Assembly (NCBI GenBank): GCA_049516875.1
Contig: JBEKSS010000007.1
Span: forward strand, 32,001 to 96,000
DNA: 64,000 nucleotides
Origin: Candidatus Bathyarchaeia archaeon
Lineage (GTDB): Archaea > Thermoproteota > Bathyarchaeia > Bathyarchaeales > Bathycorpusculaceae
Direction of reading: 5' to 3'
Every line of letters starts with the position of its first letter. Position 1 is the stretch's first letter. The position numbers and the translations under genes were made by a program. Below the pieces are notes generated by a model. It ran no database searches. It was not told where the DNA came from and was given only the letters and a program-made list of their open reading frames with translations. Below are positions 1 to 64,000 of the stretch, in pieces.

Positions 1-40
1 GCTTCTTGTAGTGTAGCGGATGCTTAAATACCCTTTATAT

Positions 41-48
41 GCGCGCGC
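41..48. repeat. Intergenic GCGCGCGC octamer
   Basis: GCGCGCGCTAGAG; the same 13-mer is inverted at 60335-60347. Confidence 0.7.
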
Positions 49-101
49 TAGAGCGAGAACTTAAGTAACTTGGCTAAGATCTATCAGAGACGTGACTGAC
101 T

Positions 102-902
102 ATGTCTTCGTCCTCTGACCGTGTTGTGAAAGACTATTATGATGAGAAAGCTCAGACTTATGACGACTATTCGAAGCAGCTGTATTTCAAAGTGTACGAC
201 GCAGCAACATGGAAAATCACTGAGCCTTATGTTCCACGAGACTCAAAGGCATGTGTGCTCGATGCTGCTGGCGGGACCGGAAAATGGAGTGTTCCCATGG
301 CAAAGTGCGGTGCACGCGTCGTGCTAGCAGACCTTTCCGACGGAATGCTGGACGTGGCAAAAGAGAAGATTGCTAAGGAAGGTCTGCAAGACCGCATAGA
401 AACCAGGAGGTGCGACCTTCGCAAGCTGGACTTCGGAGACGAATCCTTCGACATGGTGTTCTGTGATCATGCCCTATGCTTCATCAAAGAACAAGATACA
501 GTGGTGAGCGAGCTCGTCAGAGTTCTGAAGAAGGGGCATCGTCTGATTATCTCTGGACAGAACCGTTATGTGCTGTCCCTTTCTATTGTTCAGGAAGACC
601 CGTCCCTAGCCTCCAGAATATTGGCGAAAGATTCACCGTTCGACATGCTTGACCGCGTGAAGGTCTATGCACTGTCACCAGACGAGTTTAGACAGCTGCT
701 TGAAGACAACGGCGTCAGGGTGGAGAGAATGTTCGGCAAAGTCTTCACTATGCCCCTCGGTCTGTCTCTTGAGAGACTGCAAGGAGAGACGTTCAGCAAG
801 GCCTTTGTCGACAAACTCTTGAAAATCGAGTACAGCATGCTTGAGAGGTCAGACGCTGTGCCTTTAGCATCACACATTCAGGCAGTCGGATGCAAACGAT
901 AG
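102..902 (+). CDS. Class I SAM-dependent methyltransferase
   Basis: Motif I VLDAAGGTG, acidic DLSDGML, FDMVFC, RVLKKG. Confidence 0.9.
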   Translation: MSSSSDRVVKDYYDEKAQTYDDYSKQLYFKVYDAATWKITEPYVPRDSKACVLDAAGGTGKWSVPMAKCGARVVLADLSDGMLDVAKEKIAKEGLQDRIETRRCDLRKLDFGDESFDMVFCDHALCFIKEQDTVVSELVRVLKKGHRLIISGQNRYVLSLSIVQEDPSLASRILAKDSPFDMLDRVKVYALSPDEFRQLLEDNGVRVERMFGKVFTMPLGLSLERLQGETFSKAFVDKLLKIEYSMLERSDAVPLASHIQAVGCKR

Positions 903-949
903 GGCCCAGAATAGTTCGCCCTCATGTTTAACCCGGACCGTTCACCTTA

Positions 950-957
950 GCGCGCGC
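950..957. repeat. Intergenic GCGCGCGC octamer
   Basis: TTAGCGCGCGC between convergent genes. Confidence 0.7.
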
Positions 958-1008
958 CAGAGATTCATGAAAACTTGGAAACGATTTATCGCTTTTCATC
1001 TTGTTGGT

Positions 1009-1905
1009 TTAAATCACCACGCCCATCCGGTGAAGCTCGTCCAACAGGCTTGTCTTCGTCTGTTTGAGTCTCTGCCTCTGTTCCACGTATTCGTCGCCAC
1101 TTATCTTGCCAGCTCGGAAGTCTTGGTCGAGTTTTTCCAATTGTGCATCTATGTCGGTCAGTCTCGATTTGAGCTGGTCAACGTATGAGACAGCCGCAGT
1201 CGGTTCTAACGTTTGAGCAGGCGTCAAAGCCGCTTTTATGGTGCCGTCTTCGATGCGTAGTATCCTGTCTCCTTGCCTAGCAACGTTTGGGTCATGAGTA
1301 ACCATCACGATGGTCTTGCCTAGTTCTCGGCTTATTTTCACCAAGTAGTCGACCACGATTTTGACGTTTGTAGTGTCTAATTCTCCTGTTGGCTCGTCGG
1401 CTAGGATTACTGGGGCGTCGTTGGCCAGAGCCGCAGCCATGGTTATGCGCTGCTGTTCTCCGCCGCTTAATTCGTCGGGTTTATGATCCGCTCTCTGGGT
1501 TAGGCCTACTATTTCAAGCAGTTCTTTGACGCGCTCTTTTCGTTTGCTTCTTCCCGCGCCCATGGCTATCATCGGCAGCTCGACGTTTTCAGCAGCGGTC
1601 AGCGTGGGAATCAGGTTGAGGGTTTGGAAAATGTGTCCCACGGTTTTCCTTCGATAATCAACGAGCTGAGAGGTTGACAGTGCCGTGACTTGTGTGTCAC
1701 CCACTGCAACAGAGCCTGCGGTTGCCGTGTCCAGTCCTCCTATTATGTTTAGCAGCGTAGTCTTTCCGCTTCCGCTTGGTCCTATGATTGAGACCACTTC
1801 GCCCTCTTTTACCGACATGCTCAGTCCGCGTAGGGCCTGAACTTCCACTTTGCCCAGATGATACACTTTAATCACGTCTTTGACGATTATTCCTGCACCT
1901 TTCAA
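1009..1905 (-). CDS. ABC transporter ATP-binding protein (LolD/MacB type) with C-terminal helical extension
   Basis: Walker [33 protein letters not shown]; extra ~70 aa tail. Confidence 0.95.
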
Positions 1906-4742
1906 ACTTCTCGCACCGTCCTCTCCAACCTTGAACTGTATCTTTTTGCCATCAGAACGACCGGGATGATGGTTGACGCGAAAACTAGGATGAAAGAAAT
2001 GAACAGGGTCAAGACTGCATCAGGCGGAAAGACCATGTGCCTGCTCAAGGGAGTGACTGAATAGAAGGCGGCGTTCACAGCGTTGTTTGACGCAACTACT
2101 CCGCGCACCACTATGAGTCCCACAACCGTGCCTACGAGCACTGCGAATGTCACGACCGCCAGGTTCTCAGTGAGAAGCATGACGAGCAACTGCTTGAATG
2201 AGAGCCCCCGAACGCTCATGATTGACACCTCACGTTTCCTCTCTCTCAAACTGACCAACGTAACCAGGGCGGTTCCGATTGAAGCCGCCGCCACCATGAA
2301 AAGCACGCCTAGGCGCAGAACGTTGAACGAGCCCGTTATGGTAAGGTCGCTCTGTTGATTCGCGAGTTGCTCAGTCACAGAGGACACCGAGCTGACAGCG
2401 CTGATATCTAATCCGCGAATCTGATCCGCGACAGCCTTACTGTCCGTGCCGCCCTGCAACCTCATGAGTATTTTGGCCGAGGCCGAACCAACTAAATTTT
2501 CTATTGTCTGGTTGTAGAGTCCTTCTGGAACATAAGACCAGTACTGACCTGAAGTTTGTCCAGATTCGATTCCGAAAAACCCTACAACCCTCAACTCTTC
2601 CGTCTGCACTGCCCCCGTAGATGAGTCACCAAAAGTCACGGCGACGACATCGCCCACCTTCTTGTTAAGAGCGTTGGCCTGGTTAACATCCAAAATAACA
2701 GTGTAATTATTTGAACTCATGGTCTCAAAGGCTTTTTCAACTGGGCTGCCGCTGAACATATCGTCCTCATAATAGGCTGTGGAAAGCCACGTTTTCGGGT
2801 TTACCGCCCGGAACTGCATTCCCTGTTCGTTTCCTCCAAGACCGGCCGAACCCGTGAAACTGTATTCCGCAGTTATAGATTGAATGTGCGACACGTTGCT
2901 GCTGACGGCACTCATTATCTGCGACGCATTTAAGGGCGAACTTAATGTGAAACTGACGTCCGAGCCAACGGCAAAGCGAGCTTCACGAACAACGAAGTCT
3001 TGTTCACTCGCCAGAGTTCCAACTACCTGAAAACTGTACCCAATGATGAAGGCTATCAGAAATGCGACAGCCGCGGCGCGAGCAGGGTTTCTCTGAACAC
3101 TCTTCGTGGCAAGCTTGCCTAAATCACCCAAAAACCTAGAAGCCCTTGTCATGATTTCTTGGAACTTAAACGATCCGCTTATGAAGATTTTTGTGAAACC
3201 CCAGAAGAACAGAAAGGGCCCAACGTAAGTCAGTGCGAAATCGACGAGGACAAATATCTGTAACAGAAGGAAGACGAAAACGTTCGCAGGCGCTCTTACG
3301 ACCGCCTGAACATTAATGCCTAGAAGAAACACGATAATCTTATAAGAACCGAGAAGAAGGGCAGTCCAAGGCCACAGTCGTCTGTACGGTTTAGCCTCTT
3401 CCACCTGCACGTATTCTCTCAAAGCGTCGACTGCGGCCATCTTTGAAGCTCTTCTTGCTGACCGATAAACCGAAAGAAAGGTGATGATGGCGGCGAAAAC
3501 CATGGTCAAAATGATTGTGTCAGGGCCCAGTACAAGCGCGCCGATGAATTGGCCGCCTGTGGCCGCAGCAAACCATGGAGTAACAGTGAAACTCAACACT
3601 ATGCCCAGCAAACCTCCAAGTAGCCCTATTAGTGCGGCCTCGAACAGAAACATCCACCAGAGTTGTCGCCTGGAAAACCCTTTGGTCAGTAGGAGACCGA
3701 TCTCACGGCGCCTTAGGTTGAAAGACACGTCAGAAACTGTTGAGCCCACGTACCAAGCCACAAAAAACACGGGCAACGATGCTATGATGAAGGTAGCACG
3801 CATCGCAAACGAGGTACTCTGAAAACTGTCCAGCGGATAGGCCAGATTGTCTTGAGCAGACAAACCAAAAGGTGAGACCTCTTCGTTAATCTGCGCCGTA
3901 ACCGCTGCAAGCTTGCTGGCTGAACCAGGGATGTCCCATGGACTGATAAGGCTCGAGCGGTCAACAAAAACGAGAATTGTGGTGCTGAACGGATTAGAAT
4001 ATTCAGGCGAAGAATCGTGCACGAAGTCGAGCAGCTTGGCAAAAGTTTTCTCCCAACTAGTGATCAAAAGATTCTGTGGATAAAACTGGTACTGGTTAAG
4101 AGATGCTATAGAAAGCTCCTGTTCACTGAGATGAACAAAACCAACCACTTTGAGATTGACAACAAATGATGATGTTTGTGACATGGCAGAATTTTCTTCC
4201 CAAACACCCTGCTGGAATACGTTGGCATTCGCGGTGACATTTATCGGAATGATGTCCCCGACGCGAATCTTTCCAGCGTCAGGCGAGTCTGCCCAAACAT
4301 AAGTTTCATTTTCCCCTAACGCGGATGTGTTACAGACAAGAGAATGCTCAGATATCCCAATCAAATTGGTGGAAGTCTTGAAATTAAACTCTTGAACAAA
4401 ATTATAATATGCATAAGTAGAAATTGCTTCAACTTGGGTTACGCCTTGCACACTTGAAATCGCGCTAACTGCATCTGAAACATTTTTGGAGGACAACGCG
4501 ATATTCGCTGTCGGGGGAAAGGTGTAGTAACTGTAACCCACGGAAATGTCAACTGGAATTTTGTTCAGAGTCTGATTGAGGGCCTGCCACGCAGCTGTAT
4601 CCGCGCCCACGTTGATGCCCGCGAAAAATGTTGAGGCCAAAACGATGCCTAGCAACAAGGCTATGAACAGCCGCCATGAACGAACAAGCCTCTTAAAAGT
4701 GTACGAAAATGACAATTTCAACCAAATAACAGTTTGACTCAA
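1902..4742 (-). CDS. FtsX/MacB-like ABC permease
   Basis: Two FtsX-type repeats (RRREIGLLLTKG, RKREVSIMSVRG) with extracellular loops; overlaps the ATPase start; true start may be TTG at 4721. Confidence 0.9.
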   Translation of the reverse strand: MSQTVIWLKLSFSYTFKRLVRSWRLFIALLLGIVLASTFFAGINVGADTAAWQALNQTLNKIPVDISVGYSYYTFPPTANIALSSKNVSDAVSAISSVQGVTQVEAISTYAYYNFVQEFNFKTSTNLIGISEHSLVCNTSALGENETYVWADSPDAGKIRVGDIIPINVTANANVFQQGVWEENSAMSQTSSFVVNLKVVGFVHLSEQELSIASLNQYQFYPQNLLITSWEKTFAKLLDFVHDSSPEYSNPFSTTILVFVDRSSLISPWDIPGSASKLAAVTAQINEEVSPFGLSAQDNLAYPLDSFQSTSFAMRATFIIASLPVFFVAWYVGSTVSDVSFNLRRREIGLLLTKGFSRRQLWWMFLFEAALIGLLGGLLGIVLSFTVTPWFAAATGGQFIGALVLGPDTIILTMVFAAIITFLSVYRSARRASKMAAVDALREYVQVEEAKPYRRLWPWTALLLGSYKIIVFLLGINVQAVVRAPANVFVFLLLQIFVLVDFALTYVGPFLFFWGFTKIFISGSFKFQEIMTRASRFLGDLGKLATKSVQRNPARAAAVAFLIAFIIGYSFQVVGTLASEQDFVVREARFAVGSDVSFTLSSPLNASQIMSAVSSNVSHIQSITAEYSFTGSAGLGGNEQGMQFRAVNPKTWLSTAYYEDDMFSGSPVEKAFETMSSNNYTVILDVNQANALNKKVGDVVAVTFGDSSTGAVQTEELRVVGFFGIESGQTSGQYWSYVPEGLYNQTIENLVGSASAKILMRLQGGTDSKAVADQIRGLDISAVSSVSSVTEQLANQQSDLTITGSFNVLRLGVLFMVAAASIGTALVTLVSLRERKREVSIMSVRGLSFKQLLVMLLTENLAVVTFAVLVGTVVGLIVVRGVVASNNAVNAAFYSVTPLSRHMVFPPDAVLTLFISFILVFASTIIPVVLMAKRYSSRLERTVREV

Positions 4743-4804
4743 ATAGCCAATTTCAATGTTTCGGTTCGAATGCTCAATGCATTTTCATTTGGAACATCAC
4801 AAAC

Positions 4805-5906
4805 GCGCGCTGCCTTGTCTCTTTATTATGTGTTGAAGTAGGTTGGTGAGACTGCCTTGTCTGGTCTTCTGAGGTTTTCTGCCGCTTCTCTGTTTAGAAC
4901 TAGGCACAACAAGCTGTAAAGCGCGTAGGAGGCAACGTTTCTTACGCCTCTGACCTTGTTTATGGCCAAGCTGTACTGCGTCTTGAGGAAGCTGTAGACC
5001 GCTTCAATGTGAGGCCTCTTATGATACTCCTTCTTCTGGTCATCTGGCCCGTAGGTTCGAAACTTCTTGTCCACCCTAAGGATGTCTCTTACGCCACGTT
5101 TCTGGTTAACGGGATAAGGAATCACTGCGGCGTCAACGGCCCTTCTGAGTTTGCCGTCGCTGTATTGGCTGTCAGCTATCACGCTTCTCAATCTGGCTGC
5201 AGACCGTTTGAGAATCAGCTTCGTCTTCTCCAGCATGTTCAGCGAGTGTTTCTTCTCGTTCTGGTTGGCAGAAGCAAAAGCGCAGGTCAACGGAAGCATA
5301 GTCTGAGAATCGATGCACAAGTGAAGCTTGTAGCCCAATCCGAATGTTCTGCCTGCTCTTCCAACCCTGGCTTCCTCGTCGGAATAGCCTTTCTTGTTAT
5401 CCAGTGGATGGCGCGTGCTCCAAGCCTTTATGAACGAAGCGTCAAGAACGGCATCAACGTCTTTTGCGTCGTTCCGTTTCAAGAGTTTAACAACTTTCTG
5501 TTCTATTATTCTGGTGAGGTTGTCTTCCCCGACTTTTCGGATGAACCTGCTGAGAACGCTTCTAGGATAGCCCGTCTCGCCTGTTTTGATTAGGCACAGT
5601 TTTCTGAGCCGTATGTCTGTGTCGAGTAGTCTTGTCATTTCTCTCAGGCTGCGAACACCCTTCATTCGCATGACGATGAAGGATCTGAAAACGCCCAATG
5701 GGTTTCTGGGAGGCCTCCCAGGTCCAACCGTGTGGAAGCATCTGAGCAACGCTGCTTTAGCAAAGCTTAAGTCTACGTTTCTGAAGAGGGTTTCTAGGGT
5801 CTCGTGTTCATCTTGTCCCGCTAGGATTCACCTCCTAAGCCTGGACGTAACTCACTAAATACGAGACCCCAACTGCATTAATTAATTTAGGGACAAGCCA
5901 GCGCGC
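4805..5906 (-). mobile_element. Insertion sequence (IS4/IS5-superfamily DDE), ~1.1 kb
   Basis: Inverted ends 4805-4828 GCGCGCTGCCTTGTCTCTTTATTA and 5883-5906 (revcomp GCGCGCTGGCTTGTCCCTAAATTA) match 20/24 and enclose one transposase; the terminal GCGC(GC) is probably the target duplication. Confidence 0.88.
4826..5824 (-). CDS. DDE transposase
   Basis: DASFIKA, GYKLHL, ADSQY, YHKRPHIEAVYSFLK (Y-R-E-K signature); frame stays open upstream of the ORF-track start (5749) to 5827, so the start is uncertain. Confidence 0.9.
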   Translation of the reverse strand, partial: LAGQDEHETLETLFRNVDLSFAKAALLRCFHTVGPGRPPRNPLGVFRSFIVMRMKGVRSLREMTRLLDTDIRLRKLCLIKTGETGYPRSVLSRFIRKVGEDNLTRIIEQKVVKLLKRNDAKDVDAVLDASFIKAWSTRHPLDNKKGYSDEEARVGRAGRTFGLGYKLHLCIDSQTMLPLTCAFASANQNEKKHSLNMLEKTKLILKRSAARLRSVIADSQYSDGKLRRAVDAAVIPYPVNQKRGVRDILRVDKKFRTYGPDDQKKEYHKRPHIEAVYSFLKTQYSLAINKVRGVRNVASYALYSLLCLVLNREAAENLRRPDKAVSPTYFNT

Positions 5907-6012
5907 TACGATTTGCCCCCCAAAACAAGCCCAAATCAAGCCGAAATAGGCAAAAGAAGAATTAAAACCATTTTTAACCATTTTAGCGACAAACCAGTGC
6001 CCGACAATGCTC

Positions 6013-7080
6013 TCAAGAGGATGTCGGAGAGGGCATTAAGTTTTTGATTGCTGTGAATTGAACCACTATGCCGCCTATCAGCAGTCTAGCCCAGAAAGTC
6101 AAGACTCGAATGAGAACTGTTGCTACAGCAAAGACAACCAGAAACTGTGGGCTACCAAGCAGGGCATACAAGGTTGTCATGATTATCTCTGCCAATCCCA
6201 CTTCGCCCGGGATTACGCCTATCGGCAGGTACTGGATGGCCCCGCTGATGGAGTAGACGATTATGATGGCGCTGATGGAGATTGCGGTTCCAGCAGACCC
6301 TAGAGAAAGGAAAACTAGGAGGGCTATTGACATGTCTAAGAGCCACGAGAAGGCCGTCAACACCATCGGCAGCACGAGGCTTTTTCGATGTGCGCCCAGT
6401 GTGAGAATTCCTTCATGAAAAATGTCCAGCGCCTTCGTAACCCTCTCTCGTGCCTGTTCAAGTTTCCAGCGGCCTCGCGAAACCCGCGTAATCAGGTTGA
6501 ACAGCCAATTGGCGAGCCTGCGCGTTGAACGTTTCCTCGAAGCTAAGTAAAACAGGAGGCCGATTACGACAGCGTCGCCAAGCAGGATCACAATTGCAAA
6601 TGCTAGGACAAAGAGAGGAGGTCTGCTCGTGAGCGCAAAATAAACGATGCTCACAAGCAAACCTGCAGCTGTCACGCAGGTTGTAGCAATACGTTGCCCC
6701 ACAGCAGACGCGACAACCTTACCGTAGTCTCCCCCAGCGTCTTTCGACATCAAATAAATCCTTGACACCTCGCCGCTGACGGGCTCGCCCGGAATTACCA
6801 AGTCAACAAAATTCTCAACCCAGACAAACTGGAAAGCCTTCAGAAAAGAAGTCTTAACAGACAGAAGACCCAGCAGTCGTTGCCAAACGACAGAGTACAA
6901 TGCTACACTCGCAAGAAGCGCGAAGAACGCCAACAGAAAATAGAGTGGATTGAGTCTTTTTACAGTTTCAATCAAATCACCGAGAGGAACGAAAAGATAA
7001 AGATACACGAGGAAAACTGCTAGCCCAACGACAATCAGCAGATAACGCCTTTTCAGTTTGGGGCCTTTTTCACTCGCCAT
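6013..7080 (-). CDS. UPF0104 / lysylphosphatidylglycerol synthase TM-domain (flippase-like) protein
   Basis: Multi-TM; VIPGEPVSGEVSRIY and PIGVIPGEVGLAE motifs; ATG at 7080 preferred. Confidence 0.85.
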   Translation of the reverse strand: MASEKGPKLKRRYLLIVVGLAVFLVYLYLFVPLGDLIETVKRLNPLYFLLAFFALLASVALYSVVWQRLLGLLSVKTSFLKAFQFVWVENFVDLVIPGEPVSGEVSRIYLMSKDAGGDYGKVVASAVGQRIATTCVTAAGLLVSIVYFALTSRPPLFVLAFAIVILLGDAVVIGLLFYLASRKRSTRRLANWLFNLITRVSRGRWKLEQARERVTKALDIFHEGILTLGAHRKSLVLPMVLTAFSWLLDMSIALLVFLSLGSAGTAISISAIIIVYSISGAIQYLPIGVIPGEVGLAEIIMTTLYALLGSPQFLVVFAVATVLIRVLTFWARLLIGGIVVQFTAIKNLMPSPTSS

Positions 7081-7318
7081 TGGACAACGCACCGGATGCA
7101 CAAAACCAGATGACAACTCTTGTTCTTATGCTTTAGCAATACTGCGGTAGGCGGTCGTTTTGAGGTTTAGATCCAGCGTCGGCTCGCCGTACAAAAGATG
7201 GCAACTCAATTCCATCAATCATTAGCGTCGCAGAAAGTCGTGGATTGAATGACGAATGGCAAAACCTTGATAGCGTATCCTACGAAGGGTGGAGTGACTG
7301 ACCGCTCTGTCGTTCAGG

Positions 7319-8296
7319 CTATCTGACGTAAGACTCGTTCAGCCAAACTCGCGCCCCATCAGTATCCATGGTTGCCTTGATTCCCATGGGCAACGGCAAG
7401 TTAGGCGTGTAATGACCGAAATCCATGCTCGCGATAATCGGAAAATCGTATTCTCCCGTTATGTCCAGAACGAGTTCCTTAGTCTCGTTCGTCATGTCTT
7501 TTATTCTGCGGCCCGACTTGCTTGATGAATCAGGCACTTCACCTCTCATCTTGCCGATCAACATGCCTCTTGTCCTATCAAACAACCCTGATTCTCTGAA
7601 GTGCACCAGCTTCGCGTCAAGTTCATCCAAAGGTTGCGCTATCGATTCCCAGAAGAAAATTATGTCCTCGTCCAAGTTTGGATAGTAGGGGGTCCCAAGC
7701 AGGGGCTCCGCGCTGTTTATGCTTCCGCCGAACAGTCTGCCCCTAGCCTTGCCTTCTCGCCACACTTCCCAATTGGTAAATGCCGGTAACAGCCCCACTG
7801 CCTCAGCGTTCTCGGTGATTCTGAAGAAAAGGCTTGTTTCGTACTTTGCTTCTTTGCTTTTCACGTCAGCCCCAAACCCGAAAACCACGTCTGTCTGATG
7901 AAGCCCCGTCAGGCCGGTTTTGGCCAGAAACGCCACGTGGAAGGTTGTGATGTTGCTCATGCCCGAGAAGATTTTGGGATTGTCCCTTATCAAATCGTAA
8001 TCCAGATGCCGCAACGTGCGAATCGCCACAGACCCGCCCAAGGCACAGACAATCGCGTCCACCTCTTCATCAGCAAACATATTGTTAATGTCTTCGGCTC
8101 GCTCAAGGTCTGTACCAGCCATGTATCCCATGTGCTGAAGCCTGACAGTCTTGCCTTCCTTTACCTTGAAGCCGAACCTTTTCAGGTTGTCAATGCCCTG
8201 ATTGTACTCCTGCTGAACCGGCAAAACCGGGTGTGAAGGGGCGATCACGCCAATGGTTCCGCCTTCCAAGAGCTTTGGGGGTTTCAACAGCCTCAT
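7319..8296 (-). CDS. S66 family peptidase (LD-carboxypeptidase/MccF-like)
   Basis: GVIAPS, RAEDIN, ALGG, PKIFSGMSNIT (catalytic Ser), FWE, DFGH. Confidence 0.9.
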   Translation of the reverse strand: MRLLKPPKLLEGGTIGVIAPSHPVLPVQQEYNQGIDNLKRFGFKVKEGKTVRLQHMGYMAGTDLERAEDINNMFADEEVDAIVCALGGSVAIRTLRHLDYDLIRDNPKIFSGMSNITTFHVAFLAKTGLTGLHQTDVVFGFGADVKSKEAKYETSLFFRITENAEAVGLLPAFTNWEVWREGKARGRLFGGSINSAEPLLGTPYYPNLDEDIIFFWESIAQPLDELDAKLVHFRESGLFDRTRGMLIGKMRGEVPDSSSKSGRRIKDMTNETKELVLDITGEYDFPIIASMDFGHYTPNLPLPMGIKATMDTDGARVWLNESYVR

Positions 8297-8448
8297 GCTT
8301 CTCAGCTCAATTCAATTCCAGATGACGAATTTCGTACAGATTGGACATATAAGTCTACCCTTGAACACAGGTACCCCTGGCATGTGCTACCAAAACAGAT
8401 AAGAACCTGAGTATGAACCAACAATGCGCAAGACGAGAGTGAATTGAG

Positions 8449-8643
8449 GTGCCATCAGAAATCTCTGATCCCGAAAGATTCGTCGAAATCAGTGCAAACG
8501 CTGAGTACTGCGCCGTCAAAAGATTGCAGGGCGTTGTGAAATTGAAGCTTAGGACACCAAAGAAGCTCTACACTCTGAAAGTTGAGCCTTTGAAGGCTGA
8601 GGAAGTCATCAAGAAGCTTCAATGCGAAATCCGAGAAATATAG
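8449..8643 (+). CDS. rpl38e: Ribosomal protein eL38
   Basis: 64 aa basic protein, MPSEI...KLKLRTPKKLYTLKV typical of L38e. Confidence 0.85.
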   Translation: MPSEISDPERFVEISANAEYCAVKRLQGVVKLKLRTPKKLYTLKVEPLKAEEVIKKLQCEIREI

Positions 8644-8706
8644 GTGCAATTTGCAGAAGCTCGCATATTTTCTTCACTTGAATTCTTTCTTAGCGCGGGC
8701 AAAGAA

Positions 8707-9111
8707 TCAAGAGAGCGGAGGCGTGTTCTTATCCAAGAACTCTTGTTGCAGGCCGCCCTCAGATTTGAGGGAGGATCCACAGAAAGGACAGAAACCGAAT
8801 TCACCTTCTGGCAGTGCTTTCCCACATTGTGGACATGGCACCGCACTCTTGAATGCAATCTTCGCCAACTGCCCCACGAGTCTAGAGTATAAACGTGCGT
8901 AATAGAGATACACAGCGAATCCCACCGCGGCAATCACTAACCCGACAACCCCCAGATTGATAGAGTTTCCCGCAAGCGAACGGGTTGAAAAACCAGCAAC
9001 CGCCACAACGACAGCAACAAGGCAGGTTAGAAGACCGCCTCTCTCATTTCGCTTCGCATCCCTCATCATTTCCTGAAGAAGTGCAATCCTCGCCGCCTCA
9101 GACAAATTCAA
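8707..9111 (-). CDS. Small two-TM membrane protein with C-terminal zinc ribbon
   Basis: Two hydrophobic helices then CPQCG...FCPFCG; start uncertain (TTG 9111 chosen). Confidence 0.7.
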   Translation of the reverse strand: MNLSEAARIALLQEMMRDAKRNERGGLLTCLVAVVVAVAGFSTRSLAGNSINLGVVGLVIAAVGFAVYLYYARLYSRLVGQLAKIAFKSAVPCPQCGKALPEGEFGFCPFCGSSLKSEGGLQQEFLDKNTPPLS

Positions 9112-9323
9112 CGCCTTTACCCTGGAATAGCGCAATGACCCTGTTTTGCGCAATATGAGAATTGCTGCGCGGACAGTAAATACGTTATGAATCCTCAATA
9201 AGAATCCATCCTCAAGTCGGCAGCTATTACACAAAGCATATACCTGTTTTTGGCAGGCGTCGGAGAAAACGTAATAGGAAGATGTTTTGTCTATCTGCAT
9301 AGGAAAAACGGTGGGAATATAAA

Positions 9324-10106
9324 CTGAAGATTTCAGTCGCTGGCAAGGGAGGTGTTGGAAAGACTCTGCTGGCTGCCGGTCTGGCTTTCTCCTTTGTCAG
9401 AAGAGGATTGAGTAGTATAGCGATTGATGCTGATCCTTCGCCGAACCTTGCTTTGACACTGGGGTTGTCTTCAGAGGAAGCGCGCAAAATCGTGCCTCTT
9501 TCAGAAAACAAGAGCTTGATTGAGTCCAAGACGAGCACGGAGTATTCAGGCATTTTCCGCCTGTCCTTCAGCGTGGACGATGTTGTACGCGACTTCTCAG
9601 TGAAGACCCCTTTCGGCGTGAACTTGATCGTGATGGGAACCGTGCAGTCGATGGGTTCAGGATGCACCTGCCCAGCAAACGCGCTCATCCGAGCACTGAT
9701 GCGTCACTTGATAGTGGAAAGGGACGAAGCTGTCATCCTAGACATGGAGGCAGGCTGCGAGCACATGGGCCGAGGAACAGCGCGACAAGTAGATTATATG
9801 CTCATAGTGACAGATGCAAACAGCAAATCCTTAGAAGTCGCCAATCACATTCACGCATTAGCCGCAGGAGCTGGAATGAAACAGGTCTTCCTAGTCGAAA
9901 ACAAGGTGGCGAATGAAAATCAAAAAGCCGTCATCGAAAAGTTCGCTCAAGAAAACGGTTTAAAGGTTCTAGACTCCATCCCATTCGACGAGACGGTTGT
10001 GGAGGCGGAAATGCGAGGCGAAACCCCGCTCAAGAACGAGTCTTCGAAAGCATTGGTCGCCATAGAAAAACTCTGCGAGAAACTCATGGCAAAGAACAAC
10101 CCATAA
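9324..10106 (+). CDS. cooC: CODH nickel-insertion ATPase CooC
   Basis: From CTG 9324: KISVAGKGGVGKT, IDADP, GCTC, DMEAGCEHMGRG. Confidence 0.92.
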   Translation: MKISVAGKGGVGKTLLAAGLAFSFVRRGLSSIAIDADPSPNLALTLGLSSEEARKIVPLSENKSLIESKTSTEYSGIFRLSFSVDDVVRDFSVKTPFGVNLIVMGTVQSMGSGCTCPANALIRALMRHLIVERDEAVILDMEAGCEHMGRGTARQVDYMLIVTDANSKSLEVANHIHALAAGAGMKQVFLVENKVANENQKAVIEKFAQENGLKVLDSIPFDETVVEAEMRGETPLKNESSKALVAIEKLCEKLMAKNNP

Positions 10107-10149
10107 ATCTGAAAGGACACTCGTGTGTGCAGAGGAGAGCAGGAAAGAT

Positions 10150-10920
10150 TTGAAGACGCTTGTCACCATTGGCCGTGGAGGGACGGGAAAAACAAGTTTT
10201 GTAGCTATGACGGCCAAGTACTTCAGCGAGGCTGGAGAAGCGCCTCTATTGTTGGTGGACGCTGACCCTGATCAGAATTTGGGTGAAATGGTCGGGGTAG
10301 ACCTGAAAGAAGTGGGGAAGAAGAGTATCTCGGACTTGCTCGTGGAGACTTTTTTGGAAGAGGGCGGGACCACAGTTGGCGTCGCGCCTACTGAGCGGAT
10401 TGGAAACAAGATATGGGCCCGGGGCATGTACGAAGGTGACAGTTTCGACTTCATCGCCCTTGGCACAAAATGGGTCGAGGGATGCTACTGCTTGCCGAAC
10501 GCGGCTCTGAAAGGGGCACTGGAATCCCTGACGAAGAACTACCGGTACGTGCTCATCGATTCACCAGCGGGCCTAGAGCATCTGAACCGAAGAATCGCCA
10601 CAAGAGTTAACGATGTCTTCGACGTAATAGACCCCTCCAAAAAATCCATCGACCACGTCGAACGGGCTTATCGTGTGGCCAAAGAGGTCAAGATAGACTT
10701 CGAAAACTTCTACGTTGTCGGCGGCTACAGGCTGCCGGAAAACCTGCGAAGCCACGTTGAGAACGCTTTGAAGTTCAAGTACTTGGGCAAGATAACCCGC
10801 GACGAAAAAGTCGAGGAGTACGTTCTTGCAGGAAAATCCCTGCTCGACCTGCCCTCAGACTCTCCAGCGTTCGTTTCCGTAAAGGAAATAATGAGATCAG
10901 CCGGCTACATCAACCGTTGA
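10150..10920 (+). CDS. cooC: Second CooC/AcsF-like ATPase
   Basis: GRGGTGKT, VDADP, EGCYC, DSPAGLEHLNR; directly upstream of cdhA. Confidence 0.85.
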   Translation: MKTLVTIGRGGTGKTSFVAMTAKYFSEAGEAPLLLVDADPDQNLGEMVGVDLKEVGKKSISDLLVETFLEEGGTTVGVAPTERIGNKIWARGMYEGDSFDFIALGTKWVEGCYCLPNAALKGALESLTKNYRYVLIDSPAGLEHLNRRIATRVNDVFDVIDPSKKSIDHVERAYRVAKEVKIDFENFYVVGGYRLPENLRSHVENALKFKYLGKITRDEKVEEYVLAGKSLLDLPSDSPAFVSVKEIMRSAGYINR

Positions 10921-10987
10921 TCACTATCGGCTTTAGAACCTGGATACATCGCATTCTATGAAAGAAGGTCGGTCGCTGGGGCCGAAT

Positions 10988-11030
10988 TTGAAATGATAAA
11001 ACGGCAGCATTTCAAGACAAACTTAAAATA
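10988..11030 (+). promoter_or_regulatory. Putative operator and BRE/TATA of the cdh operon
   Basis: Perfect inverted repeat TTGAAATG-N12-CATTTCAA (10988-11015) abutting ACAAACTTAAAATA, ~50 nt before cdhA. Confidence 0.5.
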
Positions 11031-11079
11031 ATTCTGCGACTATGTTACAACCTCTGAAAATCTCCAGGTTGGTTTCTAA

Positions 11080-13428
11080 TTGAGCAGAAAAGGTGTTAAA
11101 GTAAAGATTGGAGAATTGAAGACCGACGTTGGGGTTATCAAGAATCTTGAGCTTTCTGTGGGCAAGGTTGTTGACGAATCATGGGCTGAGCCGATGGGGC
11201 CAACGCCCTTTCCTTCCATGACCGCCCTCAGAGAGTGGGACAAGAAGCTCCTTCAACGTTACAAACCGTTTTACATGCCCTTCTGCGACGTTTGCTGCCT
11301 CTGCACATACGGAAAATGTGACTTAACGGGAAACAAGCGTGGGGCATGCGGAATAGACATGTCTGCGCAGCAGTCGAGAACAGTCCTTCTGGCTTGCTGC
11401 ATAGGAGCGTCGACGCACATCGGTCACGCTCGTCATCTGGTTGAACACTTGATCAAGAAATTCGGGCGCAGGAAGACCCTCAACGTGGGCGGCCTGAACG
11501 TCAAAGTTGAGGCCCCAATCATACGGCTTGTCTGCGGAACAAAGCCCCAGACACTTGGTGACTTGGAGGAGGTATTGGACTACGCTGAAACCCAGCTTAC
11601 GAATTTGCTCGCGGTCACGCACACGGGTATGGAGGGAAACAGCACCGATTTTGAATCAAAGGTTCTCCACACCGGTATGATAGACCACGTCGGGATGGAG
11701 GTCGCGGACATCGCTCAGGTTGCAACCTACGGCTTTCCAAAGGCTGACCCTGATTCTCCTCTTGTCGATTTGGGGTTCGGAACCATAAAACCAGAGAAAC
11801 CCGCTATCCTTGTCATAGGCCACAACGTTGTTCCATCCGTCGGAATAATAGACTACATGAAGGAAAGCGGGGCAGACGGCGAAATCGAGGTGTGCGGCCT
11901 CTGCTGCACGGCACACGACATCACAAGGTATCACAAAAAAGCCAAGATTGTGGGTCCGATTTCATGGCAGCTTCGCTTCATAAGAAGCGGTGTTCCAGAC
12001 GTTGTCGTGTTAGATGAGCAGTGCATCAGAACAGACGCCTTAAACGAGGCTCAAAACATCAAAGCTCCTGTCATCGTAGCTTCTGAGAAGAACTGCATGG
12101 GCTTGCCAGATCGTACTAATGACCCTGCAGACTCGATTGTCGAAGATCTCGTAAGTGGAAAGACGCCTGGCGTACTGATTCTTGATCCGGAAAAAGTCGG
12201 AGAAGTCGCAGTTAAAACAGCGTTGAAAGTCGCGCCTATGCGGAAAAAGTTCAAGACAATTCCAGAGGCTGAAGAACTTGTCCGAAGGGCGAAAGAGTGC
12301 AAGCAATGCAGCGACTGTAGAAGAGCCTGCCCACAGGACCTTGACATTCCCGAGGCCGTGAAGGCTGCTGGCAAGGGAAACTTGGCGGAGCTGGCAGACC
12401 TGTACGAACTGTGCGTTGGGTGTGGGCGTTGCGAACAGGCATGCCCAGTCGGGCTGCAAATCCACAGTTTCATCGTGAAGGCTGGAGAAAAGAAGCTGAG
12501 AGAGGAAACCTACAAGATCCGGGCTGGGAGGGGAGCCATACAGGACGTTGAAATAAGGAATGTAGGGAGCCCTATCGTGCTCGGTGAGATTCCGGGCGTT
12601 GTCGCTTTCGTGGGCTGCGCAAACTATCCCAAGGGCGGAGCGGAAGTGGCAGAAATGGTGACCGAGTTTGCTAACAGGCGCTACATAGTTGTGACTTCCG
12701 GATGCTCCGCTATGTCTGCTGCCATGCACAAGAATGAGGAGGGTAAAACTCCTTACGAAACCTTCACGGGCGAATTTGCTGCAGGCGGAGTTGTCAACGT
12801 CGGCTCATGCGTGGCGAATTCGCACATCGCCGGTGCTGCAATAAAAATTGCCAGCATATTTGCGAAACGCAATCTGAGAGGCAACTATGAGGAAATTGCT
12901 GACTACATATTGAACCGTGTCGGTGCGGTCGGAGTGGCATGGGGAGCCATGTCCCAGAAGGCGGCAGCAATCGCAAGCGGCTTCTGGAGGCTCGGAATAC
13001 CTGTGGTAGTGGGTCCACACGGAACAAAGTATCGCCGCATGCTGCTCGGAAGAGCTGACCGCGAAGAGGACTGGTACGTTTGTGACGCGCGAACCGGAGA
13101 GAAAGTGTACGTCGGGCCTACGCCCGAACATCTGTTCTGCGCCGTTGAGACGAAGGAAGAAGCAATGGTCATGATTGCCAAGCTTTGTATGAGGCCTAAT
13201 GACACGTCGAAGGGCCGAGCTATAAAGCTCACACATTACATCGACTTGCACAAGAGACTGTTTGGAACCATGCCTGAAGACATTCCTCCGTTCGTCCGCA
13301 ACGTTGCCGACATACCAGTCACGATGAAAGACGAAATCATGAAGATTCTGCAGGACAAGAAGTGGAAGGAAACAGTCATCCCCGACCCAACTCTCTTGCC
13401 CAGAATGATCAGAAAGAGGAAGGAGTGA
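11080..13428 (+). CDS. cdhA: CODH/ACS complex alpha subunit
   Basis: CDVCCLCTYGKC, IGHN, LCCTAHD, two ferredoxin motifs, GSCVANSH, WGAMSQK. Confidence 0.97.
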   Translation: MSRKGVKVKIGELKTDVGVIKNLELSVGKVVDESWAEPMGPTPFPSMTALREWDKKLLQRYKPFYMPFCDVCCLCTYGKCDLTGNKRGACGIDMSAQQSRTVLLACCIGASTHIGHARHLVEHLIKKFGRRKTLNVGGLNVKVEAPIIRLVCGTKPQTLGDLEEVLDYAETQLTNLLAVTHTGMEGNSTDFESKVLHTGMIDHVGMEVADIAQVATYGFPKADPDSPLVDLGFGTIKPEKPAILVIGHNVVPSVGIIDYMKESGADGEIEVCGLCCTAHDITRYHKKAKIVGPISWQLRFIRSGVPDVVVLDEQCIRTDALNEAQNIKAPVIVASEKNCMGLPDRTNDPADSIVEDLVSGKTPGVLILDPEKVGEVAVKTALKVAPMRKKFKTIPEAEELVRRAKECKQCSDCRRACPQDLDIPEAVKAAGKGNLAELADLYELCVGCGRCEQACPVGLQIHSFIVKAGEKKLREETYKIRAGRGAIQDVEIRNVGSPIVLGEIPGVVAFVGCANYPKGGAEVAEMVTEFANRRYIVVTSGCSAMSAAMHKNEEGKTPYETFTGEFAAGGVVNVGSCVANSHIAGAAIKIASIFAKRNLRGNYEEIADYILNRVGAVGVAWGAMSQKAAAIASGFWRLGIPVVVGPHGTKYRRMLLGRADREEDWYVCDARTGEKVYVGPTPEHLFCAVETKEEAMVMIAKLCMRPNDTSKGRAIKLTHYIDLHKRLFGTMPEDIPPFVRNVADIPVTMKDEIMKILQDKKWKETVIPDPTLLPRMIRKRKE

Positions 13429-13433
13429 GAGTC

Positions 13434-13979
13434 ATGGCAGCGGAGCCTTGGCAAACAGCCGAAGTCTCAGGTCCGAAAAAAGCCTCTGTGATAACAAAGC
13501 CTGAAGTCGTCGTTGCGATGATCAAAAAGGCCAAGCATCCAATACTTGTAGTCGGCCACAAAGCCGCGGAAACCGATCTTGAAGACAGGAAGTTGATTGA
13601 CTTCATCGTTGATTTTGTCCAGAAGACGAAGATTCCTGTTGTCGCTACAGCCCACACGGTTAGCGAGTTCTTGAAGAGGTCGTATCGGCCTGCAGGTTGG
13701 ATGCCTGCAGTGGACATCGGAAACAGGCTTGCAGACTCAGAGTGGAGAGGAATTGACGGTAAAGGCCCACACGACTTGGCCTTGTTCGTCGGTCTACCCT
13801 ATTATATGGAGCTAACCATTCTTTCCGGACTCAAACATTACGCACCGCAACTCAAAACGGTGACGTTGGACAACGTTTATCACTCTCACGCAAGCTGGTC
13901 TTTCCCAAACATCTCCACAAAGGACTGGGTAGAAAACCTCAAGGTCATAATTGACAAATCTGAAGCAGGAGGCAAATAG
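13434..13979 (+). CDS. cdhB: CODH/ACS complex epsilon subunit
   Basis: AEPWQTAE, KKAKHPILVVG, ILSGLKH, ASWSFPN; SD GGAGTGA before ATG 13434. Confidence 0.95.
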   Translation: MAAEPWQTAEVSGPKKASVITKPEVVVAMIKKAKHPILVVGHKAAETDLEDRKLIDFIVDFVQKTKIPVVATAHTVSEFLKRSYRPAGWMPAVDIGNRLADSEWRGIDGKGPHDLALFVGLPYYMELTILSGLKHYAPQLKTVTLDNVYHSHASWSFPNISTKDWVENLKVIIDKSEAGGK

Positions 13980-13983
13980 AGAA

Positions 13984-15393
13984 ATGTCGATGTTCAAGGA
14001 CATCCCCGTAGACGTGGGCGTAATCTACGAGGGAGAAAGAATCCGAAGAAAAGACATGTTCGTAGAACTCGGAGGGCCAGATGTTAAAGAAAAGTTTGAA
14101 CTGGCACGAGTGAAGGGGCCGGAGGAAATCGAAGACGGAAAAGTGACAATCATAGGGCCAGACTTGAAGGACATGCAAGAGGGACAGGCGTATCCATTCG
14201 GCATCCTCATCGAGGTTGCAGGCGCCAAACTCGACCCAGAACTCGAGGGAGTGATAGAAAGACGCATACATGCCTTCAGCAACTTCATCGAGGGCTTCAT
14301 GCACCTCAACCAACGCTACGACATTTGGCTCAGGCTGAGCAAGAAATCCTTCCAGAAAGGGCTAAACTCCTTCGAGTACATAGGAAAAGTTCTGCACCGA
14401 CTCTTCAAGAGCGAGCTGCCGATAATCGAGAAAATGCAGGTGACCTTCTTCACCGACCCAGAAAGGGTGAAAGAACTGTACGGGGAGGCCTTGCAGATTT
14501 ATGAAGCCAGAGACGCCAGAGCCAGAGGGCTAAAGGATGAAGAGGTTGACAAGTTTTACGGCTGCGTTCTGTGCCAATCGTTTGCTCCGACCCACGTGTG
14601 CGTCATCACGCCTCAGCGATACTCCAACTGCGGAGCCATAAGCTGGTTCGATGGGAAAGCGGCGGCAAGCATAGACCCGAAGGGGCCGATCTTCACGATC
14701 GAAAGGGGAGAGCAGCTGGACGCTGAGAAGGGAGAGTATTCAGGAGCGAACGAAGCTGTCAAGAAAAAGTCCTTGGGAGAAATCACGAGAGTCCAGCTTT
14801 ACACCGCTTTTGGTTACCCACACACTTCATGCGGCTGTTTTGAAGGCGTAGCCTTCTACATTCCCGAGGCCGACGGATTAGGCATCGTCCACAGAGGCTA
14901 CAAAGACGTAACCGTGAACGGTCTCGCGTTCTCAACGTTGGCCGACTCGACAGCAGGCGGCCGTCAAGTGGACGGTTTCCACGGACTGTCAATCGAGTAC
15001 ATGCGCTCTTCAAAGTTCCTGCAGGCTGACGGCGGCTGGAACAGGGTGGTGTGGATGCCCAAAGAAGTGAAAGAGAGAGTAAAGGACTTTATTCCGCCTG
15101 AGCTTGTTGACAAGATTGCCACTGAAGAGAACGCGAAGACCATTGACGAGTTGAAGGTTTTTCTGAAAGAGCGCAGCCACCCAGTTGTTGCAAGCTGGAA
15201 GGAAGAAGCGGCAGCAGTCGCAGAGGCTGCACCAGAAGAAGCGAGGGAGGGAGCTCAGTTAGTGCCAACCGTCACGGCGGCGACGCTGCCCATAACCGCG
15301 GGCGGCTTCAAGATAATCTTGAAGGACGCGAAAATCTACGCGAAGAAAGTGATTATCCGCCAACTTAGAAACGAAAAATCGGAGAATAGGTGA
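13984..15393 (+). CDS. cdhC: Acetyl-CoA synthase beta subunit
   Basis: CVLCQSFAPTHVC, NCGAISW, HTSCGCFE A-cluster ligands. Confidence 0.97.
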   Translation: MSMFKDIPVDVGVIYEGERIRRKDMFVELGGPDVKEKFELARVKGPEEIEDGKVTIIGPDLKDMQEGQAYPFGILIEVAGAKLDPELEGVIERRIHAFSNFIEGFMHLNQRYDIWLRLSKKSFQKGLNSFEYIGKVLHRLFKSELPIIEKMQVTFFTDPERVKELYGEALQIYEARDARARGLKDEEVDKFYGCVLCQSFAPTHVCVITPQRYSNCGAISWFDGKAAASIDPKGPIFTIERGEQLDAEKGEYSGANEAVKKKSLGEITRVQLYTAFGYPHTSCGCFEGVAFYIPEADGLGIVHRGYKDVTVNGLAFSTLADSTAGGRQVDGFHGLSIEYMRSSKFLQADGGWNRVVWMPKEVKERVKDFIPPELVDKIATEENAKTIDELKVFLKERSHPVVASWKEEAAAVAEAAPEEAREGAQLVPTVTAATLPITAGGFKIILKDAKIYAKKVIIRQLRNEKSENR

Positions 15394-15399
15394 AAAGGT

Positions 15400-16626
15400 T
15401 TGCCAGAAAAGGAGAAAGAGAAAGAAGAGAACCCTCTTGGACTGAAGTTCAGCTCACGTTTAACAGAGCTGCTTGCAAAACTTCAAGAAATAGAACTTGA
15501 AGACTTCGAAATGGACGTGGGCGATTTAGAAATCTCGATTCAACCGGGCGCAGTTGCTTCGCCCGTAATATCGCAACCCAAGATTGCCCCACCGACAAAG
15601 ATTAAGCCCCAGGTCATCATACAGACAGAGTTTATTCCACCCATCAAAACCTATCCCGGCCAAGTTGTTGAAGTTACGCTTGGAGCGACGAAAAAAGACG
15701 GTGGAACCCGCGGAAAAACTGTGGTCATCGGCGGCGAGACGACACCGGCCTTCTACACGTTTGAAAAACCCACGTTGCACCCTCCCGTCATAGCGTTAGA
15801 CGTTTTCGACATGGAAGTTCCCCTTCCAAAGGCTGTCAAGATGCACGTGAAAGAAGTCTTGGGTGATCCTGCGGCTTGGGCCAAGCTTGCAGTCGAAAAG
15901 TTCGGAGCTGACCTACTGACAATACATTTGATAAGCATTGACCCCATGCTAAAGAACGCTTCGCCGAAAGAGGCGGTCAAGACCGTTGAGAGGGTCGTTC
16001 AGGCTGTGGACGTGCCTCTTGTGATTGGCGGATGTGGAGATTCAGTTAAGGACGCAGACGTTTTCGCAGAAATCGCTGAAACTTTTGCCGGTGAAAGGTT
16101 TCTCATCAGCTCGGTGACGAGGGACATGGATGTTGAACGCTGCGCAAAGTTCATCAAGAAAAATGGGCACGTGGCGTTGTCCTTCACCCCGATGGATTTG
16201 AACCTGGCCAGAGAGCTCAATCGTCGACTATATGACTTCCTCCCCAAAGAGGACATCGTCATGGATTTAACGACCGCGGCACTCGGATACGGACTGGACT
16301 ATGCGTTCACCAACATGGAAAGGGCCCGACTCGGCGCGCTGATGGGCGACCCTGAACTAGCGCATCCAATGTCTTCAGGAACTACGAACGCTTGGGCGGC
16401 AAGGGAAGCTTGGCTGAAAATGGCCCCGGAATGGGAACCCCGCGAGCTGCGAGGCCCACTTTGGGAAGTGACGACCGCTTTGACGCTTCTGCTTGCTGGT
16501 GTCGACTTGTTTATGATGATGCACCCGGCTGCAGTGAAAACTCTTAAGGACATAACAAGGCAACTGGGAAGCGACAGTTCAGGCAACGCTGACAAACTTG
16601 TCGAATGGGTTTCAGCCAAAACTTAG
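15400..16626 (+). CDS. cdhD: CODH/ACS delta subunit (corrinoid FeS protein small subunit)
   Basis: VEVTLGAT, IGGE, ALGYGLDYAFTNMERARL, AWAAREAW, MMHP. Confidence 0.96.
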   Translation: MPEKEKEKEENPLGLKFSSRLTELLAKLQEIELEDFEMDVGDLEISIQPGAVASPVISQPKIAPPTKIKPQVIIQTEFIPPIKTYPGQVVEVTLGATKKDGGTRGKTVVIGGETTPAFYTFEKPTLHPPVIALDVFDMEVPLPKAVKMHVKEVLGDPAAWAKLAVEKFGADLLTIHLISIDPMLKNASPKEAVKTVERVVQAVDVPLVIGGCGDSVKDADVFAEIAETFAGERFLISSVTRDMDVERCAKFIKKNGHVALSFTPMDLNLARELNRRLYDFLPKEDIVMDLTTAALGYGLDYAFTNMERARLGALMGDPELAHPMSSGTTNAWAAREAWLKMAPEWEPRELRGPLWEVTTALTLLLAGVDLFMMMHPAAVKTLKDITRQLGSDSSGNADKLVEWVSAKT

Positions 16627-16644
16627 ACTTGAGGGTGGGCGCTT

Positions 16645-18084
16645 ATGAGTGAAAGAGAAGGCAAAGGAAGAATTGGCATAAAGGAACTAAGCCCGATAGA
16701 CGTTTACAAGCTTCTTCCAAAGACGAACTGCAAAGAATGCGGAGAAGAAAACTGCTTAGCGTTTGCAACGAAGCTGGTCAACCGAGAAGTAACGTTAGAG
16801 AAATGCAAACCGCTGCTTGCCAAAATGCAGGAGAAAGCCTACAAACAACTGAAAGAAATGCTGAAACCAGCCATAAAAGAAGTTGCAGTAGGCGTAGGCG
16901 ACAAAGCTGTAAAGATCGGCGGAAAACTCGTCATGTACCGACACGAGTTCACCTACACCAACCCAACCGCAATTGCCATCGATGTCACCGATGAAATGCC
17001 TGAAGAAATGATCCTGGACCGAGTGAAGCGGACTGAAGGCTTCAACTTCGAGTACATAGGACAAGTGCTGAGGCTCAACATGGTTGCCGTTCGCTCCACT
17101 TCAAACGACCCTGACAAGTTCGCGGCCGCCGTCAGAAAAGTAGCGGAAAACACAGACCTGCCCCTGATTTTATGCTCGTTGGACCCGAATGTTCTGGAAG
17201 CAGGAGTAATGGCCATTCCTAAATCTAGACCGCTCTTGTACGCGGCTACGAAAGACAACTGGAAAGAAATGGCAGAGCTTGCCTTGATGTACAATTGCCC
17301 TCTTGCAGTTTTTGCGCCAAACGATCTGAAAATGCTTCTCTCCTTGACCCGAACCTTGCTTGAATATGGCGTCGAAGACCTAGTGCTGGATCCAGGCACC
17401 TTCCCAAGCGACGGCTTGGCAGACATGCTTAACAACTTCACGATGATACGCAGAGCTGCATGCGAGAAGGGAGAAGAACTCTGCGGTTTTCCACTCATAG
17501 GCGTACCGATGGTCACGTGGACGGAGAGAGGCGAAGCAGTGGACGAAATTGTGAAGTGGAGAGAAGCCTACTTGGCGTCAATGCTCATCGTCCGCTTCGC
17601 AGACATCATCATCGTGCACAGTGTTGACGGCTGGTCACTTCTTCCAAACGTTATACTGCGACAAAACATTTACACCGACCCAAGAAAGCCCGTGGCCGTT
17701 GAGTCCGGTCTGAAGTCGTTCGGCACTCCTGAAGAGAATTCGCCGGTGATGTTCACTACAAACTTTGCACTCACATACTACACAGTCGCCTCGGACATCG
17801 AATCAGCGAAGATAAACGCATACCTGCTTGTTGTAGACACAGAAGGAACGGCCGTGGACAGTGCCGTTGCAGGGAGAAAGCTGACCGCAGAAAAAATCGC
17901 CGATGCAATAAAGGCTTCAGGTATCGAAAACAAGGTCAAGCACAAGAAACTCATAATTCCAGGAAAATCTGCGCGCCTCAGCGGCGAAATTGAGGAGCTC
18001 AGCGGCTGGCAAGTCTTGGTTGGCCCCAGAGACTCTTCAGAGATTCCCAAATTCCTGCAGGAAAAATGGCAAAACCAGTCGTGA
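16645..18084 (+). CDS. cdhE: CODH/ACS gamma subunit (corrinoid FeS protein large subunit)
   Basis: LPKTNCKECGEENCLAFA, RQNIYTDPRKP, TTNFALTY, GPRDSS. Confidence 0.97.
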   Translation: MSEREGKGRIGIKELSPIDVYKLLPKTNCKECGEENCLAFATKLVNREVTLEKCKPLLAKMQEKAYKQLKEMLKPAIKEVAVGVGDKAVKIGGKLVMYRHEFTYTNPTAIAIDVTDEMPEEMILDRVKRTEGFNFEYIGQVLRLNMVAVRSTSNDPDKFAAAVRKVAENTDLPLILCSLDPNVLEAGVMAIPKSRPLLYAATKDNWKEMAELALMYNCPLAVFAPNDLKMLLSLTRTLLEYGVEDLVLDPGTFPSDGLADMLNNFTMIRRAACEKGEELCGFPLIGVPMVTWTERGEAVDEIVKWREAYLASMLIVRFADIIIVHSVDGWSLLPNVILRQNIYTDPRKPVAVESGLKSFGTPEENSPVMFTTNFALTYYTVASDIESAKINAYLLVVDTEGTAVDSAVAGRKLTAEKIADAIKASGIENKVKHKKLIIPGKSARLSGEIEELSGWQVLVGPRDSSEIPKFLQEKWQNQS

Positions 18085-18316
18085 CTTCATCAATCAGCCA
18101 CAGTTGTCATAGTATTGACGTGGGCGATGAGAATCGCGGCTGTCCCGCGCCAGCATTGCCTGTCACTGGAGGACAAAACAATGGAAAATGCTGTTTTTCT
18201 AGGAAGCACAACCGAGGAGATATTGGTATTTGAAAAGGAAGATAATGTCAGACAGACAAGTTACTTATATGGTTGAGTGAGAAATTGTGTCTCTGAGAAT
18301 AAGGAGGATGTGTGAA

Positions 18317-20734
18317 ATGGTTGACGAGTTGTCTGCAGAAGAGCTGAGAAAAGAATGTAACTCCAACCTCATGCAATGTAAGACCACACAAGGGTTGATG
18401 CCTCTTCAAGAGATTATCGGCCAAGAAAGGGCTGTCAGAGCACTCAAATTCGGACTGGGCATCAAGGAAATCGGGTTTAACATATATGTTGCTGGCTTCC
18501 CCGGAACAGGCAGAACAACGGCTGTAAAGAGCTTTCTAGAAGAAGTGGCCCGAACAGGTCCGGTTCCCTCTGACTGGTGCTATGTGAATAACTTTCGCAA
18601 CTCCTATGAGCCCAAAGCCATGAAGCTCCCTGCTGGCAAAGGGAGACACTTTCGAGATGACATGGCCACTTTCATCAGTGAAACACAGAGGATTCTACCG
18701 AAATCTTTTGAAAGCGAGGACTACGGCACAAGAAGGGCGGCTACCATCAGGGCTGTTGAGGAGGAAAGACAAAAACTCATCGCTCAACTGGCGAAACGGG
18801 CCCAAGAAGAGGGCTTCCTCTTGAAGGCGTCACCCGTGGGTTGGCTTATGATTCCAGTGATCAAAGGAAAACCTGTGAACGATCAAGAATTCATAGCGTT
18901 AGACCCGAAAACCCGCGAAGGAATCGAGAAGAAAAGAGAGCAGCTGACCGACCAATTCAAAAGTGCCATGGGGCAACTCAGAGAATTGGAAGGAAAAGCC
19001 GACGAAGATCTCAAGAGACTGAATCGTGAAGTTGCCCTTTTCGCCATTGGACATATCATGGCTGACTTAAAAGAGGAGTACAAGGATTTCCCAGATGTGA
19101 TTGCCTACATTGACGAGGTGCAGAATGACATTTTGGCCAGGCTGTCACAGTTCATAAAGGGTCCTGAAGAGTCTCCAACAGTTCCTTTTCCAACTCATTG
19201 GATGAGGGAGGCCCCGTTCAAAAAATATGAAGTGAACCTTATCGTTGATAACTCGGGCGTCAGTGGAGCCCCCGTAGTCATGGAGTTCAACCCCACGTAT
19301 CAAAATCTCCTCGGTAGAGTAGAGAAGGAAGCTCAGTTTGGCGCCCTCGTTACCGATTTCACCATGATCCGCGGCGGATCGTTGCACAAGGCTAACGGTG
19401 GATATCTAATTCTTCCAGTTGAAGAGTTGCTTCGCAACCCTTTCTCCTATGACGGTTTGAAAAGAGCCCTCAGACACGAGCACATAGTTATCGAAGAGGC
19501 AGAAGAGAGTCTAGGTTTCATTACGACAAAGAGCTTGAAACCTGAGCCAATTCCTCTAAACACTAAGGTCATCCTCATCGGAGACCCCTACCTCTACCAG
19601 CAATTGTACGTCTTGGACATGGATTTCAACCAACTCTTCAAGGTTAAGGCAGACTTTGACACAACCATGGACTGGACAGAAGAAAACATACAACAATACG
19701 CGGCTTTCGTCTGTACGCTATGCCAAAAAGAGAGCCTGAAGCACCTTGACGGCTCAGGCTTGGCCAAATTGATTGAACACAGTTCAAGACTGGCTGAGGA
19801 CCAACAGAAACTTTCCACTCGGTTCGCCGAGGTCGCCGATGTCATTCGTGAAGCCAACTTCTACGCCGCCCAAGAGAACTCTGAATTCGTTACCGGAACT
19901 CACGTGAAGAAAGCCATCGAAGAGAAGGTCTACCGTTCAAAACTCATTCAAGAGCAGATTCAAGAGATGATAAAGAGAGGAATCCTGCTCATCGACACAG
20001 ACACAGAAAATGTGGGACAAGTGAACGGTCTATCCGTGATAGACTTGGGTGACTTTGCCTTTGGCAGTCCTTCGCGCGTAACGGCCACTGTGGGCCTCGG
20101 CCGAGAAGGAGTCATCGACATTGAACGGGAAGCCAAAACAGGAGGACCTATCCACACCAAGGGAGTTCTGATTCTAAGCGGGTACCTAAACGAGAAGTAT
20201 GCGCAGGATAAGCCGCTTAGTCTGTCAGCCCGTCTCGTTTTTGAACAGAACTATGGGGGAGTGGAAGGTGACAGCGCCTCAAGCACGGAACTCTACGCCA
20301 TCCTGTCCGCCCTTTCTGAGCTGCCTATAAAGCAAAGCCTTGCCGTCACTGGCTCCGTGAACCAGAAAGGCGAGGTTCAAGCCATCGGCGGGGTGAACGA
20401 AAAAATCGAAGGCTTCTTTGAGGTTTGCAAAGCCAAAGGCTTCACTGGCAAACAAGGAGCGATGATACCGCAAAGCAACGTGCAAAACCTGATGCTGAAG
20501 GAGGAAATAGTGGAGGCCGTCAAGGAAGGAAAATTCCATATCTACTCCGTTAAAACCATTGACGAAGGAATAGAAATCCTAACCGGAATCAAAGCCGGCG
20601 CAAGGCAGAATGACGGAACCTTTGAAAAAGAAACCGTGAACTACAGAGCAGACAAACGCCTCAGAGAAATGGCTGAAAAACTTCGAGAATTCCCACAGTT
20701 TTCCGTGGAAGAGAAGAAAAAAAGTGAGAGTTAA
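18317..20734 (+). CDS. Lon-like protease, LonC/AAA_32 type (soluble)
   Basis: IIGQERA, variant Walker A GFPGTGRTT, coiled-coil insert, GSLHKANGG, Ser-Lys dyad GDSASST...GGVNEKIEG; no TM insert. Confidence 0.9.
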   Translation: MVDELSAEELRKECNSNLMQCKTTQGLMPLQEIIGQERAVRALKFGLGIKEIGFNIYVAGFPGTGRTTAVKSFLEEVARTGPVPSDWCYVNNFRNSYEPKAMKLPAGKGRHFRDDMATFISETQRILPKSFESEDYGTRRAATIRAVEEERQKLIAQLAKRAQEEGFLLKASPVGWLMIPVIKGKPVNDQEFIALDPKTREGIEKKREQLTDQFKSAMGQLRELEGKADEDLKRLNREVALFAIGHIMADLKEEYKDFPDVIAYIDEVQNDILARLSQFIKGPEESPTVPFPTHWMREAPFKKYEVNLIVDNSGVSGAPVVMEFNPTYQNLLGRVEKEAQFGALVTDFTMIRGGSLHKANGGYLILPVEELLRNPFSYDGLKRALRHEHIVIEEAEESLGFITTKSLKPEPIPLNTKVILIGDPYLYQQLYVLDMDFNQLFKVKADFDTTMDWTEENIQQYAAFVCTLCQKESLKHLDGSGLAKLIEHSSRLAEDQQKLSTRFAEVADVIREANFYAAQENSEFVTGTHVKKAIEEKVYRSKLIQEQIQEMIKRGILLIDTDTENVGQVNGLSVIDLGDFAFGSPSRVTATVGLGREGVIDIEREAKTGGPIHTKGVLILSGYLNEKYAQDKPLSLSARLVFEQNYGGVEGDSASSTELYAILSALSELPIKQSLAVTGSVNQKGEVQAIGGVNEKIEGFFEVCKAKGFTGKQGAMIPQSNVQNLMLKEEIVEAVKEGKFHIYSVKTIDEGIEILTGIKAGARQNDGTFEKETVNYRADKRLREMAEKLREFPQFSVEEKKKSES

Positions 20735-20974
20735 CCGAAACTCGTCTCCGTGGATGATGCGCGCACGGCACAATCTTGGCTGCTAACCCAATTGGCCTTG
20801 GCGTGGCTACAATCATCATAGAGGTGTGATGCTCCTCAAAGGATGATCTAGAAATAACGGCGAGGCCATGTGCACTAGGCGATGCGTATTCGTCAACACA
20901 GACGGCATGAAGTTGGGGCATCTGTCTATCAATTTGTTTCGCAAGATCACGCTTGGGATTATCTAATCGTCTAA

Positions 20975-21787
20975 TTACCGACTTCGTTCCAGTGCTTTTT
21001 CCACGGCTTCTCGTATCGTGAAGCCGCCAAGGTGAAGTATCGGCTCTTTCGATTCAGGATCAACACCCATCGTTGCGGTGCATGGGTAACTATGGTGGGC
21101 TTTTGCGATCGCATCATAGAGAGTTTCTTTCTCTGTTTCCACTCCGGTCAGTTTTCTTGCGACGTACCATGTTGAGCCGCACGGTGCGCTTCGTCTGACC
21201 ACTGCAGCCTCTATCACCTCGCACTTGCCTTTCTTCGCAGTCGAAATTTCTAACACAGGTTTCCCGATCCTTAATTCGGTAACGCACCTCGAAATCGTAG
21301 GTTTGTTCTCAGAAGGTTCCAGCGAACAGAAGGGTTTCGGGAAGGCGCTTTCAAGACCAAGCTCTTGACATTTTTCCTCCACCTGCCTCCTCAAGCCAGC
21401 GGGGACCTCCACAAAATCTTCTATGGGCACGATGAGCCCCTTCACCCCTGCTCCGTGCAATCTGTTCGGCAACTCCAACAGCAAATCTTTGTGCAGCCCA
21501 GATGCTACGCACAAGTCTGCTTTCGGAATTTTCTTAGGCATATGTTCATCGGCGTTGTCGATGAAGGCTGGAAGTTTCGCGGGACCTGGCAGTTCCATCG
21601 CTGCTTTTACGTTCTGAACGTGAGTGTAGGCGCCGTACTTGCAGGAATCACAGTACAGTCCGCACGGTTTGCAGAAGCTTGGATCGTTGATGAGGTTCCT
21701 TATCACGCGTTCTGCAAATTCTCCGCTGTAAACGAAAACCAGAGCTAAAGCTTTCTCTTTGCCCGAGGGGTTCAAGCTTTTTTCCAC
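20975..21787 (-). CDS. DUF166 family protein
   Basis: CKPCGLYCDSC, PKPFCSL, RSAPCGSTW, HHSYPCTA. Confidence 0.8.
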   Translation of the reverse strand: MEKSLNPSGKEKALALVFVYSGEFAERVIRNLINDPSFCKPCGLYCDSCKYGAYTHVQNVKAAMELPGPAKLPAFIDNADEHMPKKIPKADLCVASGLHKDLLLELPNRLHGAGVKGLIVPIEDFVEVPAGLRRQVEEKCQELGLESAFPKPFCSLEPSENKPTISRCVTELRIGKPVLEISTAKKGKCEVIEAAVVRRSAPCGSTWYVARKLTGVETEKETLYDAIAKAHHSYPCTATMGVDPESKEPILHLGGFTIREAVEKALERSR

Positions 21788-21897
21788 ATGAAAATTTTAC
21801 GCAGGCCACATTCTTTACGCTTTCCCTTTCAGCGTGAGTAGCGTCCTGACCATGCTTCGTTGCTGTGAAAACGAGCAATAGCGTCAAGACCAGTTCT

Positions 21898-22377
21898 TCA
21901 CGGCGCCTTCCTCTTGAGTCGTTTAAGGTAGTCTTCGGGTTCGGGAAAGACTTCTTTGACTTTCTCAAAGCGTTTTCTCGTGTTGATCTTGTTTTGTTGA
22001 GTTATGAAGTCTCTTGGTTTGCTGAAGGCTTCGACTTGACCAGTTGGTCTTTTTCTCGTGATTTTTATGCAGTCATCAACTATGCAGCTCAGAACGCATG
22101 CTCCGCAGTATATGCAGAGCTCTTCTGTCAGTCCGATTTCCCCCGCTTTCCAGAATAAGGCATTCGTTGGGCATGCTTTTATGCAGAGTTTGCATTCGAC
22201 GCCGTGACAAATCCTCTTGTTGATGGTTATGCTTCCTTCAACAAAGAAGTCTTTCGCGCCTAAAGGTGCGAGAAGCTCCTCCCTTCTTTTCTTCTTCTCT
22301 TTTTCGCCAACACTCTCTAAGAGTTCGAATATGTCCACGCCGGAAGACTTCTCGCCTTTCTTGGGCATCTGTTTCAT
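21898..22377 (-). CDS. 4Fe-4S dicluster ferredoxin-domain protein
   Basis: CHGVECKLCIKACP and CIYCGACVLSC. Confidence 0.9.
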   Translation of the reverse strand: MKQMPKKGEKSSGVDIFELLESVGEKEKKKRREELLAPLGAKDFFVEGSITINKRICHGVECKLCIKACPTNALFWKAGEIGLTEELCIYCGACVLSCIVDDCIKITRKRPTGQVEAFSKPRDFITQQNKINTRKRFEKVKEVFPEPEDYLKRLKRKAP

Positions 22378-22648
22378 CTTACACTAGTGGTCATCGAAAC
22401 GTTTGTTAGACTTATGAATTATAACTATCAGATCTTAACCCTAAATGCGCATTGGTCCGCGGCCATGAGCATCGTATGACGGCAAGAATGGGAGATTCTC
22501 CAAATCATCATCGGTTTGCCCCTTTCCTTCAATTTTTCCCTAGCACAATCGATACAGACTCATGTGTTTGTGCCGTGTTTTTTCAAATAAGAAAGAGCAA
22601 GTGTTTTATATGAAGTGTGGGAATCTGAAAGAACCAAACAGGTGAGAT

Positions 22649-23656
22649 TTGATGTCTGACAAAGTTGGTGTCGCTGTCGTTGGAGTAGGGTTCGTGGGCG
22701 GGCAGGCACACGTACCCAGTTTCAAGAAGATCGAGGGCTCAGAACTTGTTGCTCTGGGAGCCACCACCGAGAAACGGGTAAAGCCTCTTGCTGAACAGTA
22801 CGGTGTCAAGTACTATTTGGATTACGACAAACTCTTGGAAGACCCAAAGATTCAGGCAGTGGCCCTGGCGGTTCCTACGCCTATGCATTTCGATTTAGCT
22901 ATGAAAGCAATCAAAAAAGGCAAGCACGTTCTTTGTGAGATGCCCCTTGCCGCAACCATAGATAAGGTCAAAGAACTTCAGAAGGCCGCTGAAAATGCCA
23001 AGGTGATTCTGATGCCTGTTCTTCAGTTCCGATTTGCACCTATATACACCAGGACAAAAGAAATGATAGAATCCGGCTTGATCGGCAAGCCGATAGCTTT
23101 TCACTTCCGTGAATTCATACCCGCTTCAAGCATCGCCGAGCAATGGCCAGCAGGATCTTGGGCTTGGAACATCGAAAAAAGTGGGGGGTACCCTGACTTC
23201 ACCCTTTCCGTCTGGTCTATAGACATGTTCAGATGGCTGTTCAAGAGCGAAATAGAAAACGTCCAATGGATGGCAAACTACCCCAAATTTGAGAAATACG
23301 GAGGAATATTGGGCTACAACACGATGGGCGTAGTAAAACTCTCAAACGGCGCCGTGGGTTCACTTCATTACAGTGCATCAGTAACGCCGTCGGCAAGCAC
23401 CAGCAGACTGGAGGTCTACGGCGACAACACAAACGTTATCCACGCCATCTGGTTCAACAAGCTACTCCTATACGGGTCAGGTCAACAACCGCAAGAATGG
23501 GATTTAGACGTCAAAGGCACCAGAGTCTGGGGACACCGTCAACTGGACGAACACTTCATAGACTGCGTCCTCCACAACAAGAAACCCCAAGTGACGGCTG
23601 AAGACGCCATAAAAGCCGAAGAAGTTGCACTGAAAATAGTGAAAAACATAAGGTAG
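22649..23656 (+). CDS. Gfo/Idh/MocA family oxidoreductase
   Basis: VAVVGVGFVG, AVPTPMH, KHVLCEMP. Confidence 0.92.
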   Translation: MMSDKVGVAVVGVGFVGGQAHVPSFKKIEGSELVALGATTEKRVKPLAEQYGVKYYLDYDKLLEDPKIQAVALAVPTPMHFDLAMKAIKKGKHVLCEMPLAATIDKVKELQKAAENAKVILMPVLQFRFAPIYTRTKEMIESGLIGKPIAFHFREFIPASSIAEQWPAGSWAWNIEKSGGYPDFTLSVWSIDMFRWLFKSEIENVQWMANYPKFEKYGGILGYNTMGVVKLSNGAVGSLHYSASVTPSASTSRLEVYGDNTNVIHAIWFNKLLLYGSGQQPQEWDLDVKGTRVWGHRQLDEHFIDCVLHNKKPQVTAEDAIKAEEVALKIVKNIR

Positions 23657-23770
23657 GACCGCAGTCGGCCAAAACTCTTCCCGTATCGGGTGAGACCGAC
23701 AATCCAATATTCTTCCAAAGAAGAAGTTTATAGCCAAGTCAACCTTTTTCTCTCTAGGTGGTAGAGAAGT

Positions 23771-23950
23771 ATGTGCGAATTCAAGGTGATTCTTAACGGA
23801 GAAACGGTGTTTAAAGACGTCGTCTACGCCAAGGTCAAAGGCAACAGTGTAAGCGTCAAAGACATCCTTGGGCAATCTAAAGAATTCAAGAACTGCAAAA
23901 TACTAGAAGTCGATGTGAACTCTACGCGTTTAGTCCTTTCAAGCCCTTAG
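23771..23950 (+). CDS. cooT: CooT family nickel-binding protein (not in ORF track)
   Basis: 59 aa MCEFKVILNGETVFKDVVYAKVKGNSVSVKDILGQSKEFKNCKILEVDVNSTRLVLSSP; Cys2 and DILG motif. Confidence 0.85.
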   Translation: MCEFKVILNGETVFKDVVYAKVKGNSVSVKDILGQSKEFKNCKILEVDVNSTRLVLSSP

Positions 23951-24053
23951 AAATGGATTGAGAGCAAACTCTGATGACGTAAACGATGCTTTACCGAGAC
24001 GTAGACTAAACAACCTCTAGCGGTCGGTCAAGGAAAAGAATGAGCGATTGCAC

Positions 24054-26030
24054 TTACCACCTTTGAAGCCGCTTTTCCTTCTCTAACAAGATGGTGGCAA
24101 TCAGAGCTGAAGCCATGAATGCTGCCAGTGAAATGGTGGCCAGTGGGAATTCTGGAACCACGGTAACTGGATAGCTTAACGTACAGATGTTGTTTTGCAC
24201 GTTTGTTTCTCCTGGAACTGTGCCTGCGACAGCTTTCAGGGTGTGGTCCGCGAAGGATATTCCAGTAGTGTTCCATTCAAAAGTCAAAATCTGCGAATCG
24301 CTAGCGTTAAGGGTCAGGGACTGAAGGCCCACTTCTGCAGAATCGCAGTATAGGGTTACGTTGAATGTTTCGGTATAGTTGCCGAGGTTCGACACTGTCA
24401 CGTTGATTGGTGCAGTCTGATTTTGCTCTATCATAGTTGCGCTTGGCACAATGTTGATGGCAGCCACGTCGTGTAATGGTACGTTGACGTAGAAGACTTT
24501 CGTGTCCGTCACGTTTGCAGTCCCGTTGCCGTCAAAAAAGTATATTTTCCAAGCTATTGCCGCGGAGGTGATTGTGTTGTTGCACCAGACAAACTTCGCC
24601 GTCACCCACGTGTTCGAAGCATCTCCAAGATACTGGGGCTGTGTCAAGGGCCATCTAACATATTCGACGCCCTGCTCTGAGACGCTTGTGTGAACTTGGT
24701 TGTGGCAGAACATGGGCCAATCCCCAGAGCCAGGGCCTATCTTGAAAGCGTAGAGTCCTGCATCGTTTGTGATGAACACGCAACCATCGCCGATGCTGGG
24801 ACTTCCAAAGCCAGTACTCTGCAATGTGTAGGACCAGAGTACGCCGCCATCAGTTTCGTTTATTGCGTAGAACGTTCCGTTCAAGGCTTGACAGTAGATG
24901 GCGCCGGCGGCAGATGCTGGACTGCAGTACATGTAGTTTTGTAGGAATCCGTTGTGAAGCGGTACGGTCTGCCACAGTTCTATTCCTGTCGTTAGGTCGA
25001 AAGCCCACATTCTCCAATCGTTGCTGGGAATGAACACCTTGCCATCATGAACCAATGGAGTTGCTGTGCTTCCTTTCCCTTGAAATCGCCGAATAAACTG
25101 CCCGTTTGTTTCGTTCAGCACCAAAGTCGACCATAATCTTTCAGTTGCGTTGTATTCAACCTGAATTATCATTCCATCGTAGATTACAGGCGACGTGTCC
25201 CATGAGCTTCCATACGTTTGATTCCAGACTTGCTTTCCTGTCGTTGCGTTGAATGCGTACTGGGCTGGTGGATTGTAAACTGAAATGAAGACCATGTCGC
25301 TGTCATAGGCTACGGAGCCTATGATGTTTCCTATGTCTTGACGCCACACTACGTCCCCAGTGGTCTTATTCAAAGCATAGACTCCGCAGCCAGTTGTGTA
25401 GTAAGACGTGTTGTAGCAAGATGTCGTGTAGTACACATATTCGCCGTTAACTAGCGGCGACCCAACCCAAGTGTTGTTGTTTGGCTCTATGAAATTCCAG
25501 ATATCTTCTCCATTCGTCCTGTTCAGTGCCATGGCTCTCGCTGAGGGCGTGGGTTCTCCGTATACTCCCATACATTCTCCAACGTAAACAACATCGCCAT
25601 CTATGCATGGAGACCCATCACATTGCCTGACCGTTGTGTTCCAAATTATGACGCCGTTCGAGGCGTTTACTGCGTAAAGGTGGTTGTCTCCTTTGGAAGG
25701 AGCGTAGAGTACGCCATCTCTGTAAGTCGCTGTGCCAAAGTTGTCAAACCCGAAGACAGCGTCCTGCATCCACAGAAGTGCACTTGTCGTCTCATTTTTC
25801 CAAGTTCCAGTTTCATTCGTTGAAAGAACAGCTTGGTGTAAAGAAAAAGCGTCCGACCCATCTGCTTGAAGACTGACATATCCGCCTTGCGGAATCACCA
25901 TCGCGTCTTGCTTCTGTTCTCTCCATTGTGGAGTGTCGCCTGTGCTCCCGCGAACTCTCACACTGGTAGCATACAATCCAATAATTGACAGGAAAATTAC
26001 GGCGGACAACATGACAAAACGCTTGCGCAT
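24054..26030 (-). CDS. Secreted PQQ-like beta-propeller protein with CARDB/Ig domain and PEF-CTERM tail
   Basis: Signal peptide; repeated YAxNxxxGxxxW blades; HDVAAINI...VSNLGNYTETFNV; VPEFP + TM + basic tail. Confidence 0.88.
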   Translation of the reverse strand: MRKRFVMLSAVIFLSIIGLYATSVRVRGSTGDTPQWREQKQDAMVIPQGGYVSLQADGSDAFSLHQAVLSTNETGTWKNETTSALLWMQDAVFGFDNFGTATYRDGVLYAPSKGDNHLYAVNASNGVIIWNTTVRQCDGSPCIDGDVVYVGECMGVYGEPTPSARAMALNRTNGEDIWNFIEPNNNTWVGSPLVNGEYVYYTTSCYNTSYYTTGCGVYALNKTTGDVVWRQDIGNIIGSVAYDSDMVFISVYNPPAQYAFNATTGKQVWNQTYGSSWDTSPVIYDGMIIQVEYNATERLWSTLVLNETNGQFIRRFQGKGSTATPLVHDGKVFIPSNDWRMWAFDLTTGIELWQTVPLHNGFLQNYMYCSPASAAGAIYCQALNGTFYAINETDGGVLWSYTLQSTGFGSPSIGDGCVFITNDAGLYAFKIGPGSGDWPMFCHNQVHTSVSEQGVEYVRWPLTQPQYLGDASNTWVTAKFVWCNNTITSAAIAWKIYFFDGNGTANVTDTKVFYVNVPLHDVAAINIVPSATMIEQNQTAPINVTVSNLGNYTETFNVTLYCDSAEVGLQSLTLNASDSQILTFEWNTTGISFADHTLKAVAGTVPGETNVQNNICTLSYPVTVVPEFPLATISLAAFMASALIATILLEKEKRLQRW

Positions 26031-26117
26031 ACTTCAATCTCTCCGACATCTCTTGATTTAATCAGGAATTTAAGTCTGTCGCTAGTTCATTTTTGTCTTA
26101 GCTTCCTTTTAGGGTCG

Positions 26118-26954
26118 TTACAGGAAGAGCAAAATGATAAGTGGTAAAAGGCCTAGCAACACTGGGAAGGGCAATCCTGGAAACATGCCTCTTTTTTCCA
26201 GCATCTTGAAGACTAGGAAAACCCCAACTAGAACGCCTATTGCTGAGGCAGCGCAGAAGATTGGACCAGCGTTTGCGAGAACCAGACCTGTAAGCATCGA
26301 ATAGAACGTAAGGTCACCCAGCCCCATTTGAACATCTCTGAAAGAGAAACTTAATCCGCGAAGTTCTTCAAGTCCGCGTTGAGCTATCTTTCCCACAGGA
26401 CCGCGGTAAACAGCAAATACATCATAAACAGCCAAGAAAGCCAGAATCAACACCGCACTTATGATAGGTATGAAAACTCCCAGAAACGCACCTAACGCAC
26501 CACCCAAAAGAAGAATCACCAGGTTGGAAATCTTTCCCTGAATCTTGAAGATTGCAAAATCCGCCAAGACCGTTACAGACGCAGACACTGCCAAAGTCAA
26601 GATCAAAGCAGTCGTGAAGGGTACGCCGAGCAAAGAGAATATCGCAAACAGATAGATAATTGAAAGCATGAGAACAGCAACTGTCAAGGCGAAGCCAGTG
26701 ATTAAGCTTATCAACCGCAGTTTCTTCCGTTTAATGAGTAGATACAACAGTGTCGCGCCGATTCCAGCAAGTATGACAAAGTAGAGTCCATTGCCGAGCG
26801 ATCCTACGCCTTCTGGGAAGGGCGTGACTTGGTAAAGGTTAGTATTTCCTTGCACAATCGATGTCCAGACCACGTAAGCACACAGTATCCCGAACACCAG
26901 GCTTCCTAGCACAGGCAACAATTGTATTGGTTCAGTCTTAAACTCGTTTCTCAA
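26118..26954 (-). CDS. Presenilin/SPP-like GxGD intramembrane aspartyl protease
   Basis: AVYDVFAV, MGLGDLTFYS, PGLPFP (PAL-like), multi-TM. Confidence 0.9.
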   Translation of the reverse strand: MRNEFKTEPIQLLPVLGSLVFGILCAYVVWTSIVQGNTNLYQVTPFPEGVGSLGNGLYFVILAGIGATLLYLLIKRKKLRLISLITGFALTVAVLMLSIIYLFAIFSLLGVPFTTALILTLAVSASVTVLADFAIFKIQGKISNLVILLLGGALGAFLGVFIPIISAVLILAFLAVYDVFAVYRGPVGKIAQRGLEELRGLSFSFRDVQMGLGDLTFYSMLTGLVLANAGPIFCAASAIGVLVGVFLVFKMLEKRGMFPGLPFPVLLGLLPLIILLFL

Positions 26955-27507
26955 GAACCTTACCCTTGTCCGCGGTTATCATCGTTTTCAAATAACATTT
27001 GTTGCAGAATAAGCTTTGCTTTCTGTCGGTTTCGAAGATGGAGTTGGAAAAATACATGACACAAAACGGGTTAGCACAATGTTTCAATCCTAGAGTGTGT
27101 CCAAGCTCATGAACTGCTTCTTTCGTTCCTCTTTCAGCAAGAACCTGATTGTCCTCGGCCTTTCCGTAAAACTCGGGTCTGAGTCTCCACAGCGATATGG
27201 CAGCTACTTTTCCAGGATATTCCGCTTCTCCAAAAATGAAATTGAGCTTGGGAACAAAAAGGTCAACGTCCACGATTCCTAGGATACGATCGAAGGAATT
27301 GTGCGTTTCACCGAAGTTGCGGATTGCGCCTAAGATGAACTCAGAACGGTATTGTTGTCTCGTCTTGGCGTAGGCTTCTTCAGGTATCGGCAAAGTTTCT
27401 GCGATTAAAGTGGTTTTTGTATTGGCAAAAATCGTGTCCAAGCCTTCTTGAATTCTGCTTATCACGCTAGAATCCACTTGTCCAACCCGCACTATTCCAA
27501 TTTTCAT
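26938..27507 (-). CDS. amzA: Archaemetzincin
   Basis: HELGHTLGLKHCANPFCVMYFS...CNKC, LNFIFG. Confidence 0.93.
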   Translation of the reverse strand: MKIGIVRVGQVDSSVISRIQEGLDTIFANTKTTLIAETLPIPEEAYAKTRQQYRSEFILGAIRNFGETHNSFDRILGIVDVDLFVPKLNFIFGEAEYPGKVAAISLWRLRPEFYGKAEDNQVLAERGTKEAVHELGHTLGLKHCANPFCVMYFSNSIFETDRKQSLFCNKCYLKTMITADKGKVLEKRV

Positions 27508-27520
27508 CTTTTCTTTCTCT

Positions 27521-28786
27521 CTAGATCTTGACAGTGTCCCCTGTTTTAGGCGCGACAGCTTCTAGACCCAGTTCATTTTTTGCCCATTTTGCCAGCAGTT
27601 CGCAGTTTCCTTCTGCCCCGTGAACCACGTAGACCTTCGGTTTTCCGCCAAGTCTACTGAGAGCTTCCCTAAGCTCGCCTGCTCCGCAGTGCGACGAGAA
27701 ATCGAAATGCTGCACTTGAGCTTTGACTTTCCGCATTTTTCCATCAATAACGCATATTCCTTTTTCCAGCAATTCCTTTCCCGGAGTGCCTGGAATCTGA
27801 TAGCTTACCAAGAAGATGGCGTTAGTTGATTTCTTTCCGATTTTCGAAGCATAGAACATGGCGGGTCCGCCTTTAAGCATGCCTGCCGGCGAAATTATCA
27901 CGCCCACCGTCTTTGCAGCTCTCCTCCGGTCCCTCCATCCTTCGACCCAGTTCGTAGAGTGCATGGCGTCAGCGAAGGTTCTCTCGTCTCTCAAAAACTG
28001 GGGGTAGTTCATCATTACCCTGCTAACTTCACGTGCCATCCCGTCAATTGTAACTGGGTACTCAAAATGATGAGCTGCCAAAACACACGCGAGTTCTTGT
28101 GATCTTCCAACTCCGAAAGCCGGGACAAGGACCGTGCCGCCTTTTTCCACAACGTCACTACATGTCTCCACAAACCTTTTTTCAAGTTCCTTGCGCTCAG
28201 TGTGCTCCTCATTGGCGTAAGTGCTTTCAATTATCACGGCATCTAGATCTTCATAGTCCATTTTCGCGCCTTCGAGAAGCCTTGTACTTACAATGTTGAA
28301 GTCTCCCGTGTACAGTAGTCTTTTTCCTTCAGCTTCAACGAGTGTTTGTACGCTCCCAGGGATGTGTCCGGCGTTCTTGAACTGGAATACTATGTCTCCA
28401 ACTCTCTGTTCAACGTTGAAATCCACATGTCTGCTGTTCTGTGTCATTGACTTGAGCTCAAGATACTCAAAAGGCAGGTAGTAGCTGGACAGGTGTATGA
28501 AATCTGATATCAACAACTGGTTCAGCTCCATGCTCAGCCTGTTCGTATACAAGGTTTTCTTGCCTTGGACGTAGAATATTGGAATGGCTCCTGAGTGATC
28601 TAGGTGACTATGTGATAGAATTATGGCGTCAACATCCTTAGGCGGTACGTGCATGGGGAACCCTGGCTCATGATTTAACATTGCACCATAATCCAGCAAA
28701 ATTTGTGTTTTCTCCGTTTTAACCGCGATTGCTATTCTGCCAACTTCCCGGGTTCCGCCCAAAAACCCTACCTGCAACTGTCCCAT
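27521..28786 (-). CDS. Beta-CASP metallo-beta-lactamase RNase (aCPSF2-like)
   Basis: HSHLDH, AGHIPGS, YTGD, IESTY, PAFGVGRSQE, FSSH, VHG; no KH domains. Confidence 0.92.
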   Translation of the reverse strand: MGQLQVGFLGGTREVGRIAIAVKTEKTQILLDYGAMLNHEPGFPMHVPPKDVDAIILSHSHLDHSGAIPIFYVQGKKTLYTNRLSMELNQLLISDFIHLSSYYLPFEYLELKSMTQNSRHVDFNVEQRVGDIVFQFKNAGHIPGSVQTLVEAEGKRLLYTGDFNIVSTRLLEGAKMDYEDLDAVIIESTYANEEHTERKELEKRFVETCSDVVEKGGTVLVPAFGVGRSQELACVLAAHHFEYPVTIDGMAREVSRVMMNYPQFLRDERTFADAMHSTNWVEGWRDRRRAAKTVGVIISPAGMLKGGPAMFYASKIGKKSTNAIFLVSYQIPGTPGKELLEKGICVIDGKMRKVKAQVQHFDFSSHCGAGELREALSRLGGKPKVYVVHGAEGNCELLAKWAKNELGLEAVAPKTGDTVKI

Positions 28787-28828
28787 TTCTTTTCATCCGC
28801 CAGTTCATTATTCATGCTTTGCGCTCTT

Positions 28829-29455
28829 TTAAAAATGTATTGACTTGCGAGCCGAAAAAGCTCTGACTAATCCTCTCCTTATTGCTTTCAAAATTTCGTC
28901 GATGTTCAGCGAGGCTTCGATCTCGGTGTAAACACTCCATAAGTCTTCGATGTTATGGGCGTCGCTCCCAGCAACGCCAGGCAAGCCAGTTTCCCTGACG
29001 AGGTTTTCTGCAAGTTTGTTAAGGTTAGATTCTGTGCCGCCGTTCAGGACTTCAATGGCGTCAACAGGGTAGTTCTTTGCCAGGCTTCCTAAACCGTACT
29101 CTCTGTACGGGTGGGCAACGATGACTACGCCGTCTCTCTCCTTCGAAAAATCAATCACGTTTTTGACGTTCCACGGCTTAGGTGGCAGTTCAGTTATGCC
29201 CAAGACTATCAAATCCCCTTCAGGCGTCGTTATTTCCACGCCGGGAATTATTAGAACATCCTTATACGCAGAGGCCAGTTCCAGCACCTTGAAATAGCCT
29301 TCTACTCTGTCATGGTCGGTTATCGCAACAGCTTTGATGGTTGGGTGCGAATAGAGTTGCTCGACGAGCGTCTTCGGGTTTATTGATGAATCGGATGAGT
29401 ATTTTGTGTGAATGTGCAAATCAGCTTGGATCAAGATTTTTTGTTGTCTCCTCAC
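28829..29455 (-). CDS. PHP domain phosphoesterase
   Basis: DLHIHT, AITDHD, PGVEI, AHPY, GSDAH. Confidence 0.92.
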   Translation of the reverse strand: MRRQQKILIQADLHIHTKYSSDSSINPKTLVEQLYSHPTIKAVAITDHDRVEGYFKVLELASAYKDVLIIPGVEITTPEGDLIVLGITELPPKPWNVKNVIDFSKERDGVVIVAHPYREYGLGSLAKNYPVDAIEVLNGGTESNLNKLAENLVRETGLPGVAGSDAHNIEDLWSVYTEIEASLNIDEILKAIRRGLVRAFSARKSIHF

Positions 29456-31053
29456 AGAATATCCTTCAAATCAGCTAGCAGGTTCGTTTTCTGTTTTTTT
29501 CTAGTGTTGATGCATTTGAATTTGATTTTCTTACGCGTGCAGGCTTTTCTGCACCCATTAAGAATAGATTTTCCCCAGTTTTCGGGGTCGTTAAGGAGCA
29601 CAACTGTTTCATAGCTTGTGCGGCTTATGTAGTCAGCGAGCTGAGTTGCCACGTATTCTGATGTTTCCTTGTCAGCCGTGAGAACAGTTTCATGTTGCGA
29701 AAGCGGATAAACCTCGTCAAGCTCGTTTGGAACGACGCCGAATGGAGCACTGTAAAAACACGCGTGAAACCTGCCCGAACTTTCTAGCGAGCGGAGCTGT
29801 CCTGCAATATCTGTGAAGACCTTTGATTTGTGAAACGGTTTTCTTCGTGTTTGAGGCACCAGCAGGAGAATTTTCGCTTCCCTAGGAGGGATGTACCTTT
29901 CAGCCAACCTCTTTCTATGTCGCACGATTTCTGGTCGCGCAAGTCCGACGGAACCGAAGAAGAACAGTCCACTGTTTTTTACGGCTGAGTCGTGTTTCTC
30001 AATGTAATCCTCGTATTTCTTTAGCCTTTTCACTGCTTGAAACAACGCTGGATGTCCGTGTGCTCGCATTTCGAGGTGTTCCCACATCCTGCCGTCTCTT
30101 ATGGCCTGCTTTATGCGTTTCAACTCGGCTGAACAAGTGTAGAGGTTGTGTTCAGCGAGGAAGGCCTGGGCTTCTTTTGGCGGCATTTCCATTACTTGTT
30201 TCGGAGCTGTTCTTGCGCATTTTGGGCAAGTGCATGGAAAGTAATCGAGTTCGTTCAGTCTGGAGGTGCCTGTTTCAGTCATGTAGCGACCTTCCTTGGC
30301 GTACAACGAATAAGCTGCCGAGTCGAAAAAGTCGCATCCCAAGGCTACGGCTAATGCGAACATGAAAGGATGTCCAGCGCCGAAAAGATGAAGCGGTTTT
30401 TCAGTGGGCAAGTTCATTTTTGCAGTCATTATCATATCCACTAGGACGTCGAAACGATAGCGCTCCATGACTTCAGTCGGGCTTCCTAAGGCATGTATTT
30501 GGAAGGGCAGCTTGCCCATTTCTTTCGCGGACTTGGCCACGAGGTTCAGGTATTTTCCACCCTGCACCGGACCTACCCAAAGGATGTCGTCTCTTGCTTT
30601 AAACGCAAGAAATTCCTTCGCTCGTTTGAGCGTTTCAGCAACTGTCTTTCGTGCACAGTTTTCCGTAACTTCCCAGCCCGTCGGAATGTCAAGTATCGTT
30701 GCAATGTCCGAACCTATCTGCTCCTGATACTCTACAATCTCTTTCGGGGTTACTTCTATGTCGCCATAAACGAGAATCTGGTAGGCGCCGGAATCAGTCA
30801 TTATGGTACCGTCGAAATCTAGGAAGCTGTGCAAACCATTCTTGGCTGGTTGGTTCTCCGCATGCTTCTTCAAAATATACGCGTTGGTTATCAACGCCTC
30901 AAAACCAAATTCTTCCCTGATATTTCTTGGAGAAATGGGCTGTACGATAGGGTTTATGACTGGGAAAAGAAGAGGCGTCTCCAACGTTCCACTCTTGGTT
31001 CGCAGTTTTCCAATTCTTGCAAGCAAGTCTTTTTCTTTTATCTCAAAGGACAT
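29452..31053 (-). CDS. tgtA: tRNA-guanine(15) transglycosylase
   Basis: MSFEIKEKDLLARIG, MTDSGAYQ, PVQGG, HLFGAGHP, DFFDSAAY, CTCPKC; true start ATG 31053. Confidence 0.95.
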   Translation of the reverse strand: MSFEIKEKDLLARIGKLRTKSGTLETPLLFPVINPIVQPISPRNIREEFGFEALITNAYILKKHAENQPAKNGLHSFLDFDGTIMTDSGAYQILVYGDIEVTPKEIVEYQEQIGSDIATILDIPTGWEVTENCARKTVAETLKRAKEFLAFKARDDILWVGPVQGGKYLNLVAKSAKEMGKLPFQIHALGSPTEVMERYRFDVLVDMIMTAKMNLPTEKPLHLFGAGHPFMFALAVALGCDFFDSAAYSLYAKEGRYMTETGTSRLNELDYFPCTCPKCARTAPKQVMEMPPKEAQAFLAEHNLYTCSAELKRIKQAIRDGRMWEHLEMRAHGHPALFQAVKRLKKYEDYIEKHDSAVKNSGLFFFGSVGLARPEIVRHRKRLAERYIPPREAKILLLVPQTRRKPFHKSKVFTDIAGQLRSLESSGRFHACFYSAPFGVVPNELDEVYPLSQHETVLTADKETSEYVATQLADYISRTSYETVVLLNDPENWGKSILNGCRKACTRKKIKFKCINTRKKQKTNLLADLKDIL

Positions 31054-31139
31054 CGTCAAACTCAGAAAAGAGAAAAACAAACACACATATAAAAAACATT
31101 CACTAGATAATGACAACCAAATGAACGCAGGGTCTGGAC

Positions 31140-33182
31140 ATGAGTCTGAGAAAGATTGTAAAAGAAGAGCTTTCTGGAAGCATCGCCAAATCGTATGTGG
31201 CACAAATCTCCCGTTTCCACAGGGTTCAAGCCTCAACGATGTTTCATGAAGCCGCAGAATACGTGAAGAGCGAACTTCTGAAAATAGGTCTGAAGGACGC
31301 CGCGATAGAACAGTTTCCGGCTGATGGAGCAAAGAAATATTGGACCTACACATCCCCCGTAGGCTGGACAGTGAAAAGTGCTGAACTTCGACTCGTAGAG
31401 CCTGAAGAAAAGCTCTTGGCCTCCTATGAAGACATACCTCAGAGTCTGCACACCTACAGTAGCGCAACACCTTCAGAAGGCGTCACAGCCGAGCTTGTTG
31501 ACGTCGGCGTCGGAACTAAGCCGGCCAATTATGAGGGAAAAGACGTGAAAGGCAAATTTGTCCTGGCCACAGGCAGGGCCAAATCTGTTCATGAACAGGC
31601 CGTTTACAAGTATGGGGCTGCTGGTGTAATCACGGACACGGTGACTCTCGAAATACCAAACGTCCGCGAAAGCTTGGACATCCCTGACGCTCACGCGTAT
31701 CAGTCTATATGGCCCACCGCAGAAGAACTGGTCAAGGTCACATTTGGCTTCTCTCTGAGCAAACGTCAAGGAAACCAGTTGCGAGCTTTGCTTGAAGGCG
31801 GAAAAGCAGTGAAACTCAAGGCAAAAGTGGATGCTCGGCTGTTTGCTGGCAACTTGGACGTGGTCACAGCAACTATACCCGGCGGGTCAAAGCCGAACGA
31901 AGAAGTGTTCTTGGTTGCTCATCTTTGTCACCCCAAACCCAGTGCCAACGATAATGCTTCTGGTAGCGGTTTACTCTTGGAGATTTCCAGAACAATCAAT
32001 GTCTTGATTGAATCTGGACGGATTGAGCGTCCAGCTCGGACAATGCGTTTCATATGGGTGCCTGAAACGTTCGGTTCAATAGCCTACCTGTTCAGTCACG
32101 AGGATTTGCCTTCAAGACTGGTCGCGGGCATAAACTTGGACATGGTGGGACAGAACCAGGAACTGTGCAAATCCACGCTCAATCTTGACCGTACTCCTGA
32201 TTCACTGCCCTCTTATCTGAACGATCTTGTCTTCCGTTTTATGGAAGAATCTGTCAAGGAATTTGATACGCCATCGCCGTTCGGATCATCATCCACGTTC
32301 CGGTATGCCACGGGGGCTTTCAGTGGCGGTAGCGACCACGCAGAATTCACTGACTCAACGATAGGGGTCCCGTGTATCATGCTGCTTCAATGGCCAGACT
32401 TGTTCTATCATACAAGCATGGACACTATTGACAAAGTGAGCGAGGAAAGCCTGAAAAGAGTCGGATGGATAGCGGCAAGTGCTGCCTTGACTCTTGCAAA
32501 CGCCACATTCGAAACAGCCTTTCAGCTTGCGAGTGAAACCGCCTCGAAAGGCATGATTAGAATCGAAGAAGCCAAGCGAGAAGCGATTGAGGAACTGTTT
32601 AAGAAGAAGCAAGACCCAAAGCTGAAAGACAAGCCTGAGGAGCTAGTTAAAGAACTGGACAGGATAGCTTCCCACTACAGAAGCAGGATAGAACATTTTG
32701 CATGGCGTGAACAGGAGGCTGCCAAATCGGTGAGAAGACTTGGAGAAAGCCCTGAACTGGATGCTTCATTGAATGAATACTGCAGAGACATTGAGGGTCT
32801 TGCCAACCGAGAAATCGCACGGCTTCAGGAGGCAGTGAGTTTCATAGCCAAAACATTAGCCTTGATTCTTCCAGGCCAACCTCAACCCGCAGAGTCAGAC
32901 AAAGAACTGAAGCTGATTCCAAAGCGGCTGTTCAAAGGGACGCTTGATTTTGGGGTTCTAAAGAAAACGCTAAGCGAGAAAGAACTTGAGTGGTATGAAG
33001 CGCGCGAGAAAGACGAGGATCTTGGCAAGAAGTCGGCTGAAGTACTGAACTTCATGAACGGAAAACGAAGCGTCTACGAGATTATGAAGGCTGTCTCGGC
33101 AGAATACGGCGAAACCAACCCTGAACATGTGCTGAAGTTTCTGCGGGACCTCGAGAAAGCCAAGCTCGTCGAACTTTCCTAG
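31140..33182 (+). CDS. M28-family peptidase with PA domain (DUF4910-like)
   Basis: AHLCHPKPSANDNASG, PET, NLDMVG, GSDH, YHTSMD. Confidence 0.88.
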   Translation: MSLRKIVKEELSGSIAKSYVAQISRFHRVQASTMFHEAAEYVKSELLKIGLKDAAIEQFPADGAKKYWTYTSPVGWTVKSAELRLVEPEEKLLASYEDIPQSLHTYSSATPSEGVTAELVDVGVGTKPANYEGKDVKGKFVLATGRAKSVHEQAVYKYGAAGVITDTVTLEIPNVRESLDIPDAHAYQSIWPTAEELVKVTFGFSLSKRQGNQLRALLEGGKAVKLKAKVDARLFAGNLDVVTATIPGGSKPNEEVFLVAHLCHPKPSANDNASGSGLLLEISRTINVLIESGRIERPARTMRFIWVPETFGSIAYLFSHEDLPSRLVAGINLDMVGQNQELCKSTLNLDRTPDSLPSYLNDLVFRFMEESVKEFDTPSPFGSSSTFRYATGAFSGGSDHAEFTDSTIGVPCIMLLQWPDLFYHTSMDTIDKVSEESLKRVGWIAASAALTLANATFETAFQLASETASKGMIRIEEAKREAIEELFKKKQDPKLKDKPEELVKELDRIASHYRSRIEHFAWREQEAAKSVRRLGESPELDASLNEYCRDIEGLANREIARLQEAVSFIAKTLALILPGQPQPAESDKELKLIPKRLFKGTLDFGVLKKTLSEKELEWYEAREKDEDLGKKSAEVLNFMNGKRSVYEIMKAVSAEYGETNPEHVLKFLRDLEKAKLVELS

Positions 33183-33266
33183 CCTCACCTTTTTCGGCCA
33201 AACACACTTTTATATGACCACTTTTCCTTCTACTACGTGCCTGTAATCCCAAAGGAAGAGGAATCA

Positions 33267-34019
33267 ATGGTCTGTGCAATTGAGATATTCGAAAAACCAA
33301 AGCTGCACAACCCTGTTCTAATCGAGGGCTTGCCTGGAATAGGCTTCGTAGCCAACATTGCGGCCTTACATCTAATTCATGAATTAAAGGCAACACGTTT
33401 CGGCGAAATTCACTCCTCGGCTTTTCAAGACTTGGCGATCACAACAAAGGACGGCGGGGCCCAGTGTCCAATGAACGAACTCTACTACTATAGAAGCCAG
33501 AATAGTGGGCGTGACCTGATAATCTGGTACGGCAACACCCAGGCTTTGACCACATCAGGACAGTACGAGCTTTGCGGCAGAATCCTAGACATAGCTCAAG
33601 AGTTGGACTGCCACTACGTCGTGACCTTGGGTGGCTTCAGACAGGAAGAAATAAAGGGGGCACCTCAGATTTACTGCGCCGCTTCAGACCACGAAACGTT
33701 GAACGATGCCCTCAGCCTCGGAACAAAGATAATGGTTGGGCAAATATTCGGAATTGCCGGGCTTATGGTTGGGCTGGCCAGACTCAGGGGCTTCAAGAGC
33801 TTCTCGCTTCTGGCGGACACTCTAGGCACGTATCCTGATGCAAGCGCCACGCGTTACGCACTGACCGCGCTGAACAAATTCCTGAACATGAACATCGACC
33901 TGTCTAGACTGGATATCGCTGCGGAAGAGACCAGGAAAATCTTGGAGTCTTTCGGTTTAATAAGAACTATTGGAACAGAAAAGAAGAAAGAGGAACAACA
34001 GTTCCGCTGGTTCATCTAG
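33267..34019 (+). CDS. PAC2 family proteasome assembly chaperone
   Basis: LIEGLPGIGFVANIA, TLGG, C-terminal RWFI. Confidence 0.9.
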   Translation: MVCAIEIFEKPKLHNPVLIEGLPGIGFVANIAALHLIHELKATRFGEIHSSAFQDLAITTKDGGAQCPMNELYYYRSQNSGRDLIIWYGNTQALTTSGQYELCGRILDIAQELDCHYVVTLGGFRQEEIKGAPQIYCAASDHETLNDALSLGTKIMVGQIFGIAGLMVGLARLRGFKSFSLLADTLGTYPDASATRYALTALNKFLNMNIDLSRLDIAAEETRKILESFGLIRTIGTEKKKEEQQFRWFI

Positions 34020-34444
34020 GTTTTGCCCTTGGATTCGCTGATGAAAGACGTGTAGACTTTTTCCACGCGGTCGGCAGCTGGACCTGAACCTTCAACCACG
34101 CCCTTTTCTGTCACTTTGACCTTGTCCATGACCCAAATAAACCCCTTGTCCTCGTAGAGCTTGATCATGGTTGGAAACACTTTTTCAAGACGATCAGCCA
34201 GGGCCTTTAAGTCAAAGGGTCTTTCAACACTCAGAATCTGAGCGACAACATTTCCGTTCAGAAAAACCCTGTGCAACACTTTCCCTTCCTCATCTTTCGC
34301 TTCCGACAGGCAAAGGCTCATATTGTCAGGATTAATGCCGAGCAACGTTCCCGTGAACGTCCTTCCAGTCGTTGTTGCCACAATCACGTGCCTATCCGCC
34401 AATGCTGAAACCTCAGTGAAGAACTTCCTCTGCACCACAGACAA
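34016..34444 (-). CDS. Sm-like protein with C-terminal domain (SmAP3 type)
   Basis: Sm1/Sm2 (GRTFTGTL...VFLNGNVV) plus FDLKALADRLEKVFP tail domain. Confidence 0.88.
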   Translation of the reverse strand: MSVVQRKFFTEVSALADRHVIVATTTGRTFTGTLLGINPDNMSLCLSEAKDEEGKVLHRVFLNGNVVAQILSVERPFDLKALADRLEKVFPTMIKLYEDKGFIWVMDKVKVTEKGVVEGSGPAADRVEKVYTSFISESKGKT

Positions 34445-34759
34445 TCATTTAACCCCCGTTCTACCTAACGAGATTGCGGAACAACTATTTAAAAATAGTA
34501 TTTCCAGAGGTTTTCTTTTGTAAGCCGTTTTTCTTGATGATCTCCAAGCGCACGGCAACGGCCACTTGTTCATTGCAAACGATTCTACCTTGTATGCTTT
34601 TATGGTAAACTTTTGCGTCAGCGACTGGCCGATGTTCTGTGAGAACAGTTCTCATCAAAGCTACGTAGGGCAATGATCGAGTTGGCACTCGACGCATGGA
34701 GTAATCCGCATTTTCGAAAAAGGGAAGCGGGAAACACTTGTTCTTAGCAAAGAACCTTT

Positions 34760-35251
34760 TCACAGGTCTTCTGCAAAATACTTTAGGTCGAACGGTTTGA
34801 TAATCATCCCTGTCTTTAAGCTCACGATGAATGATTGGACGTCGCTGACGAAGTCTGCAAAATTGACTGTGTACTCCCGCATAAAGTCTGCGTATTTCGA
34901 GTAGTCCTTGTGAAGCGAGAATATCACTGCGTCTTTCCCGAGGCCTTCTCCGTCGGATGCAAAGAAGACGTTAGGATGCTGCATCACCCACTTTTTTGCC
35001 AACTCTAATTTCGTTTCTACCTGTTTCCTATCGTAAGTCTTCGCCTTCCCGAACGTTATCGCAAGGATTTCGTATCCGATCTTCTTGAAATCTGGCACAA
35101 TGGTGTAGCTTCTGATGTAGCTTTCTGCGAGCTTTCTGTTTCTTGTCACTGTTGGCTGTGATATTTTCAGGGTCTTTGCTAGTTCTCTGTCGCTCCTCCT
35201 AGAGTTTCGAATCAGTTCTTTCAAAAGTTTGACTATTTTCTCTTCTTTCAT
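34760..35251 (-). CDS. Lrp/AsnC family regulator
   Basis: NSRRSDRELAKTLKISQPTVTR HTH, PDFKKIGY. Confidence 0.9.
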   Translation of the reverse strand: MKEEKIVKLLKELIRNSRRSDRELAKTLKISQPTVTRNRKLAESYIRSYTIVPDFKKIGYEILAITFGKAKTYDRKQVETKLELAKKWVMQHPNVFFASDGEGLGKDAVIFSLHKDYSKYADFMREYTVNFADFVSDVQSFIVSLKTGMIIKPFDLKYFAEDL

Positions 35252-35318
35252 GGTCTTCGAACCAAAATCAGTGTACTACAGCTTTTATCTTTTTCGGAGA
35301 ACCAACGATACAATCACT

Positions 35319-36590
35319 TCAGCTCTTTTTTTCAACATCTTGCTTCAAAAACACTCTGCTCTCCGGCGGCAGATCTTTTTGAACCATAAGGTTTGGGCCT
35401 ATCCAACTGTTGCTTCCAACCTTGACGCCTGGCATGAGAAGCGCGTTTATCCCTGTTTTCACGTTGTCGCCCAGAACTGCTCCGAGCTTTTTTCTTCCGC
35501 TGTCCACGAGTTTGTCTTTTACCATCATTTTGATTGTACCTGCGTCAAGTCGGTAATTGGCTGTTATGGTGCCTGCGCCTAGGTTGCCTCTTTCGCCTAT
35601 TATGCTGTCGCCGACATATGAAAGGTGGCCTATGTGGGCATTGTCCATTATTATGCTGTTCTTGATTTCGCAGGCGTTGCCAACCCTCACTTTTCTGCCG
35701 ATGCTTGTGCATGGGCGGATGTAACAGTTGGGTCCAATGTCGGCTTCCTCATCTATGAAGGCAGGTCCCTCAACATATGCTCCTGAACGTATGCGCGCGG
35801 TTTCGGCAACCGTCACCGGGCCGATTAAGTGTGCACCGTTCTCGATGAATCCGCAGGGTTTGTGTTTCATTCTTGTCAGTACCCAGCGGTTCGCTTCAAG
35901 CAGGTCCCAAGGCTTTCCGATTTCAATCCAGTCTTCACTCGCTATCTTGACGGCTACCACTGATTTTTTTTCGTTGATTAGAAGTGTGAGTGCGTCTGGG
36001 ATTTCCCATTCTCCTCTGGACGTGGCGGAGGTTTGTTTTATCTTGGCGAATATTTCTGTTGAGAAAACGTAGATGCCCGCGTTAGCCAAGTTCGTCGGGG
36101 CCTCTTCTGGGGTGGGTTTTTCGACTATGCGTTTGACGTGTTCGCCGTTTTCAAGTTCAACTATGCCATAATTCTCCGGTTTTTCGACGGGCACAACAGC
36201 CATCGTTGTGGTAGGCTTCTCTACTTGATGCACATCGACAACGGTTTTCACCGTGTCTGCGGCGAACAGTATGTCACCGTTGACCAGTAGAAAATCGTCC
36301 TTCATGTAAGGCTCTACAACGCCTACGGCGTTGGCTGTTCCAAGCACTGCTTCTTGTTTGGCGTATTCGATTTTTATGTCGAAGTCTTTGCCGTCGCCGA
36401 AGTATTGGCGAATTGCGTCTGACATGTAGTGGACAATTATCACTGCTTCGGTTATTCCTGCGGTTTTCAATGCGTTCAAACAGTGTTCAAGTATTGGTTT
36501 TCCGCCCACCTTTATCAGGTGTTTTGGTCTGGTGGCCGTTATGGGCAGAAGTCTGATGCCTTCTCCTGCGGCCATGATTGCAGCTTTCAT
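35319..36590 (-). CDS. glmU: Bifunctional sugar-1-phosphate nucleotidylyltransferase/acetyltransferase
   Basis: AAGEGIRL...PKHL, hexapeptide repeats, HLSYVGDS. Confidence 0.9.
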   Translation of the reverse strand: MKAAIMAAGEGIRLLPITATRPKHLIKVGGKPILEHCLNALKTAGITEAVIIVHYMSDAIRQYFGDGKDFDIKIEYAKQEAVLGTANAVGVVEPYMKDDFLLVNGDILFAADTVKTVVDVHQVEKPTTTMAVVPVEKPENYGIVELENGEHVKRIVEKPTPEEAPTNLANAGIYVFSTEIFAKIKQTSATSRGEWEIPDALTLLINEKKSVVAVKIASEDWIEIGKPWDLLEANRWVLTRMKHKPCGFIENGAHLIGPVTVAETARIRSGAYVEGPAFIDEEADIGPNCYIRPCTSIGRKVRVGNACEIKNSIIMDNAHIGHLSYVGDSIIGERGNLGAGTITANYRLDAGTIKMMVKDKLVDSGRKKLGAVLGDNVKTGINALLMPGVKVGSNSWIGPNLMVQKDLPPESRVFLKQDVEKKS

Positions 36591-37963
36591 CTCTTACCTC
36601 TTCCCAGCAGATTTTTGATGGATTTTGTTCCTTTTTCCATTATCTGTTTTGCTGCTTTTAACGATTCACCTTCAACCGTCAGCCTTATGACAGGCTCTGT
36701 GCCTGACGCTCTGACGAGTAGCCATCCTTTTTCAAGAACCAGACGGACGCCATCAACCGTTGAGAATTCTCTGTACCCTGGGAAGGCAGGCTTCAAGTTT
36801 TCTCCAATTTCTTCAACAGCTTTCTGTTTCATCTCATTCTTACAACCAAAATTCTCTCTTAGAATTGGGTACTTGGGCGCGTCGGCAATAAACTCCGCTA
36901 GGCTCTTGCTCTCGTCTTCTAAAGCTTCCAGAAGCAGGGCTGATGAAAGAATGCCGTCTGGACAGTAGTGGAATTGCGGATGGATCCATGCGCCGCACGG
37001 TTCACCACCGAATATCGCATTGCTCTTCCTCATTGTTTCAGAAATGTAGACGTCGCCGACCTTTGTCCTAACCACCTTCCCACCTTGCGGCTCAACCATT
37101 TTTTCCACGCCCATTGAAGCCTCGACACTGGTCACAACCGTTCCGCCACCATTTTTCTTCACGACGTGTGCAGCGTACGCGGCTAAGACCTGGTCAAAAT
37201 CTGCAAAACTGCCTTTCTCGTCAATGAAAGCCACTCTGTCGCCGTCGCCGTCGTAGGCCAAACCTCCGTCTGCACCTAGGATCTTGACAACTTTGGCCAA
37301 ATGTGTCAAGGACTTGGCGTTTGGTTCGGGGCTTCTGGCCGGGAACCATCCGTCAGGCTGTGCATTCAAGGCTGTCACTTTGCAGCCTATACTTTTTAGA
37401 ACTGCTGGAGCAAGGTTGAAGGTGGCTCCGCATCCTGGGTCAAGCACGACGTACCATTTACTGCGCAGTCTCACCCTTTTCTCCAAGTTTTCAACGTATA
37501 GATAGCTCTCGTCTGCAAGCTGGTCGTGACCAACGTCTCTCCAGTCTGTCAGCCTGAAACGTTTGTGCGCGATGATTCCTTCAATTTCACTTTGGCTTTC
37601 CTCATCATAAGCCAGGCCGTCACCGCTGAAAATCTTGACACCGTTGTACTCGGGTGGGTTGTGCGAAGCCGTTATCATGACGCCAGCATCAGCCCTCATT
37701 TTCTTGGTCAGAAAAGCCAAGACGGGAGTGGGCACGACCCCCAAGCATTTCACGTTCGCGCCGCCCGATTCAAGACCCGAAACCAAAGCGTCCTGAAGCA
37801 TCGCCCCCGAAACCCTGGTGTCCCTAGCGACAAGCACATCCTTCGCCTTGGAGAACGTCGCTACAGCCAAACCTATCTCCTCCGCTAAACCCGCCGTCAA
37901 ATCCACGTTGACTAAGCCGCGCACTCCGGAACTGCCGAACAACCGCAACCTCAGACCTCCCAT
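36587..37963 (-). CDS. glmM: Phosphoglucosamine mutase / phosphohexomutase
   Basis: TASHNP, DGDGDR, GGE, RASGTEP; adjacent to the glmU-like gene. Confidence 0.88.
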   Translation of the reverse strand: MGGLRLRLFGSSGVRGLVNVDLTAGLAEEIGLAVATFSKAKDVLVARDTRVSGAMLQDALVSGLESGGANVKCLGVVPTPVLAFLTKKMRADAGVMITASHNPPEYNGVKIFSGDGLAYDEESQSEIEGIIAHKRFRLTDWRDVGHDQLADESYLYVENLEKRVRLRSKWYVVLDPGCGATFNLAPAVLKSIGCKVTALNAQPDGWFPARSPEPNAKSLTHLAKVVKILGADGGLAYDGDGDRVAFIDEKGSFADFDQVLAAYAAHVVKKNGGGTVVTSVEASMGVEKMVEPQGGKVVRTKVGDVYISETMRKSNAIFGGEPCGAWIHPQFHYCPDGILSSALLLEALEDESKSLAEFIADAPKYPILRENFGCKNEMKQKAVEEIGENLKPAFPGYREFSTVDGVRLVLEKGWLLVRASGTEPVIRLTVEGESLKAAKQIMEKGTKSIKNLLGRGKR

Positions 37964-38118
37964 ACAATTGAAGAGACCAAGATAACAAGCAACTCTGTTC
38001 TTAAAAAACTAAGCTCAGGGAATACCACCTCACCACAAAAAATCCGCCTCGGAAAGCTTCCGGTTTGCGCACTCCTAGGTAAGGGCTGGAATTTCAACAT
38101 GCACGAATTTTCATGGTG

Positions 38119-38934
38119 CTAGGCAAGTGCGAGGCGAATGCAAATCCACACGATGTCGCCAACGAACAACGCTAAGACTAAGCCTGCTGTGATGAAGATG
38201 AGAAAAGGCAGGCCAGGGGTTGCCCAAACGGTGTCATGGATTTTTCCAGTTTTGACAGCCTTGTCCAGTCTCTCAACGATAGCGTCCCTGCCCTCGTCCT
38301 TGGGCAAAGCGACCAGTTTTCTCTTAAGATTGCTTTCAGAATCTTCCTCTGCATCCTCAAGAGGATAAACGTGCCATTTCTCCTTCAATTTTTGAACAGA
38401 AACCTTGTAGCCAGTTATCAAAACCAGGATCTTCCGACCAATAGATCCGTTCTCGTATTCTCCTTCAAACAGTTTCCCTCTGGTTCTCACACGCCAAAGA
38501 ACATTGTACCCGAGCATGACTAGTGTCATCAAAGCTGCCAGTAAGACGGAATTGCTGAAGACACTCAGCGGAAAGAGCACCTGCGATATTGGCGAAATTT
38601 CAGAAAGAGGAGCGAGCAGGCTTGTCGGATAGAATGGTAGGGCAAGTGCCAAGCACATCAGCGCCTTTGCGTCAGCTCCTCCGAAGCCTCCGGCGTAGAA
38701 AATCACTATGGCAAATAGGGCTGTTAGGCCGAAGCAAATTCCGTAGAGGGGCAGCTGTGAAGGCTGGTAAACGTAAACGTCGGCAAAAGTGAGCACGAAA
38801 GCAAGTGGAGCAAAAACTATCCACACAGTGTTGCTTACTTCACGGGTTTTATTGTCGCTCCATGAAGCATAGAAAAGAAAAACCAAGGCCAACGCTGTCC
38901 TTGCCAAATCCAACAGCGACTGCAACAACTGCAA
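38119..38934 (-). CDS. Prepilin peptidase (A24, PibD/FlaK-like)
   Basis: ASWSDNKTREV, GGFGGADAK, VWATPGLPFL. Confidence 0.93.
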   Translation of the reverse strand: MQLLQSLLDLARTALALVFLFYASWSDNKTREVSNTVWIVFAPLAFVLTFADVYVYQPSQLPLYGICFGLTALFAIVIFYAGGFGGADAKALMCLALALPFYPTSLLAPLSEISPISQVLFPLSVFSNSVLLAALMTLVMLGYNVLWRVRTRGKLFEGEYENGSIGRKILVLITGYKVSVQKLKEKWHVYPLEDAEEDSESNLKRKLVALPKDEGRDAIVERLDKAVKTGKIHDTVWATPGLPFLIFITAGLVLALFVGDIVWICIRLALA

Positions 38935-38997
38935 AGTGGCACACCGTCAGAAGCATCGAATTGTCTCTTCTGCTTAAATTATCTTTCCACGTTTTTC

Positions 38998-39005
38998 GCG
39001 CGCGC
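38998..39005. repeat. Intergenic GCGCGCGC octamer
   Basis: Upstream of the prepilin peptidase promoter. Confidence 0.7.
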
Positions 39006-39133
39006 AGCTAAACACTGGTTTGAGGGAAAAGCCGTCAATAACAAGGCAGACTGTTCTAAAGATGGGCAAGCGAGTCTTTTGAACGGATTATCGATTTGGC
39101 TAAAAGCCTTCTGAAGGAAAGCGAACATGGTCG

Positions 39134-39352
39134 TTGAAAGGGTCAATGTTGAGTTTCGAGACCTTGTGTTTGAGTGCTCAATCCGTGATTTCTTTGAGTG
39201 TCAAAACATTGTTGAACAATGTTGGTTCCGTGCTTTTTTTACTCAATTCCGCGAGGCTTTTGAGTGTCAAAACCCTGCAATGAGCACGAAAGGCAAGAGT
39301 GCATCGGACCAAGGCTCCTATGCCACCGAGGTTAAGAGCTGAGTTTTCAAAA
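39134..39352. repeat. Array of TTGA-N3-5-TCAA-like palindromes
   Basis: Exact 15-bp direct repeat TTTGAGTGTCAAAAC at 39193 and 39259; variants at 39134, 39149, 39170, 39340. Confidence 0.75.
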
Positions 39353-39612
39353 AGAAGCCCCATTCTAGTCAGCGAGTCTGCAGTGTAGAGTTGTTGCAAA
39401 AAAAGAGCAGGCTATCTCTCCCTCCACGTGTGGGCTATGCGGTGGGTACATTGAAAAATCCCGAGTAGAGGGAATTGAAAGAGTCAGCGTATCCGCCAAT
39501 ATCCATTGGCCTGTTGCGGCGTCAAATCTAAATCAACCTCAATTCTGTAATCAAACTTGTCGATTCTTCGTGTTCTTGTCTTGGACGCTGCAATCAGCCC
39601 TTTTCTTTCCCA

Positions 39613-39679
39613 TTCATTGAGCCTTATTCAAAGCACGCAGTGCACCTTGAAGGCCAAGCGCGCGCTTGGGCTCAATGAA
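39613..39679. other. Branched inverted-repeat structure downstream of the pilin gene
   Basis: 11-bp stem TTCATTGAGCC/GGCTCAATGAA enclosing two hairpins, one being CAAGCGCGCGCTTG. Confidence 0.65.
39658..39665. repeat. Intergenic GCGCGCGC octamer
   Basis: Centre of the 16-bp palindrome CCAAGCGCGCGCTTGG. Confidence 0.7.
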
Positions 39680-39697
39680 AGAATCAAAATGGAGGTT

Positions 39698-40204
39698 CTA
39701 GGACAATGTGCTTGGTGCTTGTTGGGTCCACGATAGGGGTATACCGATTGATGGTATCACTTTGAAATAGTATATCGTACCGACCTGCCACGAGTAGTTC
39801 AATGTTATTCTCTGAACAGTGCCTGCTGGGAGCGACACTGGAGTGATTGTCTGGTTGTCCATCGTTGAAGATGATGTTCCAACATAGACCTGAATTATCG
39901 TGGTGTCCGAAGTGCCTGTATCTTGTATGTCAATGTCTATCTTGGTTCCGTTTCCGTAGAATCTCACGTTTGCCGGGTAAAGAACCACGCCTGCTTGTCC
40001 TGTTGTATGGGCCATATAAGTCATTACCCACGCGTACGTCACCACTATCGCGGCCACGGCTATGACAACTAGCAGCAGCGTAGCGAGTATCGGCGAAATG
40101 GCTTTTCTGGATCTTAACGAATTACAAGCCAAATTCTTCACCTTCTTGTTGTTTAATGATGTTCCAAATTTCTTATTTAACTTGTATGAACTTTGAATCT
40201 GCAT
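39698..40204 (-). CDS. Type IV pilin-like protein
   Basis: Class III signal RSRKA|ISPILATLLLVVIAVAA; true start probably later (e.g. GTG 40141). Confidence 0.92.
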   Translation of the reverse strand: MQIQSSYKLNKKFGTSLNNKKVKNLACNSLRSRKAISPILATLLLVVIAVAAIVVTYAWVMTYMAHTTGQAGVVLYPANVRFYGNGTKIDIDIQDTGTSDTTIIQVYVGTSSSTMDNQTITPVSLPAGTVQRITLNYSWQVGTIYYFKVIPSIGIPLSWTQQAPSTLS

Positions 40205-40232
40205 TCAGAGTTACTGCTTATTGCCTGCCGCT

Positions 40233-43190
40233 CTAGGATTTTGTTATCACCGTAACGTTTAGTGGTTGTTCAATTGTTGTCCACAGTCCGTTGGTTCCAC
40301 CCGTGTCTGGATATATGGGGTTCTGGCCGTCGAAGGTCGCTATGGCGCCGGACCATATCAGGTCGTGTGGGTCGGTGAATGCAACTGGTCGCAGTGACAC
40401 GGGTTTGAGTTGAAGGGTCAGGGTTTGACTGTTGCCGTTTATAGAATCCATCACGTTTATTCCACCAGTCTGGTTTCCGAGGATGTAGTCCATCGCGTAG
40501 AGCTGGAGGTTTTGGGCAGTCGTCATCATGATGCCGAACCCATGATTGTTTCCCACGAATTCGCTCCAGTGATGCTGCCAACCGTTCGACGAATTGTAAT
40601 AGAAGCCAGAGCTGTTGTTGATCGTCGGATTGCTTCCTTGTATGCCGTCTTCCGTCATGTTCTCAGCCCACTGTACACCCCACTGATTCTGTGTTATCGT
40701 TGCTGTCGCCTGAAGCAAGGTGATGTCAGTTATTGTGCGGGGTTGTGTTGAGTTCACAAACATCAGTCTGAGTTCGTAAGTGTAGTAATTTGCGTTCGCT
40801 GGCAGCGTCAAAACGATGTGTCCATAAACGTTCGGGCAGCCGCCGATACCGCCGCTCCATTCTGGCTCTTGATGAATGATGTCTCTCACGATCCCGTGGT
40901 AAATCACAAACGACGGCGTTTCAGCCCCGTATGTGGGACCCTTCTGATTCAGACTCATGAAATTGACAGTGTTCTGCGTTCCTCCAAATGTCGAGGTGAC
41001 TGTGAACGAGCCCGCGTCCACCTTGAGGGTTAAGCCTCCGTTGGTCAAAATGCCGGCGTTCACGTTGTCTCCTGTGAAGGCAGTGCAAGTATAGGCGAGG
41101 GGCGTCTGAACTGCTGTTTCACTTCCATCCCACCAAATGGTTACGTTCACAACGTTCGGATACACCAAGAAAACAAGCATGTTTCTTCCACTGAAAATAC
41201 TTGCGTTGTCCGTCAAGCCTATTGGTACAGTGTAGTTGGAGGACCAGTCTTCTATCTGGAACGGTACTTCTCGCGTTACATTGTCTGTGGTTGTCTGCTT
41301 GACATGAATTGACTTCACTGGCAGCGGTATAATAGGTTCTGGACCTGGCGTCAAGTTAATGTTCTGTCCCAGCCATTGCATCGCTCCGTTCTGAAGCACT
41401 TCTATGACAGTAGGGGGACCTTGTGTTTGAGAAGCCGGTCTGGGCGAGCCAGGAGGGGTCTCCTCTTGACTGAGGGCAATTGAAGGTTCCGGGTTAACGA
41501 TATATCTGATTAGCAAATCATCAAAATAGGTTATGTCTCCTTGTCTTGAGCCTGCTATGCCCACCATGCCATATCCCCTCGTTTGCCCGCTACCGAAGTT
41601 ACCGTCAATGGTCCATGAGCTCGGTTCAGCTGAGTCTACTGGCCAGACTTTGACCTTGCCATTATTAGTTGCTGAACTGATAACTCTAAATTTCATGTAA
41701 TACCACGTGTTCGTTGTCCAACTGTAAGCTGTTTGGGTCCCCCATGAGCGCAAGTCATTCAGGAGGCTTAAAGTGTTTTGGTCGTTGTAAAACAGTGCGC
41801 AGTATCCGCTGCCTGAGGGGTCCATGTTGGAGGACAAGCCCATTCTTCCAGCATCGCCTCCCCCAAACTGGGCCACATCTATTTTTGCCACTATCTCCAC
41901 GTCCTGGGTAAGACTGCCCAAGGCGTTAACGATCAGCTTGTTCGGGTCTCCGCCTGCTCCAACATTCTTCAACATGCCATTCTGGATAGACCATGTGCCG
42001 CCATTTGTCTTGATGTAGGCTGGTTCTGTGGTTATGTCAGGCTCATCTGCCCTGTTGAAATCGTCAAACCACAAGTAAACATTGCTCTTATTTGCAGGCG
42101 GGTTCACAGCTGAGGGATTTCCATAATACAGGTAGTAGTTGTTGTCGGTCGACGGAGAGGAACTTATGGATGCTTGGGTTTTGAACCAGACTTGGGTTGA
42201 GCTGCCGTCCATGTTTATTATGTCACGGTCTAGTTCAACCCACGCCGACCCGTTCCAATTGACTATCCTTAGGTCAGATCCGTCCATGCGCATTTTTCCT
42301 GTAGAAACCAGAGAGGCAGTGTCAACCGTTGCCATGACGGAGTAGCCGGAACCAATTGTGGCTGCCGCGTTATTCGTGATCGTTATCAGCTTCCGATAAC
42401 TGTAGGCTGGGTTCCACCAGGCTGAGTTTGGCAGAGTAAAGTTGTAGCCTGTGAAGTTGAATGCGTAGGTGTACTGGTTGAAAGAGGAAGCTACGGTGGT
42501 TATGCCTCTTTGATCCTGGACTTCCACTACGTAGGCTTGAGGGCTTACCTCTGGAGGAATGTCTATCAAGTATGTTCCGTTTTCCAGTGATGGGTCTGTA
42601 GTTGGGCTAACCGATTGCCACGTTGAGTTTGTTTGGACGTACTGGTAGAATTTGAAGTTTTGTTTTGTCAGGTCTATTATAGGTTTATTTTCATCTCCGG
42701 TCACAACCAGGCTTGTCTGATTGTAGACGGTGGTGTTTGTGATTTGCGCCGTCAATCCGGCTGAAGGCGTGTATCTCACCCCGTAGATTCCCAGCTTTGT
42801 TAGATTATAGGCTACGTCAAGATATCCTGTGCTGTAGCTAGTCTTGTTGAACCATTCGGTGTGCATGGTCAAATTGTTCAGAGCGAAACCTGCTCCCCAG
42901 TCTGGATGCGTGTTTGCAATGTATGCCAATCCACTTGCAGTATAGTTCAACGTACTTTCATTCGCGTAAGAGAGATCTCCTGTAACTTTGATGACTGAGC
43001 CAAAATATCCTACGGCGAAACCCAGCATCTGTTTCAGAGCGAAATTGGTTTCGTCGATAGCGCTTAAGACTTGCGGCTGAACCTGAATAGTACTGTTAAG
43101 TATTATGGAGTAGGTCATTATGACTGTGGATACGAGTACTATCGCGACTAGCAAAGCCGCGATAATCGAGAACTGACCTTTGCGGTTCAA
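40233..43190 (-). CDS. Large pilin-like adhesin with DUF2341 and lectin-like domains
   Basis: RKG|QFSIIAALL signal; WWNPAYSYRKLITI...DLRIV...VWFK...YLYYGNP; beta-rich segment after FDDF. Confidence 0.82.
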   Translation of the reverse strand: MNRKGQFSIIAALLVAIVLVSTVIMTYSIILNSTIQVQPQVLSAIDETNFALKQMLGFAVGYFGSVIKVTGDLSYANESTLNYTASGLAYIANTHPDWGAGFALNNLTMHTEWFNKTSYSTGYLDVAYNLTKLGIYGVRYTPSAGLTAQITNTTVYNQTSLVVTGDENKPIIDLTKQNFKFYQYVQTNSTWQSVSPTTDPSLENGTYLIDIPPEVSPQAYVVEVQDQRGITTVASSFNQYTYAFNFTGYNFTLPNSAWWNPAYSYRKLITITNNAAATIGSGYSVMATVDTASLVSTGKMRMDGSDLRIVNWNGSAWVELDRDIINMDGSSTQVWFKTQASISSSPSTDNNYYLYYGNPSAVNPPANKSNVYLWFDDFNRADEPDITTEPAYIKTNGGTWSIQNGMLKNVGAGGDPNKLIVNALGSLTQDVEIVAKIDVAQFGGGDAGRMGLSSNMDPSGSGYCALFYNDQNTLSLLNDLRSWGTQTAYSWTTNTWYYMKFRVISSATNNGKVKVWPVDSAEPSSWTIDGNFGSGQTRGYGMVGIAGSRQGDITYFDDLLIRYIVNPEPSIALSQEETPPGSPRPASQTQGPPTVIEVLQNGAMQWLGQNINLTPGPEPIIPLPVKSIHVKQTTTDNVTREVPFQIEDWSSNYTVPIGLTDNASIFSGRNMLVFLVYPNVVNVTIWWDGSETAVQTPLAYTCTAFTGDNVNAGILTNGGLTLKVDAGSFTVTSTFGGTQNTVNFMSLNQKGPTYGAETPSFVIYHGIVRDIIHQEPEWSGGIGGCPNVYGHIVLTLPANANYYTYELRLMFVNSTQPRTITDITLLQATATITQNQWGVQWAENMTEDGIQGSNPTINNSSGFYYNSSNGWQHHWSEFVGNNHGFGIMMTTAQNLQLYAMDYILGNQTGGINVMDSINGNSQTLTLQLKPVSLRPVAFTDPHDLIWSGAIATFDGQNPIYPDTGGTNGLWTTIEQPLNVTVITKS

Positions 43191-43192
43191 TC

Positions 43193-44503
43193 TTATCCGC
43201 CTCCCGCCTCTCCAAGCTGCAAAACCACAAGCTTGGAGGTCCCGGCAGCCGTGTACACGGATTTGTAGATTCTTGGGTTATAATCGCACAAAAGGCCCAG
43301 CGCGGTAAGCCTGACATCTGGAACTCGTGTCAAACCCAGTGCAAAAAGAGAGCCTGTCGTATCTGTGCTTCCTTTAGAAATGTGATCGTAGACGGCTCCA
43401 GCGGCACCGTTCGGTTGATTGAAAAGGGGTGCGGCGGTGGTTAAGTTGTACTGAACGGTATTCAGTGAACTCAGAGCTCTGGTGGCCGTTTGGATAGGAG
43501 ATGGGTAAATGCCGTAATAGTCGCATTTGTCAAGAGCTGTGGATGAAAGGGTGACGACACCGACATCGGAAGTTAACCAAGCACCATTGTAGCTATATCC
43601 TTGGTCATCTAGGCCCTCAAGAAAAGCATTGAGTCCAGCAGCGCCGACCAACTTCATGCCGAATATGCCCCACGTGTTTTGGTCTCCCGGGCCTGTGAAC
43701 TGAAGAGTATTTGAAACATAATACAGTGGATAGCCGACTATGCTCACCCAAGTCCAATTGTATTGATTGACCCGCTTGCCCAACTGGTAGGCGTACTGAG
43801 CGTACGAGTCACCGGAATAGAGGTTGGAATAGTTTGCAGGTATCGGAACGGCTTCTCCACACGTGTTAATGATGATTGCATTTTGCAGGCTTTCATTTCC
43901 TAATGGCTGTCCGTCCAATATCTGTCCAAACTGGGTTGTGTTTTGAACCAGTATGATGGATGAGGGCTGGAAGTATGGGACAAGCAGGTTTGCCAAGTCT
44001 TCTGCGATGCTTTGACCAGTGTATCCTGTGATCCACCAGCCGTTTGCGTCGCTACAGTCCAGAATATAGAGTGTTGCTCCTATTTTCTGTGCCGTCAAAC
44101 TGAAGGTCACGTTGGAGGAGGCAACCATGTAGGAAGCCACGTCGGATCCTATGCCCAAGCTTTCAGCGTTGGAAATTGACCTGCTTGCGCTGTAAAGCTC
44201 CTGTCCGTTTTGGCTTGAAATGTCGTAAACGGTTAAGTTGTAGACCACGCTTGTCGGTAAGGATGCTGAAAGCGCAACTTGAAGCTGATTCCAAGCGGTA
44301 TTATTTTCAGTGTCAAAGGCAGCGTCGCTAACGTCATGCTGCACATCTAGGGTCTCAAGGGTCGACAAGGCGAGTCTTCTCAAGTTCAGAGGCGAAACTT
44401 GACGTGGCGATGGCAAAACAGCGAAGAAAGTGGCTGTCAAAAAGGCTCCCGTCATTATGAGGATTACGATTAATATCTCAACCGTGCGCATCATCTTAGC
44501 CAA
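43193..44503 (-). CDS. Minor pilin-like / pilus-associated protein
   Basis: MAKMMRTVEILIVIL single N-terminal TM; operonic. Confidence 0.7.
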   Translation of the reverse strand: MAKMMRTVEILIVILIMTGAFLTATFFAVLPSPRQVSPLNLRRLALSTLETLDVQHDVSDAAFDTENNTAWNQLQVALSASLPTSVVYNLTVYDISSQNGQELYSASRSISNAESLGIGSDVASYMVASSNVTFSLTAQKIGATLYILDCSDANGWWITGYTGQSIAEDLANLLVPYFQPSSIILVQNTTQFGQILDGQPLGNESLQNAIIINTCGEAVPIPANYSNLYSGDSYAQYAYQLGKRVNQYNWTWVSIVGYPLYYVSNTLQFTGPGDQNTWGIFGMKLVGAAGLNAFLEGLDDQGYSYNGAWLTSDVGVVTLSSTALDKCDYYGIYPSPIQTATRALSSLNTVQYNLTTAAPLFNQPNGAAGAVYDHISKGSTDTTGSLFALGLTRVPDVRLTALGLLCDYNPRIYKSVYTAAGTSKLVVLQLGEAGGG

Positions 44504-45680
44504 TCACCTGATAACCTTGCAGACTCCAGAGGGAGAGTTTCGCTTGATACGCGATGTCTCCAATGAGGACTTGGCGCAAGTCCGTGGCAACCCAGTTTTT
44601 TCCGAAGGGGTTGGCACCGAAGGTCACGGATGCTCCTATCGAGTTGACTCCAACGGGGGTGATCACCATGCCGTAGCTGTTTCCATCGCCATAGGCGACA
44701 ACCAAGAAACCAGTCTGATTGTCAGTGATGATCTGCAAATTCTGAGAAGGTGCGGTGTTGTCCACACTCCCGGAGAAGATTCCAGCTGGAATCGGCACGA
44801 AATTGTCGGGCAGGACATAAAAAGAGGCGTTGAAATACAGGGGACCCATGCCGGTCTGCGGATTCTGGGTGAGCGATACGTTTGCTATTCCATTATCGTA
44901 GCTCTGGATATAGGGGATTAGACTCCCGGCGTTGGTCACGGTTTCTTGTGACAGGTAGCCTATTCCACTAATTCCAGCTGTGCTGGCTTTCACTATGAAC
45001 GTGAATGCGGTTCCACTGCTCAAGGATGGAAACTCTTTGAATGCGATGCCGGAAGAGTCGGTTTGGAGAATGTCGGACGTGAAATTGTAATTCATGATGG
45101 GATATTCGCCTGGACCTGGGTTCGCCCAGAACATCAGGTAGTTCAGGTATGCGTTGCTGAGTGGAAACCCAGTTCCGTATGCTTGAATTTTGAGTTTCAG
45201 ATAGGCATCGGGTACCTCGGAAATGTTCACCGTGATGGTCGGCGTAATCGCCAGTTGAAAATCGTAGGTTCCGTTTATCCCCAACAGACTAGTCACGTCG
45301 CGGTAACTGATGCACTGGCTTGCTTGCAGGAGTAAGTATCCACCATTTAGGCTCCATGAGACGTTGTTGTATTGTTGAGCCCCCGGGGAAAGTAGTCGCA
45401 TGGGGGAAAAGGGGCTTAGCCGGTACTCTTGGAATTCGGGGTCTTGCAAGCCGAAGAATGTAAGCTTCTGCGTGCTACTACCCGAGACTCCCCAATCGGA
45501 GGGAGTACCTGGATTCAACAGTATGCTGTCGAGAACGTCGCTGCACTTTGTTGCGATGTATCTGTGGTACTGATATACGATTGCTGTTTGATTCATTTGA
45601 TTGTAGAATCCGATGAAAAGCAGTATAGCGGCTAAGAAGACTGTGAAAGCAACCAAATGATCTATTGTTGCGCCTGCCAC
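44496..45680 (-). CDS. Minor pilin-like protein
   Basis: GTG start after GAGGGG; AGATIDHLVAF + TM; PGTPSDWG motif. Confidence 0.72.
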   Translation of the reverse strand: MAGATIDHLVAFTVFLAAILLFIGFYNQMNQTAIVYQYHRYIATKCSDVLDSILLNPGTPSDWGVSGSSTQKLTFFGLQDPEFQEYRLSPFSPMRLLSPGAQQYNNVSWSLNGGYLLLQASQCISYRDVTSLLGINGTYDFQLAITPTITVNISEVPDAYLKLKIQAYGTGFPLSNAYLNYLMFWANPGPGEYPIMNYNFTSDILQTDSSGIAFKEFPSLSSGTAFTFIVKASTAGISGIGYLSQETVTNAGSLIPYIQSYDNGIANVSLTQNPQTGMGPLYFNASFYVLPDNFVPIPAGIFSGSVDNTAPSQNLQIITDNQTGFLVVAYGDGNSYGMVITPVGVNSIGASVTFGANPFGKNWVATDLRQVLIGDIAYQAKLSLWSLQGYQVIG

Positions 45681-45696
45681 TATGTACCGCCCCTCA

Positions 45697-46179
45697 TTAT
45701 CCTCCAAATCCTAGCTTGATGGTTCCGTTTTGAAACTTCTCAGCGTAAGCGTTCGCATTCGTGGAATTGCTCACAAAGGTCGTTGGAAGATCCCACTGTG
45801 CGTTTGAACCAAGGAGGACTGAGGCCGTTACCTGATACTTAGTGGTCACTAGTCTGACGGTTATCTCGAGTACTTGGCTCGAATTTGCCACAGAACCTGA
45901 GGATTGAAGTGTTGCGTTTGCTGCATAATAGTACCCTTCTATGTAAGGGGGAAGCCCAAACTGGTCAGAAGTTGTTCCAGCTGGTATGGTGGGATGATTA
46001 AGCGCGAAGTACATCTGTTGTATCGCACTCCCCATGTTGCTGGCAGCGTCTTGAAGTACAAGTGTCCTTCGCGAATCAACCCAAACATTCATCAGATAAC
46101 TCGCAACCACAGGAAACAAGAAAATCTGTAATACTAGAATCGGAATCATGATCACGTGTTCAATAGTTACATGCGGCGT
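45697..46179 (-). CDS. Minor pilin-like protein (probable ACG start)
   Basis: SD GGAGGT, then in-frame ACG CCG CAT GTA ACT ATT GAA giving PHVTIEHVIMIPILVL + TM. Confidence 0.68.
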   Translation of the reverse strand, partial: TPHVTIEHVIMIPILVLQIFLFPVVASYLMNVWVDSRRTLVLQDAASNMGSAIQQMYFALNHPTIPAGTTSDQFGLPPYIEGYYYAANATLQSSGSVANSSQVLEITVRLVTTKYQVTASVLLGSNAQWDLPTTFVSNSTNANAYAEKFQNGTIKLGFGG

Positions 46180-46201
46180 ACATGAACCTCCTTTGAGTCT
46201 T

Positions 46202-47035
46202 CTAGGCGGAAGCCCCTAGCGAGACGGTTACATTCCCCCCGTAAATTTCGACAACCGAATTAGGCCCGAGGATGACTGTTTGACTTGTAGCCAAAAAGTT
46301 GAAAAAGTCCGACGTTAAACCCATCCCCACACCGTTCGGGAAGGCTACAGTGATCGTAACAGTGGTGACATTGCTGGATATCTGGTGGGGAACGTTTATT
46401 CCTGTCAAGGTCACTGACTGCGCCAGTTGTGGGGATGAGCCCTGATTGAGAATTGGCAGGTAGAAACGGGCGTAATTGACATTGTTTATCATGGAATTAA
46501 GCTGGCGGACGATTGGTGCGATTACTATTCTGATGTAGTTTCCATCCTGCATAGGTACTTTCTCGATGACAAAGGCTTTGCACACGGGTGCAGAGGTGCC
46601 GTTTTGCAGGAAACTGTTTGATGATGGGAATATCTCTTCAAAGTAGTTATTCGCAACCGAATAATCGCTTGTCGGTATACTGAACAGAATTGCACCGACG
46701 TTAAAGCTGGCCACAAGTGACCCGTCAAAGTAGAAACTGTAGGTCAAGGCTGGAGACCGAAATGTAACTTCCCCGTATTTGCTCGCATAAGTCAAGGTTT
46801 GAGTACGTCCAGGAATCCAAGCCACATCATCCACTTGGAGACCGAGAGTCTGCATAAACTGCTTCATAGAGTTGAAATCGTTCTGAGCGATCTGTCCGTT
46901 CAAATAGCTGTTCACAAAAGTAATGGTCACAAGAAGCATCACTATGATGGCGCTTGTCAATATAGTCGTTGAAATCGCCGAACTTATGGCTCGTTTGTTC
47001 TTTCGCCACCGTCGAAGTGAGTTTCTCAAGGCCAT
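46202..47035 (-). CDS. Pilin-like protein
   Basis: KNKRA|ISSAISTTILTSAIIVML class III signal. Confidence 0.82.
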   Translation of the reverse strand: MALRNSLRRWRKNKRAISSAISTTILTSAIIVMLLVTITFVNSYLNGQIAQNDFNSMKQFMQTLGLQVDDVAWIPGRTQTLTYASKYGEVTFRSPALTYSFYFDGSLVASFNVGAILFSIPTSDYSVANNYFEEIFPSSNSFLQNGTSAPVCKAFVIEKVPMQDGNYIRIVIAPIVRQLNSMINNVNYARFYLPILNQGSSPQLAQSVTLTGINVPHQISSNVTTVTITVAFPNGVGMGLTSDFFNFLATSQTVILGPNSVVEIYGGNVTVSLGASA

Positions 47036-47057
47036 GTCCGGTCTCTCTCCTCCACGC

Positions 47058-48734
47058 TCAGAGCTTGATGAACATGGGCAATAGCTCTGCTGCTACGATT
47101 GAAATTATGACTAGAACTGCCGCATGCTTGAACCCTGCCGCTATGGATTCCTCGCTGATTTTTCCAGCCACGATACCTACCATATAGCTGTAGAAAATAG
47201 CTGACGTCGTGAAAATTTGTCTGATCCAGTCCATGTTTGCTGGAGGCGGAGCTCCACCAACTCCTATAGTACCTGTCGTGAAACCCAGCATCATCGATGT
47301 GGTCACGACGAGAAGCAGTGCCGCAAAGTAGGGCATCATGATGTAGGGTCGAGTTGAAGATTTCTTTTCTTTTTCAACCTCTTGGGTCGAATTGTTGAAT
47401 CTGGCAAGCGACTCTATCATTTCAATAGTGCCCCCGCCGACATCCACCGTCTCAACGAGCAAGAACATGACGATTTGCGTCATCCAACTTTTCGTCCTGC
47501 TTATGAAGTCCATCATCACCTTTTTCAGCGGGATTCCCCAAGAGATTTCTGAGCTGATTTTGCGCAGTTCTTTGCTGAACACGCCATATTCGCGGTGTGA
47601 AAGGCTTTCAATGCACTTTTCGGGTGAGAGTCCTGTTTTTCTGACTTCCGTCAGGTCTCTTAGAAAGCTGTTTATGCCTTGTTCCGTGCTTGTTTTTTTA
47701 CTTGAGAGTTTGCCGTGTACAACGGCTGCTGGTGCAGCTGAGACGAACAATGCTAACGCAAGCGCCACGGGCATTTGGCTCAGTATGCCAAAACCGCGAC
47801 TGAGAAAGAGGAAGAGGAACAATGCTATTCCCGCTATGGCACACACGGCAAAGACTTTGTATGGTCGCATTTCAGTAACCGGTGTTTTAGGCTGCATGCT
47901 ATGTGCCAGGTAAACGAACATCATTGACAGCATTGGACTGAAGACGAATGTGTAGAGAATAATGGTTGAAACATCACCGCCAGATCCGCCGCCAACCCCA
48001 ATGTTTTGTACACTGAACATTATGTAGAAGCAGAGAGACATCATCACGTTGACTATTATGAAAGTTTCCAGAAGCATTCCGAGTCTTTCAGCTGCAGCTC
48101 TGACGCGCAATGCTCTGGCCTTGAAAATGTCTTCTGCCTTTCTTTCCAAAAAGTGTCCGATGTCTCCGCCGATGATGACTGTTGACGAGTACCCTGAAAG
48201 GAAATCTTTGAAGATGTCTAATGGGTTTTTCTTTGCCGCGTTCTGAATCGCGGTTAACGGGTCTATTCCAAAGATCTCCACGTCTTTTATGATTTCTCTT
48301 GCTTCCACCTTCATCGCGGGCATCAGTTCGACCTGTGCGAGTCGTTTAAAACTGGTGTACGGTGCTATGCCGCCTGAAGCCATGACGCTGATGTAAGCTG
48401 TGGCAAACGGCATTTCTCTTTCCAGATTGCTTGCTCTCTCGCCGGATCTGGACATGGGAACCACTAGAAATCCAATCATCACATAGAACGGAGCGGGTAT
48501 CAAGAAAATAATTGGCATGAAACCATAGAGAAGCACGACAACCACCGAGATTATTGACAACGGAAGCATCATCACAGCCGCGAAGAACATTAGTGAGACG
48601 TAGGTTTCTGGGTAAATCTTGATTTTTGCCCGTTCCAGGTAATCCTTGAATTCGAAGACGTTTTTCAGAAAGGAGGGTGCAATGTTCCCGAAAAGACGGA
48701 AGGACCATGCCTCAAGGGTTTTTAGAAGCGGCAA
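47058..48734 (-). CDS. Pilus membrane platform protein (TadC/FlaJ-like, two T2SSF domains)
   Basis: EREMPFA...ASGG and FLRDLTEVRKTG repeats, multi-TM. Confidence 0.93.
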   Translation of the reverse strand: MPLLKTLEAWSFRLFGNIAPSFLKNVFEFKDYLERAKIKIYPETYVSLMFFAAVMMLPLSIISVVVVLLYGFMPIIFLIPAPFYVMIGFLVVPMSRSGERASNLEREMPFATAYISVMASGGIAPYTSFKRLAQVELMPAMKVEAREIIKDVEIFGIDPLTAIQNAAKKNPLDIFKDFLSGYSSTVIIGGDIGHFLERKAEDIFKARALRVRAAAERLGMLLETFIIVNVMMSLCFYIMFSVQNIGVGGGSGGDVSTIILYTFVFSPMLSMMFVYLAHSMQPKTPVTEMRPYKVFAVCAIAGIALFLFLFLSRGFGILSQMPVALALALFVSAAPAAVVHGKLSSKKTSTEQGINSFLRDLTEVRKTGLSPEKCIESLSHREYGVFSKELRKISSEISWGIPLKKVMMDFISRTKSWMTQIVMFLLVETVDVGGGTIEMIESLARFNNSTQEVEKEKKSSTRPYIMMPYFAALLLVVTTSMMLGFTTGTIGVGGAPPPANMDWIRQIFTTSAIFYSYMVGIVAGKISEESIAAGFKHAAVLVIISIVAAELLPMFIKL

Positions 48735-50340
48735 TTACCTTAACCTCCTCCCCGGCTAGGACTTTTTCATAAATCTGCTTCGGTCTGGCGCAATACTCTG
48801 CAATAATTGCGGCCACATCTTTGTAACTTCTAATCTTGCGTTCTATCATCCAATGCAAAACGTTCTTGCGTCTCTCAATTTCATCGAGCAGCTCTTTCCT
48901 GCTTGAACCCATGCGTTCGGAGATGGCAGACAACAGAACGCTCTTGTCGAAACTCGATTTGTGCTCGTCCTCGTTCGGTTGCCATTTGAAGATGCCTCTG
49001 TAATCTTGATAATCCGCGATTTCACTAACGTTAAGCACTCGTCTGAAGGCCTTCCTTTCATTGTTTTTGACAAGGTGAACTCTCTGAATTGACAGTATGA
49101 TGTTCATCAACGGAAGATAGGCAGGCGAGATGTCCATGGGTTTCTGCGTCAGACGCTTGAGCGCCGAATCCAGGTTTTCAGCGTGCATCGTGCACATTCC
49201 ACCGTGGCCCGTTGCCAGCGCTTGGAAAAGCACGTAAGCTTCTTGGCCTCGGACCTCGCCCACGATCAGTATGTCTGGGCGATGTCTCATTGAGGTTTTT
49301 ACAAGGTCGAAAAGAGCAACTTCGCCGATGCTGTTTCCGCCCAAGCCATAGCTCTGTCTGGAAATCAGCGAAATCCAGTTTTCATGAGACAAGTTCAGTT
49401 CTGCCGTTTCTTCAATGGTGATTATTTTGCTTCCCGGCTTAATCAAACAGGCTAAGGCGTTTAGGGCTGTTGTTTTTCCAGCAGCCGTTCCCCCTAAAAC
49501 CATGATTGACGACCTGTTCTCAAGACACAGCCAGAAATAGGCAGCCATTTCCTCTGAGAAAGTGCCTATGTTAATCAAGTCTATTATTGAATAAGGGTCT
49601 TCTCTGAATTTTCTGATAGTGAAGGCGGTTCCGAAAGGCGTGACCTCACGTCTGTAACAGACTGCCAACCTGTGCTTTCCGGGCAACGAGGCATCCACTA
49701 TTGGAAAGGCTGAGCTCACGTGTTTTCCAGCCATGTGAACGAGCTTGACAACCATGTTGTCGAGTTCTTCGTCATTTTCGAACTGAATGTTTGTTTCGAT
49801 GCTTTCGTAGTTTCTGTGCCAAATGTAAACCGACCTCTGAACACCATCACATGAGATGTCTTCAATGTTTGGGTCTCGCATTAGCGGATCAATCGAACTA
49901 AAACCAACAAGATCCCTCTCAGCGTGGTAGAGAATCTTGTACCACGAAACATCCGGTAACCAACCCAAGCTTATTCGGTATTTATCGACAATCTTCTTGG
50001 CTTCATCTGCGAAAAACTTTCTCGGATCAGCGATCTCTTCTTTTGGCGACTCTATTTCGGCGAGCAATATCTCTAAAATTCGCTGGTAAACGCTTCTTTC
50101 AAGCGGATCAAGCTGCAGCTCGTCCAAAATATACTTGAATTCTCCAGTCTTGGGGTTCTGGGCAATGGCCACATGGGCAAAAGGTTCGTAAAGCGGATAC
50201 TTCTCGGCTATCCTGTACCCTCTGGGCACGGGCTTCGGAGGAGGCGATCCAGGTGCGGGCTGCTCACGTCTCTTGAGGTTCAGCCTGACCTGCACCTTTT
50301 TTAGCCTCGCTAATGTTCCCTTCAACCGCAACTGTGTCAT
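48712..50340 (-). CDS. Type II/IV secretion ATPase (VirB11/FlaI-like)
   Basis: IEDISCDG, FTIRKF, GGTAAGKTT, TIEETAEL, RHRPD, VGEVRG, TGHG, TMHA. Confidence 0.96.
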   Translation of the reverse strand: MTQLRLKGTLARLKKVQVRLNLKRREQPAPGSPPPKPVPRGYRIAEKYPLYEPFAHVAIAQNPKTGEFKYILDELQLDPLERSVYQRILEILLAEIESPKEEIADPRKFFADEAKKIVDKYRISLGWLPDVSWYKILYHAERDLVGFSSIDPLMRDPNIEDISCDGVQRSVYIWHRNYESIETNIQFENDEELDNMVVKLVHMAGKHVSSAFPIVDASLPGKHRLAVCYRREVTPFGTAFTIRKFREDPYSIIDLINIGTFSEEMAAYFWLCLENRSSIMVLGGTAAGKTTALNALACLIKPGSKIITIEETAELNLSHENWISLISRQSYGLGGNSIGEVALFDLVKTSMRHRPDILIVGEVRGQEAYVLFQALATGHGGMCTMHAENLDSALKRLTQKPMDISPAYLPLMNIILSIQRVHLVKNNERKAFRRVLNVSEIADYQDYRGIFKWQPNEDEHKSSFDKSVLLSAISERMGSSRKELLDEIERRKNVLHWMIERKIRSYKDVAAIIAEYCARPKQIYEKVLAGEEVKVIAASKNP

Positions 50341-50405
50341 TGTTGTTCTCCTATGCACTAATTAATGGGGGGCGGAGTCTATTAAATATTGCGTCTCAAG
50401 ATACA

Positions 50406-53372
50406 TTACTCCTCCGCGCTTTCTTCTCCAGTGGAGACGACGATCACTTTCAACTTGATCAAGACGACAACTATGACTGCGATGATGACAGGGATGATAA
50501 TCAAGAGCATGGTTACCAGAGGCCAACCTCCCTCGTTATGCGTGGCGGCTACTGGAATCACATTTATTGTGGTTTGGTTCCCATTTCCAATGTACCCGTT
50601 CTTAGTGACGTTGGCAATTATGACGACGGGCAACTGTACGGTTGTCGATGGGGCATTGAACGCGAATGTACAGGTTCCGTTCGAATCAGTGAATCCAGTC
50701 GTGACGGAAAAGTTTCCAGCGCTGGTCGAAATGGTGACCTGTGCCCCTACAACGGGTCTTGAGTTGGATGTAGCGCTTATAGTCAGGATAGCACTGTTGT
50801 CTGGCATGATTGCATACGAGCTGGCGGTGACTTGAACACTCATGTTTCCAGCGTTATCTGTTAGCGTCAGGGAGTCCTGTCCGTCAGCGTATCCTGTTTT
50901 TGAGCATTGAGCCCTGATGACGATGTCCGTGGGCGCATTGGCTTGAGGTGTCGTGAAAACGAAGTAGGCAAATCCATAGTCATCCGTTGTTCCGTTGGGC
51001 TGCGAGAAGTTTCCTCCGTTTTCAGAGGTCACCGTGACGTTGACGTTTTGAACTGGAGCGAGGTTGTAGGTTACGTGTACGGTTACAGATACGTTGGATT
51101 CTGAAATCGCAGCGTAGTTGCCGGCTGTCAGGTACACGATGAGCACTTTTGGCACTATGGTTATGACGGTTTGGATTGCTCCGTCTATGTAGTGGCTCTT
51201 TGTTGCCGTTGCCGTTACCGTAGCGTTGACCGTGGATGTTGTTAGGGGTGCTGTGAAAGGAAATGTGGCCATGCCGTTTGAATTTGTGATTCCTGTGGTT
51301 GAACTGAAGTTTCCTGTGCTGCCTGATGATACGGTGACGTTTGCGTTCGGTACAGGATTTGCGTCGCACGTTACGAGGGCAGTTACAGTTGTGTTTCCTT
51401 CAGAAGTGATTGTGGCAAGGTTAGGAGTCAGTTCTACGGCTAGCACGTTCTGAAGCACGGTTATTGTTTCTTGATCGTGTCCGTCTGTGTATCCTACACA
51501 TTGGGCTGTCACGGTGATTGTGACGTTCACTGGGCTAAGCGTGTAAGGAGCAGTGAAATTTAATGTCAAGCTGCCGTCTGTGCCCGTGACCCCCGTGCCT
51601 GCCGAGAGTGTTCCGTTATCTACGGCTGTCGTCAGTGAAGCATTGATGACGGGTTGGGCGAGGCCGTTTGTGACGTGGAAGATTGCGGTCACGGTCGCTT
51701 CAGACTTGACTGTTGCTGGGTCCGTGCTTAACTGAGTGTGCAGCATTGGAAGAACCTTCAGATACTCGTGGCAAGAACCGTCCGCGTATCCGGCTTCGGT
51801 GGCTGTGGCAATCAACCTGACGTACGATATGTCTGTAACGTTCGGCGCAGTGAAGGTTGTGGAAAAGTGGCCGGTTTGATCTGTCACACCTGATGCTGGT
51901 GAGAAACTTCCACCCTTCAACGCGAGCAGCGTAACAGCTGCATTCGCCATCCCGCCGGATGCGCTTGACACGTAGACTGTGACTGTGACGTTGCCGTTGT
52001 AATCGGCGACTTCGTTGCCAAGAGTCATCGAAACGCTTAGAGGAGTAAGATCTTGGACAGTTATTGTTGTTGCCACGTCTTGGCTTGTCGTGTTGAAATC
52101 GTCTATGACCTTTAGACTTGCGATGTAGGTTCCGACTGTGGAATATGTGTGGTTGAAGAGCGATAGGGTTGTCCATCCGCTGTTGTTTCCGTCTCCGAAG
52201 TCGAAGAAGTATTGGTCGACACGCCGATCGTCGTATGAGTTGGTACCGATGAACGTTACGTTCTGGTTTGGTGCAACCAGGCTCTTGTCGTTTTGAAGGA
52301 CTGCTGTTGGCGGTGCGTTGTTATAGCCGATAGGCGCTGACAAAAAGAATATGAAGTCAAGATTCACCCCGTTGCCGCCAACGCTGTTTCCTCTTCCGCT
52401 TGGGTTCAGCGAGCTGTGAAACGGGCCGCTCTCGTCGCCCCAATAATTGTACGTTGCATTTACACTAGCTGTGGGTGAAACATCCACGCCTACAGTATTG
52501 TTGTAAATATCGTTGAAGTGGGCTTCGTGGCCAATTCCGTTTTCGTAGAAGATTCCTTTGGTGTTGTTCGAAATGTAGTTGCGGGTAATGTATGTGCTCG
52601 CGTTTGTTGTCACGCTGAATCCATTGTTGTTTAATGAAACGTTGTTTTGAAGGATAGCCATATCGGAAAAGGCGTCGGCGCCAAGAACTATCCCGCTTTG
52701 GCCGTTGAGCAAGATATTGTTTTGCGTTATGTTTATTGTTCCCGTCAAGTTTCCTGCCAAGACGATGCCATCGCCGTTTGAGCTTATGAGGTTGTTTTCT
52801 ATTGTGACTTGGCTGTCTCCGGCTAAGTTGATGCCGTCCATGGTGTTGTTGGCTATCTCGTTGTTTTCAATGATTATGCTGCCGCCAGTTACAACCACCC
52901 CGTTCGAATTAAACCTCAAAAAGTTGTTTTCCAGGTTCAGAGAGCCGCTTTCTAATGTTACGCCGTCTGTTCCGTATTCGATCACGCAGTGCGTTATCGA
53001 GGACTGCTGCGTTCCGTTGATCAAGATTGTTCCCCAGTCTGCCGTGCTAGCATTCAGACTGTCGGATGTGAACAGTATCATTCTGTCATCCGTGCCGTCT
53101 GCAACAATTCTTCCATTCACCGTTATCGAGAAGTTTTCTCCAAATCTTACTTGAACGCTAGGCTCTATCGTTAGCGTTACGCCTGGGTTGACGATGACGT
53201 TATTTGAAACTATAAACGGACTGTCAACCAAAGTCCAATCTGTGTCCTGCGTTATGGTTCCTTCAACGTATGTTGCCCTGGCCGTGGGCAGAATCCTGTA
53301 TACACTGGCGAAGGAACTGAAAACAAAGACTATGGTAAATAAGATAAGTAATAGCTTGTATCGTTTATTCAT
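50406..53372 (-). CDS. Cell-surface protein: beta-helix + PKD + tandem Ig-like domains, C-terminal TM
   Basis: WTLVDSPF and Asn-ladder repeats, NYWG, FDFGDG, about five ~100-aa Thr-rich repeats (G.TD..G...F.AP), TM anchor. Confidence 0.88.
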   Translation of the reverse strand: MNKRYKLLLILFTIVFVFSSFASVYRILPTARATYVEGTITQDTDWTLVDSPFIVSNNVIVNPGVTLTIEPSVQVRFGENFSITVNGRIVADGTDDRMILFTSDSLNASTADWGTILINGTQQSSITHCVIEYGTDGVTLESGSLNLENNFLRFNSNGVVVTGGSIIIENNEIANNTMDGINLAGDSQVTIENNLISSNGDGIVLAGNLTGTINITQNNILLNGQSGIVLGADAFSDMAILQNNVSLNNNGFSVTTNASTYITRNYISNNTKGIFYENGIGHEAHFNDIYNNTVGVDVSPTASVNATYNYWGDESGPFHSSLNPSGRGNSVGGNGVNLDFIFFLSAPIGYNNAPPTAVLQNDKSLVAPNQNVTFIGTNSYDDRRVDQYFFDFGDGNNSGWTTLSLFNHTYSTVGTYIASLKVIDDFNTTSQDVATTITVQDLTPLSVSMTLGNEVADYNGNVTVTVYVSSASGGMANAAVTLLALKGGSFSPASGVTDQTGHFSTTFTAPNVTDISYVRLIATATEAGYADGSCHEYLKVLPMLHTQLSTDPATVKSEATVTAIFHVTNGLAQPVINASLTTAVDNGTLSAGTGVTGTDGSLTLNFTAPYTLSPVNVTITVTAQCVGYTDGHDQETITVLQNVLAVELTPNLATITSEGNTTVTALVTCDANPVPNANVTVSSGSTGNFSSTTGITNSNGMATFPFTAPLTTSTVNATVTATATKSHYIDGAIQTVITIVPKVLIVYLTAGNYAAISESNVSVTVHVTYNLAPVQNVNVTVTSENGGNFSQPNGTTDDYGFAYFVFTTPQANAPTDIVIRAQCSKTGYADGQDSLTLTDNAGNMSVQVTASSYAIMPDNSAILTISATSNSRPVVGAQVTISTSAGNFSVTTGFTDSNGTCTFAFNAPSTTVQLPVVIIANVTKNGYIGNGNQTTINVIPVAATHNEGGWPLVTMLLIIIPVIIAVIVVVLIKLKVIVVSTGEESAEE

Positions 53373-53549
53373 GAGTATTCATCCGTTTTGCTGTTCAGGG
53401 TTATAGTATCCCTCTGGCAGGTGCTAGCTTAAGCGTTATGAATTGAGAATCATGCTTCGAAATCCGAACCGATTCTTCTTCCTGAGACTTCGGAATCGGC
53501 AATAGGTTTAACACTGTGAAGGGCATGTAGGACTCGACATGGAGGAGAT

Positions 53550-54326
53550 TTGGTGAGGAGTTTCACGGTGTTTGCTCTTGAAGGCTTCCCGTTGATAGGT
53601 TTTGGTGATGATTTGGCCAAGATCATCGTTGAAACTGCGCGGAAGGACGGGTTGGAGCTTGAAGATGGAGATGTGATTGTTGCTGCACAGAAGATTTTTT
53701 CCAAGGCTGAAGGGAGAGTGGTAAGACTGAGAGATGTCGTCGCTTCGAGAAAGGCTCAAAGGATGGCGAAGATTGTTGGGAAAGATCCGAGGTTCGTGGA
53801 GCTGGTATTGAGAGAGACTAAGAGGGTGCTGAAGGCTTCTCGTGACATATTGCTCGTCGAAGACGTTCGCGGCTTGGTGTGCATAAACGCCGGAATTGAC
53901 AAGTCAAACGTTCATGGAAGAGGCGAATTCGCACTCTTGCCCGAGAATCCTGACAGGTCGGCAGAGGAGTGCCGCAAGAGAATCCACCAGCTAACTGGAA
54001 GAGATGTTTCTGTGGTGATTTGTGACACTTACAGTCGCCCTTTCAGGCGGGGACAAGTAAATTTCGCGATAGGCATCGCAGGTATCAACCTGTTCAGAGA
54101 CTACAGGGGGACAAAAGATCTTTTTGGACGGATTCTCACGGTTAAAAACGTTGCCGTGGTTGATGAGATTGCGGCAGCGGCCGAACTGGTCATGGGCCAG
54201 GCGAAAGAGGGAAGGCCGGTTGTCATTTTCAAGGGACTAGACAGGTCTGTAGTCTTGCGTGAAAAATGCGACATTGAAGAAGTGTTTATTTCGAGAAAGG
54301 AGGATCTTTTCCGAAACGTACTGTGA
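53550..54326 (+). CDS. cofE: Coenzyme F420-0:L-glutamate ligase
   Basis: GDDLA, QKIFSKAEGR, NAGIDKSN, DTYSRPFRRG, DEIAAAAELVMG. Confidence 0.95.
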   Translation: MVRSFTVFALEGFPLIGFGDDLAKIIVETARKDGLELEDGDVIVAAQKIFSKAEGRVVRLRDVVASRKAQRMAKIVGKDPRFVELVLRETKRVLKASRDILLVEDVRGLVCINAGIDKSNVHGRGEFALLPENPDRSAEECRKRIHQLTGRDVSVVICDTYSRPFRRGQVNFAIGIAGINLFRDYRGTKDLFGRILTVKNVAVVDEIAAAAELVMGQAKEGRPVVIFKGLDRSVVLREKCDIEEVFISRKEDLFRNVL

Positions 54327-54526
54327 CCGCGACGGTGGGAAGCTTGCGTTCACAACACTGTCCCGGTGGCGTTTCGATTTTTTGTTTTTTCTCCAGACTT
54401 CTAAACAAGCAAGGTCAGAGCCGTGCAAGCGCATGCGGCGTATTCTCTTTTTTTCGAATGGAAAGACTTTTAAACGGACTAGCTAAGACTATAGAAGGAC
54501 GAAATTAAATATGAGAGGAATGAAAA

Positions 54527-57004
54527 TTGAACTTGAAGAAATACACTAGGAATACATCGATGTTGATTTTGGCATTACTACTGATATGCTCAGCTTTTTT
54601 GGTACCTTCACTAGGTTTCATCTCTAACAAAACAAGCGCAGGAGCGGACTATGTTGTACTTGAAGGCGTTGCGGGTAGCGACTACTACGACAGTATGCAG
54701 TATTCTTACAAAATAAACCAATGGGCCTACGATCAACAAATCAGCGGCTACAGCGCGGCCCCTAACCCAAGCCAAGATTATTTTGATGCAGGCAAGAGTC
54801 TGAGGGTAGGTCTGACAGAGTACGGTGAAATTTGCACTCCACAAGGAGGAATTGCCTATGGGGCAAATAGCACTGAATGGGCAAACACCGAGTCTTGGTC
54901 TTCTACAGACATCAATCCGAAATACTACATTCAAGGTTGGGTATTCTACATGAACTACACGAGGCAAGGCATAACGCGAGTAGTGGAAGCCTACGCATTA
55001 TACAGTGACCTAACAACCACTGAGGGTGCACGAAAGGTGTACAGCTGGTATGGCCAATACCTGCCAAATGACCCTCTCGCAGTCCTCACAGGAAATGGTA
55101 CATTGATTCCAAGCGGTGTTACAATACTGTATGACAGTGCAAGACTTGCCATCGCTAGAGCTTCTGTCACCATTCACGATGGATTCAACGACGAAGACGT
55201 TGCACAAGTTATCTTGACGGCGGTCTTCGAAAAAGACACGAAGTACGTTATACTCTACAAGGATGTCAAGATTCTGCTTGACGCCAAGGTCTTAGACTTC
55301 ATAAGTGACTTCAGCTTCGGCGAGAGATACGAAATAGACGTTGCAAGGGGAGTAAACCCCTCGAACGGGGCCTTCACAGCGTGGTTCCCCAACAACATCA
55401 CAAGCGTCTACCAGCACCCATTGACCGGAACAAACACCGTTGACATTTCACAGGCCTATGATCCAGCAAGACAATACCAGTTCTTTAGTGCTTATTGGCC
55501 AAATACGACCGAACACACAAACTACTCCCCGCTGATCCCAGATCTGCCTGATGGCTATACAAGAGTGCTTCCTGTTGGATGGCTCCAAAACGACATACTT
55601 CATCCACCAAATGGTCCAGGTGAACCAAGTACACCGTGGAATATTGCGCAATGGCGGTACAACAGCACAGCTTATCCAAAACTTTTGACGTGGCTTGCCA
55701 AGGCACCCAACCGACAGATTAGATTTGTCGAAGTGGTTGGCATGAGCGACGTCAACGTTGATCCGCATCCCATAATGGATACAGACGCTGCTACGTTCAA
55801 CACTACTGACCAAGTCGACGTAGAAGCCCTATACTTGCTGAACCAGGTGTTCAACCCAGAAGATTTGAACAGTCTAGCCGGAACAGCAACCACGGGCCTG
55901 AATCCATTCATGTGGACTGGATTGGGACAAAGTGCTGCTACGACAGACAGTGGAGGCGCCGGGCTAGTTGGAAGCAACGGTTACGGTTACTATGCAAACG
56001 CATTCACACTGTTCGACAGGAACGACACAATGTTCCCATACATCGCCCCAGTAGTAGGAATGAAGGGAAGTATACCCTACGGCCTGTATGACTTCGGAGG
56101 AAACTACTTTGAACAATTCAGCAACAGCGGCAAAGGAACCGGTAATGATGCAACAACCTACAAACGAACAGCCCTCAAGGGCTTCGCGTTCGGAGTCTAC
56201 GACGACGTCACCAGCAGTCCACCTCAACCAATAGCAGGCGGCTTGTCAAGCCTGACAGCCGAGGACTTATACTACTGGTATCCGTCCAAAGATCCATTGA
56301 CTGAAAGATGGCTAGGCGAGGGTACCTCATGGTCCATGGTAGGCTACGCAGGTGTAGACTACCATCCGAACGGAATACTCAGCTTAGGCGGTATGAAAGC
56401 TAACGGTCTGACGAGGTACTTCAACGACTTCAACTTCGCCATAAGCAGAGAGGGAACATCAGCATATGCACTTGTCAACGGCGGTTCGGTCACTGGATCG
56501 GCCCCGACGAGTGACAGCGCACTTGCGACATACGACTACTATCCAGTATCATCGTGGGCAGTGAATAAGACAGCGTTTGGCTTCAAAGAAGGTTATGCAG
56601 TGATAGCTTTAGCAAGAGACATCAACGGAACAAGAGGTCTTTCAGTGTACGGTTGGGACGGAAGAGACACCTTCTGGGCGACTGCATGGGCTTCACAGTA
56701 CATCACAGGCACTACGACAGGCTGGCTACCCACAGGGACAGTTGCCCTGATACTGAACATGACATATCCTGGCGGAAGCAGCGAACCAACAGCATTCACT
56801 GTCGTAAAAGCCTTAGGCACCATCACGGAATTCGGAAGCAATAACTTCCTCGTGAGGCAGGGCTCGTTTGACAGAGGCGTAGCATGGACCGGCGGAGTAG
56901 CCGTACCATCAACACCAGCGAGTTGGGGCACGGAATCCCAATATGTCTGGTGGTATCAAAAACTTAGCGCAACATCAACAGCGGCAATAGAGTTCGACCC
57001 ATAA
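54527..57004 (+). CDS. Large secreted protein, candidate S-layer/major envelope protein
   Basis: Signal peptide; Y/T/G/N-rich with N-x-S/T sequons; own TATA (TTTTAAA ~54468) and T-rich 3' tract; lies between pilus and glycan genes. Confidence 0.55.
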   Translation: MNLKKYTRNTSMLILALLLICSAFLVPSLGFISNKTSAGADYVVLEGVAGSDYYDSMQYSYKINQWAYDQQISGYSAAPNPSQDYFDAGKSLRVGLTEYGEICTPQGGIAYGANSTEWANTESWSSTDINPKYYIQGWVFYMNYTRQGITRVVEAYALYSDLTTTEGARKVYSWYGQYLPNDPLAVLTGNGTLIPSGVTILYDSARLAIARASVTIHDGFNDEDVAQVILTAVFEKDTKYVILYKDVKILLDAKVLDFISDFSFGERYEIDVARGVNPSNGAFTAWFPNNITSVYQHPLTGTNTVDISQAYDPARQYQFFSAYWPNTTEHTNYSPLIPDLPDGYTRVLPVGWLQNDILHPPNGPGEPSTPWNIAQWRYNSTAYPKLLTWLAKAPNRQIRFVEVVGMSDVNVDPHPIMDTDAATFNTTDQVDVEALYLLNQVFNPEDLNSLAGTATTGLNPFMWTGLGQSAATTDSGGAGLVGSNGYGYYANAFTLFDRNDTMFPYIAPVVGMKGSIPYGLYDFGGNYFEQFSNSGKGTGNDATTYKRTALKGFAFGVYDDVTSSPPQPIAGGLSSLTAEDLYYWYPSKDPLTERWLGEGTSWSMVGYAGVDYHPNGILSLGGMKANGLTRYFNDFNFAISREGTSAYALVNGGSVTGSAPTSDSALATYDYYPVSSWAVNKTAFGFKEGYAVIALARDINGTRGLSVYGWDGRDTFWATAWASQYITGTTTGWLPTGTVALILNMTYPGGSSEPTAFTVVKALGTITEFGSNNFLVRQGSFDRGVAWTGGVAVPSTPASWGTESQYVWWYQKLSATSTAAIEFDP

Positions 57005-57013
57005 AAACAAGAA

Positions 57014-57040
57014 TCCTCTTCTTTTTCTTTCCATATTTTT
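57014..57040 (+). terminator. Pyrimidine-rich archaeal terminator
   Basis: TCCTCTTCTTTTTCTTTCCATATTTTT just after the stop codon. Confidence 0.55.
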
Positions 57041-57050
57041 ATATCGACGA

Positions 57051-58286
57051 TTGCTTTCTGAAGTGAGTACGCGGCGCAGGCGATTCATTACGTTGAAGCA
57101 GTGGCTGACTATTTTACTGTTCGTTCTTCTCTTCGTTAGTCAAGCATATGCAAGCCATATCAGCTTGGGAGAGGGGACAACACTTTCATATCAATACGCG
57201 AGAATAGGTACATCTTACCCATATTCCTCTACAAGAGGAAATGCCACGGTGAAAATGTTGGTGTCAAACCAGACAACTCTACTTATGCAAACAAGCACGA
57301 CCGAATCAAACACGCCTGTGGATATGCGTATAGAATATTCCAATGGGATTCCCGTGTACACTGATTATATTGAAGCCTTGTACTATCTTCCTCCTGAATG
57401 TATGAGTCAAAGCTTGCATGGGAATCTTAACTGGACAACGCGAATGGCAACCAGTAAGGCTGAAGTCGTCACTGGATGGGCTTCTCAGAACCTGAACTTG
57501 ACGGTGGAGGCAGGCAGCTTTGAAAGTCTCAACATCACTCTTTCCGTTCTTGCAGGATTAGACTCTGGAGCGCTGACGCTTGTCTATGATGTAAACTCGG
57601 GAATAATGATATATGAACAGTGGATTCCAGTTTCGGGAAGCCAAATCTCTGGGGATATCATCGTATTCTCGCTGAATGCGGTTATCTCTCCACCTGAAAC
57701 ACGGCAGACAATTGTCAATTCTCTCTTAGCAGCAACGGTTTTTGCCACTCCGACGGCAATGCTTCTCCATCTGATTGCCAAAGCTCTCAGGAGAAAACAC
57801 GGCAGCGGAGCGTTAGAACACATTGGCCTCAGACCTAGGGACGGGTTTCCAGCGAGACCAATGTATTTACTCGTCTTGGGCGGCTTACTAACCATGGCTT
57901 CGACGATGCTTCCGTGGGGAAAGTCGGCTGGATTGCAAGCGTACTTGCCCCTAAGCCTCTCTTCAGCCTTAGCTGGATCAGATACAATCTCCATATCCAG
58001 TCCCGCCTTTCTGACGACAAGTTTATTGGTTCACACGAGCGCTATATTGGCTTGGCTAAGCATCGCCATACACATCTATACTCACAAAACAATCGATGCA
58101 CAGGCCGTTACAATTGCTGCAAGCGCTGTGTCCTTCATGTCCGCAATTGTCTTCTTGCAAACCAGTTTGACAGTCTCATTTGGCCTGCCAGTCACCTTAC
58201 TCGCTGGTGCCCTCTTGCTAGGAGGCACAAGAATTACTAAATTCACCACAAGAAAGAGCAACATAAGCAACATCAAAGAGTCGTAG
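57051..58286 (+). CDS. Hypothetical membrane protein (exported N-domain, multi-TM C-domain)
   Basis: 411-aa ORF, signal-like helix, about five C-terminal TMs. Confidence 0.7.
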   Translation: MLSEVSTRRRRFITLKQWLTILLFVLLFVSQAYASHISLGEGTTLSYQYARIGTSYPYSSTRGNATVKMLVSNQTTLLMQTSTTESNTPVDMRIEYSNGIPVYTDYIEALYYLPPECMSQSLHGNLNWTTRMATSKAEVVTGWASQNLNLTVEAGSFESLNITLSVLAGLDSGALTLVYDVNSGIMIYEQWIPVSGSQISGDIIVFSLNAVISPPETRQTIVNSLLAATVFATPTAMLLHLIAKALRRKHGSGALEHIGLRPRDGFPARPMYLLVLGGLLTMASTMLPWGKSAGLQAYLPLSLSSALAGSDTISISSPAFLTTSLLVHTSAILAWLSIAIHIYTHKTIDAQAVTIAASAVSFMSAIVFLQTSLTVSFGLPVTLLAGALLLGGTRITKFTTRKSNISNIKES

Positions 58287-58335
58287 ATCATAGGCAAAGT
58301 TTGTCTTCAGACTTTCTCGAATGTGTATGGACAAA

Positions 58336-58343
58336 GCGCGCGC
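58336..58343. repeat. Intergenic GCGCGCGC octamer
   Basis: 50 nt after the stop at 58286. Confidence 0.7.
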
Positions 58344-58681
58344 ACTAAGAAGGGAATTGCAGTCGATGGGTTTCACCGTGCGGCATCATTAATCGTCAGA
58401 GCTGATGTACCTTGATCGTCGTCACGGAAATATCTGTCGTGGAACAAAAGACCACGGAAGAATCTGCCTAATTCGTGCTTTTTTCACTCCAATCACGCGG
58501 GATTTTCCCTTAAGTTTTCGATTGTTCTGTTCAAATTCGGCAATGGCGTACGCCCAGAAACTGTTACTAATTCTTCGTGCGGTGTAAGGTCCTTTGTGAC
58601 TGCGCGAAGTAGATTATATAAAGTTGAAAGATACTCTAGGAAACACCGACGAAGTGAAGTCAGCTGATGGATGATTCTTGA

Positions 58682-58723
58682 GCGCGCGCTAATGAAAGCC
58701 GTAGTTTCATCCGTTTAGCGCGC
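58682..58723. repeat. GCGCGCGC octamer with hairpin
   Basis: GCGCGCTAA...TTAGCGCGC arms with inner ATGAAA/TTTCAT; overlaps the stop of 58715..60085. Confidence 0.7.
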
Positions 58724-60085
58724 ACTGATCCGAGTGTCAGTTCTGGCTATCGAGCGCATGATTCTTCGCATCATAATCCACCGAAGGAAACCAATCGCGT
58801 ATTTGCTGCCCTTGTATCTTGCTGAAAAATAACAATGGAGAAAGGTCGAATGTCGATAACCTAGTGCGGATACAGGCCTGTCCAGATCAAAGGTCTTAAA
58901 CCATTCGAAAAATTCTCTTGCGCCTTGTATTCCATTCCCAGTTTCTTTTCCATTGTCTAAGATGTCCATGATGTTGTTTTGCATATCTTTCCATTCCCCA
59001 CGAAGTAAAGACTGATCTGAGGTCAGTACACCGTAGCTCAGACGGGTTTTAATCAGCTTGAACGCATCTTCGGGCCTTAGTGAAAAGTTGCTCCTTGCGG
59101 GATCAATATTCGCCAATGCCAATTCTGCTATAGTTCTTAGACATTTCTCGCATACACAGCAATTGAGAGCCTGAGGGGCCCTAGGAGTTGCAAAGAATCT
59201 GGCGCTTGAGCCGCAAACAATCAAATTAGAAAAGTAACGAGAATTACCGTTTAAGATGCGCTGCGCTTTTTCAAGTCGAGTTAGTTCATGGTTGTCATAA
59301 ACCACTCTTGTGTTGCCTACAGAAACATCAGCGAGATGGAACAAAAAGGATCCATTTGGTTCCCAGACGTTCTTGCAGTCAGACGAGGCGACCAGAAGCG
59401 TTCCAAACTGAGGCGTGAGTAGAGGGCTTGCTGCACCAACCAGAAGCAAACCATGCGAAACCGCTAAACACCAAGTGAATCCCGCTGGGAGAAAATTCTT
59501 ATCCAGCAATTCACTATTGATTAGTTCACTTGCATTTGTTTTGACAAAATGAATATCCAGTCCTTCTTGATTCGCGAAGTCTTGAAGTTTGCTTTTTACC
59601 AGATTCCAGTATCTATGTTCGCAAGTGGGAATGTCGACTCCCCATATAGAAATCAAATCAGGCTTCTGCTCCTTATGCCGCAAATACGACGTCAACGAAT
59701 CAAGACCCCCAGTAAACAGCAGAGCAACTCGTTTGCCTGAAGAAGCATCAGAAACAATATGGTCCACATGTATTTCTGTTGAGAACGAAAATCGAGGAAA
59801 CCATTTTCTGAATGTTGACTCCACATTCTTGAGAGATCTTAGAAAACAAGCATCTGCACTTTCCAGATAGACATCAGCCCCTACAGCCCATGCGACTGGG
59901 ACAACAACTGAAAGCGCTGGAATGGACAGAATACTCTTATTGATTTTCTCTATATTTTGATCAAACGTCAAGAAAAGACGATCCCCATTGAAGTATCTTC
60001 TGATTTTATCCGAAAAGTAAAACTTAACAAAAAGCCTATTGTCAACAGCCCGCAAATCATCTACTCTAATAAACTCTTTGCTCAA
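58715..60085 (-). CDS. PP-loop (QueC/MurL-like architecture) protein of unknown function
   Basis: ALLFTGGLDS; C-terminal C...CCVCEKCLRT. Confidence 0.65.
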   Translation of the reverse strand: MSKEFIRVDDLRAVDNRLFVKFYFSDKIRRYFNGDRLFLTFDQNIEKINKSILSIPALSVVVPVAWAVGADVYLESADACFLRSLKNVESTFRKWFPRFSFSTEIHVDHIVSDASSGKRVALLFTGGLDSLTSYLRHKEQKPDLISIWGVDIPTCEHRYWNLVKSKLQDFANQEGLDIHFVKTNASELINSELLDKNFLPAGFTWCLAVSHGLLLVGAASPLLTPQFGTLLVASSDCKNVWEPNGSFLFHLADVSVGNTRVVYDNHELTRLEKAQRILNGNSRYFSNLIVCGSSARFFATPRAPQALNCCVCEKCLRTIAELALANIDPARSNFSLRPEDAFKLIKTRLSYGVLTSDQSLLRGEWKDMQNNIMDILDNGKETGNGIQGAREFFEWFKTFDLDRPVSALGYRHSTFLHCYFSARYKGSKYAIGFLRWIMMRRIMRSIARTDTRISAR

Positions 60086-60339
60086 AGCTTCACCACCAAC
60101 ATCCTCAAACGGGCACTGTAGCTGTCAATTCGATCGATTGGAACTTTGGGCCCTGCACCTGAACACGCGAACGTAGTCACACTAGCCTTCCTAGCCATCC
60201 CGGATGCCTCTGCACAAATATTGTATATCAAGATTTAATATGATATTCCTCCAACAGAATGTATCAAAAAACGATAGGTCCCGAAAGCTGTCTCTCGACC
60301 AATCGATCAAAACAAAGATGATTCACGCGCACTACTCTA

Positions 60340-60347
60340 GCGCGCGC
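60340..60347. repeat. Intergenic GCGCGCGC octamer
   Basis: CTCTAGCGCGCGCG between divergent genes. Confidence 0.7.
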
Positions 60348-60639
60348 GGGGCGTTTTGATGCTTGCAAGCGCATTTGCAACAATGGGCAAAAGAATGTGA
60401 AAGGCTAAAAGTGACCGCGTCTTCTGTCATTCGGCGTCAGAGTCTCAACCTTGGCGACGGGATGTCAACTTCACGCGAAGGATTTCCCCTAGACCTTTTT
60501 CAACTCTTTTATCTTCACTCACTGAGCGGATTGTTTGAAGGCGCTGATATGTTTATATAAATTGCACGGCTATCTGAGTTGTGACCTGTAGCTGATTTAG
60601 CGTGTAAACTCCCATACACTGGGGTTCGAGGGCGTCCTG

Positions 60640-63345
60640 TTGAAGAAGATTGGAGATAGGCTGCATGCTAACCATTTGGAAATCATAGTGCTTATTGTAC
60701 TTTTCCTGTTCAGCCTTAGAGTCATCAACTGGTTTGAACCACCATATATATTGACTAGTGGAGACTTGAGGGCTCCGTTAGTTAATCAAGCCTTTGTCAA
60801 TCGCGTCATGTACACGTGGAATGAGATAGACTTTGGTCTACCTTCAGTTTATTCTCCTAGAATTCTTGATCCGTTCTATTTTTTCATGACAGTTCTACAG
60901 TCTCTTGGCGTTGGCCTATATTTATCCGAGGTCGTGACAGTGTTTTTGTTGTTTTTCCTTTCATCTACACTTATGTATGTATTTGTGAAGCAAGTGACAA
61001 ACGGTGACGTTGTTGCATCACTCGTGGCTGCTCTCTATTTGACTTCTAATTTGTATCTGATCAATGACAGAGAAGCGACAGCTATTGGGTTCATAGATAT
61101 CACGCTAATTGTCTTGCCCTGTTTGATAACGTTCGTAAAAGGAATCAAGACACAATCATACAGAATGATAGCAATTTCAGGGATATTATGCACACTGACC
61201 TACGCCACGTTTCCAAACTACAGGACGACTCTTATCTGTCTAATCACGCTTGGCCTACTCTCTGTTTTTTATTTTGCAACTAAGGGGTTACATGTTAGTT
61301 TCAATAGTCAAAAGGGATCCAAGAAAATATCTGGGGTATACGTGGATGTTGCCTTGCTAGGACATTATTTTAAGCTTCTTGTAGTTTTTGTAACCGCGCT
61401 TTTGTCAGCGTCTATCTGGGTTGGTGCAATACTCTTTTCAAGTTTCAATGTTTTGAGTGCAGCATACGCTCAGATAACTACACCAGTGTTTGTTGGTGGC
61501 CTAAAATTATACGACGTAACAAGACTCATTGTAAAATGGGGTTTCTACAGCGGCGCTCTAGGCAGGCCATACCTCCCTTACGGCCATGTATACTTAGGCG
61601 ACCCCTTAATCATCATTCTTTGCTACTTTCCTGCCATTTTAGCGTTTGCAAGCCTGTTATTGTCCAAAAAACATGAAATTGCGCTGTTCTTTGGTTCTGT
61701 GGCCATTCTTGGCATTTTTCTAGCTTCAGGCTTCAGCTTCAATCAATATATAAACAATTTTTACACCGCTTTGGTGGGGCTTCCTTTTCTCAATGCCTTC
61801 AGAGAAGCGTCAAATTGGATATTCTTCGTAATTATCTCTTTCAGCATTCTCATAGGCATGACCTCATCGGTCGTGTTTCATAGGTTCAAAAACAAGGTGC
61901 TACGGATACTCGTGATAAGCCTTGTCGCTCTTCTCTTCATTACGACAACGTATCCCTTAACTACAGGTGAAGTTGCAGAAAACTGGCTTAGCCCAAACAT
62001 TAAAGGGACATATCTACCATCTTCTTATGTCCAACTCAATGATGTGCTTTCAAATCAGTACTGGGCTCTCTTGCTTCCACAAAGAGGTACTTACGTCACC
62101 TACAATTTTAGCGGGATGCCCTTTGGTGCTGGAAATCCTTACCCACTGATTTTTTCGAAGCCCATAATATCTGGATCAGGAACAGAATACATTCAGTCCG
62201 AAAACCTAGACTTGCTGAATAAAGTTTATGGATTGATGCTGACAAACGAGTATGAAAATGTAGCACCCGAAGGAAACGCTTCAGGGAGTTCAGTCGGAAA
62301 AAACGGATTAGTACCAGCTCAAGCCATTGATGGAGATTATGGCACCAGATGGGCGTCTGAACACGGTATGCCACAGTGGCTCGAAATCGATTGGAACAAG
62401 AACCAAGAATTGTCAAGAATAAAGATAGTTTTCGAAAATGCATACGCAAACGACTACACCATAGAAACGTGGAACGGCTCCAACTGGACAACCCAAACAA
62501 AAGTGGAAAACAACACCAGTCTTCAACCTGAATATGCATTTTCACAGTTGACTCCTACAACGAGGCTCCGCATAAACTTCACCGAGGCTTTACCCTTTAA
62601 TATGGTAAGCATATGGGAACTGGAGGTCTACGCTCACACCGAGGCAGTTTCAAAATTTCTAGGTATGTTGGGCATCGAATCCCTTGTACTTGAAAAAGAC
62701 ATTGTTTTTGGTAATGTATACGACGTGAGCGAGCTCAGGATTAACCAAAGCGACAACTTTATTCTAACTAAAGAATGGGACGAAGTCCTACTGTACAATA
62801 ACACCTGTGCGTTGCAGAAACTCTACACAGCCAATAACATCTTTAACTATGCAACATTAGATGACATTTTCCAAATCGTAGATAAGTCAGAATGGGAGAC
62901 TTTGCAACACTCCGCGCTTATCAATTCAACATCAACAAGCACAATAAAAAACGATGAGCTAGTGTCCCCAGAAAACTTTGTGTGGACAGAGCTCTCTCCC
63001 GCGAGCTATCTGGCACACGTGGAATCGACAGGTCCCTTTGTCTTAGTTTTTTTGGAGAGCTATGATGAACACTGGAAGGTGTCCGTAAACGGCAATCCAG
63101 TTTCTGAAACAAACCATCATGACGTGAACGCTTTTGCAAACGGTTGGCTAATAAACAGCACAGGAGACCTTACAATATCGATACAATATGAGACACAAAA
63201 CGTTTTTCTTATATCGGTAGTTGCGTCTTTAGTTCTTCCCGCGCTGTTACTAGCATTCTTGAGCAGAAAAGAACTAAGGAGGATCGGCAATCTAATTCGT
63301 CGCAGACTCAAATCCATGAAAGTAAAATCGAAACATGAGATGTGA
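60640..63345 (+). CDS. Multi-TM GT-C-like (AftD/YfhO-like) protein with F5/8 type C discoidin domain
   Basis: More than 10 TMs; AIDGDYGTRWAS...WLEIDW...SIWELEVY; FLESYDEHW...NAFANGW tail. Confidence 0.75.
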   Translation: MKKIGDRLHANHLEIIVLIVLFLFSLRVINWFEPPYILTSGDLRAPLVNQAFVNRVMYTWNEIDFGLPSVYSPRILDPFYFFMTVLQSLGVGLYLSEVVTVFLLFFLSSTLMYVFVKQVTNGDVVASLVAALYLTSNLYLINDREATAIGFIDITLIVLPCLITFVKGIKTQSYRMIAISGILCTLTYATFPNYRTTLICLITLGLLSVFYFATKGLHVSFNSQKGSKKISGVYVDVALLGHYFKLLVVFVTALLSASIWVGAILFSSFNVLSAAYAQITTPVFVGGLKLYDVTRLIVKWGFYSGALGRPYLPYGHVYLGDPLIIILCYFPAILAFASLLLSKKHEIALFFGSVAILGIFLASGFSFNQYINNFYTALVGLPFLNAFREASNWIFFVIISFSILIGMTSSVVFHRFKNKVLRILVISLVALLFITTTYPLTTGEVAENWLSPNIKGTYLPSSYVQLNDVLSNQYWALLLPQRGTYVTYNFSGMPFGAGNPYPLIFSKPIISGSGTEYIQSENLDLLNKVYGLMLTNEYENVAPEGNASGSSVGKNGLVPAQAIDGDYGTRWASEHGMPQWLEIDWNKNQELSRIKIVFENAYANDYTIETWNGSNWTTQTKVENNTSLQPEYAFSQLTPTTRLRINFTEALPFNMVSIWELEVYAHTEAVSKFLGMLGIESLVLEKDIVFGNVYDVSELRINQSDNFILTKEWDEVLLYNNTCALQKLYTANNIFNYATLDDIFQIVDKSEWETLQHSALINSTSTSTIKNDELVSPENFVWTELSPASYLAHVESTGPFVLVFLESYDEHWKVSVNGNPVSETNHHDVNAFANGWLINSTGDLTISIQYETQNVFLISVVASLVLPALLLAFLSRKELRRIGNLIRRRLKSMKVKSKHEM

Positions 63346-63372
63346 AACGCTTCCTAACAAACAACCTTCGTG

Positions 63373-63391
63373 GCGCGCGCGTAGCGCGTTT
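63373..63391. repeat. Intergenic GCGCGCGC octamer plus CGTAGCGCGTTT
   Basis: 28 nt after the stop at 63345. Confidence 0.7.
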
Positions 63392-63499
63392 GCGGAACAG
63401 CCAAAAACATTCTATCTCGTGAAATTTAATTAGCCAGTCTGCTAATAACGTCTAATGCAACAAAGAATTCGGCGGTGTAACAGATTCGGTGTATGTGAT

Positions 63500-64000
63500 A
63501 TGGCAAATTACATTTTCACAAGGCTCAAAATATTTCTGAGCAACCCCATTAAAACGATAGAACGTTTGAAGCAGGTGGAACTATATGCACAGGAATATCA
63601 AGAGATTTTCATAGTTCAGCCATATTTCTGGCTCTTCAACCTAGTAAGACCAGGTACAACCATTGTAGACATAGGAGCCACCATAGGCGATACTTCGATC
63701 TACTTTGCAATGAACCCTAACGTGAGTAGAGTAATTGCTTATGAGCCAAACGTAAACTTGTTTAGAGAAGCAGAAGAGAATGTTAGTAAAAGCCCTTTTC
63801 CGCTTAGGCAAAAAATAACCCTGCACAAAGCTCAGATAGGCAATTATGAGGAATGGGGAGGGTGGATTGGAACAACTGATCGAAACGAGACAGATAAAAC
63901 AGAATATTCTTTGGATCAGGCTCTCCGACTACTGGATAACGTGGCGATAAAATGCGATGTAGAAGGAGCAGAAATTAACATCTTCAATGAAAGAACTGAC
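63500..64000 (+). CDS. FkbM family methyltransferase, truncated by window end (not in ORF track)
   Basis: ATG 63500 with open frame to the end; IVDIGATIGDTSIYFA, VIAYEPN, KCDVEGAE. Confidence 0.88.
   Translation, partial: MANYIFTRLKIFLSNPIKTIERLKQVELYAQEYQEIFIVQPYFWLFNLVRPGTTIVDIGATIGDTSIYFAMNPNVSRVIAYEPNVNLFREAEENVSKSPFPLRQKITLHKAQIGNYEEWGGWIGTTDRNETDKTEYSLDQALRLLDNVAIKCDVEGAEINIFNERTD

Follow-up and report, generated by a model that had tools for sequence, protein, structure and literature searches.

A palindromic octamer at the edges of inserted, deleted and replaced DNA in Bathyarchaeia

The 64,000-nucleotide stretch from the genome of an uncultured Bathyarchaeia archaeon analysed here (the window) contains eight copies of a self-complementary palindromic 8-mer, GCGCGCGC, which raises the question of what puts such a short word repeatedly between genes. 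A preliminary description interpreted the octamer as a boundary mark of accessory DNA and suggested transposon footprints, recombination sites or a protein-binding site as its origin. Comparison with related genomes confirms the observation, which extends well past the window, and supports this interpretation in part.

Abundance and placement of the octamer

All eight copies reported previously (positions 41, 950, 38998, 39658, 58336, 58682, 60340 and 63373) are present, as are the shorter GCGCGC words at 20759, 58718, 4804/4805 and 5901. According to a crude ORF map, 0/8 copies lie within ORFs, and five (950, 39658, 58336, 58682 and 63373) are located 25-51 nt from a stop codon, as had been noted. 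The estimate of less than one copy per window expected from composition holds as well: dinucleotide-preserving shuffles contain 0.80 copies on average and 3 at most, and 0/100 reach eight. The sequence ATGAAA indeed follows the copies at 950 and 39658 after 9 nt but is not a general companion, being found at 18 places in 776 40-nt flanks, with no positional peak. The roughly 48 kb syntenic core of the window (about 8386-38993 and 39664-56835) contains no octamer, and each of the eight copies falls within, or on the border of, DNA that fails to align to four genomes of the same genus (Table 1).

Table 1. Octamers and associated features of the window
Feature	Position	Strand	Context
GCGCGCGC octamer	41..48	.	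divergent spacer; within 1-8386 block non-syntenic with relatives
GCGCGCGC octamer	950..957	.	convergent spacer, 47 and 51 nt from two stops; non-syntenic block
IS5/IS1182-like insertion sequence	4804..5906	-	DDE_Tnp_1 transposase ORF 4826-5749
GCGCGC hexamer	20759..20764	.	spacer; (GC)5 in G004; in G002 GCGC, then 161 nt, then GCGCGCGC
Gene-less 668-bp segment	38998..39665	.	GCGCGCGC at both ends; insertion
Octamer	58336..58343	.	first of three bounding two inserted segments, spacer between genes 57051-58286 and 60640-63345
Gene-less 338-bp segment	58344..58681	.	between octamers
Octamer	58682..58689	.	separates the two inserted segments
1650-bp segment	58690..60339	-	between octamers; one 456-aa ORF 58715-60085
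Octamer	60340..60347	.	closes the two-segment insertion
Octamer	63373..63380	.	27 nt beyond stop of gene 60640-63345

Counting across the 2.43 Mb genome identifies 447 overlapping copies that merge into 388 runs. By z-score under an order-3 Markov model, the octamer is the top 8-mer: 61.3 occurrences are predicted for the two strands together and 894 are observed (about 15-fold). Across models of order 1 to order 3, the excess is 15- to 18-fold. Although intergenic DNA (without long ORFs) makes up only 14.9% of the genome, it contains about two thirds of the sites: 260 runs are fully intergenic and 5 partially so, and the remaining 123, which may include false ORFs given the crude map, lie within ORFs. 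The octamer is thus strongly depleted from long ORFs. Its density is nearly the same in tandem, divergent and convergent spacers (0.74, 0.69 and 0.75 per kb, respectively); many copies are located 10-70 nt past stop codons, and the distance to start codons in spacers is not fixed.

The octamer is a discrete unit and not a microsatellite. Alternating G/C runs of 6, 7, 8, 9, 10 and 11 nt occur 219, 107, 158, 74, 35 and 3 times in spacers, compared with a geometric fall-off for five other dinucleotide alternations; the longest runs, of 13 and 14 nt, occur once each, and there are no 16-mers. The flanks are unconserved except for an A directly before the octamer (-1, 61%) and a T directly after it (+1, 57%); the extended consensus is tA-GCGCGCGC-Ta, and the neighbouring 40 nt show no clear k-mer enrichment. 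In most cases, the A already belongs to the conserved flank. The two flanks behave as independent joints: A and T occur jointly at 140 runs versus 137 expected, and TA is present on both sides 27 times versus 23.7 expected. The octamers are real and present in assemblies from other data; those at 39658, 58336 and 58682 are reproduced without differences in contigs of run X4, and metagenome contigs L121 and L126 also carry copies.

Octamers at breakpoints between related genomes

The comparisons took in about 420 kb from G004, 330 kb from G002 and 13 kb from a single close strain. Between G000 and G004, homology ends within 3 nt of an octamer in 5/210 cases in G000 and 8/210 in G004, against 0-1 in shifted controls. 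Between G004 and G002 (94.7% identical, 167 kb aligned), an octamer is located at an edge in 10 of 26 indel or replacement events, with 0.56 expected (binomial P about 9e-11); in four further events, an edge carries a GC run of 6-8 nt. The breakpoints match the octamer to the base, in agreement with its proposed role as a boundary mark. A GC run is absent from both edges in the other 12 events, and in many events the octamer is found at a single edge only, so that the proposed octamer route would not be the sole mode of DNA joining here.

Individual cases show that the octamer lies flush at indel edges and flanks DNA whose counterpart elsewhere has none. In G004, 406 nt belonging to a PHP-domain gene (window 29021-29428) have given way to a single GCGCGCGC; two other deletions in the G004/G002 comparison are closed by an octamer in place of 43 nt and by CGCGCGC in place of 313 nt. 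A captured fragment, G004:C1:259326-260958, is 95.5% identical to C3:109479-111110 of G000 and is flanked flush by octamers, whereas the G000 copy has none. A 1029-nt insertion in G004 contains four octamers. The copy at C1:390793 is derived, given that G004 and G002 have a common 9-mer there, and others were created by small insertions (+10 and +15 nt) and block replacements. Octamers are thus acquired by insertion or block replacement rather than by point mutation. Some events resemble cutting at a pre-existing octamer, with one-sided deletions beside it or GCGC microhomology at the edge.

The window follows the same pattern. Four genomes of the genus and a contig of run X9 lack the 668-bp segment, and none of these five empty sites contains an octamer. 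Three octamers bound the two inserted segments at 58336-60347, both of which are missing from the more distant contig L120; no family match was found for the 456-aa ORF. In the strain contig L121, a 6-nt CGCGCG indel behind 58550 yields an additional octamer, 58589-58690 is replaced, and identity to the window changes from 94.95% left of octamer 58682 to 99.13% right of it. At 63373, homology with G004 stops exactly at the octamer, which G004 lacks. The hexamer at 20759 looks like a decayed or rearranged octamer site when compared with the same spacer in G004 and G002.

These observations are best compatible with the hypothesis, to which we assign a probability of about 0.4, that the octamer is left at DNA joints by a putative cut-and-join route. 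Whenever DNA is broken and rejoined, one copy would remain per joint, such that a deletion would be sealed by one octamer, a captured fragment flanked by two, and n fragments by n+1. The broken ends might receive an identical palindromic tail or linker, probably (T)A-GCGCGCGC-T(A), with ends already finishing in A favoured via one or two bases of microhomology; the tail could pair with itself, making any two ends compatible for sealing. The 8-mer might be supplied by a templated or template-free polymerase or by fill-in of a staggered cut. Joints would be tolerated in spacers, notably just past stop codons, and purged from genes, which would explain why the octamer prefers intergenic DNA and clusters in accessory islands.

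Distribution and candidate enzymes

Of 251 Bathyarchaeia genomes, about 25, belonging to several families, show enrichment of the A(GC)4T motif. The octamer is present in 253 copies in G003, 168 in G001 and 7 in G010. The same motif is found in G107, a genome with 40% GC that contains 94 copies of the 10-mer and has a stronger flank preference (A at -1 in 28/34 runs, T at +1 in 27/34).

No enzyme for the octamer was found in the genomes examined. The search detected no reverse transcriptase in 31 genomes, no Y1_Tnp match in the two octamer-rich genomes G000 and G107, no match to DDE_Tnp_1, DDE_3 or a TnpB-type zinc ribbon in G107, and no C5 methyltransferase above the cut-off in the genus. A Ku/LigD operon, which could perform the sealing step, is present in G000, G002 and G004, and the complete operon of G000 sits between two octamers. 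Outside these three genomes, Ku and the LigD primase-polymerase were detected only in G010, which has few octamers; neither was found in G003 and G001 despite their numerous copies. An IS5-like family of insertion sequences and MITEs with GCGCGC-tipped inverted repeats is present in 5/5 genomes of the genus as well as in G113, G121 and G099. The window copy has inverted repeats tipped by (C)GCGCGC (4804-4810 and 5901-5906), with relatives and 303-bp MITEs elsewhere in the genome and in related genomes; in several copies of the family, the end reads TA followed by GCGCGC. In G000, a single IS copy is intact and repeated DNA is scarce.

Competing explanations and known systems

Alternatively, the octamer could be the recognition and cutting site of a nuclease, recombinase or transposase, with octamer-bounded segments moving as cassettes: a staggered cut with fill-in would duplicate the octamer around an insert, and religation of two cut octamers would delete the DNA between them. 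This is somewhat unlikely, although recombination or target sites are, of the origins suggested earlier, the closest to the data. In its favour, arrays of single-gene segments are split by single octamers and foreign fragments are octamer-flanked. The one-sided deletions directly beside octamers, the (GC)5 formed at the site of the G002 arrangement, the altered DNA next to octamer 58682 in strains that are otherwise 95-99% identical, the identity jump across that octamer, and the GCGCGC-tipped IS/MITEs, which imply that a transposase cutting next to (GC)3 exists in these genomes, are also in its favour. The pre-existing target that it demands is, however, mostly missing: empty sites without an octamer are found for the 668-bp insertion, the PHP-domain deletion, the 43-nt case, C1:390793 and the +10/+15 insertions, and a solo run opposite a partly flanked insert is found at one site only (G004:C6:8338). 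The lack of 16-mers and the longest runs of 13 and 14 nt also argue against it, as does G107, with its abundant 10-mers and no match to the transposase families listed above.

Excision footprints appear improbable. Under this explanation, a cut-and-paste element with GC-alternating tips would insert at TA and leave terminal bases on exit, and cargo between two such elements would keep two footprints. The extended consensus does resemble a TA duplication with tip remnants; several IS/MITE ends are preceded by TA; a 6-kb G004 insertion begins with TA, GCGCGC and the inverted repeat at a site that has no GC run in G002; run lengths end near 10-12 nt, matching 6+6 tips; and one +15 insertion has a 3-nt direct repeat. 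The preliminary description listed, more specifically, a GCGC-duplicating transposon as one alternative, but the ancestral sites of gained octamers have no GCGC, the target, instead of being duplicated, loses 7-406 nt or has them replaced when an octamer is gained, and the hexamers at the IS ends are part of the inverted repeat and not a target duplication. Furthermore, the left and right flanks are statistically independent, remnants of the inverted repeat (TTGTCC) occur at only 4 places in 776 flanks, and neither the single intact IS copy of G000 nor the lack of a matching transposase in G107 fits such a source. Self-complementary GCGC overhangs should also anneal, which would leave 4 nt, not 8.

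The closest known kind of element is the cyanobacterial HIP1 (Highly Iterated Palindrome 1, GCGATCGC). In Synechococcus, a deletion at the smt locus is reportedly bordered by HIP1 copies. HIP1 has cognate methyltransferases, whereas the genus of the octamer yielded no C5 methyltransferase. HIP1 and the octamer are both GC-rich 8-bp palindromes at least 15-fold over-represented (15- to 300-fold for HIP1; PMC5861425) and present in many but not all members of a clade, and recent work ties HIP1 to gene transfer and recombination (PMC5861425, PMC4390886, PMC13756078, bioRxiv 2024.09.10.611283). An analogous motif under selection, for DNA uptake, Chi-like recombination, methylation or nucleoid organisation, is conceivable but improbable here, its presence at junctions then being due to illegitimate recombination between short identical sequences; the abundance of the palindrome across whole lineages and the stronger flank preference in G107 are compatible with it, and HIP1 has been proposed as a transformation aid, Chi-like site or uptake sequence (bioRxiv 2024.09.10.611283; PMC13756078). 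In contrast to HIP1, which is enriched and conserved within genes, in all three frames and above control palindromes (PMC5861425), the octamer is concentrated in spacers, is conserved at 12/22 aligned sites of 95%-identical genomes versus 692/1012 for other palindromic 8-mers (not elevated), and arrives by insertion at joints where the partner genome has none, which microhomology of two copies already in place would thus fail to explain.

A transcription signal (promoter element, terminator or binding site of a global regulator) is very improbable: the octamer is intergenic, palindromic and often located past stops, but its equal density in promoter-less convergent and terminator-less divergent spacers shows that it is neither promoter nor terminator, and the variable start-codon distance, poor conservation between 95%-identical genomes and flush position at indel edges also count against this role. 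Chance, base composition, slippage or assembly artefact is already contradicted by these data, given the excess over low-order Markov expectations, run lengths that peak at 8 and stop near 10 instead of forming the long tail predicted by slippage, the motif in the 40%-GC genome and the same octamers in other runs and assemblies, although an order-6 model absorbs most of the excess (831 expected, 894 observed) because GC-alternating words share sub-words.

Other known systems share some traits with the octamer. A REP-like or Z-DNA-prone site bound by a protein, also suggested in the preliminary description, is conceivable. REP/BIME or REPIN elements (with RAYT transposases and ISs inserting into REPs) are likewise lineage-specific, intergenic and palindromic, in hundreds of copies; they form hairpins, measure about 20-40 nt and depend on a Y1 transposase for their spread, whereas the octamer is far shorter, with no conserved flank and no Y1_Tnp match in G000 or G107. 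Integron cassettes resemble the octamer arrays in their single-gene segments, a short site just past the stop and variation between relatives, but attC sites are imperfect palindromes of 60-150 nt that IntI recombines at one attI in the form of folded single strands, whereas the 8-nt octamer is scattered over hundreds of loci, seals plain deletions and has empty sites without it. Footprints of Tc1/mariner, IS630 (TA-targeting) and IS5-family elements are also short palindromic insertions flanked by TA, and an IS5-like family with such tips shares genomes with the octamer, which differs in having no target duplication, independent flanks and high abundance in a genome without a matching transposase. 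Neisseria DUS and Haemophilus USS are short lineage-enriched motifs linked to DNA exchange; they lie within imported DNA, spread by homologous recombination and, unlike the octamer, do not mark the termini of insertions or deletions.

The joints themselves share small target losses, captured unrelated fragments and microhomology with filler DNA and fragment capture in Ku/LigD end joining. To our knowledge, however, that pathway either copies sequence from close by or extends ends by one or a few bases without a template, and never adds one fixed 8-mer; moreover, the octamer is abundant also where Ku was not found. We know of no end-joining route that writes a fixed 8-mer, and a literature search, in agreement with the preliminary description, found no described archaeal element of this kind. 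The octamers at the edges of inserted, deleted and replaced DNA in these archaea point to a cut-and-join mechanism for DNA that has yet to be described.

Abundance, anatomy and distribution of the octamer

All eight copies of the octamer GCGCGCGC claimed for the window by the preliminary description are present, as are the shorter GCGCGC copies that it listed; dinucleotide-preserving shuffles of the window contain 0.80 copies on average and 3 at most. None of the eight lies inside an ORF, according to a crude ORF map (longest ORFs of at least 70 aa, greedy choice, over-extended starts), and five are located 25–51 nt from a stop codon, in agreement with the original observations. The ATGAAA noticed 9 nt after the octamer is real for two copies but is a coincidence: among 776 octamer flanks genome-wide, it occurs at 18 places, with no favoured position. 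The genome assembly that includes the window (G000; 2.43 Mb in 20 contigs, with the window on contig 7) contains 447 overlapping copies of GCGCGCGC that merge into 388 runs. The proposed genome-wide count against a Markov null yields 894 copies on both strands compared to the 61.3 expected under an order-3 model, which makes GCGCGCGC the top 8-mer by z-score, over-represented approximately 15-fold or more and followed by its own extensions, AGCGCGCG and TAGCGCGC; an order-6 model takes up most of this excess because the word consists of overlapping sub-words. The anticipated intergenic enrichment is found as well, with 260 of the 388 runs wholly intergenic (14.9% of the genome), a density about 12-fold greater than in ORFs. 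On the same crude map, 123 runs fall within ORFs and 5 do so partially; two such 'coding' octamers that were examined show only synonymous or single-base differences from a relative. The runs are dispersed over all contigs and are clustered, spacings of 50–1600 bp exceeding the Poisson expectation.

The conserved context of the octamer consists of an A before (61%) and a T after (57%); beyond these, a T and an A, respectively, are more weakly preferred at the next position outward. Flank logos and k-mer enrichment across 40 nt on each side reveal no longer repeat, so that the octamer does not appear to be part of a hidden larger element, and remnants of the inverted repeat of the insertion sequence (IS) in the window are absent from the flanks. 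The two flanks are statistically independent: A and T occur jointly 140 times (137 expected), and TA on both sides 27 times (23.7 expected). Spacers contain 219, 107, 158, 74, 35, 3 and 1 alternating G/C runs of 6 to 12 nt, respectively; for five other dinucleotide alternations, the counts fall geometrically with length. The run-length distribution has its peak at 8 nt, and just 3 runs of 11 nt are found in spacers, so that the unit is a discrete 8-mer, sometimes extended by chance flanks or by one GC, rather than a Z-DNA-prone or slippage-prone microsatellite. One report describes a general suppression of alternating purine-pyrimidine patterns in prokaryotes (PMC4060949). Tandem, divergent and convergent spacers do not differ in octamer density (0.74, 0.69 and 0.75 per kb, respectively), which argues against a promoter or terminator role; together with the broad distributions of distances to gene starts and ends, which show no fixed position, this also speaks against a regulator site.

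All five genomes of the genus carry 168–646 copies of the octamer, compared to 0–30 in most sister genera. Among 251 Bathyarchaeia genomes surveyed, about 25, from several families, contain at least 10 copies of the 10-mer AGCGCGCGCT along with at most 5 of its reversed control (e.g., 119 copies in G113, 131 in G115, 94 in G107 and 106 in G121). In 200 kb of G107, a genome with 40% G+C from another family, there are 34 runs, 28 of them intergenic and none longer than 10 nt, preceded by A in 28 cases and followed by T in 27. Thus, the trait is class-wide but patchy, a pattern that allows the gene behind it to be found by phyletic profiling. G018, from a sister genus, contains 227 copies of GCGCGCGC and 209 of the reversed control, with overlapping matches that form 10–12-nt runs; it looks as if this genome has either a variant of the motif with longer runs or a genuine GC microsatellite.

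Octamers at junctions in the window and between genomes

Coordinates of the features discussed (positions in the window unless a genome and contig are given)
Feature	Location	Content
Window IS	~4811-5900	DDE_Tnp_1
PQQ-like beta-propeller gene	24054-26030	lies in an insertion, 23976-26132
PHP-domain gene	28829-29455	29021-29428 replaced in G004
Archaeal type IV pilus locus	38119-53372	prepilin peptidase, pilin-like proteins, PilB-/PilC-type ATPase and platform, large surface proteins
Octamer-bounded 668-bp segment	38998-39665	
~127-bp repeat	39146-39272	TTTGAGTGTCAAAAC-like internal sub-repeats
CRISPR-DR25-like 29-mer	39453-39481	ends in ATTGAAAG
456-aa ORF	58715-60085	no Pfam or NCBIfam match
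303-bp MITE-like element	G000 C2:99002-99305	inverted repeats of the window IS
Octamer-flanked segment	G004:C1:259326-260958	
Unflanked counterpart	G000 C3:109479-111110	two divergent genes cut near their stop codons
Bacterial-type NHEJ operon (Ku/LigD set)	G000 C9:90149-93943 (L149:6149-9943)	LigD primase-polymerase, Ku, ligase fused to 3'-phosphoesterase, DUF72

The suggestion that breakpoints of gene gain and loss in alignments of orthologous loci coincide with the octamer is borne out. The window aligns with the four same-genus genomes, G001 to G004, from about 8386 to 56835, and all eight octamers either lie outside this core or border a gap in it; assuming that a quarter of the window is variable, we estimate the probability that all eight copies fall there at approximately 1.5e-5. 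Homology with G004 ends exactly at the octamer at 63373, beyond which G004 continues without one. The 668-bp segment with an octamer at each end is missing from all four relatives, whose empty sites contain no octamer, and a contig from sequencing run X9 joins 38966 to 39665 through 32 letters of diverged flank, again without the motif. Three octamers bound 338-bp and 1650-bp segments between the genes 57051-58286 and 60640-63345, an interval for which the more distant contig L120 has only about 360 bp and no octamer. In L121, a metagenome contig 95–99% identical to the window, a 6-nt CGCGCG indel behind 58550 creates an octamer, and different DNA adjoins the octamer at 58682, with identity of 94.95% on the left and 99.13% on the right. 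The long ORF located between octamers in this region was considered as a possible transposase and is not treated as one because it lacks database matches.

Within the 668-bp segment lies a ~127-bp repeat that is present in G000 in over 60 copies, full or partial, often clustered locally; contigs stack on this repeat to very high depth, with breaks at 39158 and 39272, and its predicted fold is unremarkable (z = -1.9). The sole Rfam match in the segment is a sub-threshold one to CRISPR-DR25 (25.4 bits versus a gathering score of 36) for a 29-nt sequence which, given that both its halves are single-copy in the genome, looks like a stray or decayed repeat. The type IV pilus locus directly adjoins this insertion, and no functional link between the two is seen.

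Between genomes, relatives were compared in part, with BLAST ends uncertain by a few bases. The comparison of G000 with G004 involves 420 kb of the latter at 83–87% identity. Broadly syntenic stretches contain 42 octamers of G000: in 21 cases, both flanks are unaligned; in 6, the alignment reaches flush to the octamer on one side and is missing altogether on the other; and only 3 are simply embedded in alignable DNA. The respective numbers for 400 random intergenic positions are 123, 18 and 81. In the flush cases, the breakpoint in G004 lacks an octamer. Ends of homology blocks lie within 3 nt of an octamer in 5 of 210 cases in G000 and 8 of 210 in G004, with 0–1 in three shifted controls. The closer pair, G004 and G002 (94.7% identical over a 167-kb alignment), yields 26 collinear indel or replacement events, of which 10 have a full octamer in the edge windows, 4 more have a 6–8-nt alternating run at the edge (one of these is an IS end), and 12 show no GC run. 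The octamer is found in 0.5–0.6% of random 45-nt windows, which translates into 0.56 expected events (binomial P ~9e-11); these control windows were drawn from all DNA, and rough rescaling to spacer density would raise the expectation to an estimated 2.5 or so. The mark is not on every indel, given that the insertion with the PQQ-like gene, in place of which G004, G002 and G003 have approximately 84–110 bp, has no octamer at its edges. Because the genomes of the genus may come from a common source study, they are not fully independent; however, these octamers are also present in contigs of other runs and other assemblies.

Birth of octamers and a proposed route of DNA end joining

Several alignments capture the appearance of new octamers. 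In G004, 406 nt of the PHP-domain gene, which is intact in G000 and G002, are replaced by exactly GCGCGCGC; a second deletion exchanges 43 nt for GCGCGCGC, and in G002, CGCGCGC stands in place of 313 nt. G003 and G001 also lack a stretch comparable to these 406 nt, with no octamer there. At C1:390793 of G000, an octamer occupies the place of a 9-mer; because this 9-mer is common to G004 and G002, the octamer is the derived state. A further site carries the octamer in three genomes and a related 7-mer in two. The non-conserved sites in the G004/G002 alignments include clean 10- and 15-nt insertions, 7–11-nt block replacements and ordinary point changes, and the 15-nt insertion carries a 3-nt direct repeat that fits a duplication pattern. 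This insertion aside, the preliminary proposal of a transposon footprint with target duplication is not compatible with the events in which gains replace 7–11 nt or seal 43–406-nt deletions.

Captured DNA can also be recognized. The octamer-flanked G004 segment is 95.5% identical to its G000 counterpart, well above the genome average, and is bordered flush by octamers on both sides, whereas the G000 copy has none, the closest ones being at C3:104051 and C3:112812. The same contrast between octamer-flanked and unflanked copies recurs among paralogous segments within G000.

The evidence fits best a process that leaves one octamer per DNA joint, because the unit has a fixed length, octamers originate by insertion or replacement at sites without a GC run, deletions carry one octamer, a single fragment is flanked by two and a pair of fragments by three, the two flanks are independent, and the A is usually native to the conserved flank. 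Under such a process, a hypothetical activity would supply DNA ends with a self-complementary tail or linker, and the tailed ends would anneal and then be sealed; a fixed 8-mer tail would make any two ends compatible. Specifically, and tentatively (at about one chance in four), Bathyarchaeia may have a route of end joining or end healing by which (T)A-GCGCGCGC-T(A) is written on broken ends, a natural analog of linker ligation that would seal deletions and stitch captured fragments into the genome as octamer-bounded gene cassettes. It is conceivable, if doubtful, that the octamer is instead a cutting site: a cleavage hotspot would account for the arrays, for deletions on one side of an octamer and for the turnover between strains beside octamers that already exist but fails on the empty sites that lack the motif. 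The joint-mark and hotspot models could be halves of one system.

A candidate for joining of ends, the complete NHEJ operon of G000, is located between octamers at C9:90085 and C9:96335. Ku and the primase-polymerase were found in only 4 of the 31 genomes searched (G000, G002, G004 and G010) and were rejected as the octamer enzymes, given that G003 and G001 are octamer-rich without them and G010 has them along with only 7 octamers. No reverse transcriptase was detected in any of the 31 genomes.

Insertion sequences, known palindromes and implications

The window IS, for which the best NCBIfam matches are IS1182 and IS5, both below the cut-off, has inverted repeats that end in GCGCGC, as do its copies in G001, G003 and G004; an only 46% identical family in G121, G113 and G002 shares GCGCGC-tipped inverted repeats, and two identical copies in G121 indicate that the hexamer belongs to the element. 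TA is often found directly outside the hexamer: for example, a 6-kb insertion in G004 begins with TA, GCGCGC and the inverted repeat, at a site where G002 lacks a GC run. In total, 21 matches to the inverted-repeat pattern are present in G000 and 56 in G004, 303-bp MITEs included. In these MITE-like elements, also present at several G004 loci, both inverted repeats are GCGCGC-tipped; a second type of inverted repeat (GCGCGCATGCTTGTTCC) is represented by many solo ends scattered in G000, G002 and G004.

Excision of this IS family could account for the TA flanks and the length limit of the octamer but appears improbable as its source, being at odds with the target losses, the independent flanks and the situation in G107. 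The family or its inverted repeat is present in the genus of G000 and in G113, G121 and G099, and was not found in octamer-rich G107, G115, G119, G172, G104 and G234; G207 has a single inverted-repeat match and no transposase match. In G107, there is no match to DDE_Tnp_1, DDE_3, the TnpB-type zinc ribbon or Y1_Tnp. Thus, the genus does possess a transposase that acts next to (GC)3, but this enzyme cannot account for all occurrences of the motif. The origin of the octamer from an abundant IS is dismissed as well, because G000 contains a single full copy of the window IS and repeated DNA is scarce there. Among five genomes searched, DDE_3 is absent from all and the TnpB-type zinc ribbon is found in three, G107 not among them.

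Selection for the motif itself, as with HIP1, the 8-bp Highly Iterated Palindrome 1 of cyanobacteria (PMC4390886, PMC5861425, PMC13756078, bioRxiv 2024.09.10.611283), would explain the clade-wide abundance but is similarly unlikely in view of the poor conservation and the birth of copies at joints. The octamer resembles HIP-type palindromes in its over-representation relative to composition (~15-fold or more) and in being common to a clade, with exceptions. However, HIP-type palindromes are enriched in genes as well as spacers, whereas the octamer is concentrated in spacers. Extra conservation between genomes is described for HIP1 in one report (PMC5861425); between G004 and G002, 12 of 22 octamer sites are conserved, compared to 692 of 1012 for other palindromic 8-mers and 22 of 41 for all-GC ones, which shows no sign of such an effect. 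HIP-type palindromes have cognate (orphan) DNA methyltransferases. The genus yields no match above the cut-off to the C5 methyltransferase family PF00145; the N4/N6 methyltransferase family PF01555, matched in 28 of 31 genomes, does not discriminate.

Other known systems differ from the octamer as well. REP/REPIN elements are hairpin-forming conserved repeats of about 20–40 nt, whereas only 8 nt and the A/T flanks are conserved here, and they are associated with RAYT Y1 (IS200-like) transposases; PF01797 was found in G002, G004 and G121 but not in G000 or G107. An integron combines attC-type folded sites with a single attI/IntI platform, whereas the octamer is an 8-nt mark on all contigs. Judging by titles and the beginnings of abstracts, the papers listed in literature searches on the octamer in archaea, Bathyarchaeia palindromes, HIP1 and over-represented archaeal octamers include no description of the motif.

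HIP1 and other hyper-abundant short palindromes have remained without an explanation for thirty years, and here a comparable archaeal motif can be tied, base by base, to sites where genomes gain, lose and exchange DNA. Even as a cleavage hotspot or a footprint rather than a mark written at joints, the octamer would still reveal what chiefly drives structural variation in these genomes, given that at least 10 of the 26 indels between two close relatives involve it. If, however, an end-writing route produces it, the octamer would record past events of DNA joining in a form that can be counted: it would expose DNA-joining chemistry of a new sort, make gene-capture events countable and datable in an abundant, uncultured archaeal class, and may point to a route by which cassette arrays are born.
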